The notes beneath the pieces were generated by a model. The model had not been told where the DNA came from. It saw only the letters and a list, made by a program, of their open reading frames with translations, and made no database searches. A DNA stretch of 64,000 nt, taken from positions 38,727-102,726 of the IMG/VR virus record IMGVR_UViG_3300033233_000017. The stretch is one strand, 5' to 3'. Shown here piece after piece: positions 1-64,000 of this stretch. Positions within the stretch are counted from its first letter, which is position 1. Each line of letters begins with the position of its first letter. The stretch comes from a virus. The position numbers and the translations under genes were made by a program.

Positions 1-186
1 GATATCGGTTCCCTCATGAAAGAGGTTCCAGCAGACATCGAGAAGGAATGCGCCGACGAGATCAAAGAAAAGCTGTACGCCTGGGCTTGGCCGCACATCC
101 GGCGTAAGGTAGTTTCTGGCCTTCCTGAGTGGTACAAAGGCGAGCTTCTTAACTCCCAATTCACAATCCCGGAGCCAACCAAATGA
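1..186 (+). CDS. 3' end of a phage protein, probably RNA ligase (Rnl2-like) family; truncated by the window edge
   Basis: Frame 1 reads DIGSLMKEVPADIEKECADEIKEKLYAWAWPHIRRKVVSGLPEWYKGELL, resembling the C-terminus of phage RNA-ligase-family proteins. Its TGA overlaps the next ATG (ATGA). Confidence 0.5.
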   Translation, partial: DIGSLMKEVPADIEKECADEIKEKLYAWAWPHIRRKVVSGLPEWYKGELLNSQFTIPEPTK

Positions 187-1535
187 ACCCAATCTCATCA
201 CAAACATACGTTGAAGCAGCGGACTATTTCCGCAATTCGCAGCGACCGGAACAAGCGGAATTCTTCTATCGCCAAGGGCTGGTGCTCGATCCTGAATATG
301 AGCCCGCGCTGAAGGGGCTAACTACGCTCCTGCCTATGCGGGGTCGCTATGCCGAAGCCGAACGCATGGCGAAGACTCTCCTGGAACTCTACCCCCAGAG
401 CGCCTGGGCTCATGCCACGCTCTGCCAAATCGACTTTCATCGAGGCAAGATCTACGACGCCTACGGGCACATCGAGCAGGCGTTGTTCCTGGACCAGAAA
501 GAACCGTCGTTCTGCCGCCGCAAGGCGCACCTACTCCAGATCCTCGGGGACTTTTCCGCCAGCCTGGAGTGGTGGTCGAAGGCGATTGAACTCTTCCCGC
601 TAGACCCGTCGCTCCGCACCATGCGGGCTATGGCGAATCTGACGCTCGGAAACTGGGAGGAAGGACTTCCGGAATATGAGTTCCGATTGGCGCATACGCC
701 TGTCATCCCGGCCAAAGGGGTCCCGAGATGGGCGGGAGATTCTCCGTTACGGGGGAAGAGGTTATTGCTGGTTCTCGAACAGGGAATCGGAGACTGCATC
801 CAGTTCGTGCGCTTCACTGAGATTCTGTGTTGGGCTGGCGCGACCGTCAGCCTGTCCCTTCCCGAAACTCACGCGAAAGCGCTGACTCCGCTGTTCGATT
901 GGGCGCTGCCTTTTGGCAGTATTGCTTCTCCCGACGACACCGATTTCGACTACTGGGTCCCGGCCATGTCTCTCCCGCTCCTGTGGAAATGGCGTTCACC
1001 TTCGCCGCAGTTGGCGTATGTGCGCATACCCAAAGATCCGGTTCCGCTTCCAGGGGATGCTCCGCACGTGGGCTTCTGCTGGGCTGGAAATCCGGAGCAT
1101 CCGAATGACCGCTACCGCTCGATCCACCGATCCGAAGATGCGCTGGCACTCACCTCGGTCGAGGGCATCGACGGATACTCGCTGCAATGGCTCGGAGATG
1201 GGGCCAACGCCGCGCCGATTCTGAATGGCAACCTGAACTCCGGGATCGCGCTGACCTCGTGGGTGGACACGGCTAGGTCAATCGAGCAACTGGATCTGGT
1301 CGTCACGGTCGATACCGCTATCGCGCACCTCGCCGGCGCGATGGGCAAGCCCGTGTGGTTGTTGGTCGCATCGAACCCGGACTGGCGCTGGGGTTTGCGC
1401 GGAGAGAAGACCAACTGGTATCCGACTATGAAGATCTTCCGGTCTAGCGGGCTGGACAATTGGCAACCGGTGATTGAGCGCGTGCGCGCCGACCTCGCGG
1501 CGCTGGTGGAGGAAAGGAGCGAAGCGCGTGCCTGA
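183..1535 (+). CDS. TPR-repeat protein fused to a GT9-like (GT-B) glycosyltransferase domain
   Basis: N-terminal TPR helices followed by EQGIGDCIQFVRF, GFCWAGNPEHPNDRYRS and DLVVTVDTAIAHLAGAMGKPVWLL..DWRW motifs typical of TPR-GT9 proteins. Confidence 0.85.
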   Translation: MNPISSQTYVEAADYFRNSQRPEQAEFFYRQGLVLDPEYEPALKGLTTLLPMRGRYAEAERMAKTLLELYPQSAWAHATLCQIDFHRGKIYDAYGHIEQALFLDQKEPSFCRRKAHLLQILGDFSASLEWWSKAIELFPLDPSLRTMRAMANLTLGNWEEGLPEYEFRLAHTPVIPAKGVPRWAGDSPLRGKRLLLVLEQGIGDCIQFVRFTEILCWAGATVSLSLPETHAKALTPLFDWALPFGSIASPDDTDFDYWVPAMSLPLLWKWRSPSPQLAYVRIPKDPVPLPGDAPHVGFCWAGNPEHPNDRYRSIHRSEDALALTSVEGIDGYSLQWLGDGANAAPILNGNLNSGIALTSWVDTARSIEQLDLVVTVDTAIAHLAGAMGKPVWLLVASNPDWRWGLRGEKTNWYPTMKIFRSSGLDNWQPVIERVRADLAALVEERSEARA

Positions 1536-1893
1536 GCAAGAACAGAAGGTCCTAATTTCGGAATGGATTTCCGCATGGGCGGTGAACGATAAGCCCACTC
1601 AAGAACGGGCTAATCAGGGCTTGAATGCCACGGGTCTGTGGGCGTACGAGGCCGGTTCTGGGTTGCCAATAATCAGCCATTGGTATAACGGCCAGATTAA
1701 GCCAGGAATGCGTTTTATTTGGAATCCTGGGGGTACGGAACAAAAATGCCGAGTCACCCGTGTGACAACCGGAGGCGATGAGCCACTGGTGTGGTGCGTA
1801 GATGTGGCGGGCGGACCGGAGTTCTATAACGAGGAAAGCCATTTCCGGGCTATGGTAGCCCCAGTTGGTGAAGGGGGGCAATCGCGTGCCTAA
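1528..1893 (+). CDS. hypothetical protein
   Basis: GTG start at 1528 with AAGGAG RBS at 1514-1519, overlapping the upstream stop; in frame with ORF 1474..1893. Confidence 0.55.
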   Translation: MPEQEQKVLISEWISAWAVNDKPTQERANQGLNATGLWAYEAGSGLPIISHWYNGQIKPGMRFIWNPGGTEQKCRVTRVTTGGDEPLVWCVDVAGGPEFYNEESHFRAMVAPVGEGGQSRA

Positions 1894-1905
1894 AGGTGGA
1901 AGACT

Positions 1906-2373
1906 ATGCCGCGTAAATCCCCACCGCTGTTAACCGTCTGCCGTAAGGGGCTGCATCCCTTTACAGAGGACAACTGCACATACTACAACGGCCACCGCCG
2001 CTGTCGAGCCTGCATCCGCTTATCCAAGCGGCGGCAGGTGCTTCGCAATCGTAAGACGCAAGACCTTGATCCAGAAGTAGAGTTAGTCCGGCCCGCTGAA
2101 ATTCCGCATGGGTTTTCGGTGCGCCCGGTTAAGGGGTTCTGGCCGAGCGTCATGCGCAGGCTATCACTGGTGCCCAAAGGACACGCGCTCAAGATCGACT
2201 TCGGAGCGGACTACTTACCCAATTTGCCTTATCTCTACGAAACGGCGCGGGCGGAAGGCGTCAAATTCCGCGCGATTTGCCGTAACCAGATCACCTACCT
2301 AATTCGCACAGGATCATACGCTCATGCTCAAGGAACTGTGGATCGGTCTGCTGCATTGGCTCGGGTTTCATGA
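1906..2373 (+). CDS. protein with an N-terminal HNH-associated Zn-finger (CxxGxHxFxxxN..RxCxxC)
   Basis: Motif VCRKGLHPFTEDNCTYYNGHRRCRAC; RBS AGGTGGA upstream. Confidence 0.6.
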   Translation: MPRKSPPLLTVCRKGLHPFTEDNCTYYNGHRRCRACIRLSKRRQVLRNRKTQDLDPEVELVRPAEIPHGFSVRPVKGFWPSVMRRLSLVPKGHALKIDFGADYLPNLPYLYETARAEGVKFRAICRNQITYLIRTGSYAHAQGTVDRSAALARVS

Positions 2374-2563
2374 CTGGCAGGAATGCGGGTTTAGCTACGT
2401 CTCCCCGCTGACCACCACGACGCTGCAAGGAGAACCGGATAGTTTCATGCCGGTTCTGCACGGAGCGTCTCACCTCTACTTCCGCTGCTCTCGTTGCCCA
2501 GATGCAGTGAAGGAAGTTATCGTCTCCGGAAATTTTCGGGCAACGTCACGGAGGGCGGAGTGA
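2324..2563 (+). CDS. small hypothetical protein (HDW..CxxC)
   Basis: Fills the gap between neighbours; its stop overlaps the GTG of the GT4 gene. Confidence 0.45.
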   Translation: MLKELWIGLLHWLGFHDWQECGFSYVSPLTTTTLQGEPDSFMPVLHGASHLYFRCSRCPDAVKEVIVSGNFRATSRRAE

Positions 2564-3657
2564 TACACGTTGCTATGCCTACGGGCGATTTCCATGGATG
2601 GGGCGTCTGCGGGACGCAACTGCTGAAACACATCCCCGGCGCAACCCCTATCGAGGATTTCGAATTCCCACTCATAGTGGGCAATCCGGTGCTCCAGGCC
2701 ATCCAGGGTGTCAATCTACTGCCGCTGCGACCGAATATCTCAAGTTCGGTCGCCAACATCGGTTACGCCTTCATCGAAGACGACGAACTGGTCAAGCGGT
2801 ACGTGCCCAACGGGGAACGCTACTTCGACCACATCGTCGGCGGCAGCAGGTGGTGTGCGCAGATTCTCCGCAACGCGGGGCTCAAGAACGTGTCGGACAT
2901 CCCGCAGGGCGTGGACTATGAGCAGTTCAGCGCATTCACCCCCGCGAATCGAACCCGCTATCGGGATGACTTCGTGATCTACAGCGGCGGCAAGATCGAG
3001 TACCGCAAGGGCACGGATCTAGTCATCGAAGCGGTGCGCGTCATGATGCAGCGGCACGACAATGTTCGGCTCCTGCCCATGTGGTACAACCCATGGCCGG
3101 AGACCATGAAGACGCTGGCACAGTCACGGCTCGAACTGAACCTGTCACTATGCACAAACAGCCCCTACGCCTGCGTCAACTTCATCCACGACACCCTGCA
3201 TCGCAACGGCATCCCACTTGACCGGGTGATCCCGATCCGGCAAGTGCCCAACGGGGCGGCGGTAGCCGAGTACATCCACAACTGCGACGTGGGCCTGTTC
3301 GCCAGCCGCTGCGAAGGCGGCACGAATCTAGGGCTCATGGAGACGCTGGCTTGCGGGATACCCTGCATCGCCAGTAATAACACCGGGCACGAGGACGTAA
3401 TTGACGAGGGGGTGTTGCCGCTGTACAAGCAGACTCCCGTGCTCACATCCGGAGTCCATACGTGGTACGAGTCCGACGTGGAAGAGATGATTGAGGCGCT
3501 GGAGTGGTGCTACAGACACCGGGGCGACGCCGAGTACCGCGAGATGGGGGATCTGGCACGCCAGTGGATGCGGCTCAACTTCACTTGGGACGGCGCAGCG
3601 AAGCAGTTTATGGACATTGCGCGCGTATGCGCGCGTACGTCAGAGGAAGGAAAGTGA
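2560..3657 (+). CDS. glycosyltransferase family 4 (GT-B fold)
   Basis: Motifs GGKIEYRKGTDLVIEA and FASRCEGGTNLGLMETLACGIPCIAS (E-x7-E); probable GTG start at 2560. Confidence 0.85.
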   Translation: MIHVAMPTGDFHGWGVCGTQLLKHIPGATPIEDFEFPLIVGNPVLQAIQGVNLLPLRPNISSSVANIGYAFIEDDELVKRYVPNGERYFDHIVGGSRWCAQILRNAGLKNVSDIPQGVDYEQFSAFTPANRTRYRDDFVIYSGGKIEYRKGTDLVIEAVRVMMQRHDNVRLLPMWYNPWPETMKTLAQSRLELNLSLCTNSPYACVNFIHDTLHRNGIPLDRVIPIRQVPNGAAVAEYIHNCDVGLFASRCEGGTNLGLMETLACGIPCIASNNTGHEDVIDEGVLPLYKQTPVLTSGVHTWYESDVEEMIEALEWCYRHRGDAEYREMGDLARQWMRLNFTWDGAAKQFMDIARVCARTSEEGK

Positions 3658-3732
3658 ACGCACAAGAGTTGTACCTAAACGACGGCGGGACCCGGCAAGA
3701 AAATGGGCAGGTAATGGTTCGGGTGAGGAACC

Positions 3733-4353
3733 ATGACTGACGAACTCGCGCTGTTTCTGAAGCACTGCCGGGAAGATATCTACCCAGAGCCGGACAACGA
3801 AGGCTCCCGGCAACTGATTCAGCGGCAGTGGCGTGAATTTTTGAATCAGTGCCGCGACCTGCCGCTCCCGGCCAACATCCTCGATCTCGGATGCGGGAAT
3901 GGAGAATCCTTGCGCTTGATGCGGGCGGCGGGCCATTTCCCGACCGGGCTGACAGCGAACCCGGTTGAGTTTGAGAGCCTGATCGGGGAAGGGTTTGCTA
4001 TCTCCTGCGTGGACATGCACGAGGCCGAATTCGAGCCTGGGTACTTCCACGCGATCTGGGCTCGGCATATACTGGAACACAGCCCGATCCCATATTTCAT
4101 GCTGGCTAAGATCAATCGGGCGTTGTGCATCGGAGGGTATCTCTACGTGGAGGTTCCTTGCCCTGCTACCGACAGCCGCCACGAGCAGAACCGCCAGCAC
4201 TTCTCGGTGCTCGGGTGGGAAATGTGGCACGCCCTGTTCTGCCGCAGCGGTTTTAGGAGCCTCTCATCACGCAGCATTCCAATTTGCACGGAAGGCGGAT
4301 GGAATGACCGGTACTGGGAGTTCTGCTTGCAGAAGGTAACTGAGCGAGGATAG
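3733..4353 (+). CDS. class I SAM-dependent methyltransferase
   Basis: ILDLGCGNG motif I, HILEH and GGYLYVEVP; RBS GAGG upstream. Confidence 0.85.
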   Translation: MTDELALFLKHCREDIYPEPDNEGSRQLIQRQWREFLNQCRDLPLPANILDLGCGNGESLRLMRAAGHFPTGLTANPVEFESLIGEGFAISCVDMHEAEFEPGYFHAIWARHILEHSPIPYFMLAKINRALCIGGYLYVEVPCPATDSRHEQNRQHFSVLGWEMWHALFCRSGFRSLSSRSIPICTEGGWNDRYWEFCLQKVTERG

Positions 4354-4378
4354 TTTGGGAACATTCAAGGGAGGCGGC

Positions 4379-4828
4379 ATGAGCGAAGGAGAAGCGCGAC
4401 AGGCGCGGGGCTTGGGACCATGGAACCAGGAACAGGTGGGCCGCACTATCGGCCAGATCATCGGGGAGATCGACGCGGAACGTCTCGCGGCGAACAGCAC
4501 TTCGGGGCAAGAACTCAACGCGGCCATGGAGCAGGGACGCAACCGGGCACGAGAAGAAACTCGCAATGCCCCTGTGCCGGAAATCCCAGGGCAACTCGTA
4601 ACGCTGAGCCAATCTTCGGTTTGGCTTGACGCTTTGCGTCGGAGATCCCCGTTCGGAGTGACTTTAGCGGCTGACGCCTTTTTTATCCGAACGGCTTCCG
4701 CTTCCGAATCCGGAGAAATTGGTGGACGCATCCAGTACTCTGCGTCGAGCGTACTGGAACCGCCGAAGTCTCCAGAACCGGAGATCCCTCCGCTGCGTCC
4801 CGTGCGCCGGATCAATTTGGACGATTGA
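4379..4828 (+). CDS. hypothetical protein
   Basis: ATG at 4379 after GGAGG; last gene of the + strand block. Confidence 0.5.
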   Translation: MSEGEARQARGLGPWNQEQVGRTIGQIIGEIDAERLAANSTSGQELNAAMEQGRNRAREETRNAPVPEIPGQLVTLSQSSVWLDALRRRSPFGVTLAADAFFIRTASASESGEIGGRIQYSASSVLEPPKSPEPEIPPLRPVRRINLDD

Positions 4829-4833
4829 GGATC

Positions 4834-7800
4834 TTATTTGCGCGGAGGTTCAACTACTTTTTTGAACCGTACATCTGGCGCATTTCCTCCGCGAAGGATT
4901 TTGGCCCTTTCTCTTGAAAGACTTCGGCTAGGTGGTTGACCCGAGCCTGCTTTGCGAACTGCTCCTTCGCCTGCGCCTTGGCTCGGTTCACTGCCTCCTT
5001 CGGCCACGTTATGCTGTCTTGCGAGGATTCCGGATCGGACTCTTGGGCTGGCATACCTGTAGAAATCATAGACCCTCTCTCCGTGGTGTTCAAAGACTTT
5101 CTGCAACATATCGGACATCAGGGAAATGTCTTCCTCCAACGTCAACCCCAGACGGGCATAGCCACCAGACATCCCATCCGCCATCACTTCTCGGACCAGC
5201 GTGTCCGGGTCTTGCTCGTACTCGTAGCGTTCTACCAACCGCTGCGATGCGCGGCGGTAGAGCGGGTGGATTTCCATGGACTCGTAATTAAACATCTTCC
5301 CGATGGCCGCTTGATGGCGGTGCTGTATCTCATGCCGGAAAGCGCCCTTGACGCTTGCCAGCGTTTGCCCTTCCGTTGTGACCATGACAAACCCGTGCTC
5401 GTCGTTGGTATTGATGGCGTGGTCGATAGCATCGGCCAACCGGATGAGCGCGCTCCGGGACTCGCTGGTCATGTTCGGGTACGGATCTTCCCGCAGCAGA
5501 CCAGAGAGAGACGTGGCATCTTCGGCAGTGATGTGGACACCGCCAAAGCTCGGAACCGGTGTCTCATTGATGTGGGAGAACGCGGCGCGCAGCACCCGCA
5601 TGGCAGCGTCATTAATGAAGAGATGCGCAGGCTTCGCTCCTGCCCTATCGCGGTAGCGGAAGTCGGCTTTCCCAAAGATGTCCATGGGCTTGTCGGTCGG
5701 AAGGACCGGGTTGTCGTTAAGGCCGGACGGAGCGCGCAGCGCCTTCGGAGGCTCCGCGACGGCGGTATTGCCGGCCTTCTGGAACTGCGGTTGCCCCTCG
5801 TAGAGCACGGACTTGCGCATCTCAGGAGTGATGTCGAGGGAGTGGAGTTCGTGGTATCTTGCGGGAACTCCTTTCATCCCCACTACGTCTTCTCCAGGGA
5901 CGCGCACGGTCCCGACTTTCGCTCCCCACTTCTTAGCGTACTTGTTGGCGTAGGCGGGGAGGATCTTATCGTAGAAACTAGCCATCCCGGAGCCACCAAC
6001 CTTCAGGTCTAGGCCAGAGTATTCCAATGCTTCACCTGTTGGTTTTGTTTGCGCGTCAGTGACGATCTTTTCTGCCAAGTCCTTCGGTTCGAATGTGCCG
6101 GGAACGATGTCATAGTCGCCTGACCCCTTGGGAGTGTAGGAAAGCGTAAATTTTCCATCACTCTGCTTCCGCGCCAGTACGGAGTCAATCTGTTTCGACA
6201 AGTCGTATCGTTCTGCCTGCTCGTAGTGCCGCACCGCTTCCGCGTGCTGGTCCCATATCTGCTGCACCTCTGCTGCGGGTGCTCCGTTGCGCTGTCGCCA
6301 TTGGGCTTCGCGCTCCAACCTCCGCGCTTCTTCCGCCCACTCGGGTCCAGTCTTCCCGCCCGCTGGCGAGTGTGTGATCTCCTTGACTTCGACCGCGTTC
6401 TGCTTCAAGTAGTCGAGCACTTCGGCCTTGGAGACCTTCTGGCCTTTCTTGCTCTCCAGCCAGTCGTCCAGCCCGGTCCACTTCGCTTCATCGGCTTTTC
6501 CGAATTGACGCACGATGTTTGTGACCTGCTCCGCAGACGCAGCAGCAGGCATCTTCGCCTCCAGAGCTTTGGCGGTCGGAGAGAACCACATGGGCGCGAG
6601 TTGCGGCGGTTCTTCCACCGCTTCGGTAGTCTTCTGGAAACTTGGACCGCGAACGGGAGGCTTCGGTGTCTCTTGTATGCGCGCAGACGTGGGCGATTTC
6701 ATCACCTCGTTAGTTACGTCAACCGCGTACGGTCCTTCCGCATCATGCTCAATCCTGAGTACGCGAGCAATGTTGGATGCGGGGATGGGTGTTTTGGATG
6801 AAAACTCGCCAGCACCTTCATGCACCAACGAAGCGGTTTTTTTTACCTCAAGCAGATAACCGGGCTTAGCGATGTAACTGGTCGCGATGCTTGGCCTATC
6901 ACTAAAAAACGTAAGCCCCGCGTGCTGCGTCTTCTTTAGCCTCGCTGCTGTTTCACCACTGGATTCGATTTTCCCGGATGACAGGATCTTTTGAAGTTCC
7001 GCCTCTCCTTCAGATCCGCGATACACGTATCCGTCTTGTAGGCGAGAATGCCCATAGAACGCAATCTCCGCCGTGTTCGTGTCGGGCTCCTTGGCTGATG
7101 GGCGCGCATACGCCTTCCCGCCTAGCGGGATCTCGACCTTGTTGCCGTCCTTTCCCGAGAACTTAACCCGGTCGATGGTGACGTTCTTTCCGTCCAGCGC
7201 GGCGCTTCCGGCGTACTGCTCTCCGCGCCCCGGCTTCACGTAGGCCACGGTCACGTGCGGCTTGTAGGTGGGGTGCGTGTCGGTGACTTCGAGCGCTCCG
7301 GAGATCTTCTTGTTGAGACGGCGCAGGTCCGGCGAGTCCACGTCGATCTTCACCACGTCGGCGTCGTCGTTCTGGGACAGCGAGGTCTTCCCGAGTTTTA
7401 CCGTGACGGGTGGCTCGTTCGCGAGTAGCGCCCGCACTTTGGCCGGATCGCTCGTGTGCAATCCATACTTCACCGTAACGTGCGGCTCAGTCTCCCGACC
7501 ATTGGCTGCGAGGTCCCTTCCGGGAATCTTGGCTGCTTCCGCCTTGACCTTGGACGCAAGGGACGCGGGCAGGTTCACCTGCGTCGATGAGAACTCGTGC
7601 CGCCACGGCTCGCTCTCCATCTCTTTGGACGGTGGTTCGCCAGTCCGCTGGAAGCGCGGTGGCGTTCTGGTGCGACGGTGCCACATGCTCTGCGAATCCC
7701 GAAACTTGGTGCCAAGTTTGATCCCGGCGTCGGAGAGCATGTCACCGTACTTCTGCTGTTCCGACTGCGGGAAGCCTGCGATCACTTTGCCGTTCTTGGC

Positions 7801-10800
7801 GGTATGGATCGGCACCCCGGTGATCTCCGCCACTTTTTCAGCGTCGTTCCCGAAGAACTCGATGTAGTCTCCGTAGATGGAGCCGGTCAACGTCTGCTGC
7901 TTACGCCCGGTCGATTCGAACTTTCCGCCGCTCGCCTCCGATGCCAGATACTCCCTCAATGCGTCCTGCTCGTCCACGCCGTAATACGCGCCGACGTCCA
8001 TCTTTTTCGACTCGCCCTGTACGATGCTGGACAGGGTTTTCATCTTCTCGGAGAAGACTTTGGCATTCCATCGGTCGATGGGGGTGTCTGCAAACAGGTA
8101 AAAGACGCGGCCCTTGGACTCGGTAGTCATGCGCCAGATGCGGCCCAGTAATTGCACATTGGACATCGCATCGAACTCAGGCGTCATCACGACCACCGTG
8201 CGCGGGTGTTTCCCGGTAGTGTCGTCCAGATTGATACCGGTGCCACCCGATTTCGCGGTAGCGATCACGATGTCGGCTTCGTTGTCCTGGAAACGGCGCA
8301 TAGCCTCTGCGCCCTTCTCTTCCGCGCCTCCGTGGAGTTCCGCGATCCGGCTCGGGTCGATCCCGGCCTTGATGAGTTCCGCCTTGAGCGTCTTCGCGGT
8401 GCCTTCGGAGGAGTAGATCACTTCTTCCCACTCGTCCACGACCTCGCCATACTGGTTGCGGAGCTTGTGCTTGTTCTTAACGTCAGAGCGATTCACCCGG
8501 CTCGTGAAGATGATGACCTTGCGACCTTCGGCTAGTTCCTTCTGCGCCAGTTTGATGGTGCTCGCCACTTTGAACGGTTCCTGCTGGCGGCGCAGGTGCA
8601 TCAGGCGCACAGCCGGATTTGGCGTCATCATCGCTTTGTCGATGAAGTCCAGGTCCGCCTTGCCCTCTGCGGGGAGTACCATGTTCAGAGCGTGGATGTC
8701 GAGACCGTCAAGGGAAATCTCCTCTTTGCGCATCTTGCCCTGCTCGATCATGCGACCGAACAGCGCGGTGAAGTTCTTGCGGACTTGCGCCGGGGTGAAC
8801 CCTTTTCGAATCTCCCAACGGGTAAATGTCTGTCCCTTGGAGTTCTCGTGTTCCACCAACTCCATGCCCAGTTTGGCGATGGCGGCAGCTTCCGACTGGC
8901 CTTCCAGGATGCCGATGCGCTTCAGATAACCGATGTGATAGGGTTTGTCGGCAGGCGTGGCGGTGAGGAATAGGACGCCGTGGGCATCGTCGGCCAACCG
9001 GGTGATGATCCCAGAGCGGGCAGACGATCCGATGTTCTTGGCCGCGTGTGACTCTTCGCTAATAAACACCGTGTTCTTGTCCACGGGAGCGGTGCCGCAC
9101 TTCTCGTACGTGGAGATGTAGAACTTTCCCGGCTCAAACTTAGTGATGCCCTCGTGGTAGCGGATCGGGGCGATGCCGTACTCTTTGAGCCAGAATTCGT
9201 AGGAGCCCGTGGGCCAATCCGAGTTCGGTTTGGGGAACTTGAATACCTCTGCCGGACCGGCCAGAAAGACGGCTTTTCCTTGATCGAGGAAATACTTGGC
9301 GACGGCGGCGGAGGCCGGCGTCTTGCCGGAACCCGTGCCGCCCGCGTTCAACATCCCTCCGCCAGTCTCGATCTCCTTGGCGGCGGCGGCGGCGGCTTGT
9401 TCTTGATGCGGAGCCAGCGTTGCGGTCTTTGGCTTCGGAACGCTGGAAGCGCCCAGAGTCGGAGGGTTCCCGACCGTGATTATTTGCTTGGATATTTTTC
9501 CAGTTGGAAGTTCTTGTGAGCGTCCGGATGCTGCTTCATTATTTGCAGCATGTCCATCAGCGCCAGATCCTCCATGGAGGGGCCTTCCGAGTCCCAGATC
9601 TGCTCCGGCGTTGGGTTGCGGATGACCCGGACCTGCTCCTGTGGCTGGCTTGGCGGTTCCGAGCGTGGGCGGTGCGACCGGGGCGGATTGGGCATTTTCA
9701 GCATATTTGGCCTTCAGGTCTGGAAACGCTGCGAGGTGGCGCTGGAGGCGCTCATCCCCGAGCGAAACCTGCTTACTTTCGATGATACTCTCGATCTGTT
9801 GCTTGTACCATCCCTTAAAGAAGTCCTGAAACTCCTCGATGTCGGACTTCGACATCGAGGCAGGGAATTCAAACGGAGGCGGTTCACCCCCCCCGTTCTG
9901 CTGGAAGTTGCCTACTTTTTTTTTAGCCTTCGCCGCTTGGAACTGTTCCAGCGCCTTCGCCATGACTTCATCCGGGGTCATGTCGAGGATGGTCTTGGGG
10001 GCATCGTTGCCCGAGCGGGGAGCCTCTTTCTTAGGCGGTTCTGCGGGTTGGATCACCTCCTTCGAGGCTGGCCCGCTCGGGACTTTCTGGGACGCCTTCG
10101 GCGGCGCTGCTACCGCAGGCGCAAGGGCTTTGAGAATAGCTGAGACGTGGGCATCAGCGATGCGTTCCGCATTTTTCGCACCTTCTTCGGTGAATGACGC
10201 TACTCCCGCACGCTCCATCTCCGCTCGGACCAACTGGCGCTGGTCATAGCGCGGGTTGCCAAAATGCTTCGCGGTCTTCTCCGTGGGCCACTTATCTACG
10301 GGGATGGTGATAGTCGGATAGGTCTTTCCCGCTAACCTAAGACTTCCCGTGATGACACCATTCGCAACCTTGATTGTGACTGGGAAATCGCGAACAGACT
10401 TGTCTGTGACCTTAACTGGTACTGCCTTCGCAGGCTTGGGTGGTCCCGCTACCGATGGCTTGGCATTCTCAGGCGCGGGTGGCTCTTTCGAGTAGATCGG
10501 CTTTACCACCAACTCCCCGCTCAGTTCGGGACTCTTCGCCTCAATCGGATTGTCGATGGCGAATGCGGACGCTTCTGTTCTCGCTCGGAGAACCTCCGTT
10601 CCGCTCTGTTGGTTGCTCGCTTCAAACCGCACAACCCGGTCCATAGATGGGTGAATCAGTACCGCGCCGTTCTCCGTTTCGGCACGCAGCCATCCGGTTG
10701 GTTTGCCGTGAATATCCAGAGATGAGGTCGCGCGATCCCGAAGAATCTCGATGGGGTCAACATATCGACCCAGAACTTCCTTGGCAGTCCCGTCCTTCCG

Positions 10801-13800
10801 CCCTGATTTGACGCTGGGAGGCTCGATTGATTTCGGGGATGGATTCGGCGTCTCGGTTGGTGAGAGATCCAGCGCTTGCTGCGGTTGTTCGTCGATGGGC
10901 TTACCGGAGAAGAGGGCGCTGCCCTCCATGTCCGGAGCGGCCACTCCCTGCTTGGCGTTTAACTCTGCTTCGAGTTGGGCTTTTTGGATGGAGGCTGATC
11001 GGGACTCATTGGCGCGTGCGTTTTCTGTGGCGACAGCTTCGGGGTTCCTTCCGAAGAGATCTCCCACCCCGGAGCCAGTCCCAGTTTCACTGCTCGGACT
11101 ATCGACGCCAGCACTTGTTCCTTTTCCTCCGCTGAGAGTTTCTTGTAGGGCCTCTCGGACGCGCTCATAAGTCCGGGCGCGGACTTCGGCTGGTTTTCCG
11201 CCTTCGGCAAGTTCACGTGCTCCCTCCTGCAATGCTTCGTTGATGGGGCCGGCGCTGTAGGCTAGTCTACCGTATAGCTCCTGCGCTTGCCGCGCCGATT
11301 GCGCGACTTCGGCGTTCTTGTCGGTTTGGATGACGTTACCGGATTCGCTCAACCGCTTCGCAGACGCTTCCGAGGAGACCGCGCCGAACAGTTTCTTCTC
11401 CTGCAAGATGCGCTGCTTGACGTAATCTGATAATCCAGCCATCTCGGGAAGGAGATTCACCGTGGCCTCTTCCGTCCCGAACAAGGTCTCTTCCGACTTC
11501 GTTTTCTTGGGCGCACCTTTGGCGAGTTTGATCAGCTCGACCAATCCCCGATTGGTGACGTCGGGACGCTCGGACAGTAGCTTTACCAACGCTTCCTGCG
11601 CCGGATGGTTGTCTCCCAACATGTTCCCGATGATGACGCCGCGCGCCACTGTGATCTCTTCGTCCACGATCTGACGGAATATGGGGTCGGTCAACTTCGA
11701 GAGCGCCATGCCCTCGCCTGCTTTGGACTCGCGCAGGGTTAGACCGCGCTGCGCTAGGTCCGCTGGCGTCAGGTTCGAGTCGCGGAACAGTTTCGCGGCG
11801 TCTATGGCGCTTCCGCGCCCTTCTCCGATATTCATGAGCGCCCCGGCGACACGCGCCGCTTGCGGCGTCTTCGCGTCGTCGAGGTACTGCGCCCGCATGT
11901 TCTCTACTCCGAGGCGCTTGGCAAGTTGCAACCGATGATGCCCGTTTACCACGAAGGTCTTCTTCGCTACCGGGTCCCACCATAGCCAGATTGTGCCAGC
12001 TTGCTTGGGGTCCCAGACCGAGACGTCCCGCAGTAGGTCCGTGGTGCCGCCTTGCCCGATGGCGTCCATCTTGTACTGAAAGCGATTCGGATCGGCTTCG
12101 ATGTCCGCCGTGGGCACGATCACCGAGTCCTGATCGGATGGATATGCCGGACGTCCGTTCGGAAGCTTGGAAGTAGGCGTTGCGGTAGGCGCTACAACCG
12201 GCGCTACAACCGGCGCTACAACCGGGGCTACAACCGGGGCCGCTGGAGCGGGAGGAATAGTTTGGGCAACAGGAGCGGCGGCGGGGGGAACGCCGATGCC
12301 GCTGGAGGCGGGAGCGGCGATGCTAGTGCTGCCCAAGGCCGGGGGTTCGGAGGCTGCGCGGATCTGGAGTTCCCGTTGAGGTGGCTCGGCCCCCTGCGGG
12401 GACATCACCACGCGACGTTGATCTTGCCGCAGTTGTTCGAGTTGCAGATTAAGAGTATCCGGAGTCTCCGGAGTGGTGGAAAGCGCGGCGCTCTTGGGAG
12501 CAGCAGCGGGCGGTTCCGCAACCGGAATTCCCATGTCCGTCAGGACCGCCTTGTAAGCGCTCTGCGCTCCCAAGCTTTCCGCGCCGTGCAGGGCGACTTC
12601 GTAGCGATAGCGCAGGCCCAACGGTAGACCGTCGATAGTGGCCTGAATCTGCTGCTGGATCGCGTCGTGCTGTTGCCGCAGTTCTGGCAGGTTGGTCACG
12701 GCACCACGCCGCAATGTTCCTTCGCGGATCTGCTCAGACAGCGGTTGCGCCTGGGCTTCCAGCGCCGCGATCTTCGCCTGGACTTCCTGTACCTGCGGAT
12801 CAGCCTTGGCGTTTGGCGTAGCCTGCGGTTCCGGTTGCTTGCTCACCACCTCAAACGATTTCACTTCCGGCGCTCGTGGCGTGGAGATCGGCGGCATCGG
12901 GATCGCCGGTCGCGCTGCTTCCGCAGTGGCGGGAGCGGCAGGCGGCGGAGATACCACCTCGAATGGCTTTACCACGGGACGGTGAGCTACCAGGAGCGGA
13001 GTTCCTGCCGCTCCTGGTAGAAGCGGTGTCCCTGCGGGCGCGGACGGCATGGCGGGCTCCGGAGTCGCCGTCTGCGGCTCTCCTGCCGGTGGGAGCATGT
13101 TGAGGTTTTCCGGACGCCGCGCGGTGGGCCTTCCTATTCCCCGCGTGGGCACCCCTTCCATCACCACGCCAGCGGCAATCGAGGCTGGCAGTAGCAGGTT
13201 CAGCGCCGTCTCGATGTCTTTCTGGTACGACTCCAGTTCCTTTCCTTGGCCCTTCAGCGCCTTGGACTGCCGGCGCGCTTCGATCCCGCCTTCGAGTCCC
13301 ATGGCGGTGAAAGCCACCTGGGGACCGCGCCTCAGAGCTTCGTAGATGGCGTCCCGCACAATGGGGACACGGTTCAGGGTTGCAGCAACACGTGGAGCTT
13401 GTACCAGTTTCCCCAGTGCGCCAACTACGCCGGTCGCGGCAAGCATGGAGGCAAGGCCGTCCGCTGATACGAACCCGAGCGCCGTGCCGAGGAACGCGTT
13501 GCGCCACGCTTCCGGCTTCGTCTTGGGCGCGGGAAGGTATCCACCATAGCCACTCCACGCGCCTTCCATGACTTTCTGCGCTTCGGGAGATCCGAGGTCA
13601 GCCTTTCCCCACTCCGCGCCGGAGAGCGCCACACCTTTCTCGCGGGCGGGCATTTGCGCGAAACCTTCGACCGACTGCTGGATACGCTGCTGTACGCCAG
13701 GGTCGAGCATGGCGTCCTGCGGCGGCGCGGGCACCTTGGGCGGGTTCGCCGCGATCTGACGCGCGCCTTCCGAAATCTGCGTGTCCGCGTTGGCGTATGC

Positions 13801-14181
13801 CTGCGCCAAGGGGATCGGAGGTTGCGCGCCGGGAACTCCAGGAGCCTTCGGAACACCGAAACTACCGGAAGTGAGACGCCCGATCTCGTCGCTGGCCTGC
13901 TTCTTCGAGAGCTTCGGCGGCGCGGGTGGCGCGGGTGGCTCCATGCTCACCGCGACCGGAGCAGTTGGCGCGGGAGTATGCGCGCGTACGTTGAGTTCCT
14001 GCTGTGCTTCGGGAAACTTACTGAACCAGAGTTGCCGTTTGGCCTCTTGGGGAAGATCAATGGCGTCGAACGAGTCGATGAATTGTCGGCGGTCCTGCGC
14101 TCCGTAGAACGCTTTCCAGGCTTGGTCCTTGACCTCCATCGGAACCGCTGTACTGTCCAGGATCGACTTGATATCGGGCAT
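4834..14181 (-). CDS. 3115-aa large polyvalent (DarB/strawberry-notch-like) virion-delivered protein
   Basis: ParB-like domain (VVNGHHRL, ~11150-12125); SF2 helicase (GGTGSGKT, SEESH, FLTATP, SGGTGINL, QLLGRIWR; ~8000-9425); MutS-I-like (GDYIEFFGNDAEKVA..AGFP, ~7720-7880); 2H phosphoesterase (two PHVT, ~7120-7600); ART-like (~6700-7030); LPD-type domain (~5790-6595); zincin HEIQH (~5320-5334). Last gene after the ejection proteins. Confidence 0.85.
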   Translation of the reverse strand: MPDIKSILDSTAVPMEVKDQAWKAFYGAQDRRQFIDSFDAIDLPQEAKRQLWFSKFPEAQQELNVRAHTPAPTAPVAVSMEPPAPPAPPKLSKKQASDEIGRLTSGSFGVPKAPGVPGAQPPIPLAQAYANADTQISEGARQIAANPPKVPAPPQDAMLDPGVQQRIQQSVEGFAQMPAREKGVALSGAEWGKADLGSPEAQKVMEGAWSGYGGYLPAPKTKPEAWRNAFLGTALGFVSADGLASMLAATGVVGALGKLVQAPRVAATLNRVPIVRDAIYEALRRGPQVAFTAMGLEGGIEARRQSKALKGQGKELESYQKDIETALNLLLPASIAAGVVMEGVPTRGIGRPTARRPENLNMLPPAGEPQTATPEPAMPSAPAGTPLLPGAAGTPLLVAHRPVVKPFEVVSPPPAAPATAEAARPAIPMPPISTPRAPEVKSFEVVSKQPEPQATPNAKADPQVQEVQAKIAALEAQAQPLSEQIREGTLRRGAVTNLPELRQQHDAIQQQIQATIDGLPLGLRYRYEVALHGAESLGAQSAYKAVLTDMGIPVAEPPAAAPKSAALSTTPETPDTLNLQLEQLRQDQRRVVMSPQGAEPPQRELQIRAASEPPALGSTSIAAPASSGIGVPPAAAPVAQTIPPAPAAPVVAPVVAPVVAPVVAPTATPTSKLPNGRPAYPSDQDSVIVPTADIEADPNRFQYKMDAIGQGGTTDLLRDVSVWDPKQAGTIWLWWDPVAKKTFVVNGHHRLQLAKRLGVENMRAQYLDDAKTPQAARVAGALMNIGEGRGSAIDAAKLFRDSNLTPADLAQRGLTLRESKAGEGMALSKLTDPIFRQIVDEEITVARGVIIGNMLGDNHPAQEALVKLLSERPDVTNRGLVELIKLAKGAPKKTKSEETLFGTEEATVNLLPEMAGLSDYVKQRILQEKKLFGAVSSEASAKRLSESGNVIQTDKNAEVAQSARQAQELYGRLAYSAGPINEALQEGARELAEGGKPAEVRARTYERVREALQETLSGGKGTSAGVDSPSSETGTGSGVGDLFGRNPEAVATENARANESRSASIQKAQLEAELNAKQGVAAPDMEGSALFSGKPIDEQPQQALDLSPTETPNPSPKSIEPPSVKSGRKDGTAKEVLGRYVDPIEILRDRATSSLDIHGKPTGWLRAETENGAVLIHPSMDRVVRFEASNQQSGTEVLRARTEASAFAIDNPIEAKSPELSGELVVKPIYSKEPPAPENAKPSVAGPPKPAKAVPVKVTDKSVRDFPVTIKVANGVITGSLRLAGKTYPTITIPVDKWPTEKTAKHFGNPRYDQRQLVRAEMERAGVASFTEEGAKNAERIADAHVSAILKALAPAVAAPPKASQKVPSGPASKEVIQPAEPPKKEAPRSGNDAPKTILDMTPDEVMAKALEQFQAAKAKKKVGNFQQNGGGEPPPFEFPASMSKSDIEEFQDFFKGWYKQQIESIIESKQVSLGDERLQRHLAAFPDLKAKYAENAQSAPVAPPTLGTAKPATGAGPGHPQPNAGADLGLGRPLHGGSGADGHAANNEAASGRSQELPTGKISKQIITVGNPPTLGASSVPKPKTATLAPHQEQAAAAAAKEIETGGGMLNAGGTGSGKTPASAAVAKYFLDQGKAVFLAGPAEVFKFPKPNSDWPTGSYEFWLKEYGIAPIRYHEGITKFEPGKFYISTYEKCGTAPVDKNTVFISEESHAAKNIGSSARSGIITRLADDAHGVLFLTATPADKPYHIGYLKRIGILEGQSEAAAIAKLGMELVEHENSKGQTFTRWEIRKGFTPAQVRKNFTALFGRMIEQGKMRKEEISLDGLDIHALNMVLPAEGKADLDFIDKAMMTPNPAVRLMHLRRQQEPFKVASTIKLAQKELAEGRKVIIFTSRVNRSDVKNKHKLRNQYGEVVDEWEEVIYSSEGTAKTLKAELIKAGIDPSRIAELHGGAEEKGAEAMRRFQDNEADIVIATAKSGGTGINLDDTTGKHPRTVVVMTPEFDAMSNVQLLGRIWRMTTESKGRVFYLFADTPIDRWNAKVFSEKMKTLSSIVQGESKKMDVGAYYGVDEQDALREYLASEASGGKFESTGRKQQTLTGSIYGDYIEFFGNDAEKVAEITGVPIHTAKNGKVIAGFPQSEQQKYGDMLSDAGIKLGTKFRDSQSMWHRRTRTPPRFQRTGEPPSKEMESEPWRHEFSSTQVNLPASLASKVKAEAAKIPGRDLAANGRETEPHVTVKYGLHTSDPAKVRALLANEPPVTVKLGKTSLSQNDDADVVKIDVDSPDLRRLNKKISGALEVTDTHPTYKPHVTVAYVKPGRGEQYAGSAALDGKNVTIDRVKFSGKDGNKVEIPLGGKAYARPSAKEPDTNTAEIAFYGHSRLQDGYVYRGSEGEAELQKILSSGKIESSGETAARLKKTQHAGLTFFSDRPSIATSYIAKPGYLLEVKKTASLVHEGAGEFSSKTPIPASNIARVLRIEHDAEGPYAVDVTNEVMKSPTSARIQETPKPPVRGPSFQKTTEAVEEPPQLAPMWFSPTAKALEAKMPAAASAEQVTNIVRQFGKADEAKWTGLDDWLESKKGQKVSKAEVLDYLKQNAVEVKEITHSPAGGKTGPEWAEEARRLEREAQWRQRNGAPAAEVQQIWDQHAEAVRHYEQAERYDLSKQIDSVLARKQSDGKFTLSYTPKGSGDYDIVPGTFEPKDLAEKIVTDAQTKPTGEALEYSGLDLKVGGSGMASFYDKILPAYANKYAKKWGAKVGTVRVPGEDVVGMKGVPARYHELHSLDITPEMRKSVLYEGQPQFQKAGNTAVAEPPKALRAPSGLNDNPVLPTDKPMDIFGKADFRYRDRAGAKPAHLFINDAAMRVLRAAFSHINETPVPSFGGVHITAEDATSLSGLLREDPYPNMTSESRSALIRLADAIDHAINTNDEHGFVMVTTEGQTLASVKGAFRHEIQHRHQAAIGKMFNYESMEIHPLYRRASQRLVERYEYEQDPDTLVREVMADGMSGGYARLGLTLEEDISLMSDMLQKVFEHHGERVYDFYRYASPRVRSGILARQHNVAEGGSEPSQGAGEGAVRKAGSGQPPSRSLSRERAKILRGGNAPDVRFKKVVEPPRK
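12191..12238. repeat. 4 x 12-bp tandem repeat (GCTACAACCGG[C/G]) encoding PVVA repeats
   Basis: Seen directly in the Pro/Ala-rich linker before the ParB-like domain. Confidence 0.9.
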
Positions 14182-14184
14182 GGC

Positions 14185-16365
14185 CTATTGCGCTCCAAAG
14201 GGATCAGGATTGGAATATCGGTCGGTCTGTACGGCTCCTCCGCGCGTCGGCGGCATAGAGACTCCGAAGGCAGGAGGACCGCCCTGCTCAGGCGGAAGTG
14301 CCGCGCCAGATTGGTCCTTCGCCTGAGAGTAACCCTGTTGCGCTTTCTTGTTCGCGTCAGCGGTGCGCAGAGCGGTGGCAATCATCGGTTGCGAGAGTAG
14401 CTTCTGCCCCCACTTGTTGATGAACTGTTTGGACTCCGCCATCCTGCCCTTCTCCGCCAACTGGAGGCCATTGAGAAGTAAGTCGTTTATGACTCTGTTC
14501 TTGGCGCTGTACGCGATGAGCCCAGGGATAAGACCGAACGCCAACCATGCTGGATTGTGGGTAGCGATGGAGGTTCCGGCCATCCCGCCTGAGAATAGGT
14601 TCCCCACGGAGGAGAGCATACTGTACATAGTCTGCGTGCGCGGAGATCCTCCAACTCCCACCCTGCTCAGTGCGTCGGCCAGATCCGAGAGACGCTGCAA
14701 CTCGTTCTGCCCTCCAGGACCGAAGAGGGCCTGGAGCGTGGGCATCCCGACGTCTTCCATGCGTTTCTTCATCCCGATCAGGTAATCCATGGACTGGTTC
14801 GGAGTAGCCTTTGGAACTGAAACTCCGCCTAGAATTTGATCGCGTACGTATTGGTCCTTGAAAATTCCCCACCGCCGTTGAGCCACGGCTTTTTCTGCCG
14901 TAGATCCGTAGCGCATTGGGTACTCGTACAGGGCTTCCCGGACCGCAAATGCTTGGCTCGGGTTGGAGCCCACCATCCCGAGGATGCTTTCGGGGATCTC
15001 CGCCGTCGCCATGCGACTGACGTTACTGCGGCCAAAGATGCCCATGCCCTCCTGGTAGAAGCGGTTGGCGTCCTGCCATTTCCTCAAGGCGTCTTGCGCC
15101 AGCGCGTTCCCGCGTCCGGCTTCCGCCTGAATCGCGTCCGTGATGGCCCCGGTGAATTTCTTCGCCAACCCTTCGGCTTGGTTGGCATCGACGGCGTTGA
15201 GTTCCGGGGTGTACTTCATCAGGCGCGACCGGATCTCTTTCAACTTGTCCAGTTTGACGAAGGGGAGTTGTTCGCCTTCCCCGAGATTCGCCATATCCTC
15301 CAAAAGCTGCTTTGTGTTTGGGCTCAGTGAGAACGACTTAGCGGACCCCTGCGTAGTTTCGGCCAGCCTTTCTTCTGCGGTCAGCATCGCTCTGGCGGTA
15401 TCTCGTAGGTCCCGAACCGGAATCGTCACGTTCGGCGCAATCTCGTCGAATGCCTGATATGCCCGGTCTGCCTGTTTCCGGAATACCTGTTCTCCGACCT
15501 TAATCCCGCGCTGTCCCTGCCGTGCAGCAAGAGCCACCTTCCCCGTAGACCAGGGAGTGATATTCTGCAACTCCTGTTGGACAGCGTTCTCCCCCGCTAC
15601 CATGGATTTAGAGCGGCGTAGATTCGCAATACTTCCTCCCACGAGAGATGTTTCTCCGATATATTGCATCGGTTGGCCGATCTCTCCCGCAATGCTGCCG
15701 GTCGCCAAGGCTGGAGCCGGAACGTTGAGGCTGTACTGATCGCTCATGGCCTTCGCCCCGACGTTCTCAGGACGTTCCGCGCCCGCCCTGAAGATCCCGG
15801 TCGCGCCTTTATGGAGCAACCCTGCCGCCGCGCCGAAACCTGCCTGTTTCGTGCCTTCCCAAGTCGCGGTCTTGATGGCGTCCCACCAACTCTGTGGAGC
15901 ACGCGGACCGCCTAGCGCATACTGCGCGACCTGGTCTATCGCGCTACCAACCGCGCCAAGCGCCACGTCCTTGGCAACTCCCAGTGGGGTGCCTTTGAGA
16001 ATACGTCCCGCGATGGGGATCTTGTTAATGCCAAAACTCCCGATAGTAGTCGCAATATCGGGAGCCGCCGATGCAAAGCCGAGTACTGCGCCGCGCACGT
16101 CAATGGGTTTAGCTTTTTGGTATCCCAGGGACTCGTTCCGCGCCTCCTGGTTCAAAGAAGGAGGTCCTCCGAAGCCACCTGGAGATCCGGGAGCTCCGAT
16201 CAATTGATAGCGGTCTGGGTGGTCCTGAACGAGACGGCCCACCAGTTGGTCATCGGGAAGTTGCGAGACGGGATCGGATTGTCCGGCGCGCTCGCGGTAA
16301 ATCCGCGCCGCGTCCTGGACCGTCCACTTGGTCCCATCCATCTTCTGGAGATAGGGCTCGGCCAT
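14185..16365 (-). CDS. putative internal virion / DNA ejection protein
   Basis: 726 aa, Ala/Gly/Gln-rich and helical with hydrophobic segments; lies between the pilot-like genes and the polyvalent protein. Confidence 0.6.
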   Translation of the reverse strand: MAEPYLQKMDGTKWTVQDAARIYRERAGQSDPVSQLPDDQLVGRLVQDHPDRYQLIGAPGSPGGFGGPPSLNQEARNESLGYQKAKPIDVRGAVLGFASAAPDIATTIGSFGINKIPIAGRILKGTPLGVAKDVALGAVGSAIDQVAQYALGGPRAPQSWWDAIKTATWEGTKQAGFGAAAGLLHKGATGIFRAGAERPENVGAKAMSDQYSLNVPAPALATGSIAGEIGQPMQYIGETSLVGGSIANLRRSKSMVAGENAVQQELQNITPWSTGKVALAARQGQRGIKVGEQVFRKQADRAYQAFDEIAPNVTIPVRDLRDTARAMLTAEERLAETTQGSAKSFSLSPNTKQLLEDMANLGEGEQLPFVKLDKLKEIRSRLMKYTPELNAVDANQAEGLAKKFTGAITDAIQAEAGRGNALAQDALRKWQDANRFYQEGMGIFGRSNVSRMATAEIPESILGMVGSNPSQAFAVREALYEYPMRYGSTAEKAVAQRRWGIFKDQYVRDQILGGVSVPKATPNQSMDYLIGMKKRMEDVGMPTLQALFGPGGQNELQRLSDLADALSRVGVGGSPRTQTMYSMLSSVGNLFSGGMAGTSIATHNPAWLAFGLIPGLIAYSAKNRVINDLLLNGLQLAEKGRMAESKQFINKWGQKLLSQPMIATALRTADANKKAQQGYSQAKDQSGAALPPEQGGPPAFGVSMPPTRGGAVQTDRYSNPDPFGAQ

Positions 16366-16374
16366 GGCTTCTCC

Positions 16375-18825
16375 TTACAGTACGGGCTGTGCCCTGCTTC
16401 CCGCTGCTGGTCGCTCCGGAGCCCGCTTCGCTCCGGGAGCCAGGAAGAGTTCAGGGTGCTGCTTGTACACCTCGTTCAGCGCTCCCGCCTTGCGCAACTG
16501 CTCGTAGTACCCTCCGAGGACTTCCTGCATGGTGAGTGGCACGTTCGGATGCGCGGCCTTGAACCGCTGTACCTGCTCGGGACGCCAATTGTTCATCTGC
16601 GCGCGCACGGTCAGCACATCGTCCTGCGCAAACAGCGCCACACGTTCATAGGCCAAGCCTTGCGATTGTCCCGGCTCAGGGAACAACCGCTGGACACGCA
16701 CCTCGTCCTGATTGGTGATGCGGTAGTTGTCGTTTCCGATGACCTTGGCGGGTGTGTTCAGTTTTCCTTTCAACCTCTCGAATGGGGCTTCCGCATCGGG
16801 GTTCACTGCGAGCGAAAGCGGCCCAAGGAACTTCTGCACCAGCCCGGACTTAGATGGGTTAAACCGATTCAGGAACTCCATCATGTCCGGGAGCAGGTAA
16901 CCATTCGCCTCCACCGCTGCGAGTTTGTCGCGCTGCGTCTTGGTGAGCCTACGGAGGTTCTGCGCACGCATGGCTGCGTCGATGGCGGCATAGTCGCCCT
17001 TCTCCGCACCCTCCACTTTGTCACCTTGAATCATCTGACCAGTGGCGTACTGATCGGTCAATTCTCCAATCCGCGCGTCGTCGTACTGGCGCGGAGCAGC
17101 TTTGGACATGCGCGCGCCGGCGGGAATGCCGGGAGGCGCAGCCATGGCTCCTGCCGTCCCTTGCGTCGGTACAGCGTACGGAGAAGGCGGAATCCCTCCA
17201 GGGGTCGCTAGTGCCACGTTCGCAGGAGCCCGCGATGCCCGCGCAGGCGGCTTGGGTGGATTCGGAACACCTGGGGCATTGGGAGATTCCGTCGTTACAG
17301 GCGCAGCCCCGGAGCGGCGCTGCGTCGGCGGGAATCCGAAGTACTGATACTGCTCTCCGCCAGGACCAGTGTAAGTCATGAGTTGCGCGCCAGGAAGCGA
17401 GTCGGAATAGAGGTAGTCGCCCTTCGTGTCCTTCAGATACTCAGGCGGTTGTCCGGGCACGATGCGCGCCAGAACCCGCTGTCCGCCTCCGGGAATCTGG
17501 ACGGACTGAACGGATGGACGCGCTGGAACCGCCAAACCCGCCTTAATTGCTCCGGGGATGAGCGTCTTCGTCTTTGCGTCATAGACGCCGACCGGCCTGC
17601 CCATAGCGTCAGCAATGGGAAGTCCCGAAAAAGTGGTTCCGTCTGGCGCTTGATAGTTATCCTGCTGCGCTCCAAACATGGCTTGGGAGAGGTAGATCTG
17701 CGCGGGAGTGACGCTTCCGGCAGGCGTCGGACCAGAACGCGATTCGCTGGCTTGTCGCACCCCGGTTTCCTGCGCTGGAGTTCCCGCTGTCGCGCCAGCT
17801 TGCGGAGCGGCTAGATTCGCGGGCATGGAACTCCACACCTGCCCTGCGGGAGACTGCGGACCTTGCGGAGTCTCCGTAGGCTGCGTGCCGGAGGCGGAAG
17901 ATAGTGATTGCCCCGGTTTGCGCATTACGCCAAGTTCCTGCATCGCCTGTTTCGCGTAGAACACCTTCATCCCTTCCATCGTGTTGATGTTGGGAATATA
18001 GGGTCCTAGCGCCATCTGGAGTTGCGGGGGAATCTCGCCCGTGGGGTGATGCTCAAAGATAGGCGACATCACCTCTGCGAACTCAGGATCAGAAAGGATC
18101 GAGGCTTGATCCACCAGCGGTCCGTATTTGGCGGCGATTTCGGGAATCCTCTTAACTGCCGCATTGATCCTCGCCTGATCCCTGAATGCGAACGATTTCT
18201 CGGGCTTGGAGATGTCGGCCAAGGCGTTCTTCATGACCCGATCCGCGTTTTGCTGCGGCGTTAATCGCTTCGTCGTGCCCGCAGTCGTCCCCATCGGGTT
18301 TTGCAGATCCGCGCCGATGCCCAACGATCCTGTCGAGGGCGCTCCTTCCTGCACTTCGGTTGGAGTACCGGAATTTGAGCGGCCACCGCCGAGCGCTGCA
18401 TCCACAATCGGTCCGGCCTTCTGCGTGATGAAGTTCCACACATGCGCGGCTGGTCCGGCATCGGGTCCGAGCGGTTTATAGGGTTTCCCCTTTTCGTCGT
18501 GTGTCAGAAATGCCAGTTGTGCAGCTTGCAGGTCGGCAGTATGCTGACGGATAAATTCCGGATCAAGGCCGGACTTTGCCAAAGTCTGCTGCATCCCCTG
18601 GAGCGCCTGCAATTGCTGATGCTTCTCCAATTCAGATTGCGCGAACTGGCGGGCACGCGCCTGGGAGAAGCCCTGCATGAAACTGGAGACAAGGTTGGCG
18701 ACCTGCCCGCCTTTGCCTTCCCACCCGGATGCCTGCTGCGGACGCGGGTTGTAGTATGGCTGCGTGAGGTACTGGCTGAACGGTCCGTAGTCGAGATTGT
18801 CGATCTCACCCTGCCCTTGCGGCAT
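16375..18825 (-). CDS. putative internal virion / DNA ejection protein
   Basis: 816 aa; N-terminal FMQGFSQA plus a Gln-rich coiled coil, Pro-rich linkers; synteny with P22 gp7/gp20/gp16. Confidence 0.6.
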   Translation of the reverse strand: MPQGQGEIDNLDYGPFSQYLTQPYYNPRPQQASGWEGKGGQVANLVSSFMQGFSQARARQFAQSELEKHQQLQALQGMQQTLAKSGLDPEFIRQHTADLQAAQLAFLTHDEKGKPYKPLGPDAGPAAHVWNFITQKAGPIVDAALGGGRSNSGTPTEVQEGAPSTGSLGIGADLQNPMGTTAGTTKRLTPQQNADRVMKNALADISKPEKSFAFRDQARINAAVKRIPEIAAKYGPLVDQASILSDPEFAEVMSPIFEHHPTGEIPPQLQMALGPYIPNINTMEGMKVFYAKQAMQELGVMRKPGQSLSSASGTQPTETPQGPQSPAGQVWSSMPANLAAPQAGATAGTPAQETGVRQASESRSGPTPAGSVTPAQIYLSQAMFGAQQDNYQAPDGTTFSGLPIADAMGRPVGVYDAKTKTLIPGAIKAGLAVPARPSVQSVQIPGGGQRVLARIVPGQPPEYLKDTKGDYLYSDSLPGAQLMTYTGPGGEQYQYFGFPPTQRRSGAAPVTTESPNAPGVPNPPKPPARASRAPANVALATPGGIPPSPYAVPTQGTAGAMAAPPGIPAGARMSKAAPRQYDDARIGELTDQYATGQMIQGDKVEGAEKGDYAAIDAAMRAQNLRRLTKTQRDKLAAVEANGYLLPDMMEFLNRFNPSKSGLVQKFLGPLSLAVNPDAEAPFERLKGKLNTPAKVIGNDNYRITNQDEVRVQRLFPEPGQSQGLAYERVALFAQDDVLTVRAQMNNWRPEQVQRFKAAHPNVPLTMQEVLGGYYEQLRKAGALNEVYKQHPELFLAPGAKRAPERPAAGSRAQPVL

Positions 18826-18834
18826 GTCCCCTCC

Positions 18835-19398
18835 TTATGGCTTTTTAAACGCTCCGCCACCCACTGCTGTCCCCGCGGCTCCGGCTAACTGCCCGAAGAA
18901 CCCCATCGTCGTGGCCTTGCCTTGGGCGTCTTGCTGCATGACGTTGCCGATCATGGACGCCGCGCCTTCGTTCCCGCGCAGTCCCGCGCCGGTCTGCTGC
19001 AACGCCACCTGTGCGTTCTCTTTGCCCAAGTTCGCCAGCCCGCCGAAAGCGTTCATCCACGTGTCATTTAGGTACTTCGAGACGGCATCGCCTTTGGCTG
19101 TCTGGGCGCTGGCAAGGGCGTAGTCCCGCCCCGCGCCTGCCGGAGTCTGTTCGAGGATGTTCTCTTTGGCCTGCTGATATTGCTTGGAGATGTTACTGAC
19201 AGCGGGCGCGGTGGCTTGTGCGGACAGATCCCGGCTCCCGCCGATGATCTTCTGGAACAGGTCGGCAATGGGTTGTTCGTACTTGGTCTGCTTGTCGAAG
19301 CCCTGTTGCGCAAGGGCAGCCATCTTGTCCGCGACATCGGACTGCTTGCGTGCGGTCTCGCGCTCAAACGACTTGTCTTCCTGTTTAGGTCCCGACAC
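18835..19398 (-). CDS. DNA pilot/ejection protein (P22 gp7-like)
   Basis: Q/A/G-rich with a C-terminal Gly-rich hydrophobic tail (FFGQLAGAAGTAVGGG); follows the GNAT gene. Confidence 0.6.
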   Translation of the reverse strand: MSGPKQEDKSFERETARKQSDVADKMAALAQQGFDKQTKYEQPIADLFQKIIGGSRDLSAQATAPAVSNISKQYQQAKENILEQTPAGAGRDYALASAQTAKGDAVSKYLNDTWMNAFGGLANLGKENAQVALQQTGAGLRGNEGAASMIGNVMQQDAQGKATTMGFFGQLAGAAGTAVGGGAFKKP

Positions 19399-19984
19399 TT
19401 ACCACCTCCGTCTCTACCCACTCGCTACGCCATGCGTCCCGCTCCGCCATCGAAATCGCCACACTGCACAGGTTGTTCTTCCACGTCGTAAAGTTGGGGA
19501 TCTGCGCTTCAATCTTCATGCCGATCAACTGCGCGTACCGGATCGCCAGCGCGTTCGGAAGCGGCGTCGTGCCGTAGCAGACGTTGACGTTCACCCGCTC
19601 AAATGCCCATTCGAGCATCATCTGACCGAAGCGCACTTTCGCCAAAGGAGAGTATCCATCGAAGAATGCAAAGCCCACTTCCGCCTTGCGGTGATCGCGC
19701 CCAATTTGAGTCACGGTGTTGATCCAGCCCATCCCGATAAACTCCGGGTCCCGGCCATCGGCGTATGTGCGCATACACGCGAGGAAGTTGTTCTTTGGAT
19801 TGTCGGTCCAGTCCAGCCACCAGCGCAGATCGGGGACACCTTCGTAGAAGAGGATAGGGAGCGTGCCGTCCTGTGCCCACCGCAGATAGGCTACGGCCAG
19901 CATGGAGGCGTCCCGGCAGGGCGTCACCAGCAGGTCGCCACAGCGATAGGCGAGTTCTTCTTTGACTAGGCGCAAGCGTTCCAC
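19385..19984 (-). CDS. GNAT-fold protein (P22 gp14 / T7 gp13-like position)
   Basis: AEVGFAFF and YGTTPLPNALAIRYAQLIGMKIEA fit RimJ/RimL-type GNAT; expected position ahead of the ejection genes. Confidence 0.7.
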   Translation of the reverse strand: MERLRLVKEELAYRCGDLLVTPCRDASMLAVAYLRWAQDGTLPILFYEGVPDLRWWLDWTDNPKNNFLACMRTYADGRDPEFIGMGWINTVTQIGRDHRKAEVGFAFFDGYSPLAKVRFGQMMLEWAFERVNVNVCYGTTPLPNALAIRYAQLIGMKIEAQIPNFTTWKNNLCSVAISMAERDAWRSEWVETEVVSVGT

Positions 19985-20184
19985 TACAATTCCAATTCTA
20001 TAGGCGAATCAACTGGTTAGCCAGAAAAAGTTAAAGCTGAAGATGTGTTGTCAAGCCTAAGTTGTTGCAGGTAACGATATTTGTCATCGCGCATACGTTT
20101 TCAAGAATCCGACACTCAACTCTTTTTGTAATCGTTTCAGTTACTTGCATACTTGTATACGAATACCGTAGTACACTGGGAAGC

Positions 20185-20625
20185 ATGAAAGCCATCGTGT
20201 TGCTGTTGTTCGCTGTACTCTCTTCCGCCGCGACCATCGACCGAGAGATCGAATCCGCGCAGATTACGCCGATCAATCACAGAGCATGTTTACTATTCGT
20301 TAGCCTCGGGATCGAGAAAATCGAGAACTGCCGTCCCCACATCGCGGTGACTTGGACTTATACCGCGAAGCCGCTGAAACGCGGAGAACTCTTTCGCATT
20401 GAACTCACCTATGCGGATGCAACCGGAATGTGGCGCACCCTTACGCAATATCCCGAACGCGCGCAGAGTCGATTCCCTGTCCGCTTCACCCAACTATGCG
20501 CCTTCGATGTGGAGGAATTTTCAAGGCCCCGTGTCGTCATCACGCGCATGGTGATGACAGAGCAGGTCGAGGCCGCTACTGACGGAAGTGCTCCGATAGA
20601 ATCGGACACCGCTCCGGGGATGTGA
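20185..20625 (+). CDS. secreted hypothetical protein, antisense to the virion operon (moron-like)
   Basis: Signal peptide MKAIVLLLFAVLSSAA; preceded by an AT-rich 200-bp gap. Confidence 0.6.
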   Translation: MKAIVLLLFAVLSSAATIDREIESAQITPINHRACLLFVSLGIEKIENCRPHIAVTWTYTAKPLKRGELFRIELTYADATGMWRTLTQYPERAQSRFPVRFTQLCAFDVEEFSRPRVVITRMVMTEQVEAATDGSAPIESDTAPGM

Positions 20626-20631
20626 TCCCCG

Positions 20632-20871
20632 CTATTCGTGAGTATGCGCCGGCGCGACGGAGCGTAGCCCCATCCCAGGCATGGGGTCTTTCGGTTCTTC
20701 GGGAGGCTCCAGCCCGTACATATTCTCCTGCAACCGGAACCCTTCCATGCTGTGCTGCGTGGCGATCACCTGAAGCGCCACGTCAAGGGACCGCTTCGCC
20801 ATGAGTAAGTCCTGGTTCAGTCGCAGAACCATCTCTCGCTCTGCCACCGTAAAGGTGTAGCTTGTTTTCAT
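20632..20871 (-). CDS. small hypothetical protein (possible tail-tip chaperone)
   Basis: RBS GAGG; follows the tail tip gene. Confidence 0.5.
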   Translation of the reverse strand: MKTSYTFTVAEREMVLRLNQDLLMAKRSLDVALQVIATQHSMEGFRLQENMYGLEPPEEPKDPMPGMGLRSVAPAHTHE

Positions 20872-20893
20872 CTTTACGCCTCTATTCTGAGTA

Positions 20894-23800
20894 TCAACCC
20901 CACCATGTTACCAGCGTACGGAAGCAGTTCGGAAGAGATTTAACCACGACGTAGAAGGCATTCCCGTCCCACTGCAATGCAAACTCCTGATCGTTGAGCG
21001 CCGCCCTTACCTGCGCATCCGTATAGGCGCTATTGAAGTACCGCAGTTTCGCCCACGTGAGATCCGTTCCTGCGTGCTGGTGCGACAGGGGCGCGTACCC
21101 GGAGTGGGTATGTGTCGCCGCCGCCTTGTTGCTAAGATCGGTGACTAGATTCGTGACCAGACTTTGAGGCATGGACACAGATCCCGATTCCGCAAAAATC
21201 GTTGTTCCTCTGATGCGAAGAGAGTATAAGTCCGCAAATCTCCCAAGCACCGAACTAGCCCGAATGTGGTGCGTAAGGACGTTGTAGTCGTCATACAGTT
21301 CCAACCTCGCCCATGCCCCTGCCCCACCACTCTTTAATTCAAAATACATTGCCCCTGATGCTAATCCGGTCGCATAGGAGGTTGACGCCAGCGAAAATCC
21401 GGAAGCATAATACCTGCTGTCATACCCATTACTGTCAACGGTTTGAGTTTGAGATAAGACCAGCCACCCACTGTCCAGTTGTCCTGTCTGTACGCTAGAT
21501 CCGACTGCACTGTATACTGACTTAAAACCAGTGGACGCGTCCACTGTGGTTGTGGTGTGGTACAACGTTGAGGAGAGAGCTATCTTGCACTGGCGCGTGG
21601 AGTTGTTGCCCATAATCACGTCGCCGTTGTTGTCGATGTAGAACGGCGCGTCGGCGGGACTGGTTCCGCCTGCCCAGAAGTTCGACGCCCATAGCCCCTC
21701 GTAGTTCCCGTTAACCCCGGCCCACATGACCATCTTCTCGGTGCCGTTGGGATAGTGCCCGTATACCGCAATCTGTCCGGGACGCGGCGTTCCGCCTGGG
21801 AAGTAGTATCCGACGCGCAAGGTCCCCGTCAACATCTTGTCGGCGGAGATCGAGTTCATCATGAACTTCCCGGTAGCGGGGTCGAGTTTGAATTCGTCTG
21901 TACTGAAACTGCCCAGGTCCGCCCGTCGCAGATCCAGCCCGCCGACCTGCGTGGTGGGCACGATGTCGTAGTGATCCGTGCCGCCCGCGAAAGCGTCCGT
22001 AACCTTGGTTTCGACACGCTTCTGGCTCATTGCATAGAGAGTCAACCGGTAAGTCCAGGTGCTCTTGCAGATCCAATCCATGGCGACCACCCAGGTCTTC
22101 CCTGCGCCATCCTGGTCCGTCCAGACGCGGTTCTCGCCCAATACTCCGGCGACCGGCTGCATCGTGATCCGGTCGAGCACCTGCACCCGGAGAGAGTTGT
22201 ACCACCAGTTCGGATCGGTGCTGGTGTTTACCCCGGTGACTTTCGCGGTCACGTACCAGATCCCGTCGTCGTTCTTGTAATAACTCAGCGCTCCCACTGT
22301 GATGCTGGAGCCAGTGCCCGAGCCCGCCGCGCTTCCAAGTTTCGTGACGGTGAGCGTGACCTTGTTCGAGTTGTCGGTCGCCACGTCGCTGGACAAGCCT
22401 TTGCCGTAGAGCGTCGAACGCGGAGCCAGCACGATTTCCCAGGACTCGTTTGCGGTCAGTGGGCGAGTCTTGTAAATGGTTGCGTTCTCGTTCTGTCCGA
22501 CCGCATTGAGGGCGAGGAACAGACCGCAATCGACGTATTCCCCGGTGCCCCGGCGCAACCAGACGTCCACGCCGTTGATGTCCGCCGCTGGCCTAGTCCA
22601 CGTGATCGAGATCCCTATGACCTGTTCGCCTGTGACGTCGTTGTGACTGGGAATCTGCGTAGGCGTCCCGACGATGGCAGGGAACAGGCGCTCCTGATAC
22701 TTAGTGACAGAGATTCCGCTGATGATCGAGCCCGTCGCCCCCTCATCCGGCTTGGTGGTGTACCCGTCCTTGCCGCGCGTCGTCAGCGCGATCTTCCAGG
22801 TCGAGTTCGCCATGGGACGGTCATCCCAGAAGGCATCACTGATAATCTGGTCGGCTGGCAGCGTAGCGGTGTAGGGATAGTAGAACTTGAACTGGTATCC
22901 GAACCCGTCGTTCTTGTCCAGGTATACGTCCACTCCGGCGAGGTTGGCGTCGTTCGGAGGCGTGTATTCAAAGGCCATCCCGACAAACTGCTTCGGGTTA
23001 ACCTTGACCTGCGGGTCGTAGGTGTAGTTGGGGTTCGACTGCCATCCCGTAGGCCACTGGCTACGCTCCGGCTCGGTGCCTGCGAGCAGGTGCGCGCCCG
23101 TCACCGCAGCCACGGGGACTGCCGTGCTTCCGGGGTCTTGCGGTAGCGTCACTTGCAACGGACAAAGCACGTCCGCAGCCGCCCGTTCCCCGCGATGGTT
23201 GACCGAGTAGTAGTAGAAATGTATGTGCGCAGACGCGGCCTTGGGAAGCTGGAACGTCCCCGTCTTCCACGCGCCGTTGCCGCTGGAGTCCGCCTTTACC
23301 GGGCAGTAGTAGACCTCGTAATCCTGCTCCACCCCGCCGTAGACGTACTTGCCGATGACGCGCATTTCCATGAAGTACGGGAAATTAGCGTCTGCTATGT
23401 TCACGTGGAAACTTCCACTGAGGGTATAGTCGGAGCCGGAAGTTTCGAGCGTGATATATGGTGAGGTTCCAGTCGGCACGGACACGGGCGGGATGCCCTC
23501 CGCGCCGGTCGCGGCCTGCTTGTGGACCGTGCATTCAAAGTAGGTGGTGGATCGGGCACTCTGCTGGCCGTTCGAATTCACCGAACGCAGATACAACCGC
23601 CACACCTCGTCCTCCGCCATGGGGCGCGCGTACCATTGCGTGACGAACTTGGCGTTCCCGCGCCCGACTTCGGATTCAGTACCGGCCTCCACCCCTTCGA
23701 CGATCTTGATCCCCATGACCGCCACGTACGCTCGGTCGGCCACGTAGATATCGTTCTCCGGGAAAACCCAGGAGCCCTGGAATTTATAGGAAGTGGCGTC

Positions 23801-24124
23801 CTCGATCACCATCATCCGGTCTGGATTCGTATCGGTCGCATCCAGCACTGGCTCAGGCGGAGGCGGGATTGACGGCGGCGTGACGGCGGTGGACGGCAAG
23901 GGCTGAACCGGTTGGTTCTGCCAGCGGCGCTTGGTCAGTGCGTTGCGCAGCGCGTCCGGACCGTAGAGCGCGGTGGCCTGTTCTTCGGTGAGATATCCCT
24001 GCCCTACCTGCGAGGACACCTTCTCCAATTCCTCATAGATGGTGTGAAGATGGCGGTTCAGCCAAAACGGTTCTGCCATGTCCGCCTTGGTGAGACCCTT
24101 GAACGCGCCCTCGTTGTCCGCCAC
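20894..24124 (-). CDS. tail tip/needle or fibre protein with repeated beta-sandwich domains
   Basis: 1076 aa; repeated GVDV[YW]L..RP...W.I.L units; ISADKMLTGTL motif; C-terminal HxH knots (HTH, HQH). Confidence 0.6.
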   Translation of the reverse strand: MADNEGAFKGLTKADMAEPFWLNRHLHTIYEELEKVSSQVGQGYLTEEQATALYGPDALRNALTKRRWQNQPVQPLPSTAVTPPSIPPPPEPVLDATDTNPDRMMVIEDATSYKFQGSWVFPENDIYVADRAYVAVMGIKIVEGVEAGTESEVGRGNAKFVTQWYARPMAEDEVWRLYLRSVNSNGQQSARSTTYFECTVHKQAATGAEGIPPVSVPTGTSPYITLETSGSDYTLSGSFHVNIADANFPYFMEMRVIGKYVYGGVEQDYEVYYCPVKADSSGNGAWKTGTFQLPKAASAHIHFYYYSVNHRGERAAADVLCPLQVTLPQDPGSTAVPVAAVTGAHLLAGTEPERSQWPTGWQSNPNYTYDPQVKVNPKQFVGMAFEYTPPNDANLAGVDVYLDKNDGFGYQFKFYYPYTATLPADQIISDAFWDDRPMANSTWKIALTTRGKDGYTTKPDEGATGSIISGISVTKYQERLFPAIVGTPTQIPSHNDVTGEQVIGISITWTRPAADINGVDVWLRRGTGEYVDCGLFLALNAVGQNENATIYKTRPLTANESWEIVLAPRSTLYGKGLSSDVATDNSNKVTLTVTKLGSAAGSGTGSSITVGALSYYKNDDGIWYVTAKVTGVNTSTDPNWWYNSLRVQVLDRITMQPVAGVLGENRVWTDQDGAGKTWVVAMDWICKSTWTYRLTLYAMSQKRVETKVTDAFAGGTDHYDIVPTTQVGGLDLRRADLGSFSTDEFKLDPATGKFMMNSISADKMLTGTLRVGYYFPGGTPRPGQIAVYGHYPNGTEKMVMWAGVNGNYEGLWASNFWAGGTSPADAPFYIDNNGDVIMGNNSTRQCKIALSSTLYHTTTTVDASTGFKSVYSAVGSSVQTGQLDSGWLVLSQTQTVDSNGYDSRYYASGFSLASTSYATGLASGAMYFELKSGGAGAWARLELYDDYNVLTHHIRASSVLGRFADLYSLRIRGTTIFAESGSVSMPQSLVTNLVTDLSNKAAATHTHSGYAPLSHQHAGTDLTWAKLRYFNSAYTDAQVRAALNDQEFALQWDGNAFYVVVKSLPNCFRTLVTWWG

Positions 24125-24136
24125 GGTCCGCTCTCC

Positions 24137-27100
24137 TTACGACTGCACCTGCATCGCTTCCCAGAGTAAGTTCTGGTTGTAGCCCTGCCGCTGATCGCCG
24201 CTCAATTGTTTCGATTCGACGCGCGAGCCGTCGCCGTAGACTTTGAAGATGTGCTTGGTGCTGTACTCGTCGGCCACCGATTCGACCTCAAACTTATAGC
24301 GGATGCTCTTATTCAAGATCGAGCCCGCGCGCAGCGGGATCAGGAAGTGCTCCACGTCGCGGTAGGTGTGTGGCGGAAGGCGCTTGGTGTAAAGCAGTTG
24401 CCCGCCATCGCGGTAGATCCGGAAGTCCACGGACCCGGCGCTGATATAGTGCAGCCACACCTGCTTCAGAAACTTGTAGCCTTCGTAACCGAGCACAATC
24501 TCGCCGGAGCACCAGTACGTCAGTGGTGCGGGCTCGCGGGCGAAGTTCCAGATCGGAGGATTGGTGAAGAGTTGGAATTTTCCTCCCGCTCCCGGAGTGG
24601 GCACGATGCGAAAGAGCTTGCCGACGATGTTCGGCTGAACCGTCAGGATGCGCGCCCGGTCCAACGTGCCGGAGTTCACTGAGAAGTTCTGATAGGTGAC
24701 GCCATCGGCCTGGAATGCTACGTTTGCAGCCACCCCGCTCGTATCCACTCCGAGCGTGAAACTGCGCATGACTTTCTCGAAGGGATACCCGCAAGCGTCC
24801 CATTCGGTCGCGGCGATGGTATCGGGCGGATAGTTGTCCTTGTCGATGGTGTACTTCCACTCCCGGAAGTCAGTCGGCAACAGCGGAGCGGCCTTCGGAT
24901 AGATCCGCACCATCTTGACCACTTTCCCGTCCGGGATCAGGAAGGTTTCCAACCTGCGCCCACCCGTCACTAGATTGAACTCCATGATTTGGGAAACGGT
25001 TTGCGCGCCGGTCAGACCAAATAGACCGTCCATGACCATGGTGGCCGGAGTCGTGACTTCGTATTCGATGATGATCTGCTTGAGCTTCTTGTCATAGGGA
25101 TATCCGAGCGAATCCCAGTCGAAGCTGTGCATCACCGGACCTTTATCGGCAGGCGCGACGATGAAGTCCGGCTTGGAGAACATCTGGAACTTGCCGTTGG
25201 TCCCCGGAGTGACGCGGATACGGGCTTTCTTTCCCGAAATCCCTTGGTGCAACGTAAGGTTCTGCCGACGCGTAGCGAACGTGGTGCTGACGCTCAACGT
25301 CTGCACGTCCACCCCATCCACTTCGACCACGACGCTCGCAGCCACCCCGCCTGTATCCACATCCAGGACGATCTGCTGGAAGTATTTCAGGTACGGCGTT
25401 CCGCAATCGTCCGGCTCGGTGAACAGGGTGATGTCAGCCGGATACTTCTCGTACGTGACGTTCCAGTCGAAGATCTCAAAATCGGACGTCGGCGTAGAAG
25501 GACGCAGGCGCACCGCCTTCGCCACCACTTCGCGCCCGCCTGCCGCCAGTTTGATCGGAAGCGTGGCGACGGCGCGGTTATTCCCGGTCAGCGTGAACGT
25601 CGCCACCGCGTTGGTCTGGGTGTTTCCGGCGATCCCGGAGAGTATGTCCAGATTCAGCGGGATGGACTGGTTGTGCGCGTTGTACACGATTACCAACTGG
25701 TCCAGGCGCTTGTCGTGCGGATATTCGAGCGCGTTCCAGTCGTAAGCTTTGCCGCGCTGCGTTTGCGCCAATTCGATGACGTTGAGGGTGATCGAATAGA
25801 GGGACAGCGCCGCCTTGGTCGCTCCCTCAAAGCGCAACTGCATGGCGAAGCACTGCTTCCCCTCGGTGAGCCCATTGCCGTCCAACTTCACTGGGACGGA
25901 GTAGCGATGCCGTCCGCCCGTGGGCGAAGCCGGGATGGTGATGGTTTCGTCCACTGAGGTGGAGAAGTTGTAATAGGTCTTCAACGAGACCGCATCGACG
26001 TTCTCCAGTTCGATCACGAAATCGCTGATCTGGTTGTTCAGACTGCGGGTATTGAACCAGCCCGTCTGAAGCGCGTAATCGACCGTGCTGCTGTTATCCC
26101 CGAGAGTATTGCTGTCCTCCTGGTAGATGTAGGCGCTCACCGTGGAGCCGGTGTTGTAGTTCCGGGCGCACAGCAGATTCCCGGTGTCCACGTCGGAGTA
26201 GAACGCAGTGTACGTCGCCGCCACGTTCCCGGCTTCCATGGCTGGCCGGAGAATGTGCCACTTACCTTCCGGAGCAGCCGGGTCGCTGAGATCGCAGTAC
26301 AGCGTGATGGAATTGCCCATCGTGTCGAAACAGGCGACTCGGATGGCGTTCTTGTGAAATTCAAACCGGATCTTCTCCCGGTAGGCATCGCTCAAGTCGA
26401 TGGGAGCGAGACCGTTGACGGTCTTGCCCTTGAACATCCAGTCGATCTGCCGAGAGCGCAGGATGGCTTCTCCGCCGCTCCAGGAGTAGATGCCGTCATA
26501 CGACAGGAACCAGATCTCTCCGTTGGTCTTGCACCATGCGCCTGCGGCAATCAGCCCACGCTTAGAAGGCGTCTCCGTGGGAGCCCGCATGACGCCCAAG
26601 TAGAGTTGCACGACATAGATCGAGTTCAGGTTCAGGCACAGAATGATGTCCGAGAAATCGGTGATTGCCACAATCGGGTTCGACGGAGAACCAACGTTGA
26701 CCGTGTGCGCCACCCCGGTGGTCAGATTCACAATCGGGAAACTCTCCGGACGCGCTTTCTTGGACTTGTAGAGTACATGCGGGTTGTTCGGGTCTCCCGC
26801 CAGGAACAGAGATTCGTAGGCTTGGCAGGACAGACGGCACGGAGAGCCCACCACGGAATCGCAGGAGACGCGCTCTCCAGTGCTGTGCGCCCGTTGCAGC
26901 CAGACGCTCATGGAATTCGAACCGAGTGCCTGGATGGTGCAGGACTCCGCGTTCGCGCCGCTTCCGATGTACACCGTTGACCCGATGGTCAGCGCGGCGG
27001 TGCTCACGCCTACGCCGATGGAGGATTGTCCCGCTGCGTAATTGGCTTGCAGGCTCCCGACGAATTGCACTGGCAAGGTGCTGCGCACGGGAGGATCGTT

Positions 27101-28510
27101 GTCGTATTCGAGTAGCGACGATTGCGCCAGATCCGCGTCTTCGGCATTGTCGGTAAACACCACGGAGGAAGCGTATCCGCCCGGATTGGTGGCATAACCG
27201 ACCAAGCGGTAGTCTCCGTAGATGCCGCCTGTGCGGTAGATGGCGATGGAGCCCGCGCCCGTGATCTGTGGATCATCGGTGCCGTAGACCGTCACAGCAA
27301 CCGGTTGGCGATTCGCGCTGACTGCGTACTCGTCGAACATCTCCTCGGAAGGGTTGCCTTCATTACCGGTGACCGGGTTCCGGAAGGTGTAGCGGTACTT
27401 GTATTTGGTCCGACCACCCGATTCACTGTTCGGCCCACTGCCGCCCGCCAGTTCGACCTTCGTGAAGGTGATTGTGCCCACTCCCCCGGATTTGGCAACC
27501 AGTCGCACCGCCTTGATGTTTGCCCAGGTCTTGCCGGAGCCGCCCGCGCCGGAGATTTTGAGGAAGTCCTGCTTGCGCAGGTACAGATCCTCGCTCGAAG
27601 ACGCACTCATGGGCGGGATCTCTTCCGGAGCCACATAGCGGGAGTAGTCTTCCGGGAGCCCGTAGTTATCGTAGAAGCCCCGGTCGGCCTTCAGGATGCG
27701 GTCTTCGAGAGCTTGGCTGGCCGTCTGCTGCTGCGCCACGTAACTAGACAACGAACTGGGCACAATCGCCTTCTCGTAATAATCCACCCAGTCCCCGGCG
27801 CTGGCCGAGACGTCGAATTGAAGCCGGATGTCCGTGAAGATCGTCGGATCACTCAGAGTCACGACGACGTGAATCGGATCTTCGGAATCGTACCCGTCCT
27901 GCGATTTTCCGCCGCGCGAGAGATCGCTCGCCTGCACGATGGAGGCGTTCTTGTAGGTATTTAGATCACCGCTTGCGAAAGTGACCGTAAGCGTACTGGC
28001 ATTCAGGCAGTCAACCGCCGTCACGGTCTGCGCTGCCGCCCCAGGCGGACGCAAGGCCGGAAGAATTCCCCACCGCTGAAGCGTACTCAGGGTCCCGGTG
28101 TCCTTGAGCATCTGCGAAGCCGAGATGAAGAAATAGGGCGTTCCGCTCGACCCCGCGTGGTATTCCTGAGCGGTCCAGAACTTCCCCCAGTCCGGAAGCG
28201 CGCTCTGTACTTTGGTAAAGCCGGCTGAAAAGTCCGCTGGCCCGCGCCAGATGTCCTGCCCTTCTCCGAAGTACAGCTTTTGGTTTACCAGCCCTGCCGC
28301 CAACCGGAACTTCTTGATGGTGTGGATCAGGCTACCCGGAGAACTTGCCAGCATCCGGGTCGCGCCGGGACGCAGGCTCAGAGCGCCATCTTGAATCGAG
28401 ACGAGGTTTTTAATCTCGACGTACTCACCCTCGCCCAATAGCGACGGATCGCGCCGCTGGACGATGCCTTTGTTCGTGAACGGAATCGTGATGGGTTTGG
28501 GGTCAGGCAT
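24137..28510 (-). CDS. tail stabilisation/nozzle protein (P22 gp10 / tubular protein B-like) with tandem C-terminal domains
   Basis: N-terminus F..KG..D..LL..GE.VE.KNL..DGAL.LRPG, beta-propeller strands (LYKSK..RPESFP, IWFLSYDGIY), insertion YKYRYTF..GNEGNPS; position after the adaptor genes. Confidence 0.7.
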   Translation of the reverse strand: MPDPKPITIPFTNKGIVQRRDPSLLGEGEYVEIKNLVSIQDGALSLRPGATRMLASSPGSLIHTIKKFRLAAGLVNQKLYFGEGQDIWRGPADFSAGFTKVQSALPDWGKFWTAQEYHAGSSGTPYFFISASQMLKDTGTLSTLQRWGILPALRPPGAAAQTVTAVDCLNASTLTVTFASGDLNTYKNASIVQASDLSRGGKSQDGYDSEDPIHVVVTLSDPTIFTDIRLQFDVSASAGDWVDYYEKAIVPSSLSSYVAQQQTASQALEDRILKADRGFYDNYGLPEDYSRYVAPEEIPPMSASSSEDLYLRKQDFLKISGAGGSGKTWANIKAVRLVAKSGGVGTITFTKVELAGGSGPNSESGGRTKYKYRYTFRNPVTGNEGNPSEEMFDEYAVSANRQPVAVTVYGTDDPQITGAGSIAIYRTGGIYGDYRLVGYATNPGGYASSVVFTDNAEDADLAQSSLLEYDNDPPVRSTLPVQFVGSLQANYAAGQSSIGVGVSTAALTIGSTVYIGSGANAESCTIQALGSNSMSVWLQRAHSTGERVSCDSVVGSPCRLSCQAYESLFLAGDPNNPHVLYKSKKARPESFPIVNLTTGVAHTVNVGSPSNPIVAITDFSDIILCLNLNSIYVVQLYLGVMRAPTETPSKRGLIAAGAWCKTNGEIWFLSYDGIYSWSGGEAILRSRQIDWMFKGKTVNGLAPIDLSDAYREKIRFEFHKNAIRVACFDTMGNSITLYCDLSDPAAPEGKWHILRPAMEAGNVAATYTAFYSDVDTGNLLCARNYNTGSTVSAYIYQEDSNTLGDNSSTVDYALQTGWFNTRSLNNQISDFVIELENVDAVSLKTYYNFSTSVDETITIPASPTGGRHRYSVPVKLDGNGLTEGKQCFAMQLRFEGATKAALSLYSITLNVIELAQTQRGKAYDWNALEYPHDKRLDQLVIVYNAHNQSIPLNLDILSGIAGNTQTNAVATFTLTGNNRAVATLPIKLAAGGREVVAKAVRLRPSTPTSDFEIFDWNVTYEKYPADITLFTEPDDCGTPYLKYFQQIVLDVDTGGVAASVVVEVDGVDVQTLSVSTTFATRRQNLTLHQGISGKKARIRVTPGTNGKFQMFSKPDFIVAPADKGPVMHSFDWDSLGYPYDKKLKQIIIEYEVTTPATMVMDGLFGLTGAQTVSQIMEFNLVTGGRRLETFLIPDGKVVKMVRIYPKAAPLLPTDFREWKYTIDKDNYPPDTIAATEWDACGYPFEKVMRSFTLGVDTSGVAANVAFQADGVTYQNFSVNSGTLDRARILTVQPNIVGKLFRIVPTPGAGGKFQLFTNPPIWNFAREPAPLTYWCSGEIVLGYEGYKFLKQVWLHYISAGSVDFRIYRDGGQLLYTKRLPPHTYRDVEHFLIPLRAGSILNKSIRYKFEVESVADEYSTKHIFKVYGDGSRVESKQLSGDQRQGYNQNLLWEAMQVQS

Positions 28511-28513
28511 GGC

Positions 28514-29179
28514 TCAACTCTCGACAATTTCGCCCATGATGGTTTGGGCCAGGGAGACGCATTCCTCGTAACGAGCCCCGCAATAACGCGCTCGCAAAGC
28601 GTCCTTATGCTCCGCGTTACTGGTGAAGATCTTCCACAGAATGCGATATTTAAGGCCATAAGTCAGCGAATCCGGGATGCCTTCAACCACGGTATCGAGC
28701 GTCAAGGCGCTCACGGAAGGACGGATGCTGGACAGCGCCATGAGGTTCATCGCGGCGTCACTGAGTACCGGGTTGTCGGGAATCTCTGCTCCGGTCTGCG
28801 AGGGCATGGGGACCACCTCGAAGGTATGCGGAGGCAGGCGGTCCCGATGCCACTTCTCCGGCCATGAACTCTCGCTCTGCCAGTCCCGGTAGCCTTCGTT
28901 CTCAATCGAGAACGCATCCGTGGGCACGAGGTACTCCTGGTCGTAGAATAAGCACTCGAACTCCATGGCGATGTCCGGCAAGGTGTACACTCCCGTGTAG
29001 GCCAACGCTTGCAGGTACAGCCATTGCTTGTAGATCCCGGTGCGCTGTGTGAAGTCGATCAGCGCGTCGGAAGCGTAACTCAGGATGTCGTCGGAAGTGA
29101 CCAAGCCCAACTGCAACCCGCCCGGTTCCAGCAGTATGTCGCAGATGTCGAGATAGATGTCATTGAGAGTCGTGCTCAT
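28514..29179 (-). CDS. head-tail adaptor / ring protein paralogue
   Basis: Helical N-terminus, YTLP, VVPMP, IP..L.Y; P22 gp4-like layout. Confidence 0.6.
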   Translation of the reverse strand: MSTTLNDIYLDICDILLEPGGLQLGLVTSDDILSYASDALIDFTQRTGIYKQWLYLQALAYTGVYTLPDIAMEFECLFYDQEYLVPTDAFSIENEGYRDWQSESSWPEKWHRDRLPPHTFEVVPMPSQTGAEIPDNPVLSDAAMNLMALSSIRPSVSALTLDTVVEGIPDSLTYGLKYRILWKIFTSNAEHKDALRARYCGARYEECVSLAQTIMGEIVES

Positions 29180-29820
29180 TTACTGGTCCGTTCGATCTCA
29201 AAATAGGGCATCTTCATCTTTTGCCAGCGCATCCGCGACTTCATCTTCTTCTGGAAACTGAGGTAACTCTCCGCCGCGTCCGCGAAAGTTTTACCCGCCT
29301 CCATCAGCGGAAGCGTGCTGGACGCGTACTCCACGATGATTTCGTGGAACTCGTCTTCGATGTCGATCACGTCCGTATCGAGCACCAGTTTGACCGGCTC
29401 CAGCACCCCGTAGACGCGCAGGTCCCGCCCCCCGATGGCGTCAGCGGGGTGGATAGCAAACTGGGTGAGCCCGAGCGGAATCCAATCCGCCACGGGAGCA
29501 TCTTCGGTCGCAGTAGTCTCTTTGAGCCAGCGCGGAAGCAGTCCGGAGAGTGTGGTCAATTCGCATTTATTGAGAAGCTTTCCCTCGAACCAGATCGACA
29601 GCGGAAACAGCACCGTTGCGGGCATGGCGTACACCGCTTGATTCGCCACCGTATAACTGGGAACGGAGACGTAGCCCACCGTGAACCCGGTGAAGTTGTT
29701 CAATACCCGAATGCCTTCGTTGATGGCGCACACGCAGGTCGCGCGCTCATAGAACGCGGTGTTGTTCTCCAGTCGCGCATAGACCGAATCGAGCAGATCC
29801 GCCAAAGAAGTGTCGGGCAT
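29176..29820 (-). CDS. head-tail adaptor / ring protein paralogue
   Basis: AINEG, YAMP, IHPA, EFHEIIVEYA. Confidence 0.6.
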   Translation of the reverse strand: MPDTSLADLLDSVYARLENNTAFYERATCVCAINEGIRVLNNFTGFTVGYVSVPSYTVANQAVYAMPATVLFPLSIWFEGKLLNKCELTTLSGLLPRWLKETTATEDAPVADWIPLGLTQFAIHPADAIGGRDLRVYGVLEPVKLVLDTDVIDIEDEFHEIIVEYASSTLPLMEAGKTFADAAESYLSFQKKMKSRMRWQKMKMPYFEIERTSK

Positions 29821-29826
29821 GGGCGC

Positions 29827-30057
29827 TTATCGTTTCTCCGGGGTATAAGCGGTCTCCTGCGGAGTTCCGTCAATGTTCCAGTGCTGCGCGTAGATCGCCA
29901 GAAACGCCTTCAGCGCACCGATCCCGAGTGCAATCCAGGCGCATACCTTCGGTGGCACCATAGTGCCCAACTGGGTCAGATCGACCGCCATCAGCGCCCA
30001 CAGGATCGTTTGCAGCAGCGCCAGTGTTCGTTGCGAGATAGGGACCTGAATCTGCAT
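29827..30057 (-). CDS. small two-TM membrane protein, holin candidate
   Basis: Two hydrophobic helices and a polar C-terminus (NIDGTP). Confidence 0.5.
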   Translation of the reverse strand: MQIQVPISQRTLALLQTILWALMAVDLTQLGTMVPPKVCAWIALGIGALKAFLAIYAQHWNIDGTPQETAYTPEKR

Positions 30058-30062
30058 GGGCT

Positions 30063-30302
30063 TTACCCCTTTTTCGAGAAATCGAAAACACTGCCACCCG
30101 GAACATCAAACCGCTCGGCTTCGCGCTGCTTGTCCCAAAATGCCTCCGGGAAGGTCGGATATTTGTCTCCGGATTTCATGTTGAGTACCGCCTCGTCGTG
30201 CGCCGCCTGCATCCGTTCGGCCTCCATGCCTGCGCTCAGAAAGGTCCCGCCACTTCCCGCCGTGGCGGAATCGGGACTCAAGAAATCGTCTTGGTGCTTC
30301 AT
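30063..30302 (-). CDS. hypothetical protein
   Basis: RBS AGGAG; tight packing with neighbours. Confidence 0.55.
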   Translation of the reverse strand: MKHQDDFLSPDSATAGSGGTFLSAGMEAERMQAAHDEAVLNMKSGDKYPTFPEAFWDKQREAERFDVPGGSVFDFSKKG

Positions 30303-30313
30303 CGCTACTCTCC

Positions 30314-31459
30314 TTAATTGAAGTCAAAGTCGGCGTGCGAACGGTGATAGTCCGGCCCTCCGCCCAGATTGCGACCGTGCCCGTAATCGTAGGTGAACGC
30401 TTGCGCCAGTTTCGAGTCGTCCGCTTTCGCCGCTTCCTGCCACTCCTGCTGGAACATCAGTTCGTAGTAATCCGCCGTCTTGGGGTCGTACCACACGTCC
30501 TGCATGTTCACCTTAGTGCGCAGCGCCTTCGACAGTGCGCCCCAGATCCACACATTGGGGTTGATGAAGTGCGGAGGTCGGTCATCCGGGCTGCGCAGGT
30601 CCGGCCACTGCCGGAAGTAAAGATAGGGCAGTTGCCGCGCCGTGTAACTGGATGGGTAGATCTCGTACTGCATGTTCCCGTTCTCATTCGCTCCCAAATC
30701 AATCAGGGCTCGTGGTGGTCCCACCTGCGACCGTTGCGGATCTTCGACCAGCAACCGCGCCAACGGCACGTGCAGTTCCAGTTCATGCGGTTGTACCGGG
30801 TCCCACACGTTCATGAGTTCTTTGACGTCCGGCGCAAGGCAGGTGTAGATTTTGCGGATCGAATAGGCCGCGCCCACCGAATCGGTGTAGGACCACGGCA
30901 TGTCGATCACCAGGGACGTGGCGCTGGTCACCGCGCGCACCGTAAAGGTAGGGTCGAACAGCCCCAGGCGCAATTGCAGACCGGACAGACTACTCGCATA
31001 GACCGGCGCGTTCTGCGGATGGTTATAGGCGAATTTGGCGATGAAACCGGTAGGCCGGATATCCACCACGGGGACGATCTCCTGCTCTGCCGCGCCTGCG
31101 TCGATCAGCAGCACGCTGTCCGAGGTGATGTTCACCATGGACGCCGGAGTCACCACCGCATAACCGGGACGCTGAAGCGCCTGCGTCAGCGTGGTGTTCA
31201 CCCAATCATTGAGCGGCCACGCCGTTCCGTTGCCCGTGACCGTAGTGGAGCCGCGCGTCATTGTGGCGGTGCCGGCGATGTACGGGTCCGGCAGCGCGAG
31301 TACGCCTCTGGTCACCAGCCCCGACCAGTAGGGACGCCGATCCATGACACTGCGAATGGCTTGATTGATCCAGGCGCGACACATCTCTGGAGACACGTTG
31401 GGCTTGGTGCCCTTGATGACTCCGATCATGCTGGCAAGCGTCTCCGAATACTGCGACAC
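30314..31459 (-). CDS. head-tail adaptor / tubular protein A-like with inserted beta domain
   Basis: WINQA, insertion GSTTVTGNGTAW, YEIYP, D.PP; GGAGG RBS. Confidence 0.65.
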   Translation of the reverse strand: MSQYSETLASMIGVIKGTKPNVSPEMCRAWINQAIRSVMDRRPYWSGLVTRGVLALPDPYIAGTATMTRGSTTVTGNGTAWPLNDWVNTTLTQALQRPGYAVVTPASMVNITSDSVLLIDAGAAEQEIVPVVDIRPTGFIAKFAYNHPQNAPVYASSLSGLQLRLGLFDPTFTVRAVTSATSLVIDMPWSYTDSVGAAYSIRKIYTCLAPDVKELMNVWDPVQPHELELHVPLARLLVEDPQRSQVGPPRALIDLGANENGNMQYEIYPSSYTARQLPYLYFRQWPDLRSPDDRPPHFINPNVWIWGALSKALRTKVNMQDVWYDPKTADYYELMFQQEWQEAAKADDSKLAQAFTYDYGHGRNLGGGPDYHRSHADFDFN

Positions 31460-31496
31460 GGATCAACCTCCGGCGTATGCGCACATACGCTCTAAG

Positions 31497-31540
31497 CAAA
31501 AGACGGGATTGGCCTCGTTTGCGGAGAGCCAACCCCGTCT
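31497..31540 (-). terminator. intrinsic terminator after the capsid/decoration genes
   Basis: Minus strand reads AGACGGGGTTGGC..GCCAATCCCGTCT followed by TTTT. Confidence 0.7.
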
Positions 31541-31574
31541 CGTTAACACGGGACTCTACCGCCCCGTCGCTGGT

Positions 31575-32015
31575 TTAGAAGCTGTACCAGACCGTCCCGG
31601 TCGGCATCAGTGTCGCCGCCGCGTTCGCTGCGAGCGTCTTGGCGGCAGCGCCGTCAATCTGCCCTCCCGTGGCGGTGATGGTCAGTGAAGCCGCATTCGC
31701 CCGAATCCGGACGGGGAAGCCAGCCGGGAAGAGGCTCGTTGCGGCCAGCACCAGGGCACCCGCGTCTTGCACGCTCAGGAACGGCACATAGGCCGAGAGC
31801 GTGCCGCCAGCGGCGATGGTGGTCAAACCGGTACTGCCGAGTGGCGGCAGCGGAATCCAGGTTCCGGGCCAGCCTTCCACGGAGCAGATCCAGCCCATGG
31901 GAGCCCCCGCTACGGGGCTCTGTTGGAAAACGATCTCACCTGCTTGGTGGAAGATCGCCGTGTCGGTCGGGGCAGCGGTGCCCCACTGGGGTTGCAGAAG
32001 CGCGATGTCAGACAT
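31575..32015 (-). CDS. putative capsid decoration protein
   Basis: Directly downstream of the major capsid gene; AAPT..GEIV..P..GWIC..GWPGTW motif seen in fibre and decoration proteins. Confidence 0.55.
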   Translation of the reverse strand: MSDIALLQPQWGTAAPTDTAIFHQAGEIVFQQSPVAGAPMGWICSVEGWPGTWIPLPPLGSTGLTTIAAGGTLSAYVPFLSVQDAGALVLAATSLFPAGFPVRIRANAASLTITATGGQIDGAAAKTLAANAAATLMPTGTVWYSF

Positions 32016-32058
32016 GTCATCTCTCCTTATCAGTCGTTACTCACGTGCGCTCTGCGGC

Positions 32059-33135
32059 TTAGAGCAGCGCGGTGCCCACCAGCTTGAAGCAGGTGCGCGG
32101 ATTCGGAACCAGCATGTTGCCAGCGAACAAGAACTGGCCTGCCAGATCGGGGTCATTCCGGCTGTCTTTGAAGCCAGTGAAGCCGAACTGCCACTTCGGG
32201 TTGTCGGTGATGTGAAGCTGAATGTAGTTGGTATTCAGCCCGAGCATCATGCCGTTGGTGCCGTCCTGCGGCATGTACTTGTCCACCACCACGTCGGCCA
32301 CGCCGTTGAACCGGAAACTCTTGAAACCGACTTTGGCAACATCGACTTCACCCGGTCCGTAGTAGCGCTGGTTGGGCTGGAGCGCCTGCCACGTCTTGTT
32401 CCAGCCGGTCTGCGTGCCCACCATCATGTCGGGATAGTCGTTGCCGTACCACGCGGCACCGAAGGCGTCCTGAATGGTGTTCAGCGAGAACGTTCCGTAA
32501 GCGCGATTGACGAACGCATTCAAGCCCTGCAACGCGCTGTTGGGGGTCGTGGTCGTGGAGAACGTCAGTGCGCTCGGGAACAGATCGGCGCGAGTGATGC
32601 CGCCGACCGCCGCGAACGCCTTGTCCTGGTTTGCGCTGGTGGTGTAACTGCCGTTGCTCGAACCGTCGTCGATCCAGGCCAGTAGGCCGTCCAGATGCTT
32701 CGTGGTGGACAGCACCGTGCCCATGGCGGCGGTCTGCCCATCCCGGTAGATGGCCTGCGAGAGCAGTTTCGCCATCTTCATAGAGGCGTTCGCCATCTTG
32801 ACTTCGGCCTGAGAGAAAGCCGTGTTGCGGCCCCGGTTCAGGACGTCATCGACACCGTACAGCGTGACGTTGACGTAGTAGTACTTCATGTACACCTGAA
32901 CTGCGGTCTCGGTCTTCACGAAGGCCGTGTTGAAGGTTTCGCCTTTGGCGTATGCGTCACCGTTCAGTTCCGCATAGGTCAAGGGCTGTTGAATCAGCGT
33001 TCCGCCTGGGAACGCGATGCGGTTGCGCGCCAGCAGCCGGGTCAAAAGCGGCGACTGTTTGAAAATCACGTCAACCGTTTTTGGTTTAAGCTCCTGTTGC
33101 GTGAACGCATTGAGTTCGGTCAGAGCCAGTGACAT
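32059..33135 (-). CDS. major capsid protein (HK97 fold)
   Basis: 358 aa; VDVIFKQSPLL.RL, GG..IQQPL.Y, DGLL, GF....FNG..VVVD, GNMLV.NPR; follows the scaffold gene. Confidence 0.85.
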   Translation of the reverse strand: MSLALTELNAFTQQELKPKTVDVIFKQSPLLTRLLARNRIAFPGGTLIQQPLTYAELNGDAYAKGETFNTAFVKTETAVQVYMKYYYVNVTLYGVDDVLNRGRNTAFSQAEVKMANASMKMAKLLSQAIYRDGQTAAMGTVLSTTKHLDGLLAWIDDGSSNGSYTTSANQDKAFAAVGGITRADLFPSALTFSTTTTPNSALQGLNAFVNRAYGTFSLNTIQDAFGAAWYGNDYPDMMVGTQTGWNKTWQALQPNQRYYGPGEVDVAKVGFKSFRFNGVADVVVDKYMPQDGTNGMMLGLNTNYIQLHITDNPKWQFGFTGFKDSRNDPDLAGQFLFAGNMLVPNPRTCFKLVGTALL

Positions 33136-33235
33136 TGTTTTTTCCTTTTTCTCTTCTACGTTTCGCTTTACTTACTCGCTCGAAAGTTCCCAATGCGTTC
33201 AGCAGGCCAGTGCGCGCGTTCGCGCGTACCTCCGC

Positions 33236-34126
33236 TTAGGCGGATTCGAGCGCCTTTTGCTCCATGATGCGGGCGTACTCACGGGCGGTCTGCCCGGTCC
33301 CCAAGGGGGCCGTTTCGGAGGTCTGGGATGCGCCCTTCTCCCCGGCAGGCCGAGTCAGCCGTTCCTGGAAGTGGCCCATCTGCGGAGCTTCGGTATCGAC
33401 CGGAGAGGCTCCTTGTGGACTCGCGTTGCGCTCCATGAGCACTTTCCTGCGCTCGTCGGCACGCACATCTTCCAGTTCTTTCTGCCGCTTTTCGGTTTCC
33501 CGAGCGGTGCGTTTCTCAGCGGTTATCTCCCGGTAGTAGGCGTCCAAGTCCCAGTTTTTGGCCTTGGCCGCGCCTTCGAGTAACTCGTCCGGGTTCAGAA
33601 CTTCGCCGTACTCCTTGTAATGCTGCAAGAGCAACTGCGGAACCTTGGTCGCGGTATACGCGTAGCCCTTGATGTTGTTGTCGAGGTACGCCTGGACTTC
33701 GGCGGTTTTCTCGGTCAGTTTCTCAGCCAGCAGCGCCTCCACTTTAGGGGTGGTAGCGATGCCTTGAGCATCCACAGCCTTCGTCAGAAAGCTGTTGAAT
33801 TCATCGAAGTCCACAGTGCCTCCTGCTAGAACCTTTTTCTGCAAATCGGCCAGTTTCGCATCCTTCTCCAGTTCGCGCTTCAGCGCGCCATGGCCGTCTC
33901 CGTATGCGTCCTCGACCCAATACTCGTCGCGCCACTGATCCCACTGCTTGGAGCGTTCCACCTGGGCTCGGAGTTCGTCCTGTCGCCGGGAGTAATCCGA
34001 CTGCCGCAGGTAGCCCTTCTCTAGCTCGCGCGGTAGGTCCGGGTATTTCGCACCCAAACTCCGAAATGCCTCGCGTCCCTCGTTGTCGGGGATCACGGCC
34101 AGCAAATCGTCAAATACGTTCGCCAT
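33236..34126 (-). CDS. capsid scaffolding protein
   Basis: KGYLRQSDYSRRQDEL motif typical of podovirus scaffolds; acidic coiled coil; upstream of the major capsid gene. Confidence 0.75.
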   Translation of the reverse strand: MANVFDDLLAVIPDNEGREAFRSLGAKYPDLPRELEKGYLRQSDYSRRQDELRAQVERSKQWDQWRDEYWVEDAYGDGHGALKRELEKDAKLADLQKKVLAGGTVDFDEFNSFLTKAVDAQGIATTPKVEALLAEKLTEKTAEVQAYLDNNIKGYAYTATKVPQLLLQHYKEYGEVLNPDELLEGAAKAKNWDLDAYYREITAEKRTARETEKRQKELEDVRADERRKVLMERNASPQGASPVDTEAPQMGHFQERLTRPAGEKGASQTSETAPLGTGQTAREYARIMEQKALESA

Positions 34127-34152
34127 TCATCATCCTCATCGCGTCGAACCAA

Positions 34153-34557
34153 CTACGTCATGGCGAGGTTGTCGGCCCCTTCCGGAGAACCCGGAGCGAG
34201 GGAACTGCCCTGCTGACCTTGTTGGTCTTGCGATTCTGCTGTCATGAGTTCGTTCATAAAGGCGGAGCCGATAGTGCCCATGCGCTGCAACAGCGGAACT
34301 AGATCGGGCCGCTGTTGCAAAGTCGCGGTGGCTACCTGCGCCAGTTTCGCCGCCACCTGGGACATCAGTTCCTTAATCAGTTCCGTCCCCGAGAACTGAC
34401 GCATTACATCCTGGTCTTGCGCCACGGGAGGAGCACTCGAACCCTGCCCCTGGTCCGGTCGGCCATAACCGCCCTGCACATAGCGCATGGCGGCGGGAGC
34501 CTGCTGCATCTGAATGGCAGGCGGAATCGGAGGCATCGAACGATCCATCATCGGCAT
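34153..34557 (-). CDS. hypothetical Q/P-rich head-module protein
   Basis: Packed between the portal region and the scaffold. Confidence 0.55.
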   Translation of the reverse strand: MPMMDRSMPPIPPAIQMQQAPAAMRYVQGGYGRPDQGQGSSAPPVAQDQDVMRQFSGTELIKELMSQVAAKLAQVATATLQQRPDLVPLLQRMGTIGSAFMNELMTAESQDQQGQQGSSLAPGSPEGADNLAMT

Positions 34558-34563
34558 AGCGGA

Positions 34564-34923
34564 TCAACCCTTCTTATTCGGAGGAGTCTGCTTGAAAATC
34601 GGCGTGGAGCCGGATTCCCATCCCCGGTGCGGGGTGCGGTCGAGCGGCACTTTGCCGCCGAAGGTTTCCTGGTTGGCGGACCCGGAATAGGAGTCCATCG
34701 GGGTGACGCCCTTCAGCGGCACGTTGTCCGCGAAGGTATCAATGGGGGAGCCGCCGCTGCGGTCGCGCTCCATGTCGGCAGGCCCGTTTTTGAGCGGGGC
34801 TTTGTCAGCAAACGTGTCCATGTTCACGGTCAGCACCCCTTCTTTCCCGGCTTTCCGGGCTTGGCCAGAGGAAACGGCTTTGCGGGAGGTTTCTTCACCT
34901 TTTTTCTCCTTTGCTCGCAACAA
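34564..34923 (-). CDS. hypothetical protein with three DTFAD/ETFG..PL repeats; start may be near 34821
   Basis: Repeats DTFADKAPLK, DTFADNVPLK and ETFGGKVPLD. Confidence 0.5.
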   Translation of the reverse strand: MLRAKEKKGEETSRKAVSSGQARKAGKEGVLTVNMDTFADKAPLKNGPADMERDRSGGSPIDTFADNVPLKGVTPMDSYSGSANQETFGGKVPLDRTPHRGWESGSTPIFKQTPPNKKG

Positions 34924-34954
34924 GTTGCAGCAAATAATTCATCCTACACTCCCA

Positions 34955-34983
34955 GTAATACGTGCAAGCCGATGAAATGTCAA
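34955..34983 (-). promoter_or_regulatory. candidate sigma70-type promoter for the capsid module
   Basis: Minus strand TTGACA (34983-34978), 17-nt spacer, TATTAC (34960-34955). Confidence 0.45.
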
Positions 34984-35064
34984 GAGAAAATCGCTACTTA
35001 GAAGAGGCTTACGGGGTTAGGCGCTAGGTATGTGCGCATACGCGGAGGTGGGAAAACGTTGAAA

Positions 35065-35142
35065 TGGTCGGGGCGAGAGGATTCGAACCTCTGGCCCCCT
35101 GCTCCCAAAGCAGGTGCGCTAACCGGACTGCGCTACGCCCCG
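35065..35142 (-). tRNA. tRNA-Pro (anticodon UGG), 78 nt with encoded CCA
   Basis: Complete cloverleaf: CGGGGCG acceptor stem, GCGC D stem, CCTGC-TTTGGGA-GCAGG anticodon arm, AGAGG-TTCGAAT-CCTCT T arm, ACCA end. Confidence 0.95.
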
Positions 35143-35155
35143 ACGTGGTTTACCA

Positions 35156-35437
35156 TCAATCCTCCCAGTCCGGTAACTCAACGGTCTGCCCCGCCAGAGA
35201 ATGCCAGCAATCTGGAAGAAATTGAATCTTCCCGTCAGTTACGAAGGAGTGACAACGAGAAGCCGGATCATCCTGATTACATAGGAGCGATGGGCTGAAA
35301 GTAGGTTTGTCGAATGATCCGTTCCACGACCATCGCGGGACCTCAAACGGGTGACCGAACTCACAGCCTGGACAGTGGAAGACATAGTTTCTCCCACCGT
35401 TGGCGCTTTGCCCCATGTCGTGGATCTTATCAGCCAC
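35156..35437 (-). CDS. DUF6527-like Zn-binding protein
   Basis: FHCPGC..GH, W.WNGS.DKPTFSPSL, CHSFVTDGKIQFL.DC.H.LAGQTV; GTG start right after the portal stop. Confidence 0.65.
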   Translation of the reverse strand: MADKIHDMGQSANGGRNYVFHCPGCEFGHPFEVPRWSWNGSFDKPTFSPSLLCNQDDPASRCHSFVTDGKIQFLPDCWHSLAGQTVELPDWED

Positions 35438-35439
35438 AT

Positions 35440-37326
35440 CTACACCTGTCCGTTCCGCTGCTCGCGCCCGAGTCGAGGATTGCGACCGCCCGCCAGCGCG
35501 ATGCCATCCTGATTCTGCTGCTTTAGCGCATCCAGCCATTTCTGCGCCTGCGGGATCTCCAGCACTTGATACAGGTACTCCAGCGGGATCAGCCCACGTG
35601 ACGCGAGCCCGATGGCGATCTGCTTCTCCCGGTCGCGTGCCCCGGAGTGCAGCGAACCCGGCGCGACGATCAGCGCGAAGTTCTTCCAGAATTCCCGCTT
35701 CGTCTCGTTGTTCGAACCTTCATAGGAACTGGGCCACAGTTTGTCCGGGTTGAAGTCGAAATCACTGTCAGCCACCCCGTTCTTTCCGAACAGTTTCATG
35801 CGCTGCGAGCGGGTGTAGAACTGGATTACGTTCGACATCGCTTGCACGCCCGTGTCCCGCAGGAAAGTCTCGATATAGCGGCCTTCCAACTTGCGTGAGG
35901 TCTGCATGGCATCGCGCATCTGTTCCAGCACGTCTCCACCCGGAACCTGCGCTTTCTTTCCCAACGCGGCCACGTCCAGATTCCCGGCCTGTTTCTCGTA
36001 TTCCGGGATGAGGAACTGAGCCAACATCTGGAACACGTAGGCGGGCAGTTGCGGCGGTTCCATGTACCGGATGTCCGCTTGCGGGTTGGCGTTCAAGCCT
36101 TCCAACCGCAGTTTTTGCCCCGGCGCGTCTTGCAGGAAGTTCTTCCAGGCAGGCAGTGGAACCGAACTGGCGCGACTGATAGCAGTGGGATTCAGCGCCC
36201 GCTTGACCATATCGAGCGTGCCGGCCACGATCTCGTTGATGGCGAGGTTCATGGGAATCAGATCGCGATACTTACTCAGCCCCCAGACGGAGTAGAAGAC
36301 CGGATTCAACCGAAGCATGGCGAATGGGTATTGCCCATGCCAGAAGGGATTAGGACCGTCGTACATCAGCCGTTTCCCGGCGAAGGCCAGCAACCGCTTG
36401 TAGGGATACAGGCGCTCTCCGGGAGCGACCGTATACCACCAGTCATGCTCGCTCGGAGAGAGGTACTGGTCGCGGACGACGACGCGGTGAGTGGACTCGT
36501 TGATGGATGGGTCGTCTACATAGAACTCCTGCCATTCGAGATTGCGGAACAAACCGGTTCCACCCATGGACATCTCCGGGGAAGCGTTCTGCTGTGCGAT
36601 CAACCGCTTCAGTCCGGGGTTCATACCGTTCCAGGTCAGTTCAGGGATGTGCCCAGGACGGACGTAGCGATTAGTGTCCGCCAGCGCCTCCATGCCAGAG
36701 ACGCATTCGCGTTCCAGACCGCGCGCCCGCATCCCGTATTTATTGATCGCCCAGGATAGCGGCTTCCAGGCGAGATAGCGCACCCCTGTGGATTCCTGGA
36801 TGTGGAACCCCGGCTGAATTAGCATGACCTGATCGGGGCCGCAGGGCAGCAGTTTCATGACGCCAGGACGCGCAGCGCCAATCTTCCAGAACGCGGTGCC
36901 CCACGCCATCGAGATGTCTCCGGTGGTGACCAGCGACAGGTCCGCATCGCTGCGTGCCCAGGAATCGTGAATGGCGAGATGAATGATCTTGGCGATGTCG
37001 TCGTACCCGGTCCCCGGTTGCGCGGTCACGTCAATCACGGGGCGCGTGTCCGTCAGCATAGAAAGCGTATCGAAGCGCGATTTGCCGATCTTGTTCTGGA
37101 AGAACCTGGATTTGTAGCGCGGGCGGTCCGCTCGATGGTAGTTTCCCTGGATATACTGGATGTACTGCTGGACGGAATTGATCTCGCTATTGAGGCGCGC
37201 GGTGCGCTGCGACTCCTCTATCGCGCCTTCCATCCAGATGCCCATTCTCCGGTGATAATCCTGCTCCAGATCCGGTTCTTGTGAGGCGTCTTCGGTATAC
37301 AGCGGTCCGCGCGGTAGGTAGTCCAT
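35440..37326 (-). CDS. portal protein (P22 gp1-like)
   Basis: 628 aa downstream of the terminase; TDTRPVIDV, WGTAFWKIG, NPFWHGQYPF, WGLS motifs. Confidence 0.85.
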   Translation of the reverse strand: MDYLPRGPLYTEDASQEPDLEQDYHRRMGIWMEGAIEESQRTARLNSEINSVQQYIQYIQGNYHRADRPRYKSRFFQNKIGKSRFDTLSMLTDTRPVIDVTAQPGTGYDDIAKIIHLAIHDSWARSDADLSLVTTGDISMAWGTAFWKIGAARPGVMKLLPCGPDQVMLIQPGFHIQESTGVRYLAWKPLSWAINKYGMRARGLERECVSGMEALADTNRYVRPGHIPELTWNGMNPGLKRLIAQQNASPEMSMGGTGLFRNLEWQEFYVDDPSINESTHRVVVRDQYLSPSEHDWWYTVAPGERLYPYKRLLAFAGKRLMYDGPNPFWHGQYPFAMLRLNPVFYSVWGLSKYRDLIPMNLAINEIVAGTLDMVKRALNPTAISRASSVPLPAWKNFLQDAPGQKLRLEGLNANPQADIRYMEPPQLPAYVFQMLAQFLIPEYEKQAGNLDVAALGKKAQVPGGDVLEQMRDAMQTSRKLEGRYIETFLRDTGVQAMSNVIQFYTRSQRMKLFGKNGVADSDFDFNPDKLWPSSYEGSNNETKREFWKNFALIVAPGSLHSGARDREKQIAIGLASRGLIPLEYLYQVLEIPQAQKWLDALKQQNQDGIALAGGRNPRLGREQRNGQV

Positions 37327-37335
37327 TTCGATCTC

Positions 37336-37578
37336 CTAAGCTGGCAGCACTTTCAGCACACTCAATTGGTTGCAAATGACCCCGCAGCGCGGGTCCGGTA
37401 AGAAGACATCGACGGCGCGTTGTGCCAGCGCCGCGTCATGGAAGTCAAACAGGAAGTTCTCTACGTCATCCACCCATTCCCGTACGCAGTCGCTTCCGGC
37501 CATCCGTTCGGCTTCTAACTGTGGGAGTGTCTCCGTCATCACGATCACGCAATAGAGAGCCACCCCCGCTTCTGGCAT
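37336..37578 (-). CDS. hypothetical protein
   Basis: Tight packing between the FmdB-like gene and the portal. Confidence 0.5.
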   Translation of the reverse strand: MPEAGVALYCVIVMTETLPQLEAERMAGSDCVREWVDDVENFLFDFHDAALAQRAVDVFLPDPRCGVICNQLSVLKVLPA

Positions 37579-37581
37579 GGC

Positions 37582-38001
37582 TCAGACCCAACACCCCGGC
37601 AGAGACGCGCCATTCACGCTCTGGCCGTCCTGGGAGATTTCGAGGTTGCCCACCTCGTCGGGCATGGCGAGCCCTTCGGCGCGGCAATACTCCTGCTGAT
37701 CTTTCCGGGTACGCAGGATGCAGCGTTCCGGTTTCCCGTCTGCCATACGACTGGAGTTGCGGCGATAGGCCACCAGCCCGCCCATCTTCTGCTGTGCCCA
37801 GTAGCCTTCCTTGGACGGGTCGGCATAGGCGCAGAGCGGTTTGTCCCAGATGATCTGCGGGCGGGAGATGAGCAGCGCCGTGGGTTGGCCGCAGGCATCG
37901 CACGCGGCCAGCGGCGAATCGAAGTGCGGATAGTAGTGCTCGGCTGGGTGGTTCCGCTCTGAACACTCCGGATTGCGGCAGATGCTCTCGTAAAGCGGCA
38001 T
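37582..38001 (-). CDS. FmdB-like zinc-ribbon protein
   Basis: MPLYESICRNPEC..CDACG..LLISRP. Confidence 0.7.
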   Translation of the reverse strand: MPLYESICRNPECSERNHPAEHYYPHFDSPLAACDACGQPTALLISRPQIIWDKPLCAYADPSKEGYWAQQKMGGLVAYRRNSSRMADGKPERCILRTRKDQQEYCRAEGLAMPDEVGNLEISQDGQSVNGASLPGCWV

Positions 38002-38003
38002 CG

Positions 38004-38141
38004 TTACTTGCCTTTCTTGACGGTGCGCCGCGCCGTGTCGAGCGCGATGGCGACCGCCTGTTTCTGTGGCTTCCCCGCCGCGACTTCGGTGCGGATGTTC
38101 TGGCTGATGGTTTTCTGGGAACTGCCCTTTTTCAGTGGCAT
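38004..38141 (-). CDS. small basic phage protein (45 aa; below the ORF-track cutoff)
   Basis: MPLKKGSSQKTISQNIRTEVAAGKPQKQAVAIALDTARRTVKKGK, a common phage head-module family; RBS AGGAGG. Confidence 0.75.
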   Translation of the reverse strand: MPLKKGSSQKTISQNIRTEVAAGKPQKQAVAIALDTARRTVKKGK

Positions 38142-38151
38142 CGGAATCCTC

Positions 38152-38340
38152 CTAATTTTTACCGTGGCCGAATGCTTGGTCCACCGCCCGTTCCGTGATC
38201 TCCCGACCGTCGTAGGAGTTGTGGATCACCACCGTGCCCCCGCCTTCGACCGGCTTTTCCAGCACGGGGCGGCAGGCGCAGAACCGGGATTCTTCGTGCT
38301 CTTTGAGATCATTGACGGGCATCACGTGAACGTCGTCCAT
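38152..38340 (-). CDS. small His/Cys metal-binding phage protein
   Basis: HVMPVNDLKEH..CACRP..HNSYDGRE; RBS AAGGAG. Confidence 0.65.
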   Translation of the reverse strand: MDDVHVMPVNDLKEHEESRFCACRPVLEKPVEGGGTVVIHNSYDGREITERAVDQAFGHGKN

Positions 38341-38350
38341 GCCATACTCC

Positions 38351-38899
38351 TTAAACCGCGACGGCTTCCGTCGCGGACCGCTTACGCAGCATCGCCAGAA
38401 CGTCCTTCGAGTTGAAGGTCTGTTTCCCCAAAAGACGCACGAACTCGCGCCGGTCGGTGGCGTCCATGGGGATGTTGCCGCCCTCGGGGTAAAGCTCGAA
38501 GGCCCACCCGTTTTGCAGGACGCAGTTGGCGACCTCGGTGAGCACTTCCTTAACCGTCAGCCCCATCTCCTTGGCGTGCCCTTCCAGCGGCACATGCAGC
38601 GACGGGTCGATCTCGAAGCGAATCACGAAAGCGCCGTCGTGAAAGCCCAGAGCTTTCTCTACCAATCGGACGATCTGCGCGGCCTCGGTGAAGGGCGCAT
38701 CTCCGTTCGCCTTCTGGAGCGCCTCCATGTGCCGGGGTTGCAACATCAGCCCGCCCGTGGCGTATTGCTCCAGGAACCATTCGGCCCAGGTGCGAATCGT
38801 GGTCGCCGGGTCCGACTTCGACTCTGCCGCCAACTTCTGATAGGTTTCCGCCTTCAAAGTCAACAGCGCAGGTACGGAAATGGGTTCTACTTTCGCCAT
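38351..38899 (-). CDS. possible DNA-binding protein with two ribbon-helix-helix-like segments
   Basis: LTLKAETYQKLAAES and IRFEIDPSLHVPLEGHAKEMGLTVKEVL; ATG at 38899 after GAGG. Confidence 0.45.
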   Translation of the reverse strand: MAKVEPISVPALLTLKAETYQKLAAESKSDPATTIRTWAEWFLEQYATGGLMLQPRHMEALQKANGDAPFTEAAQIVRLVEKALGFHDGAFVIRFEIDPSLHVPLEGHAKEMGLTVKEVLTEVANCVLQNGWAFELYPEGGNIPMDATDRREFVRLLGKQTFNSKDVLAMLRKRSATEAVAV

Positions 38900-39030
38900 A
38901 AAAGCTCGGTCCTCACTTGGAAGTATAGGTCGAAAAATTAATTGGTACAATACTTTCTGGTCTTTTTCTTACGCAACACATCAAGATGTGCCACGTAAGC
39001 ACAACCGCAGGAAGACGTATGCGCATACGC

Positions 39031-41283
39031 TCAGTACGCATCGTAGTCTGCCACCAAGTCAACGGAGTCTTCCAGCATCCCGCGCCATAGTTCCATGTCG
39101 GGATCTTCCGGACCGAGATTCTGGGTGGTGTCGGTCTCCGGATCGGCCTCTGCGTTCAAGTTGCGGTAACCGGTCAGCAGTAGAGAACCGCAGTGCGGGC
39201 AGTTTCCGACTTCGGCCACCGCCTTGGCCGGGAATTTGTAGTCGCAGGCGCAACACTGCATGATCCAGGGCGAGGTGTCCAAGTTCAGCACCCGGCGCAG
39301 CGGAACATATCCCAAGTTTGGGTCGAAATCGCTAAATCGCGCCGCCAGCAGCGCGATCATGCCTGCGGTGATCTCATCGTCCTTGAATCCCTTAGCGGCT
39401 TCCGGATGGCGGTCGTATTCGTCCTCCATGCGGTAGGTCTTCATCTCCTCGACTGCGTTCCTGGAATGGATTATCCACATGCCTGCCGTCAGCCAGCGGA
39501 TGGCGTGCTCCCGCAGTTTCGGCCGCGTGTTGACGGTCGAGAGCCAATGCACCGAGTTCAACTGCGGGCTGATCGAATCGGCGTTGATGCGCCGGTACAG
39601 GTTTTTGTACTGGCAGACCACGTGAGCGGTGTCACCACAGGATTGGTGATTGTTGTACTCGATTGCCAGCAGCGCCTCGTTGTACCAGCGCGCCAGCGCC
39701 ACGGCTTTATACCCCTGCTCGATGGCTCCCAGTTCATTGGAGCGGAACTTGGCGACCTGCTCATCCGCTCCGCCCCTGCGGTTTACCTTGTTCACCCACA
39801 TGCAGCAGTAATCCGACGCTCCACCGCCGCCGCCAGCCGGATCGACCCCGACTGCGTATTCGAAGTCCTCATTCGGAAGTTCCCAGATCTCCAGAGGTTT
39901 CACCTCGAATTCGTGCCGTCGATCACAGTCCTCCTGAATGCAGCGTTCCGTTCGTGGGTTGAAGGCGTGGAAGCGGCCCTGCTTGTCCAAGTCCCCGCGC
40001 ATGATCGGATCACGAATCGTTTGCGTCACGTGACGCATAATGGACTCGTTAAATAGTTGAATTCCAGAGACTTGGAACGCCTCTTCTGCGGAGACGCACT
40101 GTTCCTGGTGCAGCTTCTTCAGGGCCTCTTCGTCGTGCGCGTTGACCCGGCGCAGTTCCATCCAGCGCAGGAATCCGTCCGGCAGAACGTAAGAGCGCAG
40201 AGTGCCGTTGTTGCAGGTCGGGCAATTCAGTTCGGAGCGGTCCAGCCCGCCGATACGACGCTGGTGGAACTGCTGGCAATTGCTGTTATCGCAGCGCACC
40301 CACTCGCGCTCGACTCGCTCCCGCATCCCGGATTCTTCCTCTTTTACGGTCCAGCCATCGGGCGGTGCGGTGAAGTGGCTGCGGTCGAAGAACGACGGCA
40401 GGAATAGCGGCTTCCAGTCGGCGCGGCCATCTGCTTCGAGTTCCATATTATTGCGCCACAGCAGATGCGCGTAGCGCCCCGCGCCCTTGCCTGTGCTCTC
40501 CAGGAACCCGAATGCTTCCGGGTTGTCTGGGATGGCGTTGCGGATATCCTCCTCGATGATAGTACGGGCTTTCTTGTCTTCCCAGTCACAATGTTCGGAG
40601 CCATGGAAGGCCATATAGGTCTTCCCCTGAATCCCGGTGATCTTGTTCGCGCCATAGGCTTCTACCTGCGAATTCAATCCTGGGTCGCTGTAGCGGTCTT
40701 TCTGGTCGGTGTCGAAGATCAGCCCCTTTTTGAACTCTCGGCTCGCGCACTGCGGTTTCATCCACCACGGCATCCGGTCGTAGATGTGCTGCATGATGCC
40801 GAACAAGTAGGCAGCGTGGCCCGGATCGTAACTCACCACCACCGCGTTGACGTTCTTGAAGTACATCGTGCGCCACGCGATCATGCCTTCGATCAACGTG
40901 CTGCATCCGAGCGCCCGCGATTTAATGATCTGTACCTTTTGAGCGGCGTTGGGATACAGTGCCTTCAACCGAAGGTTGTATTCGAGGATGAGTTCCTGGC
41001 TCTCCCATAGGCTGAACAGCACGTCGCCGCGATCCTTCGTGGTGATCCAGAAATAGTTTTTGGCTGCGTAGTAGAAGTTGGCGCGGCAGAGTTCCAGTTG
41101 CTCGAAGATCTTGTCGCGTTCGGCTTTGACCAATTTGTCCCAGGAGTTGTGATCCGGTTCGTCGTAGTAGTCGATCATCGTGGAGATTCCGGGATCACGC
41201 ACCCATCGACGCGGAGCGCGCGGAGGGATGATCGCGGGCGGACGACTAATCCGAGAAGGTCCCGCCCAGTTCGGGCTACTCAT
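39031..41283 (-). CDS. terL: terminase large subunit
   Basis: Walker A IIKSRALGCST, Walker B FHGSE, coupling motif ESTGKG, nuclease motifs VGVDPAGG..SDY, AIEYNN and DDEI. Confidence 0.9.
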   Translation of the reverse strand: MSSPNWAGPSRISRPPAIIPPRAPRRWVRDPGISTMIDYYDEPDHNSWDKLVKAERDKIFEQLELCRANFYYAAKNYFWITTKDRGDVLFSLWESQELILEYNLRLKALYPNAAQKVQIIKSRALGCSTLIEGMIAWRTMYFKNVNAVVVSYDPGHAAYLFGIMQHIYDRMPWWMKPQCASREFKKGLIFDTDQKDRYSDPGLNSQVEAYGANKITGIQGKTYMAFHGSEHCDWEDKKARTIIEEDIRNAIPDNPEAFGFLESTGKGAGRYAHLLWRNNMELEADGRADWKPLFLPSFFDRSHFTAPPDGWTVKEEESGMRERVEREWVRCDNSNCQQFHQRRIGGLDRSELNCPTCNNGTLRSYVLPDGFLRWMELRRVNAHDEEALKKLHQEQCVSAEEAFQVSGIQLFNESIMRHVTQTIRDPIMRGDLDKQGRFHAFNPRTERCIQEDCDRRHEFEVKPLEIWELPNEDFEYAVGVDPAGGGGGASDYCCMWVNKVNRRGGADEQVAKFRSNELGAIEQGYKAVALARWYNEALLAIEYNNHQSCGDTAHVVCQYKNLYRRINADSISPQLNSVHWLSTVNTRPKLREHAIRWLTAGMWIIHSRNAVEEMKTYRMEDEYDRHPEAAKGFKDDEITAGMIALLAARFSDFDPNLGYVPLRRVLNLDTSPWIMQCCACDYKFPAKAVAEVGNCPHCGSLLLTGYRNLNAEADPETDTTQNLGPEDPDMELWRGMLEDSVDLVADYDAY

Positions 41284-41677
41284 CGTTGTTGTCCTGGTCT
41301 TCGGCCTGCACGTCGATCACGCGCTCCTCGGAAGCTTTCCGCTCCATCTCCTCGATCATGGATTCGAAGGAGCGCCTGCGCGTGTCTCCGTTGACCTGTG
41401 ACTGCATGATGTTGGTAGTCACCGAGACCCCGTTAGGGCCTTTGTCGTAGCCCAGAATCCGGCTCATGATCTCGCGGACTTTATTGTTGTCTGCCTTCAG
41501 CCCGCGTTTCATCGACTCCCAGTATTCGTCGGTCACTTCCGTCGCAATACTCATGAGCTTGCGTTCGACCGTTTTGCGGAAGGCGCGCTTGGTCATGACG
41601 CGAGCGGGACGTCGCGCAGGCGGTTGCGACTCCTGAGTGGTGGCAACTGCCGTGGTGATGTTCGGTTCTTCAGGCAA
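41276..41677 (-). CDS. putative terminase small subunit
   Basis: TTG start after AAGGAG; helical 133-aa protein overlapping the terL start. Confidence 0.5.
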   Translation of the reverse strand: MPEEPNITTAVATTQESQPPARRPARVMTKRAFRKTVERKLMSIATEVTDEYWESMKRGLKADNNKVREIMSRILGYDKGPNGVSVTTNIMQSQVNGDTRRRSFESMIEEMERKASEERVIDVQAEDQDNNDE

Positions 41678-41690
41678 AAGGAACTTCTCC

Positions 41691-43313
41691 TTACTGATTT
41701 GGCATCCCCGCACTGGTCGCATGTGCGGTCGTTCCGTCGAAAATGAAACTCTGCATACTGCACTTGTTGATCGTGGTTCCAACCGTCATGCCGCCAAGCA
41801 CCGTCGTCGGCCATACGAAGGTCTTAGCTGCCGCTCCTTGGCAGAGCACGAAGTCGAGTTGTTGCCCCGCGACCGCATTCACGAGCGTTGAAGAGGTCAC
41901 GTTTGACGTCAACGACATCCAGAACTTCCCGCCCATGGATGCGTAGAACACAGGCGTGGCGCTCGATGCGACGTAAGCCGGATGCGTGCTTGCTCGCGAC
42001 ATCGAGAATGGGTTCGTCGCGCCTGACAACACGGGGTCCTCGACCGTCCATTTAGTCACGCCAAGACCCGTACCGTCCAGATAGTAGAAGTAATCGTCAA
42101 GGTGGGTCGGGGTGTACGTGTCCCGGATCACTGGTCGAACGAACTTCACGTTCCCGATCTTCTCTCCGCCGCCGCTTGCCCTATAAATCACCACCGCTGT
42201 CTTCACCGTGGCGTTAATATTTGGGTTGCTGTTGACGACATGGAGATCCTGGAAGGTCACCACCGGACAGGACTGATACCACCGATCCCAATAGACGGAG
42301 AACATGGAGTTGCTGACCAGCGGGCGGTCGAACAGGATCACTCCCCCCACGCCACTTGTTCCCGTGGACCATGCGCAGTTGCTCATGATCCCGGAGACGG
42401 GCTCGCTATCCGCGTGCAGGTTGCGAATGGCTATGTCCACGGGGGGACTGGTGTTATCGAGATGGAAGAGACTCACGCTGAATCCACACCCAGAGTTGTT
42501 GTAGGTGTGAATTCCATCGAAAAGGATACGCTTCAGGCTCTCCGCTGTAAGGTTTGGCTCGATGTCCACACCGCATTGCGGATCAGCGCCGGTCGTATTC
42601 GAGAAGAAGGAGTCCCGAATCGTCACGTCGATCCCGCTGATGAGCGAGAGCCCCTGCCTGCGGTTGTTGTTCGCGCTCACGCTTTGCAAGACCACCCGGA
42701 GCGGAACCGACGACCCCGTCCCGATGTAGAACCCGTCCCCTCCTGAGTCGTTCGCAGCGACCCCCTCGATCCGGATGTCGCTACCTCCACGAATGGCGAT
42801 GGCGTGATTGGCTGAACCAGAATACTCGGCCTTCGGCATTTGAAAGATCGACCCATAACCGATGATGGTGACGTTCGGCACGTCCGTGATCGCTATCAGG
42901 TTTTGTTGTGCCGTGAATCCCGCTTTCGCCATAAACACAGTCCCCGGATCAATGTGAATCGTAGAGTTTCCAGGGATTGCGGTTGGCCCAATCAAGTAGC
43001 GCACCGTGGGCTTGGGAATGTGCAAGGTTTTCCCGACCGCCGCCGCCAACGCGCTGGCGAACGCCGCGCTGTCGTCCGTCGTGCCGTCTCCGACCATGCC
43101 GTAGCTTCGAGCGTTAGTGTTGATCGCAAGACCGCCATAGGCGTCCGTCGCCGGGATACAGTCGGTCATCGCGATGGCGGAGCAGGCTGGCTTGCCGTTT
43201 AGGTGTTGGGCGCTGATTGGCCCAAACATGCCGACGCCGCTCTGCGCATGGCAGGACAGCGCACAGAGGGAAGTGAAAATGCTTCGCAGGATCTTGTAAC
43301 TTATTCTCGACAT
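41691..43313 (-). CDS. signal-peptide-bearing pectate-lyase-like right-handed beta-helix (tailspike/depolymerase-like)
   Basis: MSRISYKILRSIFTSLCALSCHA signal; YGMVGDGTTDDSAAF, GDGFYIG, NNRRQGLS, GVDIEPN. Confidence 0.75.
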   Translation of the reverse strand: MSRISYKILRSIFTSLCALSCHAQSGVGMFGPISAQHLNGKPACSAIAMTDCIPATDAYGGLAINTNARSYGMVGDGTTDDSAAFASALAAAVGKTLHIPKPTVRYLIGPTAIPGNSTIHIDPGTVFMAKAGFTAQQNLIAITDVPNVTIIGYGSIFQMPKAEYSGSANHAIAIRGGSDIRIEGVAANDSGGDGFYIGTGSSVPLRVVLQSVSANNNRRQGLSLISGIDVTIRDSFFSNTTGADPQCGVDIEPNLTAESLKRILFDGIHTYNNSGCGFSVSLFHLDNTSPPVDIAIRNLHADSEPVSGIMSNCAWSTGTSGVGGVILFDRPLVSNSMFSVYWDRWYQSCPVVTFQDLHVVNSNPNINATVKTAVVIYRASGGGEKIGNVKFVRPVIRDTYTPTHLDDYFYYLDGTGLGVTKWTVEDPVLSGATNPFSMSRASTHPAYVASSATPVFYASMGGKFWMSLTSNVTSSTLVNAVAGQQLDFVLCQGAAAKTFVWPTTVLGGMTVGTTINKCSMQSFIFDGTTAHATSAGMPNQ

Positions 43314-43344
43314 CTCCGTCTCCCATATGCGCACGTACGCGCAG

Positions 43345-43566
43345 TTAGGCTCCCGGTGGTAGCGGTTCGACAACGCCGATACTGGCCCAGAATTTGCGCC
43401 AGTCGTCGTAGATGCGCAGCATCCTCTTGTCCCACTCCAACCGCATCGACGGGTCCATGGTCTCTCGTACAGTCGCGGCGTAGTTAAATGCCGCGACTAC
43501 GATTCCCTCTCCAGGGAGGGAACCCTTGAACTCCACCGCAATCGTCTTTACTACTGGATCGGCCAT
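43345..43566 (-). CDS. hypothetical protein
   Basis: ATG at 43566 after AAGGAG. Confidence 0.5.
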   Translation of the reverse strand: MADPVVKTIAVEFKGSLPGEGIVVAAFNYAATVRETMDPSMRLEWDKRMLRIYDDWRKFWASIGVVEPLPPGA

Positions 43567-43576
43567 GCCGGTCTCC

Positions 43577-44056
43577 TTAGCGCCGTGGATGGCGCGGATG
43601 TAACTCTTCCTCTGGTTCCGGTTCAGGTTCCCGTTCACGGAACGCTGAGATCGGTTTTCTGCTCCGAATCCACTGTCCGGCAAATTGGCTCAATAAGCCC
43701 AAGGCGATTCCGCTCAATAGGTACATCTGCAACTGCGAATTCGACTCCAAGCGCGATAACCGCTGTTCAATCACAATGGCGCTGACCTCGCTGGCGCGAG
43801 TCTCCAGGGAGCGCAGACGCGCCGAATGGTCCGCCAACTTCTCCACAAACGGTTGATGGCCGGAGGGGTCCGTCTCTGTGGGTCCGTAGGGATTAGCGAT
43901 CTGTGCCACCAGCGCTAAGCACAACCCGACCGCCAAAGTGACCAGTGCTGCCATGCGCAATCCAACTAAAGCGTAGGCCAGTATTGGGATGCGACGGATC
44001 ACGTACCAGATCAGTCTCAGCGTCGAATGCATCCAAACTCCATGCAGTTTTTTCAC
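43577..44056 (-). CDS. membrane protein (TM, coiled coil, TM); possible lysis accessory
   Basis: Hydrophobic N-terminal segment, heptad region, C-terminal TM and basic tail; GTG start after AGGAG. Confidence 0.5.
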   Translation of the reverse strand: MKKLHGVWMHSTLRLIWYVIRRIPILAYALVGLRMAALVTLAVGLCLALVAQIANPYGPTETDPSGHQPFVEKLADHSARLRSLETRASEVSAIVIEQRLSRLESNSQLQMYLLSGIALGLLSQFAGQWIRSRKPISAFREREPEPEPEEELHPRHPRR

Positions 44057-44076
44057 GTACGTCTCCTGGGTGAGTA

Positions 44077-47000
44077 TCAGGGTATCGCGGCAATCTGCGT
44101 TTCCCCGGTGGTGATGACGATGCCGTTGACATCGGTGAATTTGAGACGGTAGTACAGAATCCGTTGCGGAAGCGCCGGAATCTTCAGCGTGCATCCCGTT
44201 CCGCAGGACAGTGGGCTCCAAGTTTCGCTAGCCCAGTAAAACGGATTGGTGGTTTGGTCAATCGTCGCGCTATTGGCGATACACGCTTCGGCGCGACTGG
44301 CGCAGGCGAAGGTCGGGGTATACCCGAACTCCGCGTAGACTCCGGTGATAACAGCGGGCAACTGCCCGATCTGAACCGTGTGCGGTTGGAACGTGGAACG
44401 GTTGGTGCTGTCGAACGCGGGCCATCCAGGGTTCTTGAACAGGAACAGCATATTGCGTTCCATCTCCGCGTTCAGATTCAGGCTGTACAGCCAGTTGGCG
44501 TTGGGTAGGCTCTTGGCGGTCCACCCGGACTGCAAACGCGGCCATGTGAAGACTTTCGAGATGGTCCGCGCACGCCGCCCGCTTCGATCCGCGTTCTCCA
44601 CGCCGATCTGGGAGACGTTTGCGAGGTAGGGGCGCGCATCGCCCACGCACAGATCGTTGCGTTCGGTATCTAGAAGCGCCACGCAACTGATATCAGTCAC
44701 ATGCGGAGAACTGACATACAGGGCACCCGGCGTCGAACCCGAGACGCACTCGTTGGCAAGCAGCGCCACGCAGTAGGTGTAGGGCTTAGTGTCGTCGATC
44801 ACCGATCCCGGTCCGCTGATATCAAGCAACGGATGGCGTCCGGAAGCAGCGAAAGTGGGGAACAACTTTCGGTTCATGCCTGCACCCAACACGAGGCGGT
44901 ATACCGTCGTCATTCCCGGAACCAGGGTGGCCGACGTTCCGAAGTTAGTTGGAGAGTCTTCCCCGAACGGGCGCGCATCCAGAGCCCACCGTTTCTCCCG
45001 CTCCGGCGCGGAGAGTTGCGTGATCCCGACATGCGAGAGACTGGCGGTCGTCATGTCGGTCGCAGGCACAGCGAAGGGAGCGTTCGACGACACCGCGTAC
45101 ATCGGGTTGCTGGTGGGAAAGAGATCCGCAGGGGTGCTTCCTTTCCGCACCCGGTAGACCCCGCCCTCCTTCGGATCTGCCGTAAGCGCCCATCCACCGT
45201 TCACCGCTCGCGTCCCGGTGACGGCGCGCGAATCCACGATCACTGTGTTCCCGCTGGTGTTCACGCCATGCGGGTCAGCCGCGTAATTCCAGTACCATTG
45301 GCCGCTGTGGTTCCCGGCGCTGTTGCTGTCGTTCACGTTGGCCGCATCCGGCATCGCCAGTAGATAGTCGCCTGCCAGATGCGTCAACATGGGGTGGTCG
45401 GTCGCGGTTCCGAGTTTGCGCTCCACGGTCCAACTCAGCCCTGCGCGGGCCAGCAGGCGCATAAACTCCCACTGCCCTGCTGTGGAATTGTAAGCCTGGA
45501 AAGTATCTCCGGGCTGTGCGTCCTGGAGGTAGAACGCCGTAGTGGAGTCTCCGCATTTCCCGGAGTTCCGGGTGGTCTCCTGTGCGCTTGGATCTAAATC
45601 GCAGGGCTCGCCATCGACTCCGATGGTGCTGCATTTTCGCAAGTCAGTGGGCCAGTTGTACACATAGGTCAGATTCGAGGGCGGTCCGGGGCATACATCG
45701 CAGCTTGAGCCAATCGTGCAGAGCGCCACGTCGGTGAGCAGTTTGGCCTTGTAGGGTCCGCAACCGGTGTTGGTATTAGCCGCACCAAGCACCCCTCCAC
45801 AGCCAGCGCCCGTGAAATCCTCTCCGCCTCCGCCGACCCAGGTGCCTGCCGAGTTCAGATCGGAGGAATGTGAAGTGCCCCACCGTTTCGGCCACTTCCC
45901 TGTCCAAGTATCCGTGGCCGCAATCACCTGATGTGCCGCGTAATCGTAGACGAACAGCCAGCCTAAACGGTCCTGCGAATTGGCGTAGCTTCCGGCTTGG
46001 CAGGAGAGCAGGAGGTGGCTGGAGTAAGTGCCCCGGCCCACCCCGCAGTTGGTGAAGAAGGCTGGATCGAAGGTCTTGCCGTCGAGCGCGGCGAAGGCGA
46101 TCAACTGCTGCGTCACGTCCACGCCTTCATCGGTGTAAGCGATCAGCGCCGGGTCCGCTCCGGTGGTTCCATCCCAGTTCTGCTGCGAATTTGCTGGATG
46201 TGGCGTGCCGCCGATGTAACTGCCCTTGACTACCCGTACGTGATTCGCGGTGTTCTTGTCCACCGCCAAGCAGTACCACGCGTTCGCGTCCACCGTGCTC
46301 CAGATCGCTGGACCCGCGCCTTGATGCCAGGAGCCGCAATCGGTGAGGTTGTAATTGGCCGTCGACGGAACGCTCATCCGGGAGAGCAATCGGGCTTCCC
46401 CGGTGAGTGCGTTGACCCAGTAGAGCACTCCCGAGATCGCGCAGTGATAGCCGCCGTCAGAGGTCTGGACGCGAGAACAATCCTCCGAGTTCCCCGAGGT
46501 GTCCCAGTAGTAGATCGAGGTTTCCCTCGGAGCGAGACGTATGTAGGTGATGGCGAGGGTGTGCGTAGAACTGGTTTTCTTTCGCACCAGCACCTTGGTC
46601 TGAAGCTTCAGGGTGTACGCGCCATCGGCGGGACCGGATTGCAGGATCAGCGCCGTGGGGTTTACCACCCGCGAGACGCGGTATTGGGTTCCTCCGATCA
46701 GCACTTTGGTCCCGTTGACCCAGGACGGATTAAAATAATTCCCCGACGTGCGGGTCGCCGTAGTGCCGCTGATGGTGACGCTAGTGGAGCGGGTAGCCAG
46801 ATCGTAGTAATCCAGCGTCCGCACCCGCCCGGTCACCGTCCAATCGCCCATCCCTCCGTTGCGCGTGGCTGGAGCCAGCGTGTACGTGGAGTTGGAGGGC
46901 ACCGAAGCCACAGGGACTACCAATTCCACCAACTTCGAACCGCAACCGCCTGTCCTCAGAACGTCCAGGCATATCTCTACCGTGCGGTCGTTTGTGGACG

Positions 47001-47886
47001 CGGTAGCGCAGTTTCCGCTGGTGCAGGCGGACTGCATCTGAATCTCCAGATTGTCGAGACCGTGCGCCGAAGCGCCGGCTCCGGCGAGCGTAGGGTTCTT
47101 GCTAGTCTCGTAGTTCACTTCGAGCCAGTTTTCGCCGCCCGCCTGCCCGCTGCCGGTGTAAGTGGCCGAATTCGCGTCGGAGGTGAGGATGTAGGACGGG
47201 TTATTCCACAGGCCCGGACCGCCCATGTCGGTAGCTGACACCGGAACGACGGGCGTGTACGTGTTCGAGGACTCAGGCGGAGTTGCCGGAATCGCTAACA
47301 GCCCCGTGTTTGGGTCGATGATGCGCTGCGTCGGGACGTTTCCAGCATGTGTCCAGCGCGGCGTGACATCCAGCGTCGGCCACAGTGCCTCTCCGGGGAA
47401 CGCGGCATCTCCGGGGAATGGATCGTTGACCGTGTAGCCTATCGGAACGTTCGTAGTGGTGAACTGCCCCGTGGTGGTGTCCACCCCGCAGGTGATCTGG
47501 AAATAGTGCTGCGTGTTGGCCTGAAGCGCACGACTGTACTTTGCCACACCGTCCGAACTCCACTCTGCCACCCGCTTCCCGACCACCACCATGCGCCGTA
47601 CGCCAGAGTTTACGCTGCTCGTGCGGGCATCGCTATTCGCTCCGGTGAACAGCGCCGCGTTGACGTCATGTATGGGCGCATACGTTCCGCTGAAATCATT
47701 CACCTGCGACACCTTGAGAGTACAGGCGTCGGTGCTTGGCGCGGTGTAGACGATGACGGCTTGCGTAGCTGTCGTTCCGGTCACAGTCAACCCGGTTATC
47801 GCGGCCTGCGCGGTGACCGAGACCGCAAGTAGAGCGGCTTTCCAAATCCAGTACGATGCGTGACTCATGGCGTTATTTTTGCTCAC
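44077..47886 (-). CDS. large secreted Cys-rich beta protein
   Basis: Signal peptide WIWKAALLAVSVTAQA; many paired Cys; the N-domain (GTTATQAVIVYTAP..HDVNAALF.GANSD..YSRALQANTQHYF) recalls secreted proteins of Acidobacteriota (recognised from memory). Confidence 0.6.
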   Translation of the reverse strand: MSKNNAMSHASYWIWKAALLAVSVTAQAAITGLTVTGTTATQAVIVYTAPSTDACTLKVSQVNDFSGTYAPIHDVNAALFTGANSDARTSSVNSGVRRMVVVGKRVAEWSSDGVAKYSRALQANTQHYFQITCGVDTTTGQFTTTNVPIGYTVNDPFPGDAAFPGEALWPTLDVTPRWTHAGNVPTQRIIDPNTGLLAIPATPPESSNTYTPVVPVSATDMGGPGLWNNPSYILTSDANSATYTGSGQAGGENWLEVNYETSKNPTLAGAGASAHGLDNLEIQMQSACTSGNCATASTNDRTVEICLDVLRTGGCGSKLVELVVPVASVPSNSTYTLAPATRNGGMGDWTVTGRVRTLDYYDLATRSTSVTISGTTATRTSGNYFNPSWVNGTKVLIGGTQYRVSRVVNPTALILQSGPADGAYTLKLQTKVLVRKKTSSTHTLAITYIRLAPRETSIYYWDTSGNSEDCSRVQTSDGGYHCAISGVLYWVNALTGEARLLSRMSVPSTANYNLTDCGSWHQGAGPAIWSTVDANAWYCLAVDKNTANHVRVVKGSYIGGTPHPANSQQNWDGTTGADPALIAYTDEGVDVTQQLIAFAALDGKTFDPAFFTNCGVGRGTYSSHLLLSCQAGSYANSQDRLGWLFVYDYAAHQVIAATDTWTGKWPKRWGTSHSSDLNSAGTWVGGGGEDFTGAGCGGVLGAANTNTGCGPYKAKLLTDVALCTIGSSCDVCPGPPSNLTYVYNWPTDLRKCSTIGVDGEPCDLDPSAQETTRNSGKCGDSTTAFYLQDAQPGDTFQAYNSTAGQWEFMRLLARAGLSWTVERKLGTATDHPMLTHLAGDYLLAMPDAANVNDSNSAGNHSGQWYWNYAADPHGVNTSGNTVIVDSRAVTGTRAVNGGWALTADPKEGGVYRVRKGSTPADLFPTSNPMYAVSSNAPFAVPATDMTTASLSHVGITQLSAPEREKRWALDARPFGEDSPTNFGTSATLVPGMTTVYRLVLGAGMNRKLFPTFAASGRHPLLDISGPGSVIDDTKPYTYCVALLANECVSGSTPGALYVSSPHVTDISCVALLDTERNDLCVGDARPYLANVSQIGVENADRSGRRARTISKVFTWPRLQSGWTAKSLPNANWLYSLNLNAEMERNMLFLFKNPGWPAFDSTNRSTFQPHTVQIGQLPAVITGVYAEFGYTPTFACASRAEACIANSATIDQTTNPFYWASETWSPLSCGTGCTLKIPALPQRILYYRLKFTDVNGIVITTGETQIAAIP

Positions 47887-50846
47887 TGTAACCTCGCCCC
47901 ACTCAGGTTGAATCCACTGATCCGCGCCGCAGGCTGCGGGGGCAACGCCGCGAGAGCGATCCCGATGGTCTGCGGAGAATTAACTACGCCTGTTGTTGTG
48001 GAGGCAACCGATACGGTATCCGTGTAGTTTCCCGCCGTGAGGCCGGTGCAGTCTGCCGTGGCGGTCAGTGAGGTGGCCGCTGAACCAGACGTCGGACTGA
48101 TCGTCAGCCACGCCGCATTTTTGGTCACCGTGAAGTTGTCCAGTGCCCCGCCCGTAGAGGACAGGGAAACACTCTGCGAGGCGGTCGCGCCGCTCCCCGC
48201 TTGGCAGGAAAAGCTCAGGATCGGAGGCGAGAGATTCAGCGAGATCGACAGCGGGGTAACTCCCGAATTATCGAACTCCAGAATCCCCGCGTTGGTCGCG
48301 GTCAGTGTTGCAGATCCGGTGGTGTCAATGGTGACTGTTCCGCCCGCGATAGTCACCCCATAGCTCGCATTTGGGGCCAATCCTGCAATGTAGTGGTGCG
48401 GGGTCCCGGTGTAGGTGTACGTCATCGGGAGAACGGGCGTCTCTGCTTTGGCAAAGGCCACCACACCGAGCCCTGCGACCTGGGCCGCGTCGATATTCGA
48501 CGTCGTGGACGGAGTTACCGCAGCGACCAGTTCTGGGGTTGCCGACGTGTCGATCACCGCCAGATAGTTATCCGCCGTGTGGTCAAAAGCGTTCGGTCGC
48601 ACCTGCACCTGATACAAGGGCAGGTTTGTAGTATTGCACAAGGAATCGTAATTCGACCCGATCTTCTGCGCAATCGCCGCCAAGTGGTTAACTGGCAACA
48701 CCGTGGTCAGAGCACCCTTGAACACGCCTCCGTCAGCGATGTCCAAGCGATGCAGCCCGGTTGCTGGAGGTGTCACCTCGGTAGGGGTTTTTCCGAATTG
48801 CCACATCATCTGGCGATAGTCGTCAGCGTAATAAGTGTTCGTGATGTCATGGACGACGATCACCTTCGGACGCAGGAACATCACCTGCCGAGTCCATTTA
48901 TTTACGTGTACCTTGCTGTCCACTGTGCTTGCTATATAGGACTTCTCCAGGGACACGGCTCGGTAATAAGCATATGCGGAAACTGACTCTTCTGCTCGAT
49001 CTATCTTAGTCGGATGCGTAGTCACATCTGCAAAGTGACCAGGATCACGAGTCGCGCCGTATCCTTGTACCTTCAACCCTCCAGGACGATCCGCGAAAAA
49101 TACAGATTCCTTGGAATTTGTGTAGTTTAGCCTCTCGTTGTGCAGTGAGCTGTGACAACCGCTACCAATGACTGAGTAATTTCTCGCGGACTCACCAAGC
49201 CCATGCACGAGTATATGCGTGTCCCCCCTCTGCACGGTGATGGAGCCGCCATCGAATTGCGTCTTTCCGTTCGCTCCTTGCCCAATCATCGGCCCGCTCC
49301 AGAACGTCACGTAAGTAGCGTCCGAGTCCCAACTTGATCGTGCCACTGCGTAGTTCCCGCCAAGCGTACCGGTCCCACCAAAAAGACGAGAGGCCAACGG
49401 ACCAGTGGTATAGGCGGACGTGGAAGCATCGGGGTTGTAGTAAAGAAAATCCATCGCCACTTCTGGCTTTGATCCCGTATAGGGGTCATCCCATATAGGT
49501 GTTTTCCCTGAAGTGGCCCAAGCCAGCAACCCGGTTTTCGCGGAGTCGTAAAGATTCGCCAGTTTGGACGACTTGGGGTGGCTCAACCTTTCTGCCACGT
49601 AACGGGCGAAAACGAGGTTCCCAAGATAGAAAAATTCAGGTTCGTCGTACCCCCTTGTCACATACTGAAAATCCGGGAATGCAATCCCGTTTGGAGTGAT
49701 CGACCGAAGGTACGCTTCGACCGCATCCCCTATGGGATCAAGCCCGGAGGTTCTCCAGTCCACGCCCCGCAAAAAGAAGGCGTATTGAGATTGCATCAGC
49801 GCGTAAAGTGCATTCGATCCATATGCGTTCCAAGCCTCTCCGCTTCCTCCGGCCACATTCCAGCAGTTTCGATAATCCCGTAGTTTGTTCACGCCAAACA
49901 CGCGGGCATTGATTACTCCGAGCCACTCCGAAGACCTGGAATTCTCATCTGTCGTGGAAAGGTATGTGCTCACGAACGCGTTGAGTTCTCCCGCAAAGTA
50001 ATTGGAGTCTGGGTGCTGGTGATTCGATATAGCCAGATTCCAATGTCGGATATCTTCATCCAGCCACCGATTTAGAACCGCTATCATTGCCGTCCGTTCG
50101 TCCGCCGTCCACTCGTCATAGAACCAGTCATACAAGATCGACATGGACTTAGGATAAAAGCGTTCCGCGAAACAGTCGTCGTTCTGGATGTTGAGGTTAT
50201 AATTAACGCAGTCAGCGTTATAGGTGGGCGCTTCAGCGGCGGTGATGTATCCCACTGACTGGCTATAAGCCGCAACGGTCCATGTACCATTGATCGACGT
50301 ACACCCCCTCGCCCCGGTGACCACCATCGTGTCCCCAACAATAACGTCTGCGTATTGGGTCCAGAGCTTCATGACGTTGCCCGTCGTGCCCCAGTTCTTC
50401 GCGCCATTGGACGGCACGGCGGCATACACATTCCCCCTCACCGTCACCCAGACAGGGGGATCGTCCATAGCTAGACGGATGAATTTAGCCTTCTCGAAAT
50501 ACGTGTGAGCGGTCGCAGGATCGGTCGGATGCAAGACCTGATAGCAGGTCGCCAGTTGCCTCACGCTCTTTTCGAACCATCCCCCCGCATAATCCGGGAT
50601 AATTGGGCTCGAATTGTCTGCGCCGGAGCCCGGAACCATTGTCCCGCTGGTGTCACCAACGGGGTTCGGGAACCGCACAGCTTTACCCAAGTTCGCATCG
50701 CACGCCGCCTTGAGCGCCACCCAATCTGCGGTGTTCGAAGTGGCTTTCGCGCGCAACGCCGCGAGTTGCGTCGAATCTATCAAAAACTGCGGATGCGCGG
50801 CCCACAGGGGAAGCGCAAGGATGACGAAGCAGATCAGTTTTCGCAT
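47883..50846 (-). CDS. secreted heparinase II/III- or alginate-lyase-like protein with a C-terminal BACON/Ig-like domain
   Basis: Signal MRKLICFVILALPLWA; HPQFL, YDWFYD, SNYF, E..NAYG, ARSSWD.DAT, WTRQVMFLRP..IVVHD; C-terminal WLTISPTSG..GNYTDTVSV..NSPQTI. Confidence 0.7.
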   Translation of the reverse strand: MRKLICFVILALPLWAAHPQFLIDSTQLAALRAKATSNTADWVALKAACDANLGKAVRFPNPVGDTSGTMVPGSGADNSSPIIPDYAGGWFEKSVRQLATCYQVLHPTDPATAHTYFEKAKFIRLAMDDPPVWVTVRGNVYAAVPSNGAKNWGTTGNVMKLWTQYADVIVGDTMVVTGARGCTSINGTWTVAAYSQSVGYITAAEAPTYNADCVNYNLNIQNDDCFAERFYPKSMSILYDWFYDEWTADERTAMIAVLNRWLDEDIRHWNLAISNHQHPDSNYFAGELNAFVSTYLSTTDENSRSSEWLGVINARVFGVNKLRDYRNCWNVAGGSGEAWNAYGSNALYALMQSQYAFFLRGVDWRTSGLDPIGDAVEAYLRSITPNGIAFPDFQYVTRGYDEPEFFYLGNLVFARYVAERLSHPKSSKLANLYDSAKTGLLAWATSGKTPIWDDPYTGSKPEVAMDFLYYNPDASTSAYTTGPLASRLFGGTGTLGGNYAVARSSWDSDATYVTFWSGPMIGQGANGKTQFDGGSITVQRGDTHILVHGLGESARNYSVIGSGCHSSLHNERLNYTNSKESVFFADRPGGLKVQGYGATRDPGHFADVTTHPTKIDRAEESVSAYAYYRAVSLEKSYIASTVDSKVHVNKWTRQVMFLRPKVIVVHDITNTYYADDYRQMMWQFGKTPTEVTPPATGLHRLDIADGGVFKGALTTVLPVNHLAAIAQKIGSNYDSLCNTTNLPLYQVQVRPNAFDHTADNYLAVIDTSATPELVAAVTPSTTSNIDAAQVAGLGVVAFAKAETPVLPMTYTYTGTPHHYIAGLAPNASYGVTIAGGTVTIDTTGSATLTATNAGILEFDNSGVTPLSISLNLSPPILSFSCQAGSGATASQSVSLSSTGGALDNFTVTKNAAWLTISPTSGSAATSLTATADCTGLTAGNYTDTVSVASTTTGVVNSPQTIGIALAALPPQPAARISGFNLSGARLQ

Positions 50847-50849
50847 GGT

Positions 50850-53800
50850 CTATCTATCAGCCTCCGCATACAGGAAGGAGATGTGCAGGTTCTTCGCGAC
50901 CGCTTCCAGGGTCCGCGTCACAGCCAGAAGGTACATATTCACATCCGCCTTTGGGCGCGTTGTGAGCCCTGAGCAGACCTGAGAGCCATTGATCCAGAAG
51001 GTTGTCGTTCCCGCCGTATCGTTGTTGATGATCTCAAACTGCGTAGGGACCGCCGCAACCGCCACCCCGCTATCTGCTCCCGCTTGCGCAGCAGGCGCGG
51101 AAGTCTTCGCGGCGATGCACTGCCAGTTCGTATCGACTCCCGCTGTGTAGCGGAAACCCATGTAATCCTGTCCTGTTGGTAGATCGTAGGCGGTCTGAGC
51201 CGCGTTGGACCCGGTCGTGAACCCGATAAACGTGCGAGCCGTCCCTGTAAGCTCTACGGGGTTCGCAAGCGCTTGCCCTCTGAGATTTCGACCAGTTCGA
51301 TAGAGGGCCGCTGTCACCAGTACCGATGCAGAATCCGTAGTAGCTGCGCTTAGGATGTTCGCAGTTGGCCCGTTCGTGGCGTCTACAGCGACCGCCGATA
51401 CGGTCCCGGTAGCTGGGCTGCCTGTCCCGCTCCCAACCTGCGTCCAGGTAGTGCCAGACCCGAAGTACATAATATAGGACCATCGCGCGGTTAGCAGTCG
51501 CGGAATCCCGGAGCCAGAACCTCCGCTATCCGCCGTACACGTCACAGTTGAGTCCTCGCCGATGGTGCTAACATGCTGGCCCGCGCCGCAGGTCTTCGCC
51601 TGCACCTTCCCGCCGGCGCTCACGGTCGGATTAGGGAGGTCGGTGGAGGCAATCGCGCCACCTGGAGCGTAGTAGTCTGTCCCGGCTGATGCCGCAGCGG
51701 TCGTGTTCGCGGCGGTGCGTTTGACGATGCCATTCGCGCCGGGGTCAATCAGCCCCTCGATATCCGTCTTGGCAGTCGCGGTGACCTTTTTGAGAACTCC
51801 CGCTTCGTAGCAGAGCGCCGCATCGTAGCCCGTGTCGGGCGCAGCGGGACAGGTTCCCTGAATGAGTTGAAAATTCAAAGGGCCACCTAGCCCCGCTTCT
51901 ATGGAGGTGGCCTTGAGTTTGTGTGTCCCGAGGTCTACATCCGTCGTTGCTCCCGTGTACGGAACCCCTGTAGCTGCTGGCAGGTAACTGGCGGAGATCA
52001 GGCCGTCCGTTTCCAACGGCGCGTAACCCGAGGGCTGGCCTTTGTTGACCGTCGCCTCCGCGCCGATCTGCGAGGGGGTGAGCGCATCGGATTGCGCTGT
52101 GGCATGTGAGGCGGCGTGGGCGGTAGGAGTGCGAGGGTTGGTCATGCGCGAGTCATCACCAGCGGCGACCGTCCCCGCGATGGTGCCGACGTTGAGCAGT
52201 GCCGCGCCTCCGAGCCCCGTTACTTTGGAGTTCGCAATTGCCGTAAGCCAGGAAGGGTTACTATAACTTCCCCCACTACGCAAGATGGTGGCGTCCACAG
52301 GCTCCGCTCCAATCGCAGCCGGGGTGAGCGGATCACTCCCGCCCGTCGCGTGCTGTGGGGCGTGCAGGCCCACGGGAGCCGCAATCGTGTCCGATCCATC
52401 CGCGTTCTTGGTAATGGTGACGTTGGTGCCTGCGATCAGCGTCTTGGTCGATCCGCTGACGTATGTGCGCGTACATGGGTCCACCCAGTTGTCGGCGCTC
52501 ACGCTGCATTGCGCGACCGGGATGGTATCGAACGGATATCCGGTTACGGAACCGTCTGTGGCGATATTCTCCAGCGTCCCGGCGCTGGTCACCCCGCTGC
52601 CCAAGCCCGCCGTTAGCCCTCCTGTGAGCGTCAAGTAGAAGTACACCGTACCGGTTCCGGCAGGACTCGTGGCGGTGCCCACCTGGGTGCTCATGGTGGC
52701 TGTGTGTCCAAAGCGGTACGATCCGCTGGAGATCGAAAGCACGTCGGTGCCGGTGTTTACGGTGGCAGTGAAGTCGGTGCTTCCTCCGCCCGCTCCCGCT
52801 ACGGTGATATTGACCTGATCGTTTCCAGCGTCATCGACAATGGTGCCTGCCGAAAAGTTCAGACGCTTGCGGGTTCCGATGAGCGTTCCGGCGAGCGCGA
52901 TTTCAACTTTCTGCGTGGTGGTGTTGGCCGCAACCGTCAGCGTTCTATTCGCGCTGAGATCGCCACCCCCTGTCAATCCGGTTCCGGCGATGATCTGGCG
53001 CGTCGTGCCCACTTTCCCGTTGAACAGGCTCCAGTCCGTGGAACTGAGTGCGCCGCGCGTCGTCGCGCTGGCGTTAGGCAGGTTGAAGGTGTGCGTGTTC
53101 ACCGAGGAGACGATGTTGAAATCCGCGCCCGTGGTTCCGGTAGCGAAACCTTGCGTCGGGCCGGTCTGCCCTCCTAATGTCGAGATACCGCCGCTCGCTC
53201 CCGTGAAGTCAATATTGATGCGGTCATTCGTAGGATCGTCGGACACCGACGCGCCCGCGCCGAAGTTCACCTGAGAACGCGTGCCCATGAGTGTTCCGTT
53301 CAGCAGCACGTTGACTTTCTGGCGCGTCGTGTTCGTCACCACACTCAAAGTTCGGTCCAGGCTGAGATCGCCTCCGCCTGTGAGTGTAGAATCGGTGAAG
53401 ATCGACCGCGTGGCCGGGACTTTGCTGTTGAACGTTGTCCAGTCCGTGGAAGTCAGCAGACCGCGCGCATCTGCCGCCGCACTCGGGAAATTAAACGTAT
53501 GCAGTGCTCCGGAAGACACGATACTGGGAGCCTGTCCTGTGGTGCCAAGGGAAAACGTCTGCGTAGCCGTCGTCAGTCCGTTGATACTGGAGACTCCTCC
53601 ACCGACCGTTCCGGAGCCGCTGAGACTTCCGACGTAGAAGTCCTTGGTCGCGGAATAATTGATGACCGGAACGCCCGTGACGGTGAACTTCACGTAGGCG
53701 TGGTAACCGAACCCGGAGCCAACGCATGAGGCCGAATTGTTATCGACGTAGGCGGTGCTTCCGAAATCCGTCCAAGGTCCGGCGCTCGATTCCGACCAGG

Positions 53801-54017
53801 ACATCTGAGCGGTCCAGGAGCCTGTACCCACGGCGCAGAACGAGTGATAGTTGTTCTGCCGGAGAAGCGCACTGCGGTTGTCGATCAGCGTCGTTCCCAC
53901 GTTGTACAGGCGCGTGACGCGCAACGGCTGTGGCACGGTTTGACCGTTCGCGGTGGTGGTTAAGAGCAGGCCCACGATCAGGGCGCAGATCCACGAGAGG
54001 ATACGCTGCATCGACAA
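50850..54017 (-). CDS. signal-peptide-bearing tail-fibre-like protein (ATG at 54011 is the likelier start)
   Basis: MQRILSWICALIVGLLLTTTANG; two ~135-aa repeats (RG.L.STDW..FN.K, LTGGGDLS..RTL); HAxxHA knots; AAGDDSR; VPYTGATTDVDLG. Confidence 0.7.
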   Translation of the reverse strand: MSMQRILSWICALIVGLLLTTTANGQTVPQPLRVTRLYNVGTTLIDNRSALLRQNNYHSFCAVGTGSWTAQMSWSESSAGPWTDFGSTAYVDNNSASCVGSGFGYHAYVKFTVTGVPVINYSATKDFYVGSLSGSGTVGGGVSSINGLTTATQTFSLGTTGQAPSIVSSGALHTFNFPSAAADARGLLTSTDWTTFNSKVPATRSIFTDSTLTGGGDLSLDRTLSVVTNTTRQKVNVLLNGTLMGTRSQVNFGAGASVSDDPTNDRINIDFTGASGGISTLGGQTGPTQGFATGTTGADFNIVSSVNTHTFNLPNASATTRGALSSTDWSLFNGKVGTTRQIIAGTGLTGGGDLSANRTLTVAANTTTQKVEIALAGTLIGTRKRLNFSAGTIVDDAGNDQVNITVAGAGGGSTDFTATVNTGTDVLSISSGSYRFGHTATMSTQVGTATSPAGTGTVYFYLTLTGGLTAGLGSGVTSAGTLENIATDGSVTGYPFDTIPVAQCSVSADNWVDPCTRTYVSGSTKTLIAGTNVTITKNADGSDTIAAPVGLHAPQHATGGSDPLTPAAIGAEPVDATILRSGGSYSNPSWLTAIANSKVTGLGGAALLNVGTIAGTVAAGDDSRMTNPRTPTAHAASHATAQSDALTPSQIGAEATVNKGQPSGYAPLETDGLISASYLPAATGVPYTGATTDVDLGTHKLKATSIEAGLGGPLNFQLIQGTCPAAPDTGYDAALCYEAGVLKKVTATAKTDIEGLIDPGANGIVKRTAANTTAAASAGTDYYAPGGAIASTDLPNPTVSAGGKVQAKTCGAGQHVSTIGEDSTVTCTADSGGSGSGIPRLLTARWSYIMYFGSGTTWTQVGSGTGSPATGTVSAVAVDATNGPTANILSAATTDSASVLVTAALYRTGRNLRGQALANPVELTGTARTFIGFTTGSNAAQTAYDLPTGQDYMGFRYTAGVDTNWQCIAAKTSAPAAQAGADSGVAVAAVPTQFEIINNDTAGTTTFWINGSQVCSGLTTRPKADVNMYLLAVTRTLEAVAKNLHISFLYAEADR

Positions 54018-54133
54018 AGACCTCCAGGACGTCCCGCGTCCTGGTTCAATTTTAAGGTCTTATCCCAATGCTTACAATGATTTATGTGATTAACTTAATG
54101 TAATACTTTAAGTTTGCGCGCATACGAATCGGA

Positions 54134-55132
54134 TCACGTATTCCATGTATTCCAAACCCATCGCTTCCAATTATGTTTCGCGGAGGGAGGGTTCGCGCCT
54201 GCCGCACCGCCGCTCTGAGCGCCGCCCGATCCCAAGTAGGAGTAGGTTGCCACTTGCCCCACGAAACTCGTGATCGCCGCACCTCCGTTTTGCGCTCCAC
54301 CGCTGGCGTAAACTGCGTGCGTGACGTTGCGAGTAGCGGAGCCTCCGCTTTGCGCTCCGCCCGATCCGGACACCGTTTTGGTCGCCGCGAGAGGAGCGCT
54401 CCCGCCTGCCTGGGCTCCGCCCGTGCCGGCGTACGTAAAGATCTGGGAGTTGGTGACCAATTGCGTCGTTGCGCTCCCGCCCGCCTGGGCTCCGCCCGAC
54501 GCGATGCAGGCGAATAAATGCAGCACCATCGCCGCTGCCGCGCCCGCTGCAACCGCGCCTCCGGAGCCGGAGTAGGTATAGGTGTTGAGAGCGGGGCTGT
54601 ACGTGATGACAATTGAGACTTCATCATCGTAGATGCTAACCGCATTCGAGGTGCTGCTGCTACTCGTTGCCAGAGCGTTGGCAAGGCGCAACTTGACCGA
54701 TGTATTGCTGGCCTGCATTGCGGAGGGGACCGACTGGTCCGCAAGCGCGGACACATCAACCCACCCGCTGTCGGTTGCGGTAACGGTGCGGCCTGCCCAC
54801 AGGGAGGCTTGCTGCGTTCCTCCAGAATCTCGCAGCGTATAGGGTCCGATACTGGAAGAGGCTCCGCCAGTGTACTCCATGCAGCGGGTAGAGGCCGCGT
54901 TGACTCGGATCGCGGTTACGGTTGCTCCCGCTGGGACCCCAAGCGCTTCCCAGGTTCCGGTCCACTCCCAATAATTGGAGTTGCTCTTGGTTTTTCCGAG
55001 AATGCGCGACTTCAGGGAGCCGAGCGGATTCCCGGCAGCCCCATTCCAAGCCAGGGTAGACGCTGCTCCAGCGGAACCGCTGAAACTCTCGGCCCCCGCC
55101 AGGAACGAGAATGTCTTGGTGATAGTAGCCAC
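54134..55132 (-). CDS. virion-associated protein with six [ST]GGA..[AG]G.A repeats
   Basis: Beta-rich N-domain, repeats such as SGGAQAGGSA, Trp-rich C-terminus. Confidence 0.55.
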   Translation of the reverse strand: MATITKTFSFLAGAESFSGSAGAASTLAWNGAAGNPLGSLKSRILGKTKSNSNYWEWTGTWEALGVPAGATVTAIRVNAASTRCMEYTGGASSSIGPYTLRDSGGTQQASLWAGRTVTATDSGWVDVSALADQSVPSAMQASNTSVKLRLANALATSSSSTSNAVSIYDDEVSIVITYSPALNTYTYSGSGGAVAAGAAAAMVLHLFACIASGGAQAGGSATTQLVTNSQIFTYAGTGGAQAGGSAPLAATKTVSGSGGAQSGGSATRNVTHAVYASGGAQNGGAAITSFVGQVATYSYLGSGGAQSGGAAGANPPSAKHNWKRWVWNTWNT

Positions 55133-55136
55133 TGCC

Positions 55137-55526
55137 TCAACTTTGCGTGAACTGCGGCGTCACTTTGATCTGATCTCCATTCTGCTGCACGTTGTATGGG
55201 CCGTTGCTGAACCGTTCTGCGAACATCAACTTGCCGTCCGTGTCGCGAGTCACGTAATAACCGTACACGTTCCCGAGCGCCCCGGTGAACCCAAACGTTT
55301 GCTGTGCATAGGCCGCAGAGGTTGGCGTTCCTGGAGTGATGGTCCATGACCCTCCCGTCAGAGTCTTGGTCGCGTACCCATTCCCGGTCGCTTCCGTGAG
55401 ATTCGCCTCGGTGCTTGCCTTGACGGGTGTGTAATCGTTTGTGAAGAGTCGCAAGGTCATGGAGCCCGCAAAGAACCCCGTGAGTATCTGGACTTCGCCC
55501 TGGTTACATAATACGAGGGACATCAC
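55137..55526 (-). CDS. small beta-sandwich virion/fibre protein
   Basis: LRLFTNDYTP..TEA.GNGYA..VYGYYVT..AERF, a family common in phage fibre clusters. Confidence 0.65.
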   Translation of the reverse strand: MMSLVLCNQGEVQILTGFFAGSMTLRLFTNDYTPVKASTEANLTEATGNGYATKTLTGGSWTITPGTPTSAAYAQQTFGFTGALGNVYGYYVTRDTDGKLMFAERFSNGPYNVQQNGDQIKVTPQFTQS

Positions 55527-55532
55527 TTACTC

Positions 55533-56033
55533 CTATGGCAGAGTTGAAGTTTGGAGATAAACATTCACTGACCCTGCGGTTAAGGCGGAGGCGTTTGCCC
55601 CGGTCGTCTTAATCTCGACAACCAGAGCTATCGTCGCGTCCGTGCGTGCGGCGCGGTTTAGGCCACCGTTAAGGTACGGTAGCGCGGTGATGGCTTGATG
55701 CACATCATAATCGGTTGCTACGGAAGTAGAGGCTCCCGAAGTGCCAACGCTCGCGGTCACTGCGTTGATCGCCGTCCCCGCAAAGGGGACGGTATGTTCG
55801 ACGACGACGCCGTGCATCACCGTCTTAGCCGGAAGCGTCACGAGAGCCACTTGCTGAGTAGTGGCGTTCGCCTTCGCATCCCCGGAGACCCCGTTCACGG
55901 TCCAATTACTACCGCTCATCGAGATCGTGTACTTCGCCCACGTCGCTACAGACGGACCTCCATAGACGCCAAATCCTGTCTGCCCCTGGCAAGAGAGAGA
56001 ACACGCGAGGAAGACCAGGAGGATCTTTCGCAT
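55533..56033 (-). CDS. secreted small beta-sandwich protein (decoration/cement-like)
   Basis: Signal MRKILLVFLACSLSCQG; LVTLPAKTV..VVV..TVPF..SVGT..LTAGSVNVY. Confidence 0.6.
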   Translation of the reverse strand: MRKILLVFLACSLSCQGQTGFGVYGGPSVATWAKYTISMSGSNWTVNGVSGDAKANATTQQVALVTLPAKTVMHGVVVEHTVPFAGTAINAVTASVGTSGASTSVATDYDVHQAITALPYLNGGLNRAARTDATIALVVEIKTTGANASALTAGSVNVYLQTSTLP

Positions 56034-56043
56034 GGAGGTCACT

Positions 56044-56415
56044 CTATCCCCTGGCCGCGATAAATCCAGTGACAGCCGCGCCATCCGAAGCCACCCAGGA
56101 GACGCCATTTGGACAGAACCTTCCGCCCTCTTCCCGAGGGAAGACGCGCAGATGATCGGAATTGGCGGCGATGCTCACGGTCGGAACCACTTCGCGAGAG
56201 GGGCTCTGCTTGTCGGTAATCGTCACAGTGACCGTCGCGGCGGATTTGTTGGATAGGTGGATCAGCGTCAGGAACACATCGTTGGTGAATACATCTTCGG
56301 CAGATGCCGGAACCAACTTCGGGTTGATATAGAGCGGCGCTCCGAACTCTGCGGAGCCGTTTTTTACGGTAACAGCCACGAGATCCTCCGAGGCGCAGAT
56401 GCGCCCTTCCTGCAC
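56044..56415 (-). CDS. small jelly-roll-like virion protein; first gene after the late promoter
   Basis: IHLSNKSAATVTVTITD..G..CPNGVSWVAS. Confidence 0.55.
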   Translation of the reverse strand: MQEGRICASEDLVAVTVKNGSAEFGAPLYINPKLVPASAEDVFTNDVFLTLIHLSNKSAATVTVTITDKQSPSREVVPTVSIAANSDHLRVFPREEGGRFCPNGVSWVASDGAAVTGFIAARG

Positions 56416-56504
56416 TTATTCTACGCCGAAAGACCCTGTTTCCAATCCGAAATAGGCGAATAGTTGAAGTGATAGTTCAGGAGCGCGACATATGCGCGCG
56501 TACA

Positions 56505-56543
56505 TGATAAACCCCGTAGCAGGCTGCATCCCGCTACGGGGTT
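56505..56543 (-). terminator. intrinsic terminator-like hairpin just downstream of a promoter
   Basis: 11-bp perfect stem AACCCCGTAGC (56510-56520) / GCTACGGGGTT (56533-56543); the minus strand ends GGGGTTTAT. Confidence 0.65.
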
Positions 56544-56573
56544 GTCGCGGCGTATACCTACCAGCTCCGCAAG

Positions 56574-56602
56574 AGTATACCACTTGAAATTAGCTACGTC
56601 AA
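56574..56602 (-). promoter_or_regulatory. near-consensus sigma70 promoter heading the late region
   Basis: TTGACG (56602-56597), 17-nt spacer with an extended -10 TG, TATACT (56579-56574). Confidence 0.75.
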
Positions 56603-56670
56603 CTTCTTCTGGCTATTTAGGTGAATTCAAACTTGCCGCGAAGACGCAGTGCTTGTGGTTCTCCATCCCA

Positions 56671-57408
56671 CTACTCCTTCGCATACCTTCCCCACTGCCC
56701 CCGATCCGTGATAATCTTGACGCTCGGGTCGATCAGGCTCGCCTCCACCGTCTCATCGTGCGGCAGGTAGTCCATGCTGGCTCCGGCCTCTTCCATGCTC
56801 ATGCCCGGTTGCGCTCTTGGCTCGACCGTGCGCCGCTGCGCCGTGTACATGGCGTCAGCCTGCGTCATGATGTCGCGCAGTGCGCCCTGAACGTCGATCC
56901 CGGACGAGCGCACGGAGAAGGTCATCGTCGGCCCGTCTTCCTGACCTTCGGCGCGGTAGCACAACCGCACGAAGCCCATCTCTGGCGGAGAGGACACCAG
57001 CGATCTAAGCAAGATTACAGAGGTTCCACCCATCGCAGTCGGCTTCACCTCTAGGCTCAGTGGCAGGTGTTTGCTCAGAATGGCGACGATATCCGACATC
57101 TCCATCTGTGGCACGTCCTCTTCGACGGCGGACCGGAGCCCAAGCACATGGCTCGGAGGCGCTGGCGCGGCATGGATGATCTTTGATTCGGTCGCAGGCT
57201 TTCTGAGGACATCCAGCGTTCCGGAGCGCAGGCTGTTCACAAGGAGCGGTTGTGCGTTCTGCGGCGTTCCCAGATCCCCGGCGATCTCCTTGGCGACGGC
57301 TACCCGGTCCCGGATAAGCGACAGCAGTTCTTCCGGACTCCGACCAGCGTTGCGCGTCAGTACGCCCAAAATGACGTTCTGGTACTGTTCGATCTCGTTC
57401 ATGTCCAT
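56671..57408 (-). CDS. hypothetical protein
   Basis: Start MDMNEIEQ is coupled to the upstream stop; the longer 410-aa extension overlaps another gene. Confidence 0.55.
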   Translation of the reverse strand: MDMNEIEQYQNVILGVLTRNAGRSPEELLSLIRDRVAVAKEIAGDLGTPQNAQPLLVNSLRSGTLDVLRKPATESKIIHAAPAPPSHVLGLRSAVEEDVPQMEMSDIVAILSKHLPLSLEVKPTAMGGTSVILLRSLVSSPPEMGFVRLCYRAEGQEDGPTMTFSVRSSGIDVQGALRDIMTQADAMYTAQRRTVEPRAQPGMSMEEAGASMDYLPHDETVEASLIDPSVKIITDRGQWGRYAKE

Positions 57409-57881
57409 CACCCCAATGTCAGATCGTTCATTCCGCTCGATCCCTGGATCAGCGTCTCGGCCTCTTCCTGCGCCGCCGCTTCCGCCTCGTCTTTCCCCAT
57501 CCCTTGCAGCATCTTTTTCGTGGTCTCGAAGATGATCGAACGATCCGTGTCCGACTGGTCGATCAGCGCATCCGAGGTCCGCTCCTTCTGCCCGCTGAAG
57601 AGGTCCTGGTGCAGTTTCTCCACGTCCAGGGAGAAGGCACTGATCGCTTCTCGCTGCCCTTCCCAGGCGCTCGCCATCGCCTTCAACGCCTCGGGGAGCT
57701 TGCTTATCTGCGCGGTCGCGGCGCTGAATGCCTGCACCTGCGCGGTAAGCGCATCCAGCTTTCCCAGAAGTTCCTTCTGGTTCTGCCGCTTCAACCAAAG
57801 CAACCAGCCTGCGCCAAAAAGAAGGACGAAGAAGACGAAACAGCACACCACCGCCAGTACCACCGCCGTAACCATACTCAT
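57408..57881 (-). CDS. N-terminally membrane-anchored coiled-coil protein
   Basis: Long hydrophobic N-terminus; RBS AGGAGG. Confidence 0.6.
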   Translation of the reverse strand: MSMVTAVVLAVVCCFVFFVLLFGAGWLLWLKRQNQKELLGKLDALTAQVQAFSAATAQISKLPEALKAMASAWEGQREAISAFSLDVEKLHQDLFSGQKERTSDALIDQSDTDRSIIFETTKKMLQGMGKDEAEAAAQEEAETLIQGSSGMNDLTLG

Positions 57882-58030
57882 GACCGAACCCTCCTGTATA
57901 CATTTATGCTAACCTAAGCCTATGGGAACATCCACCCGCCGCAAAGTCGGGCAACCGAAACTACCGGACCATTTGAGAAGGCAACTGCTTCTCTGCCGCG
58001 TTCTTCCAAGCACGCGACAATATCTGGAGA

Positions 58031-58083
58031 AGATGAAACAGGAGACCGGGATGGCGAATCTGGGTCGCGTGCTCGATCTCCTG
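58031..58083 (-). terminator. possible intrinsic terminator
   Basis: Minus strand CAGGAGATCG..CGGTCTCCTG followed by TTTCATCTT, just after the stop at 58098. Confidence 0.4.
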
Positions 58084-58097
58084 ATCTCCGGACAGAG

Positions 58098-58598
58098 TTA
58101 GATCCCAACCGTCTTCGCCAGCGCCTCGATGATCGCTGCGTGCCGATTCGTGAACACGGCGGGCTGCGTCGGTTCGAGCATTTTGGCTACGTTGTTGTCG
58201 CGCACGTAGGGTCCATTATCCCCCGGCCTCTGCTTGGAAATGATCTCTTCCCACGGTTGCCGCGCCCGAATCGGCGTCGGGACTTCGGGCTTGCCTAAAC
58301 TCCCTACTCCAATCTCGTTGGCATACCCCATTGGAATGTTGTACGTCCGCGCCTCTTCCAGCCGGATCGTGAGCCGTTTTACCACGGCGTTTGGTCCAAC
58401 CACTGCGACTGCCTCGGGATAGACCATGTAGTCGTCTTCGGAGGTGGCCGACTCGTCGGCCCAGTACTTTGGTGCCCGCGTCGGGTCGAACGCCGGAGCG
58501 TCCTTACCGAAGGTCCGCTTGTACTCGTCGCGGCTGAATCTGTGAAACAGCCCGAGGATGAATACCGTTGCACACCCCGGAGGGTCCATTGCTGCCAT
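58098..58598 (-). CDS. hypothetical protein
   Basis: ATG at 58598 after AAGGAG; motif APAFDPTRAPKYWAD. Confidence 0.6.
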   Translation of the reverse strand: MAAMDPPGCATVFILGLFHRFSRDEYKRTFGKDAPAFDPTRAPKYWADESATSEDDYMVYPEAVAVVGPNAVVKRLTIRLEEARTYNIPMGYANEIGVGSLGKPEVPTPIRARQPWEEIISKQRPGDNGPYVRDNNVAKMLEPTQPAVFTNRHAAIIEALAKTVGI

Positions 58599-58612
58599 GA
58601 TGTTAGTCTCCT

Positions 58613-58780
58613 TTACTCCGTCTCGTTGATGGCGATGCCGGCATTCGCCCACATCACCGCCTGTTGCAGATTGGTGTACGCGAGCGCCTTGGCATCGGCA
58701 CGAATCCGCTCATACCGCGCCGCTTGGTCGCCAAAGGGCTTGTGGTACGTGAAGATGTTCTCGATTTCCTTTGTGGTCAT
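58613..58780 (-). CDS. Acb2/Tad1-like nucleotide-sponge family protein, 55 aa, apparently with an internal deletion
   Basis: Hand translation: MTTKEIENIFTYHKPFGDQAARYERIRADAKALAYTNLQQAVMWANAGIAINETE. Confidence 0.65.
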   Translation of the reverse strand: MTTKEIENIFTYHKPFGDQAARYERIRADAKALAYTNLQQAVMWANAGIAINETE

Positions 58781-58783
58781 AGG

Positions 58784-59815
58784 TTACTCGTCCTTCCAGG
58801 GCGCGTCGTCGCTCTCTGCTTCGGAATTACGCGCCGATGCCGGGTCGATGAAGTTAAGCGCCTCCGTGGTGGCGCAGGTTAACCGTTCCACGGTATGCTG
58901 CACCACCGTCGTCGGCACATCCACGCTCCAGCCATCCTGGTCGTTGATCTTTACCCGAACCTTCATACCCGGCTTCAGCATCGCGCCACGCTTGAACGTA
59001 TGTGCGCATACGTGGAACGCTTCTTCGACCGAGACCCCCAACACCCGTACCCCGTTTGAGATGCGGGTGTGGAGAGTCAACGGTGGCGAGATTTGGGTGC
59101 CCTGTTCGAGTACCATGATTTCCGGTAGCGGCAACGGGACCGCTGGCGCGGGTTCCGGCACGGCGGCTTCGGCGTGGACTACCATGGTCTTCGACTTCGG
59201 CTCCGGACTGCGGAACCGCTCCCGTGTTTCGCGCTTTTTGCTGGCTGCCTCCCGCACCGCCTCCGGCCCCTCTTCCACCAGCCTGCGCTGTTCGGCTTTG
59301 GGTAGGTTGACGATCTCCGCAGCCGCCGTGACCGCAACGTCCCCAGAGGCCACGGCGTCGTTCAACTGCGCATCCCCGAATTCGACCACCTGCTGCGCCG
59401 CTTCGATCATGCGCGGCGAGACGTGCATGGTTTCCGCTACCTGCTCGGAGATCTTACCCTGCGGCACTTCTCCCGCCGCCTTGCGCCCGCGCTTGGTTTC
59501 AGCCTTGAGCAGTTTGGCGATCTTGGCCCCGATGTGGGCGCGTTGCGAATCGCTCAGGTGCCGCCGCGTCAGATTCAGGCTGACGACGAAATCGGTCAGC
59601 GATCCTTGCCCGTCCCAGGTCTGATAGGGCGGCTCGACATCCAGGGCTTTACAGGCGTTGTAGCGGTTGCGCCCGTCGATGACGGAGCCGTCTGGATGCA
59701 ACCAGAGCGGTTGGCGCACGCCGTTGCGGGCGATATCGGCCTGTAAATCGGCGGAGGCGCGGCGGTCCATCAAGGGGAAGAGGGCGCAAACGGAGTGAAA
59801 CGGTCGTTCTTGCAT
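58784..59815 (-). CDS. ParB/Srx-like N-terminal domain plus HTH protein
   Basis: LFPLM..LQADIARNGVRQPL..VIDGRNRYNAC..NLTRRHLSDSQRA; HTH EQVAETMHVSPRMIEAA. Confidence 0.75.
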   Translation of the reverse strand: MQERPFHSVCALFPLMDRRASADLQADIARNGVRQPLWLHPDGSVIDGRNRYNACKALDVEPPYQTWDGQGSLTDFVVSLNLTRRHLSDSQRAHIGAKIAKLLKAETKRGRKAAGEVPQGKISEQVAETMHVSPRMIEAAQQVVEFGDAQLNDAVASGDVAVTAAAEIVNLPKAEQRRLVEEGPEAVREAASKKRETRERFRSPEPKSKTMVVHAEAAVPEPAPAVPLPLPEIMVLEQGTQISPPLTLHTRISNGVRVLGVSVEEAFHVCAHTFKRGAMLKPGMKVRVKINDQDGWSVDVPTTVVQHTVERLTCATTEALNFIDPASARNSEAESDDAPWKDE

Positions 59816-59892
59816 GTTGTTTGTCATCTTAAGTTTGCACCCAATCACGCAAGTGGTCAACGTTAAAGAGCGCAGATCTGCGCTGATTCTTC

Positions 59893-60051
59893 TTAGCGCC
59901 AGAAGTATAGAATACCCGCGATCCAGAATGCCGTCTCAATCACGGTTAAGGCTGACTCTATCGGTGTGTAGACCACTGGCTTTCCTGTCTTCGCCACGCG
60001 AATGGCGGCTCCGCCCACGAACGCTCCGATCAGCAACCATTTGAACCACAT
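59893..60051 (-). CDS. 52-aa two-TM membrane peptide (not in the ORF track)
   Basis: MWFKWLLIGAFVGGAAIRVAKTGKPVVYTPIESALTVIETAFWIAGILYFWR. Confidence 0.45.
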   Translation of the reverse strand: MWFKWLLIGAFVGGAAIRVAKTGKPVVYTPIESALTVIETAFWIAGILYFWR

Positions 60052-60217
60052 TATCCTAACCTCGTTCTTTTGCGGAGCCAGCGGGCCGGATTGTTTACCA
60101 GCCGTCTGCCTAGTTTCCTATTACTGGAGTCACCCAGATAGGGTTCGGCCAAGCTGCCCAAGGTGACTAGCCTTGGCCGGGGATCGCGCCCCCACGCCGC
60201 CGCTGGCATAACTCGCC

Positions 60218-60439
60218 TTATCTGGCTGTAGCCTCGTCCGGAGCGGAATCTTCTGCCGTGGCCTGCTGGCATGTCGGCTGGCATGTCGGCTCCACCATCC
60301 AACCGTTCCAGCGTTGCGATATGTAGGACAGCACGCGAACCTGCTCGGAAAAACTGAGAGGACTCAACGCCTGTATCACGCCGGAGATGGCCTGAACCTC
60401 CGGATCGGATGCAACTACTTCTTTCTTTCGTGGCGACAT
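60218..60439 (-). CDS. hypothetical protein
   Basis: ATG at 60439 after GGGAG; DPEVQAI..AL.PL....RVL.Y pattern. Confidence 0.55.
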   Translation of the reverse strand: MSPRKKEVVASDPEVQAISGVIQALSPLSFSEQVRVLSYISQRWNGWMVEPTCQPTCQQATAEDSAPDEATAR

Positions 60440-60462
60440 CTTTCTACTCTCCCTTTTCAGAC

Positions 60463-60720
60463 TCAACGTTTCACTAACAATTTCGGGACGCGCAGAACCG
60501 CGTCCAACTCGAAGATCCGGCGCTCCGTAACCGCCATAGCCTCTTCCCATGTCGCGCCTGCTCCGACGTTCTCGCTGCCCCTCCAGATCATACACTTCCG
60601 CGATGGGCGCACGCGCTCAGAAACTCCCATTTTAGGACCCCACCTCTCGCGGGCGATCTTCAATGCCTGCTTCCAGGTCAGCGGAGCAAACTCGTGGAAC
60701 AACTCCAGATCGTAGCTCAT
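60463..60720 (-). CDS. hypothetical protein
   Basis: ORF with a G.GATWEEA motif, co-oriented with neighbours. Confidence 0.5.
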   Translation of the reverse strand: MSYDLELFHEFAPLTWKQALKIARERWGPKMGVSERVRPSRKCMIWRGSENVGAGATWEEAMAVTERRIFELDAVLRVPKLLVKR

Positions 60721-61045
60721 AAACGTTCCATTTAGACGCTGGAGGTCGCGTTCACCGCCGAAATGCGTTGCTTGGCATCGAACAGAATCCCCCGGATGGC
60801 TTGATGGCGGTTGATCTGTTTAATCCAGTAGGCGTAGCGGGCTAGGTCGCCGTCCTCGATGTCGCAGGCTGCCATCCTCGCAGCATCGGCCATCTGTGAC
60901 TCTGCGTACCTCACGGAGCACGAAAGCAACTCACAGTACGCGCAGCCGATAGCGCGCCACCGTAGCCGATGTATCGCCCGTCTGGGCCTTTGTTAAGGAG
61001 GGTCATGGGCGGATCTCACCGCTCCGGATGCGCTCGGCTAGTGTC

Positions 61046-61621
61046 CTAGTGGTTCTCTGCAAATCCACCCTCCCACCCAGGCGTATTCGGGCCATCGTAA
61101 TCAGCAGTCTTTAGCTTCTCTTCCCCATTGGCGAAGTCCTTCAGCCATTCAATTGCGGCATCCCACCCAGAGTTGAAATCCTTTGTGTATTCCACCTCGG
61201 TTGATTCCTCTGTGATCTCTTTGAGCCGCCGTGCCGCATCCTCCAGCGCCTTCGCCGCGACCTCCCGGTCGTGCGCGGGCAGGACGGCGGAGGGGTCATG
61301 CTTGATGTTTCGACCCAACCAATAGCTGAGTGACTCCATCGCTATGCTTTTCGAATTCCCTATTTCAGTGTGTTGATGATGATAGTCATCCCATCGACGG
61401 TTTACTTCATTCACTATTCCTGACAGTGCCACTTCCAACTCTGCGCATCGGGATTTGAGAGTAGATAGGGCGGCGACGGCTCCGAGCGGCCACAGCCCAA
61501 ACTCGTGTCCGGCTGCTTCTTTGGCCTGCTTCATCGCGGCATCCCATCGGGACTGTAGAGCATCGCACGCTGCCTGCAACCGCTCTGCCTGTAACTTCCA
61601 AACCTCTTCGGTCCCCGCCAT
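61046..61621 (-). CDS. hypothetical coiled-coil early protein
   Basis: RBS GGAGGT; ORF track. Confidence 0.55.
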   Translation of the reverse strand: MAGTEEVWKLQAERLQAACDALQSRWDAAMKQAKEAAGHEFGLWPLGAVAALSTLKSRCAELEVALSGIVNEVNRRWDDYHHQHTEIGNSKSIAMESLSYWLGRNIKHDPSAVLPAHDREVAAKALEDAARRLKEITEESTEVEYTKDFNSGWDAAIEWLKDFANGEEKLKTADYDGPNTPGWEGGFAENH

Positions 61622-61626
61622 GTGCT

Positions 61627-62079
61627 TTACACCTCCACCAACGGGACTTCGATCCCGCGCTTGAGCAATCCCTTGCGCACGGCATAGGGGCTCGTGCGCC
61701 CGCCGAACATCACCTCAACCCAGTGCCCCATCGCTGGAGCCACCCCGTAGTTCGGGTTCCACAGGTCGATGTCGATCTCGATCAGGTTCTCCGGGTGCGC
61801 TACCACCTGCATAGAATACCGGGCGCAACTCTCGCGCCATCCGTACCGCGCGGTCGCGCCGTGGTTCTGCACCGCGTCCCAGCGTTCAAAGGCCGGAAAG
61901 TCAGGCACGGTCTTGTGTTGTGCGTTCGACAGGTAGTGCAGGAACACGTCGTTCCAGCGGAACAGCGTCCGGTCCGGAAGCATATGCACGGGAATCAGCA
62001 GCGGAAATCCATACGCGGCAAACACCGCCCGGAAGTTCTGGAGTGATTGTTCCGCTAGAACGTCAGACCGCAAGCGCAC
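61627..62079 (-). CDS. hypothetical protein
   Basis: RBS AAGGAGG; overlaps the upstream HTH gene. Confidence 0.55.
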   Translation of the reverse strand: MRLRSDVLAEQSLQNFRAVFAAYGFPLLIPVHMLPDRTLFRWNDVFLHYLSNAQHKTVPDFPAFERWDAVQNHGATARYGWRESCARYSMQVVAHPENLIEIDIDLWNPNYGVAPAMGHWVEVMFGGRTSPYAVRKGLLKRGIEVPLVEV

Positions 62080-62260
62080 GCGCCCTCCTTAGTATCTCCG
62101 GCTTGGGCACCCACACGCGCCCATCCGCGTTTGTGACAACGTACTCCAACTCGCCCGCCCGAACCATCCTCGTGATCTCCGCAGGGTTCACGTGCAGCCA
62201 GTGGGCGGCGGAGTCGATGGTCAGATAAATCACTCCGTCAACTTCAAACGTTCTGCTCAC
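62063..62260 (-). CDS. MerR/excisionase-like helix-turn-helix protein
   Basis: YLTIDSAAHWLHVNPAEITRMVRAGEL..GRVWV. Confidence 0.65.
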   Translation of the reverse strand: MSRTFEVDGVIYLTIDSAAHWLHVNPAEITRMVRAGELEYVVTNADGRVWVPKPEILRRARALAV

Positions 62261-62457
62261 GACTCTATCCTAGCCTGACGCATATGCGCCTGCTGTTGCC
62301 GTACCCATGCGACGGAGATGTACCAGAGCCCCCCCGGTTGCTTGTACGCCGCTTCGCGGGGGATCTTTCCCTGCGCCAGCCAGCGCCGGATGGTGCGCTC
62401 GGAAATATCCAACTGCTGCGCCGCCAGAGGCGGACTCATGTATGCCGGCGCGCTCAT
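62257..62457 (-). CDS. excisionase-like HTH protein
   Basis: YMSPPLAAQQLDISERTIRRWLAQGKIP..GGLWYI; ATG at 62457. Confidence 0.7.
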   Translation of the reverse strand: MSAPAYMSPPLAAQQLDISERTIRRWLAQGKIPREAAYKQPGGLWYISVAWVRQQQAHMRQARIES

Positions 62458-62741
62458 GCTGACACCTTCACTTCCGTTTTGTGGCACCAGCACGCCTCTC
62501 TGCCCTTCCAGTCGCAGCCCACTGCGGGGCAAGTATTCAGAGGACGAACCGAGAACGAGTGTCCATTCGGGCACGCAAAGTAGAACGTCCGGCAGTTGTC
62601 GTCGTGATTATGGCCGGGAGGAGAATAATACCCAACCAGTGTGGACTTGCACCCCGGAGAGTAGCAAGACGTTCCACAGATCGGGCATTCATGCGTCAGT
62701 GTGCTGACCGAAGACCAGTTGACGTTTGGTAGTTCGATCAC
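62454..62741 (-). CDS. Cys/His-rich zinc-binding protein
   Basis: CPICG, HNHDDNC, CPNGH, CPAVGC, CWCH. Confidence 0.6.
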   Translation of the reverse strand: MIELPNVNWSSVSTLTHECPICGTSCYSPGCKSTLVGYYSPPGHNHDDNCRTFYFACPNGHSFSVRPLNTCPAVGCDWKGREACWCHKTEVKVSA

Positions 62742-63031
62742 AGGCCCAACTCCTTCAGTCGCGCTTCGAGTTCAGGGAAGTAAGCCTTGATCGGCTTCCA
62801 TCCACGCGCCATTTCGGTGTAACTAAAGGCGTTGAAAAGATCCCATAACTCGCTGGCAACCGGGACACCACCTGATCTCATCTTGGAGTAAGAGCACTTA
62901 CTAATCCGATCAATCAGGCAGGAACGATATTCCAGCGCGCGCTTACCCCGAGATAATTCCCGCAACGCCTCCAGCCAAGCTCCAACGATGAGCGCCGACA
63001 ACCCGATCCACACATATACTTCCCATCTCAT
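62738..63031 (-). CDS. membrane-anchored hypothetical protein
   Basis: N-terminal TM; stop overlaps the next start. Confidence 0.5.
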   Translation of the reverse strand: MRWEVYVWIGLSALIVGAWLEALRELSRGKRALEYRSCLIDRISKCSYSKMRSGGVPVASELWDLFNAFSYTEMARGWKPIKAYFPELEARLKELGL

Positions 63032-63469
63032 CGCACCGCTCCTGCATCAGTGATTGCCATAACGCTGAAGACGATCATCACGAAACACACCACAATCACC
63101 GCGATCACCGCCATTACCCAACCGATGTCTTCCGGATATTCGTCCATCATCACTTATTACATACTGCCCGGATCAGCGCCGATAAGATAATCGCCGTTCC
63201 CAGGAAGTACAATGCCCCCAAGATAGATCCTAATTGGGATTGCTGGAAGTAAATCACCATAGTTCCCTCCAAGTATGTGTCCGACGTGTCACCCTGTCAA
63301 GAGTTATTTAGGCTCTTTTTGTTGCTTTTCGTCCCAGAGCGAAAATTGCTCCAAACTTACTCCCGACTTACGATGCTCCTGGTAACGTATGCGCGCGTAC
63401 CCGTGGCGCTCCAGCAGGCGCAGCATTGTCAACCGGAGTAACTCAGCGTTAGAGATAGTGAGTTCCGTC

Positions 63470-63679
63470 CTACCGTGCATGGTTGATTTCCCGGATGCGC
63501 TCCATGCTCTGGTCCATTTTCTGATTCAATGCGTTGGAGACACGGCACACTTCGACTTCCAGAGCATGTAACATCTCGACCAGCGGGGCATCGGTCGGAA
63601 AAGGTGCAGCCCCCGGAATCTCCATGATCCTCCAGATGCGGAAGATGACTCTACGGCACGCCTGTTCTTCGGTTGTCAT
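63470..63679 (-). CDS. hypothetical protein
   Basis: RBS AAGGAG; coupled to the upstream ORF. Confidence 0.45.
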   Translation of the reverse strand: MTTEEQACRRVIFRIWRIMEIPGAAPFPTDAPLVEMLHALEVEVCRVSNALNQKMDQSMERIREINHAR

Positions 63680-63879
63680 GGCGTGCTCCTTCCGTATTTC
63701 TCCATCAGGCTCGCCAGTTCGCGCTGATACTGAGCGTTGTTCTCGGCAGTGATGGCATCGAATCGTGACTGAACAAACACGAAGCCTGTGCAGTCACGGG
63801 GATTGGAGTGCTCTCTCGCTATGCGATCACAGGCTCCGCACCGTTGATTGTGATACGGTATGCCCAACTGGTCATCCAT
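63676..63879 (-). CDS. hypothetical protein
   Basis: ORF track; CxxC motif. Confidence 0.4.
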   Translation of the reverse strand: MDDQLGIPYHNQRCGACDRIAREHSNPRDCTGFVFVQSRFDAITAENNAQYQRELASLMEKYGRSTP

Positions 63880-64000
63880 GAATTCACACTTTAGTGAGGA
63901 CGTGCGGCTTCTTTGCGTCTCCTCCAGATTCGACGTATTCCTTCATCGCGGACATGGCAAAGTCGAGGACGCGGCGGGCGATCTCGTCGGGAATGTTGTC

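Follow-up and report, generated by a model that had tools for sequence, protein, structure and literature searches.

The genome of an uncultured phage carries a dispersed array of a 14-bp pseudo-palindrome, GTAYGYGCRCRTAC, that occurs far more often than shuffled sequence would produce. Within the window (the whole 64-kb stretch of DNA analysed, which is the last 64 kb of a single 102,726-bp phage contig) there are 9 exact copies, compared with none in each of 100 dinucleotide-preserving shuffles, and 15 copies within one mismatch, compared with 0.10 expected from shuffles. The array runs on through the other 38.7 kb, giving 12 exact copies over the whole contig and 22 sites in all, counting those that differ from GTATGCGCGCATAC by 1-3 transitions or 1-2 mismatches. 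There are also two short forms of 12 bp, one of them beyond the window at genome position 20307. Site density is approximately one per 4.7 kb over the ~103-kb genome, gene interiors included. Selection works on the DNA itself, and coding copies are kept via synonymous positions: in the codon-preserving shuffle called for by the initial annotation of this DNA, enrichment persisted (1.3 coding copies expected versus 10 seen, a number reached in 0 of 150 shuffles), and 11 genomes pooled contained 96 coding copies versus 11.7 in synonymous-codon shuffles. We give roughly even weight to the reading that a phage homodimer, co-evolving with its sites, docks on the motif in duplex DNA, and that the sites are control points for global transcription.

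Array architecture and placement

The initial annotation, made from the sequence alone, had listed nine exact copies (starting at 1016, 3625, 13976, 19763, 31475, 35028, 52461, 58998 and 63387), six one-mismatch copies (6675, 23221, 43325, 47670, 54112 and 56490) and a perfect palindrome shorter by 2 nt (39017-39028), all of which were recovered. Sites in the window are as follows, with gene strands in parentheses.

1016..1029: GTATGTGCGCATAC, inside a TPR/glycosyltransferase-like gene, 183-1535 (+), frame 2
3625..3638: GTATGCGCGCGTAC, with the stop of gene 2575-3657 (+) 32 nt further on
6675..6688: GTATGCGCGCAGAC, one transversion, within the 3115-aa polyvalent gene (-)
13976..13989: GTATGCGCGCGTAC, in the 3115-aa gene (-), 205 nt past its start
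19763..19776: GTATGTGCGCATAC, in the variable loop of a GNAT-like gene, 19385-19984 (-)
23221..23234: GTATGTGCGCAGAC, within gene 20894-24124 (-)
31475..31488: GTATGCGCACATAC, intergenic, 15 nt upstream of the start of a conserved 381-aa gene, 30314-31459 (-)
35028..35041: GTATGTGCGCATAC, intergenic, 24 nt past the tRNA-Pro 3' end and downstream of the portal gene
39017..39028: GTATGCGCATAC, 12-bp short form and perfect palindrome, 3 nt past the TerL stop and 118 nt before the start of 38351-38899
43325..43338: ATATGCGCACGTAC, three transitions, intergenic, 11 nt upstream of the start of a beta-helix gene, 41691-43313 (-)
47670..47683: GTATGGGCGCATAC, in gene 44077-47886 (-), 216 nt past its start
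52461..52474: GTATGTGCGCGTAC, within gene 50850-54011 (-)
54112..54125: GTTTGCGCGCATAC, intergenic, 8 nt past the stop of 54134-55132 and ~35 nt upstream of a promoter-like TTGTAA-17-TAAAAT
56490..56503: ATATGCGCGCGTAC, intergenic, directly past a terminator-like hairpin, 74 nt before the start of 56044-56415 (-), with a promoter-like TTGACG-17-TATACT 71 nt upstream of the site
58998..59011: GTATGTGCGCATAC, within the orphan ParB-like gene, 58784-59848 (-)
63387..63400: GTATGCGCGCGTAC, in the poorly coding right end, ~87 nt upstream of a promoter-like TTGACA-17-CATACT

The core sits within an 18-bp frame, RC-GTAYGYGCRCRTAC-GY; the strict purine/pyrimidine (R/Y) alternation seen earlier in the 14-mer was thus borne out and reaches 18 bp. 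Among the 44 half-sites, flank position -1 is R 39 times and flank position 0 is Y 38 times, these positions holding R/Y class, not base identity. The genome contains 21 alternating R/Y runs of at least 14 nt (shuffles give 5.5), 18 of them array sites. While the frame is dyad-symmetric, individual sites are asymmetric, and zero copies match a perfect 14-bp palindrome. No half-site variant was compensated, and most would yield C-A mismatches on the sense strand; therefore, the motif appears to be a protein site on duplex DNA, not a hairpin.

Sites are concentrated between genes, with 9 of 22 outside genes in this phage (~3 expected) and 94 of 217 not wholly within a CDS across the clade (34.4 expected). 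More than half are deep inside genes. Copies in CDSs occupy all three frames and both strands, consistent with the initial report of differing frames and strands, and the placements it gave behind tRNA-Pro, past stop codons, over an RBS and past the terminator-like hairpin at 56490 also held. Sites in this phage (G000) are spaced more evenly than random (CV 0.44, p=4e-4; intervals of 1.6-8.3 kb), as are those in G004, G005 and G014, and no centromere-like site cluster was found, the sites instead tiling the genome. Asymmetric sites follow the direction of transcription in G005 (11:1) and G000 (12:4), a bias that is absent in G001 and G003. Some sites in relatives abut sigma-70-like promoters, either just upstream of -35 or over +1. 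The majority of sites are away from a recognisable sigma-70 promoter, however, and the majority of such promoters are without a site, and this scarcity of site-promoter pairings weakens a purely transcriptional role.

Most related genomes carry their own arrays

We compared 16 whole genomes of ~100 kb, comprising this contig and 15 relatives. Twelve of the 16 have their own 14-16-bp palindrome in 12-32 copies each, compared with 0.15-0.7 copies when the first six genomes were shuffled. The palindromes have in common the arms GT(C/A)-N8-(G/T)AC, and the exact motif of this phage had no copy in 80 related loci. Motifs of relatives such as GTCCAGATCTGGAC and GTCTCTATAGAGAC show no R/Y alternation, and RC..GY flanks also surround the non-alternating motif of G004. 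That most of these relatives bear palindromes of their own suggests sites on which a rapidly evolving DNA-binding protein of the phage would land. Four relatives (G009, G012, G013 and G015) lack an array, and no protein family scanned had a presence/absence pattern matching the array across the clade.

Recurrence of site positions across lineages is regional, not base-exact. Seven of 10 array-bearing relatives have a site in their version of the GNAT-like gene (19385-19984); in G010 and G014 it falls in the same variable loop, which three lineages have reshaped to suit three motifs that differ from one another. The 381-aa gene family (30314-31459) has a site upstream in 5 of 12 array genomes, and the portal gene is followed by a site in several relatives also. 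Elsewhere, the 14-mers were singletons only, both in IMG/VR and among the GTDB matches listed, which span many phyla. The pattern is one of tens of copies of one dyad word, genome-wide, in and between genes and absent from unrelated phages.

Candidate readers of the sites

The initial annotation proposed that a dimeric phage protein reads sites over the whole genome. This core idea is the best-supported reading, backed by dyad symmetry, uncompensated half-sites, synonymous upkeep and lineage-specific versions in relatives, as well as by the lack of copy clusters in host-type genomes; the proteins it named as readers mostly fared poorly. The main candidates are given below.

58784..59848 (-): orphan ParB-like protein, with PHROG ParB-like matches only and no Pfam match
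38351..38899 (-): clade-core 182-aa protein beside TerL, in the small-terminase position, present in 16/16 genomes
Genome 36094-36900 (outside the window): 268-aa HTH protein next to dnaB, family present in 15/16 genomes

The ParB-like protein matches PHROG ParB-like families to E 2e-17, but gave no match to Pfam ParB_N or HTH_ParB and has no homologue in the 15 related genomes, 11 of which have an array; its own promoter bears another palindrome, AGCGCAGATCTGCGCT, not the array motif. For the 3115-aa polyvalent protein, also proposed, BLAST against five relatives found no match, and 38351-38899, suggested to be RHH-like, had no detectable RHH or HTH family match and is placed like a small terminase. 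ParB_N-HTH proteins are encoded by nine relatives, the promoter of the ParB-like gene holds an array site in G003, G004 and G014, and a G003-type ParB subfamily is found in array-bearing genomes only (5 of 12). Overall, ParB-like proteins are patchy over the clade and show no association with the array: arrays occur without detectable ParB in G001, G005, G007 and G008, and ParB occurs without an array in G009, G012 and G013.

Our preferred candidate reader, put forward tentatively and with considerable doubt, is the clade-core 268-aa HTH protein, whose gene lies in a replication module with dnaB and an O-like initiator. The AF2 model (pLDDT 89) contains a central helical domain whose top VIA-align match is a ParB DNA-binding domain on parS (6s6h, Z 7.1, rmsd 4.0, 96 aligned), followed by Spo0J (1vz0, Z 6.2), KorB (8qa8, Z 5.5, rmsd 3.7, 93 aligned residues) and SopB, VirB and P1 ParB (Z 3.7-4.3). 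These matches are modest (Z all <8; Foldseek probability 0.92, E ~1), and the RuBisCO chaperone Raf1 scores Z 6.5 alongside the ParB-family proteins. ESM Atlas neighbours (DUF3102, ParB HTH) are leads only, hhalign of the 268-aa profile against the true ParB-HTH proteins of relatives gave no significant similarity, and no ParB_N domain was detected. Structure prediction supports dimerisation: the predicted symmetric homodimer has an ipSAE of 0.66 versus 0.00 for the best control (among solved structures, 20 of 30 homodimers attain the mark, as does 1 of 23 monomers), and the runs have at least 55% of contacts in common, with partner pLDDT of at least 69.

In three lineages, each with a different motif, a site precedes the 268-aa gene by 47-50 nt, and G002 and G008 agree in their motif and in how the recognition helix begins. 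Across 11 genomes, recognition-helix similarity did not track motif similarity once overall identity was removed (partial rho 0.02), and G009, G012, G013 and G015 encode the protein yet show no array.

Possible roles and comparable systems

In the reading we prefer, a homodimeric phage protein would dock on an ~18-bp frame, RC-GT(A/C)-N8-(G/T)AC-GY, with outer arms conserved and the core shifting between lineages as reader and sites co-evolve. The phage keeps ~24 sites, which preferentially occupy gene or operon junctions and are also written into genes via synonymous codons. Bound dimers would most likely act as genome-wide transcription control points, serving as operators beside promoters and, both between operons and inside them, as insulators or polar roadblocks. 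The model would resemble the way KorB acts on OB sites or a Cluster A repressor acts on stoperators, and this analogy offers the closest functional model.

KorB acts on 12 palindromic OB operators dispersed at kb scale over the IncP-1 plasmid RK2, exerting genome-wide control from sites at varied promoter distances, including directly upstream of -35 and far away (PMC11790492). Similarly, the 22 palindromic sites here are dispersed, with some at promoters in relatives and most distant, and KorB is among the structural matches of the candidate reader's DNA-binding domain (Z 5.5, above). KorB, however, is a CTPase clamp of the ParB family that has a ParB N-terminal domain and works together with KorA and ParA-like IncC (PMC11790492), whereas the 268-aa candidate is without detectable ParB_N, no ParA was found in this phage and the ParB-like protein is not clade-conserved. 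Stoperators of Cluster A phages, read by L5 gp71-type repressors, number dozens across both genome arms, in and between genes; they are 13-bp asymmetric, monomer-read, orientation-biased sites of temperate phages that co-evolve with their reader (PMC9283540, PMC6550527). The present array is similar in its dispersal in and between genes and putative lineage co-evolution, and an orientation bias is seen in G005 and G000 though not in G001 and G003, but its sites are dyad-symmetric in frame, implying a dimer, no repressor was identified and searches found no integrase, resolvase or ParA.

Cluster O mycobacteriophages provide another parallel, with more than 30 copies of the 17-bp dyad TGTTCGG-N3-CCGAACA in a ~70-kb genome, ~40% of them intergenic and the remainder in genes, mostly off promoters (Cresawn et al. 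2015, PMC4351075). That repeat is absent from host genomes and other phages, and its authors propose a dimeric DNA-binding protein, leaving reader and function unknown (PMC4351075). Both are dispersed dyad repeats in and between genes, mostly away from promoters; the Cluster O repeat differs in sequence and half-site spacing, and its arms are invariant and common to all five genomes, whereas in the present deep clade the core varies by lineage and many sites are asymmetric, being transcription-oriented in two genomes.

A ParB- or KorB-type explanation, in which parS- or OB-like sites would load a ParB-family CTPase clamp (58784-59848) that slides to silence, compact or mark the genome, seems to us unlikely. 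The 14-16-bp palindrome format is that of parS, NBS and OB sites, and such palindromes are read by an HTH domain in parS/Noc systems. The PHROG matches, the array site within 58784-59848, and the ParB_N-HTH genes, promoter sites and array-confined subfamily of relatives also fit. Against this are the lack of a homologue of 58784-59848 in relatives, its failure to match Pfam ParB_N, the AGCGCAGATCTGCGCT palindrome in its promoter and the uncoupling of array from ParB presence. In parS systems the sites are gathered around an origin or centromere and partition needs ParA, whereas the sites here tile the whole genome evenly. A search of the whole contig with one Pfam family, AAA_31, found no ParA-type ATPase (matches in 14 of 14 control genomes), and searches for a tyrosine integrase and a serine recombinase or resolvase found none, so neither parABS partition nor L5-type lysogenic immunity is backed. 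We place similarly low probability on an even lattice of sites that would recruit a protein to organise, protect, replicate or package the chromosome, and not to control transcription (e.g., bridging or compaction, self-marking versus host defences, or helicase or primosome entry). Such a lattice would be compatible with the even spacing in four genomes, the synonymous upkeep of the many sites deep in genes, regional conservation of position and the location of the candidate reader gene beside dnaB and the O-like initiator. However, it has no need of intergenic enrichment, promoter-abutting sites or the orientation bias in G005 and G000; four relatives manage without an array, and the surroundings of the site upstream of dnaB show neither an iteron cluster nor an origin signature.

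It is very improbable that the motif is a structural element or a nuclease or modification target (Z-DNA, cruciforms, nicking or modification marks). The concentration of alternating runs at array sites and the R/Y class of the flanks would suit such an element, but GTCCAGATCTGGAC and GTCTCTATAGAGAC in relatives are non-alternating, the same flanks surround G004's non-alternating motif, and the uncompensated half-site changes speak against cruciforms and hairpins. Restriction and modification sites are normally not selected for over-representation. Least probable of all, and barely credible, is a host-wide or mobile repeat merely common to the phage (a HIP-like word, uptake sequence or MITE footprint): no observation favours it, the 14-mers are only singletons in IMG/VR and among the GTDB matches listed, flanks are not conserved and sister phages bear other motifs in the same architecture.

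Anatomy and placement of the dispersed sites

The initial annotation described a 14-bp pseudo-palindrome recurring throughout the phage genome (G000) and proposed that a dimeric phage protein binds it genome-wide. The observation was confirmed and extended, while the interpretation held in part: docking of a dimer is the best-supported reading, and the particular proteins put forward as readers of the sites were mostly not upheld. Nine matches to GTAYGYGCRCRTAC were recovered, each where it had first been reported, compared with 0 copies in 100 dinucleotide-preserving shuffles, and the window held 15 one-mismatch copies versus 0.10 expected. This array of sites extends through the remaining 38.7 kb of the contig, left of the window, and the array word ranked first in a de novo k-mer scan of the genome. 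In all, the 102,726-bp contig, whose last 64 kb form the window, bears 12 exact copies; the number of sites rises to 22 when a few changes from GTATGCGCGCATAC, mostly transitions, are allowed. Perfect symmetry occurs in the genome only in two short forms lacking the central GC:

Window 39017-39028: 12-bp perfect short form GTATGCGCATAC, intergenic, 3 nt past the TerL stop
L168:307-318 (a contig locus outside the window; genome 20307-20318): 12-bp perfect short form GTATGCGCATAC, intergenic, 18 nt ahead of an ATG

The perfect 14-bp palindrome is absent (0 copies), and every site pairs two unlike half-sites (GTATGCG, GTATGTG, GTACGCG and rarer ones). Purine/pyrimidine alternation runs out into the flanks to a total of 18 bp, with R at position -1 in 39/44 half-sites and Y, mostly C, at position 0 in 38/44; the frame can therefore be written as RC-GTAYGYGCRCRTAC-GY. 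Array sites account for 18 of the 21 alternating runs of at least 14 nt in the genome (5.5 in shuffles), and the short forms for two of the remaining three. Conservation was lost further out in the flanks, and hence the array is not a mobile repeat. Gaps between sites ranged from 1.65 to 8.3 kb, and their coefficient of variation (CV, 0.44) was reached by only 0.04% of random placements.

Genes were called with a self-trained codon model, which placed genes on the plus strand from genome 1.8 to 43.5 kb and on the minus strand from 43.6 to 102.7 kb. Sites not fully within a coding sequence (CDS) were over-represented (9/22 versus ~3 expected, p=1.4e-3). Intergenic sites (8-10 of the 22) were located 11-194 nt upstream of start codons, four more lay 26-113 nt ahead of a stop codon, and the rest were intragenic, in all three frames. 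Enrichment also withstood the codon-preserving check that the initial annotation had called for: with synonymous codons permuted within each gene, 1.3 coding copies were found in confident genes compared with the 10 present, a count that 0/150 shuffles reached. The three copies at genome 3278, genome 17074 and window 13976 lie in frame within unrelated genes and encode x-V-(R/C)-(A/T)-H-T-P-A, and the codons for the trailing Pro-Ala differ among them; the shared peptide may be due to chance or to a slightly wider constraint.

Lineage-specific motifs across related phages

The contig derives from a tailed phage with recognisable TerL (39031-41283), portal (35440-37326), major head protein (window 32059-33135) and scaffold genes. 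It also encodes a polyvalent protein of 3115 aa that includes helicase and 2H-ligase-like parts, as well as large tail or fibre proteins. Its left arm encodes a DnaB-type helicase, an O-like initiator with a helix-turn-helix (HTH), an SF2 helicase, RecT and an AAA+ protein. The ends are linear (IMG/VR class), and completeness was estimated by CheckV at 100%. The final 112 bases (window 63889-64000) repeat genome 129-240, which represents either a near-terminal direct repeat or an assembly overlap.

The contig was present in two sediment metagenomes (DNA runs), and no RNA run was listed as carrying it. Cultured phages are only remote relatives (TerL identity ≤30%), and hundreds of TerL homologues occur on contigs of 95-116 kb (best 50% identity). 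We sampled 80 TerL loci (IMG/VR) and then 15 whole genomes of relatives (G001-G015). The motif of this phage was absent from all 80 related TerL loci, and its exact 14-mers were found only as singletons in IMG/VR and among the matches listed from GTDB genomes of many phyla; it is therefore not a host-wide or widespread word. Blind clustering of pseudo-palindromes (largest cluster in shuffled controls, 2) recovered arrays with other motifs in the relatives, with 12-32 copies per array genome compared with 0.15-0.7 in shuffles of the first six genomes.

Array motifs detected in related phage genomes
G001: GTCCAGTACTGGAC
G002 and G008: GTCCAGATCTGGAC
G003: GTCCCACGTGGGAC
G004: GTCTCTATAGAGAC, with RC..GY flanks as in this phage
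G005: GTCTGKATCCAGAC
G006: GTCCGRATTCGGAC
G007: GTCTTGNNCAAGAC
G010: GTCYAATATTRGAC
G011: GTATTGATCAATAC
G014: GTSCAACGTTGSAC

A palindrome array was not detectable in G009, G012, G013 and G015 (relatives' loci L196-L217; two of the four genomes are 100% complete).

Placement was similarly biased across the 12 array-bearing genomes, where 94/217 sites were not fully in a CDS versus 34.4 expected, and coding copies numbered 96 versus 11.7 under synonymous shuffling. Spacing was significantly even in this phage, G004, G005 and G014, and site positions recurred regionally across lineages. A ~195-aa GNAT-like core gene (window 19385-19984) carries a site in 7/10 array-bearing relatives, at three different places (the start, a variable loop or the end); in this phage, G010 and G014 the site occupies the same variable loop, reshaped to fit three different motifs. 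A conserved 381-aa gene has an upstream site in 5/12 genomes (null maximum 4, in 6/200 trials). The site upstream of dnaB lies within a ~30-bp palindrome, CTTGTTCC-GTACGCGCGCATAC-TGGAACAAG (L168:13798-13828, genome ~33798-33828), situated in the 800 bp of non-coding sequence that separate dnaB from the O-like initiator gene. No iterons were found in this gap, which may be an origin or control region.

Nature of the sites and comparison with known systems

Motif centres are themselves palindromic (GCGC, GATC, GTAC, ACGT, TATA), and where a half-site varies the opposite arm never compensates. Both features fit a dimer on duplex DNA and argue against an RNA hairpin, terminator or cruciform, and the hairpin/terminator reading was rejected on these grounds. 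R/Y alternation is peculiar to the version in this phage and missing from the motifs of the relatives, so the Z-DNA reading was rejected as a general one. Sites in some relatives adjoin sigma-70-like promoters, directly upstream of the -35 in G004 and G005 and over +1 to +20 in G003. When a promoter reading was tested, most sites were without a sigma-70-like promoter and most such promoters were without a site. Asymmetric sites point with transcription in G005 (11:1) and perhaps also in this phage (12:4), and no such orientation was found in G001 or G003.

On the best-supported reading, a phage-encoded dimer docks at the sites and co-evolves with them. The functional steps that we infer from it are all conditional: bound dimers would exert a genome-wide transcriptional role of the operator, roadblock or insulator type, for which stoperators (PMC9283540, PMC6550527) and KorB/OB (PMC11790492) are models of genome-wide control. 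We favour a transcriptional role because of the enrichment at gene junctions, the promoter-adjoining copies and the orientation bias. Given how evenly the sites are spaced and how many lie deep within genes, they may instead serve chromosome organisation or a process linked to replication.

Neither of the two known systems suggested by the initial annotation is supported. Membership in parABS was not borne out, as no ParA was found and the sites are unclustered, and an L5-type system differs in that the sites here are dyad-symmetric and lysogeny genes were not found; searches of the whole contig returned no tyrosine integrase, serine recombinase, resolvase or ParA-type ATPase. To our knowledge, a mechanism for dispersed repeats of this kind is known only for stoperators and plasmid KorB/OB. 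The nearest published observation is in Cluster O mycobacteriophages, which carry more than 30 copies of a 17-bp dyad repeat in and between genes, mostly not at promoters and absent from hosts, with the reader and function left unexplained (PMC4351075). In contrast to Cluster O, the clade here is deep, the inner motif is re-specified per lineage within a conserved outer frame, and single sites are asymmetric.

Candidate reader proteins

The reader favoured by the initial annotation, the ParB-like protein (window 58784-59848, minus strand), finds no homologue among the 15 relatives and matches PHROG ParB families only, with no Pfam match. The polyvalent protein, also proposed, drew no BLAST match from any of the five relatives with which it was compared. 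Nine relatives encode other ParB_N-HTH proteins, and in G003, G004 and G014 an array site lies in the promoter of the ParB_N-HTH gene. Presence of ParB does not track presence of the array, however: ParB is missing from four genomes that have the array, and the array from three that have ParB. We therefore rejected ParB as a conserved reader on its distribution, and consider ParB-like proteins improbable as readers.

Our preferred candidate, held tentatively, is an uncharacterised clade-core protein of 268 aa, encoded beside dnaB (genome 36094-36900), with the HTH signature GYxTFxxF...GISRxxxY and a variable recognition helix. Its family is present in 15/16 genomes and has 656 homologues in a 1.8-billion-protein library (metagenomes), with no Pfam or PHROGs match and nothing from HMMER against PDB sequences. 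The N-terminal part is sigma-region-4-like. A first low-depth model (pLDDT 63) gave weak structural matches only. An AlphaFold model from a 128-sequence alignment reached pLDDT 89. The best match to residues 72-186 was the ParB DNA-binding domain on parS (6s6h, Z 7.1, rmsd 4.0, 96 aligned residues), followed by Spo0J (Z 6.2), KorB (Z 5.5) and then SopB, VirB and P1 ParB. Foldseek ranked these alike, with probability up to 0.92 but E about 1; the ParB-family scores are modest and Raf1 scores similarly, so the assignment of a ParB-type fold is tentative. Modelling supports dimerisation, predicting a symmetric homodimer (ipSAE 0.66 versus 0.00 for the best control, a mark reached by 20/30 solved homodimers and 1/23 solved monomers) with at least 55% of contacts in common between runs and partner pLDDT of at least 69. 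A site lies 47-50 nt upstream of the gene in three relatives (G004, G005 and G014), while dnaB has an upstream site in this phage and G005.

Glu at helix position +2, set against T at motif position 4, was seen in 4/4 versus 0/7 genomes; recognition-helix and motif similarity showed no covariation once overall identity was corrected for. An hhalign comparison with the true ParB-HTH family was not significant, and the four array-less genomes all encode the 268-aa protein (three of them also a ParB-like protein). These three results are why our preference stays tentative. A phyletic-profile search found no family restricted to array-bearing genomes.

A fuller account, which we regard as rather unlikely, is that genome tiling is a conserved system in a deep clade of uncultured sediment and soil phages of ~100 kb. 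A core CTPase-less HTH dimer of the replication module, resembling a ParB DNA-binding domain, would recognise a frame of 18 bp in which the inner bases are re-specified time and again, and all 12-32 sites of a genome (intragenic ones included) would switch with the reader, in an undescribed role in genome control or organisation. The principle may be that of the Cluster O repeats.

This kind of array recurs across a large uncultured clade, with the outer frame conserved, the core lineage-specific and intragenic copies held by synonymous-site selection, and is a practical signature with which to group and annotate such phages. It opens testable questions: how the specificity of DNA binding shifts jointly with dozens of cognate sites, what advantage a lytic-looking phage of 100 kb draws from a chromosome tiled with landing sites of one protein, and whether the reader is to be found in a CTPase-less ParB-like domain family (>650 homologues, no Pfam family).

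The promoter of this phage's ParB-like gene holds a different palindrome, AGCGCAGATCTGCGCT, rather than the array motif. This second over-represented palindrome, (AATC)AGCGCAGATCTGCGCT(GATT), has seven copies in the genome:

Window 59869-59884: AGCGCAGATCTGCGCT copy, 8 nt upstream of the -35 (TTGACC) of the ParB-like gene
Genome 4230, 9567, 10923, 14053, 14336 and 14387 (L167, a contig locus outside the window): AGCGCAGATCTGCGCT copies

Two pairs of copies flank the two IS1595-family transposase genes of the contig (genome 6417-7448 and 11097-12077), and AGCGCAGATCTGCGCT is either an IS end or the operator/parS of the orphan ParB-like protein.

Follow-up and report, generated by a model that had tools for sequence, protein, structure and literature searches.

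Glu-Pro-Pro marks nearly every module border of a phage multi-enzyme protein and is a candidate processing signal

In the current view, polyvalent proteins are the first weapons that reach the cell from a phage or plasmid. They are giant chains of unrelated modules (ParB-like, SF2 helicase, 2H phosphoesterase, HExxH), are encoded with virion genes, and vary freely in module content among relatives. The protein analysed here, P0001, resembles them in these respects, except that its HExxH module matches no Pfam model. Whether and where polyvalent proteins are cut has been a matter of prediction since 2017, when zincin-like domains were proposed to process them (Iyer, Burroughs, Anand, de Souza, Aravind 2017, PMC5512222). 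No cut site or junction motif is named in that paper; its text contains none of the terms 'linker', 'proline' and 'PLF', and neither the EPP or PPxP border mark nor the N-terminal clade domain described below is found in it. P1 DdrB, P1 DarA and N4 virion RNA polymerase travel in the capsid and serve anti-defence or early functions. DdrB, in which a DdrB-type ParB domain is joined to an HExxH domain at the C-terminus, undergoes processing prior to packaging; N4 virion RNA polymerase is packaged uncut despite its zincin-like domain (PMC5512222), which we count against processing.

Pro-Pro endopeptidases (PPEPs) have the consensus XXPPXP, and their sites are repeated in neighbour-encoded substrates (PMC10413326). 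Diproline pause motifs and proline-rich linkers, like the mark described here, place Pro-Pro just outside domain borders (PMC5811046; PMC13456264). Unlike them, P0001 uses a single triplet 13 times, with a fixed Glu, an upstream FQ[KR] and lineage variants.

A multi-enzyme protein encoded at the end of the virion module

P0001 (3115 aa) is encoded by an ORF at 4834..14181 on the minus strand, as are all features given below, of the window, a 64,000-nucleotide stretch from the 102,726-bp genome of an uncultured phage with 290 open frames of at least 120 aa. The gene closes the virion module: it follows the terminase, portal, scaffold and capsid genes, which share its strand, and is the last large gene of their operon. 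Mx8 and Mx9 are among the phages with a similar capsid protein. P0001 is a string of modules with 104 multi-domain homologues of 1.8-5.4 kaa, which carry polyvalent-type Pfam domains. Several biochemically unrelated domains are predicted in this one phage polypeptide, as expected of a polyvalent protein.

The 72-aa N-terminal domain (13966..14181, by profile search) ends in LWFSKF and defines a clade with Pro-Pro motifs. It is followed by EPP at aa 81-83 (13933..13941), where relatives have EPP, DPP or PPKPP. Another EPP lies after a coiled-coil-like stretch (aa 556-558, 12508..12516), and two more (aa 599-601 and 612-614, 12340..12387) occupy the linker ahead of the ParB-like domain (aa 680-1020, 11122..12144), which matches phrog_21 (E = 1.3e-54) and has counterparts in P0002, P0005, P0006 and other proteins. 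The copy at aa 1120-1122 (10816..10824) stands 10 aa ahead of a module that P0001 has in common with P0024; YSKEPP (aa 1230-1235, 10477..10494) marks the end of this module in P0001, and a further EPP lies at aa 1381-1383 (10033..10041).

In the C-terminal half, site 1 (FQQNGGGEPP, aa 1426-1435, 9877..9906) lies ahead of the SF2 helicase module (aa 1560-2100, 7882..9504; Pfam Helicase_C and ResIII), which is 52% identical to P0002 and P0003. Site 2 (FQRTGEPP, aa 2177-2184, 7630..7653, with a PP before it at aa 2174) precedes the 2H phosphoesterase domain (aa 2191-2356, 7114..7611; Pfam 2_5_RNA_ligase2, E = 4.8e-9; AF2 pLDDT >90), and site 3 (FQKTTEAVEEPP, aa 2515-2526, 6604..6639, with a PP before it at aa 2508) precedes a widespread unnamed module (aa 2527-2812, 5746..6603). 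This module has no Pfam match and occurs in 64 of the 104 homologues, where it closes with the conserved sequence ITPxMRxSVxxGQPLF[SQKN]; in P0001 it ends in GQPQFQK...EPP, which includes site 4 (aa 2800-2812, 5746-5784). The remainder of the chain is the HExxH module (aa 2813-3115, 4837..5745), with HEIQH at aa 2950-2954 (5320-5334) and a downstream Glu at aa 2998 (5188-5190), and it carries site 5 (FKKVVEPP, aa 3106-3113, 4843-4866) two residues ahead of the stop. The helicase and 2H assignments of the original prediction are borne out by Pfam and its ParB assignment by PHROG and BLAST, whereas MutS-I is weak (E = 0.08) and the ART and LPD-type domains have no Pfam match at E <= 0.1.

Glu-Pro-Pro at the module borders

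All five F-[QK]-x-EPP copies that had been reported from the sequence are present in P0001, at positions that agree with those first given. In shuffles of the protein, the pattern F[QK]x2-9EPP is expected 0.03 times and never occurred more than once. EPP itself is found 13 times against 1.5 expected, and the order of residues is specific, with two PEP and no PPE; Glu precedes 13 of the 32 PP dipeptides. The codons are mixed across copies (GAA/GAG with CCA/CCG/CCT/CCC). Furthermore, the other large ORFs of the window (~13,000 aa) contain EPP once, and the P0001 ORF is the only one of the 290 frames with at least two copies.

The upstream element is likewise concentrated at these positions. Specifically, P0001 has nine [FY][QSK][KRQ] tripeptides, six of which are found no more than 12 aa ahead of an EPP (0.42 expected), a number reached in none of 20,000 randomisations. 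These include a sixth composite copy, IYSKEPP (aa 1229-1235); three of the six composites have the form P-x-F-Q-K/R. The linkers of the C-terminal half are short and not proline-rich, and repeat the ordered arrangement PP...FQ[KR]...EPP. At site 4, EPP is as described, but the preceding "PQFQK" belongs to the upstream module, as its conserved end (GQPLF[SQ]), and is not a free linker motif.

The proposed location of the motif at module borders is upheld, with 12 of the 13 EPP copies standing between modules, in troughs between the homology blocks of P0001. The ends of homology blocks cluster near EPP copies (30% versus 12%, P = 0.03), and 36 blocks begin within 15 aa of site 3. In the AF2 models, EPP of site 2 ends 6 aa ahead of the point where the confident 2H fold begins, and the confident fold after site 3 begins at aa 2533, so that EPP lies 6-8 aa ahead of the next domain at the two resolved junctions. 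The remaining copy, at aa 2256, is probably due to chance, because it falls within the 2H domain and relatives do not conserve it. Glu-Pro-Pro, often after Phe-Gln-Lys/Arg, is thus a mark at nearly every module border of P0001.

Lineage-specific Pro-Pro versions and the HExxH module

The exact F-[QK]...EPP motif is missing from about 100 of the 104 homologues, contrary to the expectation that it would be conserved at their junctions; what is conserved, in the closest clade, is a Pro-Pro mark at aligned borders and C-termini. A profile of the N-terminal domain, in which the clade conserves several Trp, Phe and Tyr residues, matches only P0001, P0003, P0004, P0005, P0114, P0116 and P0117, and all seven have lineage-specific Pro-Pro versions. 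In particular, P0003 has EPPxP in 11 of 11 copies, P0114 and P0117 have [ED]PP[KR]P(P) in 28 copies between them, and P0004 and P0005 have PP[KR]PP in 27. Between P0114 and P0117, PP is kept at 8 of 14 motif positions and lost at six, with flanks that are 30-50% identical. In P0005, relative to P0004, one additional HExxH module is inserted, precisely between two PPKPPQLNAK copies, and the module order of P0001 differs from that of P0003, with Pro-Pro-marked borders in both. Tandem copies 10 aa apart also occur in relatives, and C-terminal copies stand 2-6 residues from the end; about 95 other polyvalent homologues are without the motif. The mark is border-specific, selected at the protein level, confined to P0001 within this phage, and changes in step between lineages. 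That relatives have their own Pro-Pro versions argues for a selected border mark and makes it a candidate cutting site.

The C-terminal module had been called a zincin-like peptidase. Its HEIQH and the Glu of EVMAD are indeed present, and E139, H142 and E186 are invariant in nine sequences (alignment A1); HExxH and the downstream Glu both lie in predicted helices, as expected of a gluzincin motif. In three members of the module the first His is replaced by Glu (REExxH). Searches for a known peptidase gave no Pfam or PDB sequence match, and the AF2 model (mean pLDDT 69) retrieved nothing at E <= 0.001 with Foldseek on PDB and BFVD; with VIA-align it reached a Z of 5.5 at best, and the chains concerned were unrelated. 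The putative label "zincin" derives entirely from the invariant HExxH...E pattern. The small HELGH domain of P1 DdrB is different and is unmatched by the HExxH-module profile, and DdrB has three PP and no EPP, although the ParB region of the relative P0119 matches DdrB.

Of the six motif-richest proteins, five contain the HExxH module, whereas P0003 (11 copies) and P0027 (8 copies) are motif-rich and have no HExxH. Because about 13 carriers outside the clade show no motif enrichment, the link between module and motif is confounded with descent. Among 31 instances of the module, 10 have [ED]PP at the N-terminal border and six have it at the C-terminal one (background 0.02 per 80 aa); six of the 10 N-terminal cases are the conserved ParB-end element FFEPPTxxEAF, which also occurs away from the module.

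Candidate functions of the border mark

We tentatively favour the reading, drawn from the sequence comparisons, that the EPP marks are a border signal for proteolytic processing, whatever the cutter, and regard it as possible rather than probable. Each module would be closed by an aromatic-polar-basic end, [FY]-[QSK]-[KRQ], followed after 0-9 residues by Glu-Pro-Pro; this signal would be recognised by one partner, most probably a protease, which would cut the chain in or beside the motif into separate effectors. The leading candidate cutter would be the C-terminal HExxH module of P0001 itself. That the mark is recognised, that recognition means cleavage, and which enzyme is responsible are all three points that we infer. 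We count in favour the excess over chance, the variety of codons, the confinement to a single protein, the position at borders and the uniform lineage versions, together with the HExxH module in five of the six motif-richest proteins and [ED]PP at its borders elsewhere; the published proposal of zincin processing and the processed P1 DdrB (PMC5512222) and the PPEP consensus with its repeated sites (PMC10413326) also speak for it. We also count in favour the outcome of the head protease searches: Peptidase_S78 (HK97-type) and ClpP-type genes were not found in the phage genome, and S49 gave one sub-threshold match, outside the virion module. (A search for S77, T4 gp21, found no match in any control genome and hence carries no information.) Counted against processing are the motif-rich P0003 and P0027, which have no HExxH, the lack of a peptidase-family match for the module and its REExxH members. 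Moreover, most proteases cleave X-Pro bonds poorly, and as cut sites the tandem copies and those at the C-terminus are odd; with only two residues after it, site 5 cannot serve as a productive one.

The closest working analogy would be PPEP-1, -2 and -3, zinc HExxH enzymes that cut repeated xxP|PxP sites. EPPxP of P0003, P0114 and P0117 fits XXPPXP, and Pro at P3' is present in 11 of 11 copies in P0003 and 23 of 28 in P0114 and P0117, but in only 2 of 13 in P0001. Unlike PPEPs, the HExxH module has no sequence similarity, or fold similarity in a medium-quality model, to any solved zincin. PPEPs, which make up MEROPS M34, are secreted bacterial enzymes that act in trans on adhesins and are not parts of phage polyproteins. 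The likeness would lie in a possible mode of action, not in membership. It is improbable, though conceivable, that the HExxH module is an undescribed peptidase family cutting at or beside EPP, a phage counterpart of the PPEPs, and that EPP, EPPxP and PPKPP are a co-evolving cleavage code releasing six to twelve effectors from the ejected polyprotein; the helicase unit, the 2H unit, the widespread unnamed module and others would then be set free.

Alternatively, the mark may be read by nobody, with prolines that stiffen or insulate the linkers and slow the ribosome so that the 3115-residue chain folds module by module, and an aromatic-polar-basic element that is merely the usual ending of upstream domains. 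Diprolines in E. coli are enriched at domain borders, from -12 to -2 of a domain start and from -2 to +9 of its end, and have been proposed to aid co-translational folding (PMC5811046), and human linkers have clustered prolines after complex domains (PMC13456264). The spacing of EPP ahead of the next domain, the site-4 Phe within a conserved domain end, the motif without HExxH in P0003 and P0027 and the turnover between P0114 and P0117 fit this account, which also needs nothing special for C-terminal and tandem copies. However, neither pausing nor stiffness predicts a strict Glu ahead of Pro-Pro or uniform lineage flavours, and the strongest stalling triplets are PPP, DPP, APP and PPG, not EPP (PMC5811046). 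The short, proline-poor yet ordered linkers of the C-terminal half, the near absence of EPP from the phage's other large multi-domain proteins and the many homologues that manage without the motif also speak against it, and we consider it slightly less likely than processing. A docking function is unlikelier still: the Pro-Pro marks would be polyproline-II ligands for a binding domain that loads, compacts or threads P0001 uncut, for example in a capsid, portal or ejection component or in the aromatic-rich N-terminal domain. EPPxP and PP[KR]PP are PxxP-type sequences, many copies, including tandem and C-terminal ones, suit a multivalent ligand, and the lineage flavours would fit co-evolution with a single reader; the motif also tracks the clade of the N-terminal domain, and the gene stands at the end of the virion module. 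Yet general scans of the neighbouring genes against Pfam and PHROG brought up no proline-binding domain, whether SH3, WW or another (PHROG scans between portal and capsid yielded a scaffold-like protein only), the second proline pair is mostly missing from P0001's own copies, and the upstream FQ[KR] is left without explanation.

The original prediction also offered a scar of domain shuffling, left as modules were gained and lost by recombination between repeated linkers. The coincidence of marks with homology-block ends and the differing module orders of P0001 and P0003 agree with it, as does one indel in relatives, the P0005 insertion. In P0001, however, there is no DNA repeat to recombine on, since the copies share only three constant residues and their codons differ. 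Furthermore, copies are also present at the very C-terminus and behind the N-terminal domain, places where no exchange occurred, and selection on amino acids would not be expected, yet 8 of 14 positions are kept at low flank identity; this reading is very unlikely.

For processing, a countable border mark that changes by lineage provides exact candidate sites and a candidate enzyme. If it serves folding or pausing instead, the mark would be a natural example of diproline punctuation in a 3000-residue chain, and an unusually clean one. Under either reading, it delimits the modules of P0001, two of which are undescribed, the one found in 64 homologues and the HExxH module, with 19 detectable relatives among 1.84 billion representative proteins.

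Genomic setting and domain content of P0001

The window spans bases 38727–102726 of the 102,726-bp IMG/VR virus record and carries a virion operon on the minus strand. The operon starts with the large terminase gene (39031–41283), followed by the portal gene (35440–37326), a scaffold-like gene between portal and capsid, and the major capsid gene (32059–33135). It ends, after several large unassigned proteins, with the gene for P0001, the 3115-aa polyvalent protein (4834..14181, −). The nearest matches of the capsid protein come from Myxococcus phages Mx8 and Mx9, a Bradyrhizobium phage, and Tunturiibacter phages. Searches of GenBank phages with blastn and tblastn revealed no close relative of P0001 in cultured phages, only distant single-domain matches.

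Pfam and PHROG bear out three of the domains originally assigned to P0001: a ParB-like region (aa ~680–1020), an SF2 helicase (aa ~1560–2100), and a 2H phosphoesterase (aa 2191–2356, window 7114–7611, −). The MutS-I-like region gives a weak match only, and the proposed ART and LPD-type domains have no match at E ≤ 0.1. The 2H domain, whose fold is predicted at pLDDT > 90, matches 2_5_RNA_ligase2 (E = 4.8e-9) and, weakly, Acb1 (E = 0.013). A PLxRFG domain, an idea taken from the name of the homologue P0095, is absent from P0001.

P0001 has three further features. Hydrophobic Gly/Ala-rich segments, among them ALGFVSADGLASMLAATGVVGALGKLV (window ~13150–13510, −; aa ~225–345), are conserved in the related proteins P0114 and P0117 and could insert into membranes as part of an ejection protein. 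The Pro/Ala-rich linker preceding the ParB domain contains (APVV)x4, a perfect tandem peptide repeat within PAAPVVAPVVAPVVAPVVAPT (window ~12170–12230, −; aa ~651–670). After the ParB region, the element ALFSGKPIDEQPQQALDL (window ~10850–10920, −; aa ~1088–1110) has counterparts in P0114 and P0117 (SPLFGGKPIDDSPxQGSL) and in the relative P0005 (SPLFTGELV...QQGSLL), and resembles a short linear motif in its own right.

The EPP mark and its position relative to modules

P0001 contains 13 EPP tripeptides, where 1.5 are expected. The order of the residues matters (EPP 13, PEP 2, PPE 0), ruling out plain Pro/Glu composition as the cause, and Glu precedes 13 of the 32 Pro-Pro pairs. The codons of EPP vary between copies within the gene, indicating that selection acts on the peptide and ruling out a DNA-level cause. 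The ~13,000 residues of the window's other large ORFs hold one EPP, and P0001 alone has two or more among the 290 open frames of at least 120 aa in the whole genome. The five F-[QK]-x-EPP copies of the original prediction (sites 1–5; aa 1426–1435, 2177–2184, 2515–2526, 2800–2812 and 3106–3113) were all recovered, against 0.03 expected from protein shuffles. Furthermore, six of the nine occurrences of [FY][QSK][KRQ] precede an EPP by no more than 12 residues (0.42 expected), a count that yielded a sixth composite copy, IYSKEPP (aa 1229–1235). At sites 2 and 3, a Pro-Pro shortly upstream of the Phe extends the pattern to PP...FQ[KR]...EPP. Internal translation starts after the marks were rejected: the next Met is not preceded by a Shine-Dalgarno-like sequence, and in just 3 of 12 cases does a Met come within 8 aa.

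A coverage profile built from 181 BLAST blocks of 122 related proteins resolves P0001 into homology blocks for ParB, a small module (1130–1230), the helicase, 2H, the module at aa 2527–2812, and a last, HExxH-containing module. The proposed location of the motif at module boundaries agrees with this profile, in which 12 of the 13 EPP lie outside blocks or at their edges; the remaining one, at aa 2256 inside the 2H block, is not kept by relatives. Block ends fall within 15 residues of an EPP more often than of random sites (30% vs 12%, P = 0.03), with three junctions accounting for the clustering. In an AF2 model of aa 2100–2830, 2H is modelled with confidence from aa 2191 onward and the next-but-one module from aa 2533, and the EPP at 2182–2184 and 2524–2526 end 6–8 residues ahead of these folds.

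The module at aa 2527–2812 (window 5746–6603, −), which matches no Pfam model, is found in 64 of 104 polyvalent homologues, twice in some. It ends nearly everywhere in ...ITPxMRxSVxxGQPLF[SQKN], and in the relatives P0004 and P0005 a stop codon follows a few residues later. Given this near-universal end, site 4 is a composite whose PQFQK is the conserved end of the upstream domain. The P-x-F-Q-[KR] form of site 4 recurs at sites 2 and 3. A small HExxH domain comes within ~40 residues after the module in at least eight homologues. A beta-clamp-binding reading of GQPLF was dropped because its spacing seems at odds with the Qxx[LM]F pentapeptide.

Lineage versions of the mark

Polyvalent proteins and the idea of their processing are already known, and the paper describing them (PMC5512222) names no junction motif. 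The border mark of P0001 is a lineage-specific junction peptide built on Pro-Pro. The exact F-[QK]...EPP motif did not prove to be conserved, being missing from nearly all of the 104 homologues. An N-terminal domain of 72 residues (aa 1–72; window 13966–14181, −), with conserved Trp, Phe and Tyr and a terminal LW-x-x-KF, occurs only in a clade of seven proteins (P0001, P0003, P0004, P0005, P0114, P0116 and P0117), where it may act as a handle for loading or docking. Six of the seven are the richest in Pro-Pro motifs of the set gathered. The version of the mark is [ST]-EPP-x-P in P0003 (11 of 11 copies), [AV]-[ED]PP-[KR]-P-P in P0114 and P0117 (28 copies), and PP-[KR]-PP in P0004 and P0005 (27 copies).

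Each version is uniform within its lineage and stands in equivalent places across relatives: after the N-terminal domain, before the 2527–2812-type module (PPPAPPFYSAL vs EPPQLAPMWFSP), and at the extreme C-terminus (EPPRK* in P0001; EPPKPPKTD*, EPPKAR* and PPPKPPR* in relatives). P0114 and P0117 are 57% identical overall; at 8 of the 14 motif positions both retain Pro-Pro despite flanks of 30–50% identity, indicating that copies are maintained yet turn over. Three tandem FFQRK / FFKKE...EP copies near the C-terminus of P0003 show that the FQ element is common to P0001 and at least one relative. Between P0004 (aa ~2263–2290) and P0005 (aa ~2383–2740), an extra HExxH module in P0005 lies exactly between two PPKPPQLNAK copies; the difference is a clean case in which a module was gained or lost at a repeated junction peptide.

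In IMG/VR, neither the N-terminal domain nor the neighbouring gene retrieved a match, and an index of 5.8 billion proteins likewise yielded nothing for the N-terminal domain or the HExxH-module alignment. Helicase-based scans returned the contig of the related protein P0002 and six distant metagenome loci, the latter without the motif.

The HExxH module and readings of the mark

Among 1.84 billion representative proteins, the last module (aa 2813–3115, HEIQH at aa 2950–2954) has only 19 relatives; a profile from nine of these detects 31 copies, spread over 26 of the 123 proteins gathered. Glu139, His142 and Glu186 (RHExxH...E, alignment numbering) are invariant and lie in predicted helices; in three members the first His of HExxH is replaced by Glu. 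Of the original call of a zincin-like peptidase, the invariant HExxH...E stands, and a match to a known peptidase is lacking: Pfam gave none, the PDB none by sequence or profile, fold searches of PDB and BFVD none that is credible, and 48,161 representative chains a best Z of 5.5, to an unrelated chain. A protein atlas search returned unnamed clusters only. The peptidase assignment is thus made at the level of the motif. P1 DdrB was rejected as a reference protein whose processing site is known, since its small HELGH domain is a different one and it lacks EPP.

The HExxH module is present in five of the six motif-richest proteins. Of its 31 copies, ten have an [ED]PP at the N-terminal border (137–183 residues before HExxH in the nine that are HExxH-anchored) and six have one at the C-terminal border (+117 to +161), against a background of 0.02 per 80 residues; some of these are short stand-alone proteins. 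In six of the ten N-border cases, the [ED]PP is part of QxSFF-EPPT-xxEAF, a conserved element closing a DdrB-type ParB domain; this element is also found independently of the module, in P0003 and the related protein P0113. Because the motif-rich proteins form one clade, these counts are not independent. Some 13 carriers of the module outside the clade show no enrichment of the mark, and P0003 (11 copies) and another relative, P0027 (eight copies), have no HExxH at all.

We propose that the border mark would be a signal read by one partner, which fits its varied codons, its restriction to one protein, and its change in step between lineages. Proteolytic processing ranks first among the readings, and we hold it tentatively. 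In its favour, a zinc-enzyme family cutting repeated xxP|PxP sites exists (PMC10413326), processing by zincins has been put forward for polyvalent proteins, and P1 DdrB undergoes processing (PMC5512222); against it, N4 vRNAP is packaged uncut (PMC5512222). The C-terminal and tandem copies, odd as cut sites, and the lack of HExxH in P0003 also weigh against processing. Most proteases, moreover, cut X-Pro bonds poorly. Close behind, and just as tentative, is a passive role of the diprolines as punctuation for folding or pausing (PMC5811046, PMC13456264); a polyproline docking motif is unlikely. Least probable is a scar of module shuffling, in spite of the PPKPPQLNAK copies flanking the P0004/P0005 indel.

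Under proteolytic processing, cuts at the six composite sites, if made, would yield an N-terminal/ParB piece, the small module, the helicase with the MutS-I-like region, 2H with the next module, the widespread unnamed module, and the HExxH module. Two further results favour processing: the HExxH module is the only peptidase-like candidate detected among the proteins examined, and no head protease of the HK97, ClpP or S49 type was detected in the phage genome. Outside the virion module, a 501-aa ORF (G000:C1:17969-19474, +, locus L012) shows a Peptidase_S49-like match below the threshold (E = 0.014, 11.5 bits).

Follow-up and report, generated by a model that had tools for sequence, protein, structure and literature searches.

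Predicted export signals on a fiber and on glycan-cutting enzymes encoded upstream of the terminase in a soil phage

The complete 103 kb genome of a phage from soil, analyzed here over a window of 64,000 nucleotides, raises the question of where a phage's host-surface proteins mature. Five of its genes upstream of the terminase (g2, g5, g6, g7, and g10, all on the minus strand) open with putative signal peptides, and their products include a fiber and proteins akin to secreted glycan-cutting enzymes. The phage is lytic, and its host is probably a bacterium of the Acidobacteriota.

The leader-bearing block and its start sites

The large terminase gene (39031..41283, minus strand) lies directly downstream of the block in the same operon, where the first-pass annotation had placed it, and a small-terminase-like ORF (41276-41782) overlaps the end of g10. 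Because the block adjoins packaging and particle genes on the same strand, all of these are likely co-transcribed. Upstream of the block lies a TG-extended sigma-70-like promoter match (TTGACG-17-TATACT; 56574..56602, minus strand), a consensus match only in a region whose promoter-like sites show no excess over the shuffled expectation.

All five N-terminal signal peptides proposed in the first-pass annotation are present and of the n-h-c type. The g2 gene (55533..56033, 166 aa) starts at ATG 56033 with MRKILLVFLACSLSCQG before a predicted mature QTG, g5 (50850..54011, 1053 aa) at ATG 54011 with MQRILSWICALIVGLLLTTTANG before QTV, and g6 (47883..50846, 987 aa) at ATG 50846 with MRKLICFVILALPLWA before AHP, while g7 (44077..47886, 1269 aa) starts at GTG 47886 and g10 (41691..43313, 540 aa) at ATG 43313, their leaders ending in WKAALLAVSVTAQA before AIT and in ILRSIFTSLCALSCHA before QSG, respectively. 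Gln comes first in three of the five predicted mature ends. Ribosome-binding sites back most of the leader-containing starts (GGAGG 9 nt upstream of g5, GGGAG 6 nt upstream of g10, and GAGG upstream of g7), and the g2 ATG lies 10 nt past the stop of g1.

The remaining genes of the block, also on the minus strand, are smaller. Neither g1 (56044..56415, 123 aa, no leader) nor g4 (54134..55132, 332 aa, no leader, GSGGAQxGGSA repeats in its C-terminal half) gave a family match; g1 has no relatives in any fetched locus, and g4 has no phage match. The leaderless g3 protein (55137..55526, 129 aa) matches phrog_10467 (E = 7e-15) and is kin to proteins from the structural region of cyanomyoviruses, with 36% identity across 91% of g3 to Synechococcus phages in tblastn, one match being annotated 'tail fiber rope protein'. 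A 159-aa membrane protein is encoded by g8 (43577..44056; GTG start, AGGAG 6 nt upstream), with two hydrophobic segments at its N-terminus, one at its C-terminus, and a coiled coil between; it has no family match and is possibly lysis-related or an anchor. The leaderless g9 (43345..43566, 73 aa), preceded by an AAGGAG ribosome-binding site, likewise has no family match.

Leaders were scored with a home-made rule (n/h/c plus -3/-1), which was positive for g2, g5, g6, and g7 and for 0 of 20 other head, tail, and ejection proteins of the operon, as well as for some antisense ORFs elsewhere. Leader conservation is stronger evidence than this rule, and it was found for four of the five. Leaders occur in nearly every full-length member of the g7 family, in bacteria and viruses; in the g6 family, where a conserved mature end, HPQ(L/F)L, follows; in five of five members of the g5 N-domain family, with an invariant Gln at +1; and in 31 of 43 g10 relatives. 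For g2, no homologues were found, and its leader is the least supported of the five; the decoration-like sandwich proposed for its body stays a tentative assignment. The hydrophobic N-termini could conceivably be relics of captured genes, SAR-like released anchors, or products of mis-set starts, and not be used as cleavable signals. The spurious ORFs flagged by our rule, the weakly hydrophobic h-region of the g10 leader, and the want of homologues with which to check g2 would fit such non-use. We nevertheless regard it as very improbable, given that phage and bacterial proteins of 25-50% identity still share leaders, each before a conserved mature end, and that ribosome-binding sites back the leader-containing starts. 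Furthermore, the composition of the block is like that of the rest of the genome, which argues against recent acquisition, and captured enzymes can drop leaders that they do not need.

The mature leader proteins carry even numbers of Cys (g2, 0; g5, 10; g6, 10; g7, 28; g10, 8) in short-range pairs, and the g7 alignment shows conserved Cys pairs. The close pairs emphasized earlier do exist, but those quoted all lie in g5. At 1.43%, against 0.68% in the rest of the operon's proteins, Cys density is only about doubled, a modest enrichment that does not reach significance when taken protein by protein (p = 0.25). A high Cys content is also seen in TerL and in some small proteins. The paired Cys of the leader proteins may well become oxidized. 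Taken together, the conserved leaders, the even Cys counts, and the secreted bacterial relatives described below make Sec export of these proteins a well-supported prediction, by which host-surface gear would very probably mature outside the cytoplasm, where the particles are built.

Glycan-cutting enzymes and a mosaic fiber

The heparinase/alginate-lyase-like enzyme suspected from the letters of g6 was borne out: Atlas structure matches and Foldseek (best match 2fuq, E = 1e-15; the top 50 PDB matches all polysaccharide lyases) identify a polysaccharide lyase with the heparinase II / PL15 / PL17 (alginate-lyase) fold, followed by a C-terminal BACON_2 domain (residues 878-955, Pfam PF19190, E = 1.9e-9). 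This domain, absent from the closest full-length relatives, is a gain of g6. The all-beta g7 protein combines a CBM32/35-like jelly roll with a beta-propeller resembling oligogalacturonate lyase (both Z ~10), and its relatives are chromosomal secreted proteins of Bryobacterales and related orders. In g10, homology upheld the proposed tailspike-like fold, a right-handed, pectate-lyase-type beta-helix that is GH28-like; its relatives carry PF13229 and PF12708, and its best PDB sequence match is the crAss001 tail fiber gp22 (E = 1e-7). The ~90-aa C-terminal domain of g10 is common only to leader-bearing proteins of other phages, and in one of these genomes (G009) it matches a tail-fiber PHROG.

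The nearest relatives of g6, g7, and, for the most part, g10 are secreted bacterial proteins, and the three resemble in kind the enzymes that bacteria secrete to act on their own exopolysaccharide. Relatives of g6 lie inside EPS-biosynthesis clusters with Wzy, GT2, and methyltransferases, and one cellular locus holds the same trio (beta-helix, fiber-module protein, and lyase), each with a leader, beside GT2 and acyltransferase genes. The first-pass annotation held that homologues confined to non-phage loci would point to captured host genes; such confinement does not apply to g5, g7, and g10 and nearly applies to g6, for which no viral relative was found. Like their cellular relatives, g6 and g7 have no stretch between the leader and the catalytic body, which leaves no space for a virion-docking domain.

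In contrast to these enzymes, g5 is a mosaic phage-type fiber, the proposed fiber motifs being confirmed by Gordonia minor tail proteins and phrog_1197. Its leader and N-domain are conserved in the phages G311 and G312 and in P0013 and P0037, and the family layout is a conserved ~110-aa N-domain followed by a variable distal fiber. G311 and G312 are closer relatives, and in both the g5-type fiber occupies the tail-fiber slot directly after a p221-like tail gene, and in G311 it precedes a p1457-like nozzle; in the present window, g5 stands apart from the tail genes.

Exported kit, virion appendages, or action on the infected cell

Support for the two options offered by the first-pass annotation divides between the genes: a secreted kit is supported for g6, g7, and g10, and an exported appendage, with putative attachment to virions, only for g5, on the strength of its conserved N-domain, variable tip, and tail-fiber slot in two relatives. 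The reading we prefer, at about an even chance of being correct, is a kit, exported by Sec and folded in the periplasm, that binds and breaks down host polysaccharide and is released by lysis. By their leaders, the proteins would enter the host Sec pathway and arrive in the periplasm, where the leaders would be removed, the paired Cys would be oxidized, and the proteins would build up in late infection until lysis sets them free. Outside, the enzymes would be mainly soluble and cut slime or capsule on the burst cell and its neighbors, allowing progeny to get away and find their receptor; their trimming of nascent periplasmic polymer may begin even before lysis, and the g5 fiber may dock on tails after the compartments mix. 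The substrate, and free action as against docking, are presumptive. Supporting this reading are, for g6, its relatives in EPS-biosynthesis clusters and, for both g6 and g7, the position of the catalytic body, and the large tail proteins p1457 and p1076, which lack leaders and are conserved in relatives, also count in its favor. Counting against it are the hallmarks of g5, which are those of a virion fiber, the phage-restricted C-terminal domain of g10, the fact that periplasmic export by itself does not carry proteins out of a diderm cell, and the absence of an endolysin among matches to three Pfam families. Moreover, disulfides can form in virions without export, as in phage Milano (PMC10811340).

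In further support of the kit, Cys-rich blocks with leaders turn up again in seven other genomes of uncultured phages (G006-G010, G311, and G312; three complete) and in the cultured Tunturiibacter phage Tunturi_1, making the trait common to a cultured relative. Tunturi_1 and Tunturi_2 (PP887698.1, PP885685.1) are distant relatives (TerL ~25%, portal 24%, and MCP 24% identity) whose host is a cultured member of the Acidobacteriota, and the paper describing them neither mentions leaders nor reports virion proteomics (PMC11924767). In Tunturi_1, gp12, gp13, gp14, gp16, and gp17 have textbook leaders and 2-32 Cys, and TerL, portal, MCP, and gp11 have no leader. These leader proteins are not orthologues of g5-g10; they match only over short modules, in the leader proteins of G008 and G009.

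Another possibility, which we hold only tentatively, is that the leader proteins belong to the virion as true appendages (on this view g5 for certain, the enzymes perhaps), being exported, oxidatively folded, and joined to finished tails at lysis or, shortly before it, at the membrane. The particle would then acquire its host-recognition layer outside the cytoplasm. Consistent with this, and counted against the kit, the complete phage G009 has leader-bearing genes within its structural operon, and in G008 such genes sit at the end of the morphogenetic operon, the terminal fiber position. The g5 family layout and its tail-fiber slot in G311 and G312, the phage-fiber modules, and a KINxNF-type fiber N-terminal motif after the leader of G009_763 point the same way, as do the computed (and only computed) annotations of Tunturi_1 gp14 and gp17 as tail spike and virion structural protein. 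Cargo also varies among otherwise syntenic relatives, as host-range determinants do. Tailspike-less P22 heads and fiberless T4 particles can be completed in vitro, which makes post-lysis attachment chemically plausible. However, the literature searched yielded no such route for a tailed phage, and no paper describing leader-bearing phage fibers or glycan enzymes. Further, g6 and g7 lack a phage-specific N-terminal domain, g5 is separated from the tail genes in this window, p1457 and p1076 do without leaders, and the mosaic adhesive trimer (MAT) fibers of Bdellovibrio bacteriovorus share the g5 architecture yet are cell-surface fibers (PMC10769870).

It is also conceivable, though unlikely in our judgment, that the proteins act on the infected cell before lysis, the enzymes cutting nascent periplasmic polysaccharide and the fiber sitting on or binding to the envelope, so that the receptor is stripped or masked against superinfecting phage and against progeny sticking to the cell or its debris. 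There are precedents in T5 Llp and Cor, phage proteins that are exported and that block or destroy receptors, and the cellular g6 relatives are cluster-encoded EPS-pathway enzymes. WceF, an exported tailspike-like hydrolase, is thought to be active in periplasmic transfer (PMC7949094), and the architecture of g5 is that of the cell-surface MAT fibers. Nevertheless, the genes adjoin the terminase on the same strand and are probably late, whereas exclusion is usually early or lysogenic; a search of the phage for an integrase found none, and four very large proteins would be a heavy cost for exclusion.

Comparison with known systems

Podovirus depolymerase tailspikes and fibers (P22 gp9, K1F endosialidase, CBA120 TSPs, and crAss001 gp22) share the beta-helix with g10, fiber repeats and mosaic module exchange with g5, and the conserved N-domain with a variable tip with the g5 family. 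To our knowledge, known tailspikes lack an export signal and assemble in the cytoplasm, whereas g5, g6, g7, and g10 carry predicted export signals, g6 and g7 lack an N-terminal particle-binding domain, and the nearest g10 relatives are mostly secreted bacterial proteins. Enzymes of the AlgL/PslG type are encoded in exopolysaccharide biosynthesis clusters. EPS-cluster enzymes such as WceF of Pantoea stewartii are exported glycan cleavers with a tailspike-like or lyase fold, of the g6 and g10 kind; WceF, however, has a Tat signal (PMC7949094), as against Sec-type leaders here; in addition, the phage copies lie in a particle-gene operon instead of an EPS cluster, and g6 has its additional BACON-type domain. 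The MAT fibers, cellular surface fibers of a predator, resemble g5 in combining a leader, a conserved N-domain, and a fiber, a likeness of architecture (PMC10769870). Spanins, SAR endolysins, T4 RI, T5 Llp, and Cor are phage-encoded and carry host export signals like the leader proteins here, T4 RI being described with a cleavable signal peptide (PMC8385771), but they are small lysis or exclusion proteins, none a 500-1300-aa fiber or glycan-degrading enzyme. Also comparable with the proposed exported kit are soluble, non-virion phage enzymes, namely the GH32 levan enzymes of Bacillus phages and free depolymerase forms, which are likewise host-derived, encoded by lytic phages, and set free at lysis to open up the matrix; the GH32 enzymes, captured from hosts, reportedly lost the signal peptide of their cellular relatives (PMC4595243). 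Here, in contrast, every family keeps its leader, and eight further phage genomes do the same, a retention that the reported loss in GH32 makes informative.

Predicted signal peptides within the minus-strand gene array

The window covers the right-hand 64 kb of one linear viral record of 102,726 bp, which CheckV rates 100% complete and which has no terminal repeat. On the minus strand, one long gene array occupies the stretch between about 56.4 and 4.8 kb. It begins upstream with the ten genes under study (g1-g10, 41691-56415), followed on the same strand by a small-terminase-like ORF, the large terminase (TerL, 39031-41283), the portal (35440-37326), a scaffold-like gene, the major capsid protein (MCP, 32059-33135), the tail-type genes p381, p214, p221, p1457, and p1076, and, at its end, genes for three giant, nearly Cys-free proteins of 816, 726, and 3115 aa. 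An overlap between the 3' end of g10 and the small-terminase-like ORF places the block immediately next to the packaging genes, in the same orientation, and the two are likely to be co-transcribed. No tyrosine integrase was matched in this complete record, leaving a temperate, moron-type reading of the block unsupported, and a lysis cassette, sought with Phage_lysozyme (PF00959), Amidase_2 (PF01510), and SLT (PF01464), gave no match anywhere in the record. The host is probably a member of the Acidobacteriota, judging from the taxonomy of relatives and from composition.

Several features of the array itself were also recorded. A 14-bp pseudo-palindrome, GTAYGYGCRCRTAY, occurs at 15 sites, compared with 0.46 matches expected by chance on both strands; four of these lie upstream of minus-strand gene starts, either within 25 nt (g10, 43325-43338; p381, 31475-31488) or 75-100 nt away (g1, 56490-56503; g5, 54112-54125), and they may indicate starts under regulation that would divide the long operon into units. 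The gap between g4 and g5 contains a 9-bp GC-rich hairpin (54024-54044), overlapping with its 3' arm the g5 ribosome-binding site (GGAGG), which could serve as a weak terminator or control the translation of g5; a promoter-like match, TTGTAA-17-TAAAAT, lies just upstream (54077-54049). The large terminase contains 20 Cys, including CxxC-type pairs (CDNSNC..CPTC and CCAC..CPHC) that resemble zinc-ribbon inserts, and its orthologues in two related uncultured viral records, G311 and G312, are similarly Cys-rich (19 and 25 Cys).

The five signal-peptide N-termini proposed in the first-pass annotation are present in g2, g5, g6, g7, and g10. The starts that include these leaders are backed by ribosome-binding sites in g5 (GGAGG), g10 (GGGAG), and g7 (GAGG), and the ATG of g2 lies 10 nt after the g1 stop. 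A Sec-type layout, defined as a positive n-region, an uncharged hydrophobic h-region of 7-15 residues, and small residues at -3/-1, was recognized in the leader-bearing set using a home-made rule combined with reading of the sequences. The rule flagged g2, g5, g6, and g7 and no other head, tail, or ejection protein, although it is untrained and unspecific and flagged several antisense ORFs as well; g10, read from the ATG at 43313 outside the rule scoring, shows the same layout with the weakest h-region of the set. On reading the leaders, Tat signals were ruled out by the lack of an RR motif and lipoprotein signals by the lack of a convincing lipobox.

Conservation of the leaders among relatives carries more weight than this rule. 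In the g7 family, represented by 31 bacterial loci and five viral contigs, nearly all full-length members begin at their first start with a leader, after which A|AI(T/S) often follows; in full-length relatives of g6, the leader precedes a conserved mature end, HPQ(L/F)L(L/I)D. The family sharing the g5 N-domain has five members, one each from the studied phage and two other phages plus two metagenome proteins; all have a leader, and Gln is invariant at the predicted +1 position. A leader or lipobox is found in 31 of 43 g10 relatives. For g2, whose leader is predicted from its sequence, no relatives were found in any fetched locus. We consider it very improbable that the leaders go unused. Gln very often occupies the predicted mature N-terminus (QTG, QTV, QSG, QAP, QTT, QTC), as in g2, g5, and g10, in G311 and G312, and in gp12, gp13, gp16, and gp17 of the cultured Tunturiibacter phage Tunturi_1. 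The pyroglutamate "Q-rule" known from signal peptidase I substrates of Bacteroidetes may, by analogy, extend to Acidobacteriota.

Folds, families, and cysteines of the encoded proteins

The first-pass annotation had read the block as encoding fibres, a heparinase/alginate-lyase-like enzyme, and a tailspike-like beta-helix, of which the first two are borne out, by phage-fibre modules for g5 and by Foldseek and Atlas structure matches for g6, and the third is supported by homology for g10. As predicted from its sequence, g5 is a mosaic fibre, and it is the only leader-bearing protein of the block in which phage-fibre sequence modules were found. It matches the tail protein family phrog_1197, is about 80% identical to Gordonia phage minor tail proteins across 31 aa, and weakly matches the tail collar fibre 9d93. 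More than 250 database relatives share single g5 modules, some of them together with Peptidase_S74 or Phage_fiber_2; leaders are present in 23 of the best 120 of these, and one module is 76% identical to that of a leader-bearing metagenome protein.

Based on its predicted model (built with 11 relatives; middling pLDDT of 61), g6 is a fold-level relative of the heparinase II/III-alginate lyase fold rather than a member of a curated family, since no Pfam or NCBIfam model (Hepar_II_III_C/N, Alginate_lyase) matched its catalytic part; the PDB sequence search also gave no match. The model shows an alpha/alpha toroid followed by an antiparallel beta-sandwich, its best Foldseek match is heparinase II (2fuq; E = 1e-15, TM 0.60 by target), and all 50 of the best PDB matches are polysaccharide lyases (PL21, PL15, PL17, PL12, PL33, PL8), with Atlas matches to Hepar_II_III clusters at TM 0.58-0.65. 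In the family alignment, N282 is invariant and Y283 and Y342 are nearly so, making them candidates for the neutralising Asn and catalytic Tyr expected in the toroid, and residues 878-955 form a BACON_2 domain (PF19190; 37.7 bits, cut-off 25) of a type that recurs in many Bryobacterales proteins. In five Bryobacterales genomes, only this BACON-like domain was matched and the catalytic part was absent; the g6 profile found no relative in viral contigs and three weak matches in 201 Acidobacteriota genomes, and tblastn against 50,697 phage records gave none. Relatives at 32-36% identity were located on soil and peat metagenome contigs inside exopolysaccharide biosynthesis clusters with Pfam-confirmed Wzy_C, GT2, and several methyltransferases. 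On one 82-kb cellular contig, three adjacent leader-bearing proteins, namely a pectate-lyase-like beta-helix, a g5-module protein, and a g6-like lyase, lie beside GT2, acyltransferase_3, and GH2 genes.

The all-beta model of g7 (1199 residues, built with 21 relatives; middling pLDDT of 65) indicates a probable carbohydrate-active propeller, which aligns with oligogalacturonate lyase 3c5m (Z 10.1 over 295 aa), together with a CBM32/35-like jelly roll (Z ~10 over ~125 aa); Foldseek returned only weak propeller matches. No sequence-family match was obtained for g7 in Pfam, NCBIfam, or a profile search of PDB sequences, and neither the Atlas search nor tblastn against the 50,697 phage records found anything, as was also the case for single-protein searches of viral contigs with g7 and with TerL. 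The family is chromosomal in metagenome-assembled genomes of Bryobacterales, Solibacteraceae, and Acidobacteriaceae and occurs in some Saccharibacteria, Doudnabacteria, and Verrucomicrobiia, in surroundings that look cellular (ExbD/SecD-like and asparagine synthase genes), often with a leader-bearing protein encoded just upstream.

By homology, g10 is a predicted right-handed beta-helix. Its own scores against Beta_helix (25.6 bits, cut-off 27) and Pect-lyase_RHGA_epim (20.3 bits, cut-off 25.9) are sub-threshold, while homologues at 32-51% identity carry PF13229 and PF12708, and g10 matches the PHROG tail spike family phrog_2234 (E = 1e-7) and, in the PDB, the crAss001 fibre gp22. Its nearest relatives are mostly secreted proteins of Methylibium, Dyadobacter, Sphingobacterium, and Paenibacillus, with a leaderless minority having phage-fibre-type N-termini. 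Over its final ~90 aa, g10 shares 50% identity with the C-terminus of a leader-bearing protein (1070 aa) of the complete uncultured phage G006, and this segment recurs in proteins of two further viral records (G009_763 and G007_422).

Among the leaderless genes, g3 resembles structural-region proteins of cyanomyoviruses, and g1, g4, and g9 are orphans; none of the fetched loci contained a relative of g1-g4 or g9, and a tblastn search with g4 against the 50,697 phage records was empty. The C-terminal half of g4 (54134-54700) consists of about six GSGGAQxGGSA-type repeats between short beta-like stretches, for which no relatives were found. Between g7 and g9, g8 (43577-44056) has a good ribosome-binding site and encodes a 159-aa membrane protein with no family match, whose hydrophobic segments, two at the N-terminus and one at the C-terminus, flank a coiled coil; it could be lysis-related or an envelope anchor. 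The NCBIfam search added almost nothing for the block, and the PDB sequence search of tail-type proteins gave no match for p1457 and marginal, chance-level matches for p1076 (E ~0.07).

The leader-bearing proteins had also been described as rich in paired cysteines. Many such pairs are indeed present, the three originally quoted all being in g5; enrichment relative to the rest of the phage holds only in part, as the pooled density is 1.43% compared with 0.68% in other operon proteins, with a per-protein difference short of significance (p = 0.25), TerL and some small proteins being Cys-rich themselves. Cysteine enrichment was dropped as a main argument for this reason. The mature proteins contain 0 (g2), 10 (g5), 10 (g6), 28 (g7), and 8 (g10) Cys, all even numbers with many short-range pairs, several of which are invariant across the 21-member g7 alignment, and g5 homologues with a leader contain more Cys than those without (p = 0.006). 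Disulfides in virions also form without export (PMC10811340).

Leader-bearing modules in other phages

The leader-bearing module was found in at least nine phage genomes, comprising the studied one, the uncultured records G006-G010, G311, and G312, and Tunturi_1. Relatives of g7 occur in five IMG/VR records, two of which are complete with terminal repeats, and all five encode further leader-bearing, Cys-rich giants. Four leader-bearing genes stand in a row at the end of the structural operon of G008, five lie between the capsid and tail genes of G009, in which TerL, portal, and MCP confirm a tailed phage, and in G010 the g7 relative is directly upstream of the portal. At the ends of G006 (loci L065/L062), a leader-starting ORF at 63045 and a g7-like ORF at position 65 overlap by 21 residues (~95% identical), and the former appears to run through the terminal repeat into the latter; if the ORFs join, the g7-type protein of this phage would be ~1480 aa long, with an extra N-terminal domain after the leader.

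Searching with the g5 N-domain yielded two closer relatives, G311 (TerL 44%, portal 44%, MCP 58%, and p1457 32% identical to those of the studied phage) and G312, a 35.5-kb fragment (TerL 42%, portal 34%, MCP 43%). G311 (IMGVR_UViG_3300027908_000002; 99 kb, rated 100% complete; loci L100, 57001-77000, and L098, 19001-39000) is useful for comparative work. Both encode a leader-bearing g5-type fibre (1548 aa with 22 Cys in G311, 840 aa with 20 Cys in G312) directly after the p221-like tail gene, and in G311 it precedes the p1457-like gene. The cargo varies among these otherwise syntenic relatives: G311 and G312 lack g6 and g7, and G311 has a divergent cluster of four leader-bearing proteins adjoining the terminase, one of them a Beta_helix protein. 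In Tunturi_1, gp12, gp13, gp14, gp16, and gp17 have textbook leaders and 2-32 Cys, with gp14 annotated as a tail spike and gp17 as a virion structural protein, and TerL, portal, MCP, and gp11 have no leader. The paper describing Tunturi_1 and Tunturi_2 mentions neither leaders nor virion proteomics (PMC11924767).

These comparisons bear on whether the proteins are true virion appendages that attach after export. The g5 family, with a conserved N-domain, a variable distal part, and a tail-fibre slot in G311 and G312, follows the pattern expected of a virion fibre, yet its succession of leader, N-domain, and fibre also fits the mosaic adhesive trimer (MAT) fibres of Bdellovibrio, which are cell-surface fibres (PMC10769870). 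In the window, g5 lies upstream of the terminase, no N-terminal attachment domain was found in g6 or g7 or identified in g10, no docking domain is common to the N-termini of all leader-bearing proteins, and all five proteins carry leaders, unlike the leaderless tail fibres and tailspikes of the cytoplasm. Attachment as appendages is a minority reading in our assessment. We would propose with similar reserve that, in the studied phage and a broad range of Acidobacteriota phages, Tunturi_1 and Tunturi_2 among them, the host-recognition layer (the g5-type fibre and perhaps depolymerases) could be built outside the cytoplasm, its proteins being Sec-exported, acquiring a pyroglutamyl end and periplasmic disulfides, and docking on leaderless tails at lysis. 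If true, this would be an assembly step undescribed for tailed phages. Tailed-phage particles are taught as purely cytoplasmic assemblies, and in a non-exhaustive search of the literature we came across no report of tailed phages whose tail fibres or spikes carry leaders.

Export and site of action

Predicted export of the leader-bearing proteins is the best-supported step, since the leaders persist at low overall sequence identity, their starts are supported, each mature protein has an even number of Cys, and the relatives encoded by cells are secreted. The simplest reading of g6, g7, and g10 is that they would mature in the periplasm as glycan-cleaving enzymes of the kind that bacteria use on their own exopolysaccharide, and, once freed at lysis, would open the matrix for the progeny. 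An exported kit that acts mainly in free form, with possible docking of g5, has in our view about an even chance of being correct. Action of the same proteins on the infected cell before lysis appears improbable.

Export signals that look functional are retained throughout a module of fibre and glycan-cutting proteins, and, to our knowledge, the phage depolymerases described so far are either virion spikes or soluble forms without a leader. Free, periplasm-matured enzymes would represent a distinct strategy for phages of slime-rich soil bacteria and would explain the recruitment of disulfide-dependent host enzymes; if some of the proteins dock on virions, particle assembly would include an extracytoplasmic step. 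The Tunturiibacter phages allow a direct test of free versus docked action. The findings also concern annotation, in which such genes are named tail spike or virion protein from homology alone, and the module may serve as a source of stable, secretion-competent polysaccharide-degrading enzymes.

Another set of phage-captured glycan enzymes is reported to have lost its leader (PMC4595243), whereas the leader-bearing proteins of the block have kept theirs, and this retention also argues for export. Among cellular enzymes, WceF offers a solved case of an exported, tailspike-like enzyme encoded in an exopolysaccharide operon (PMC7949094).
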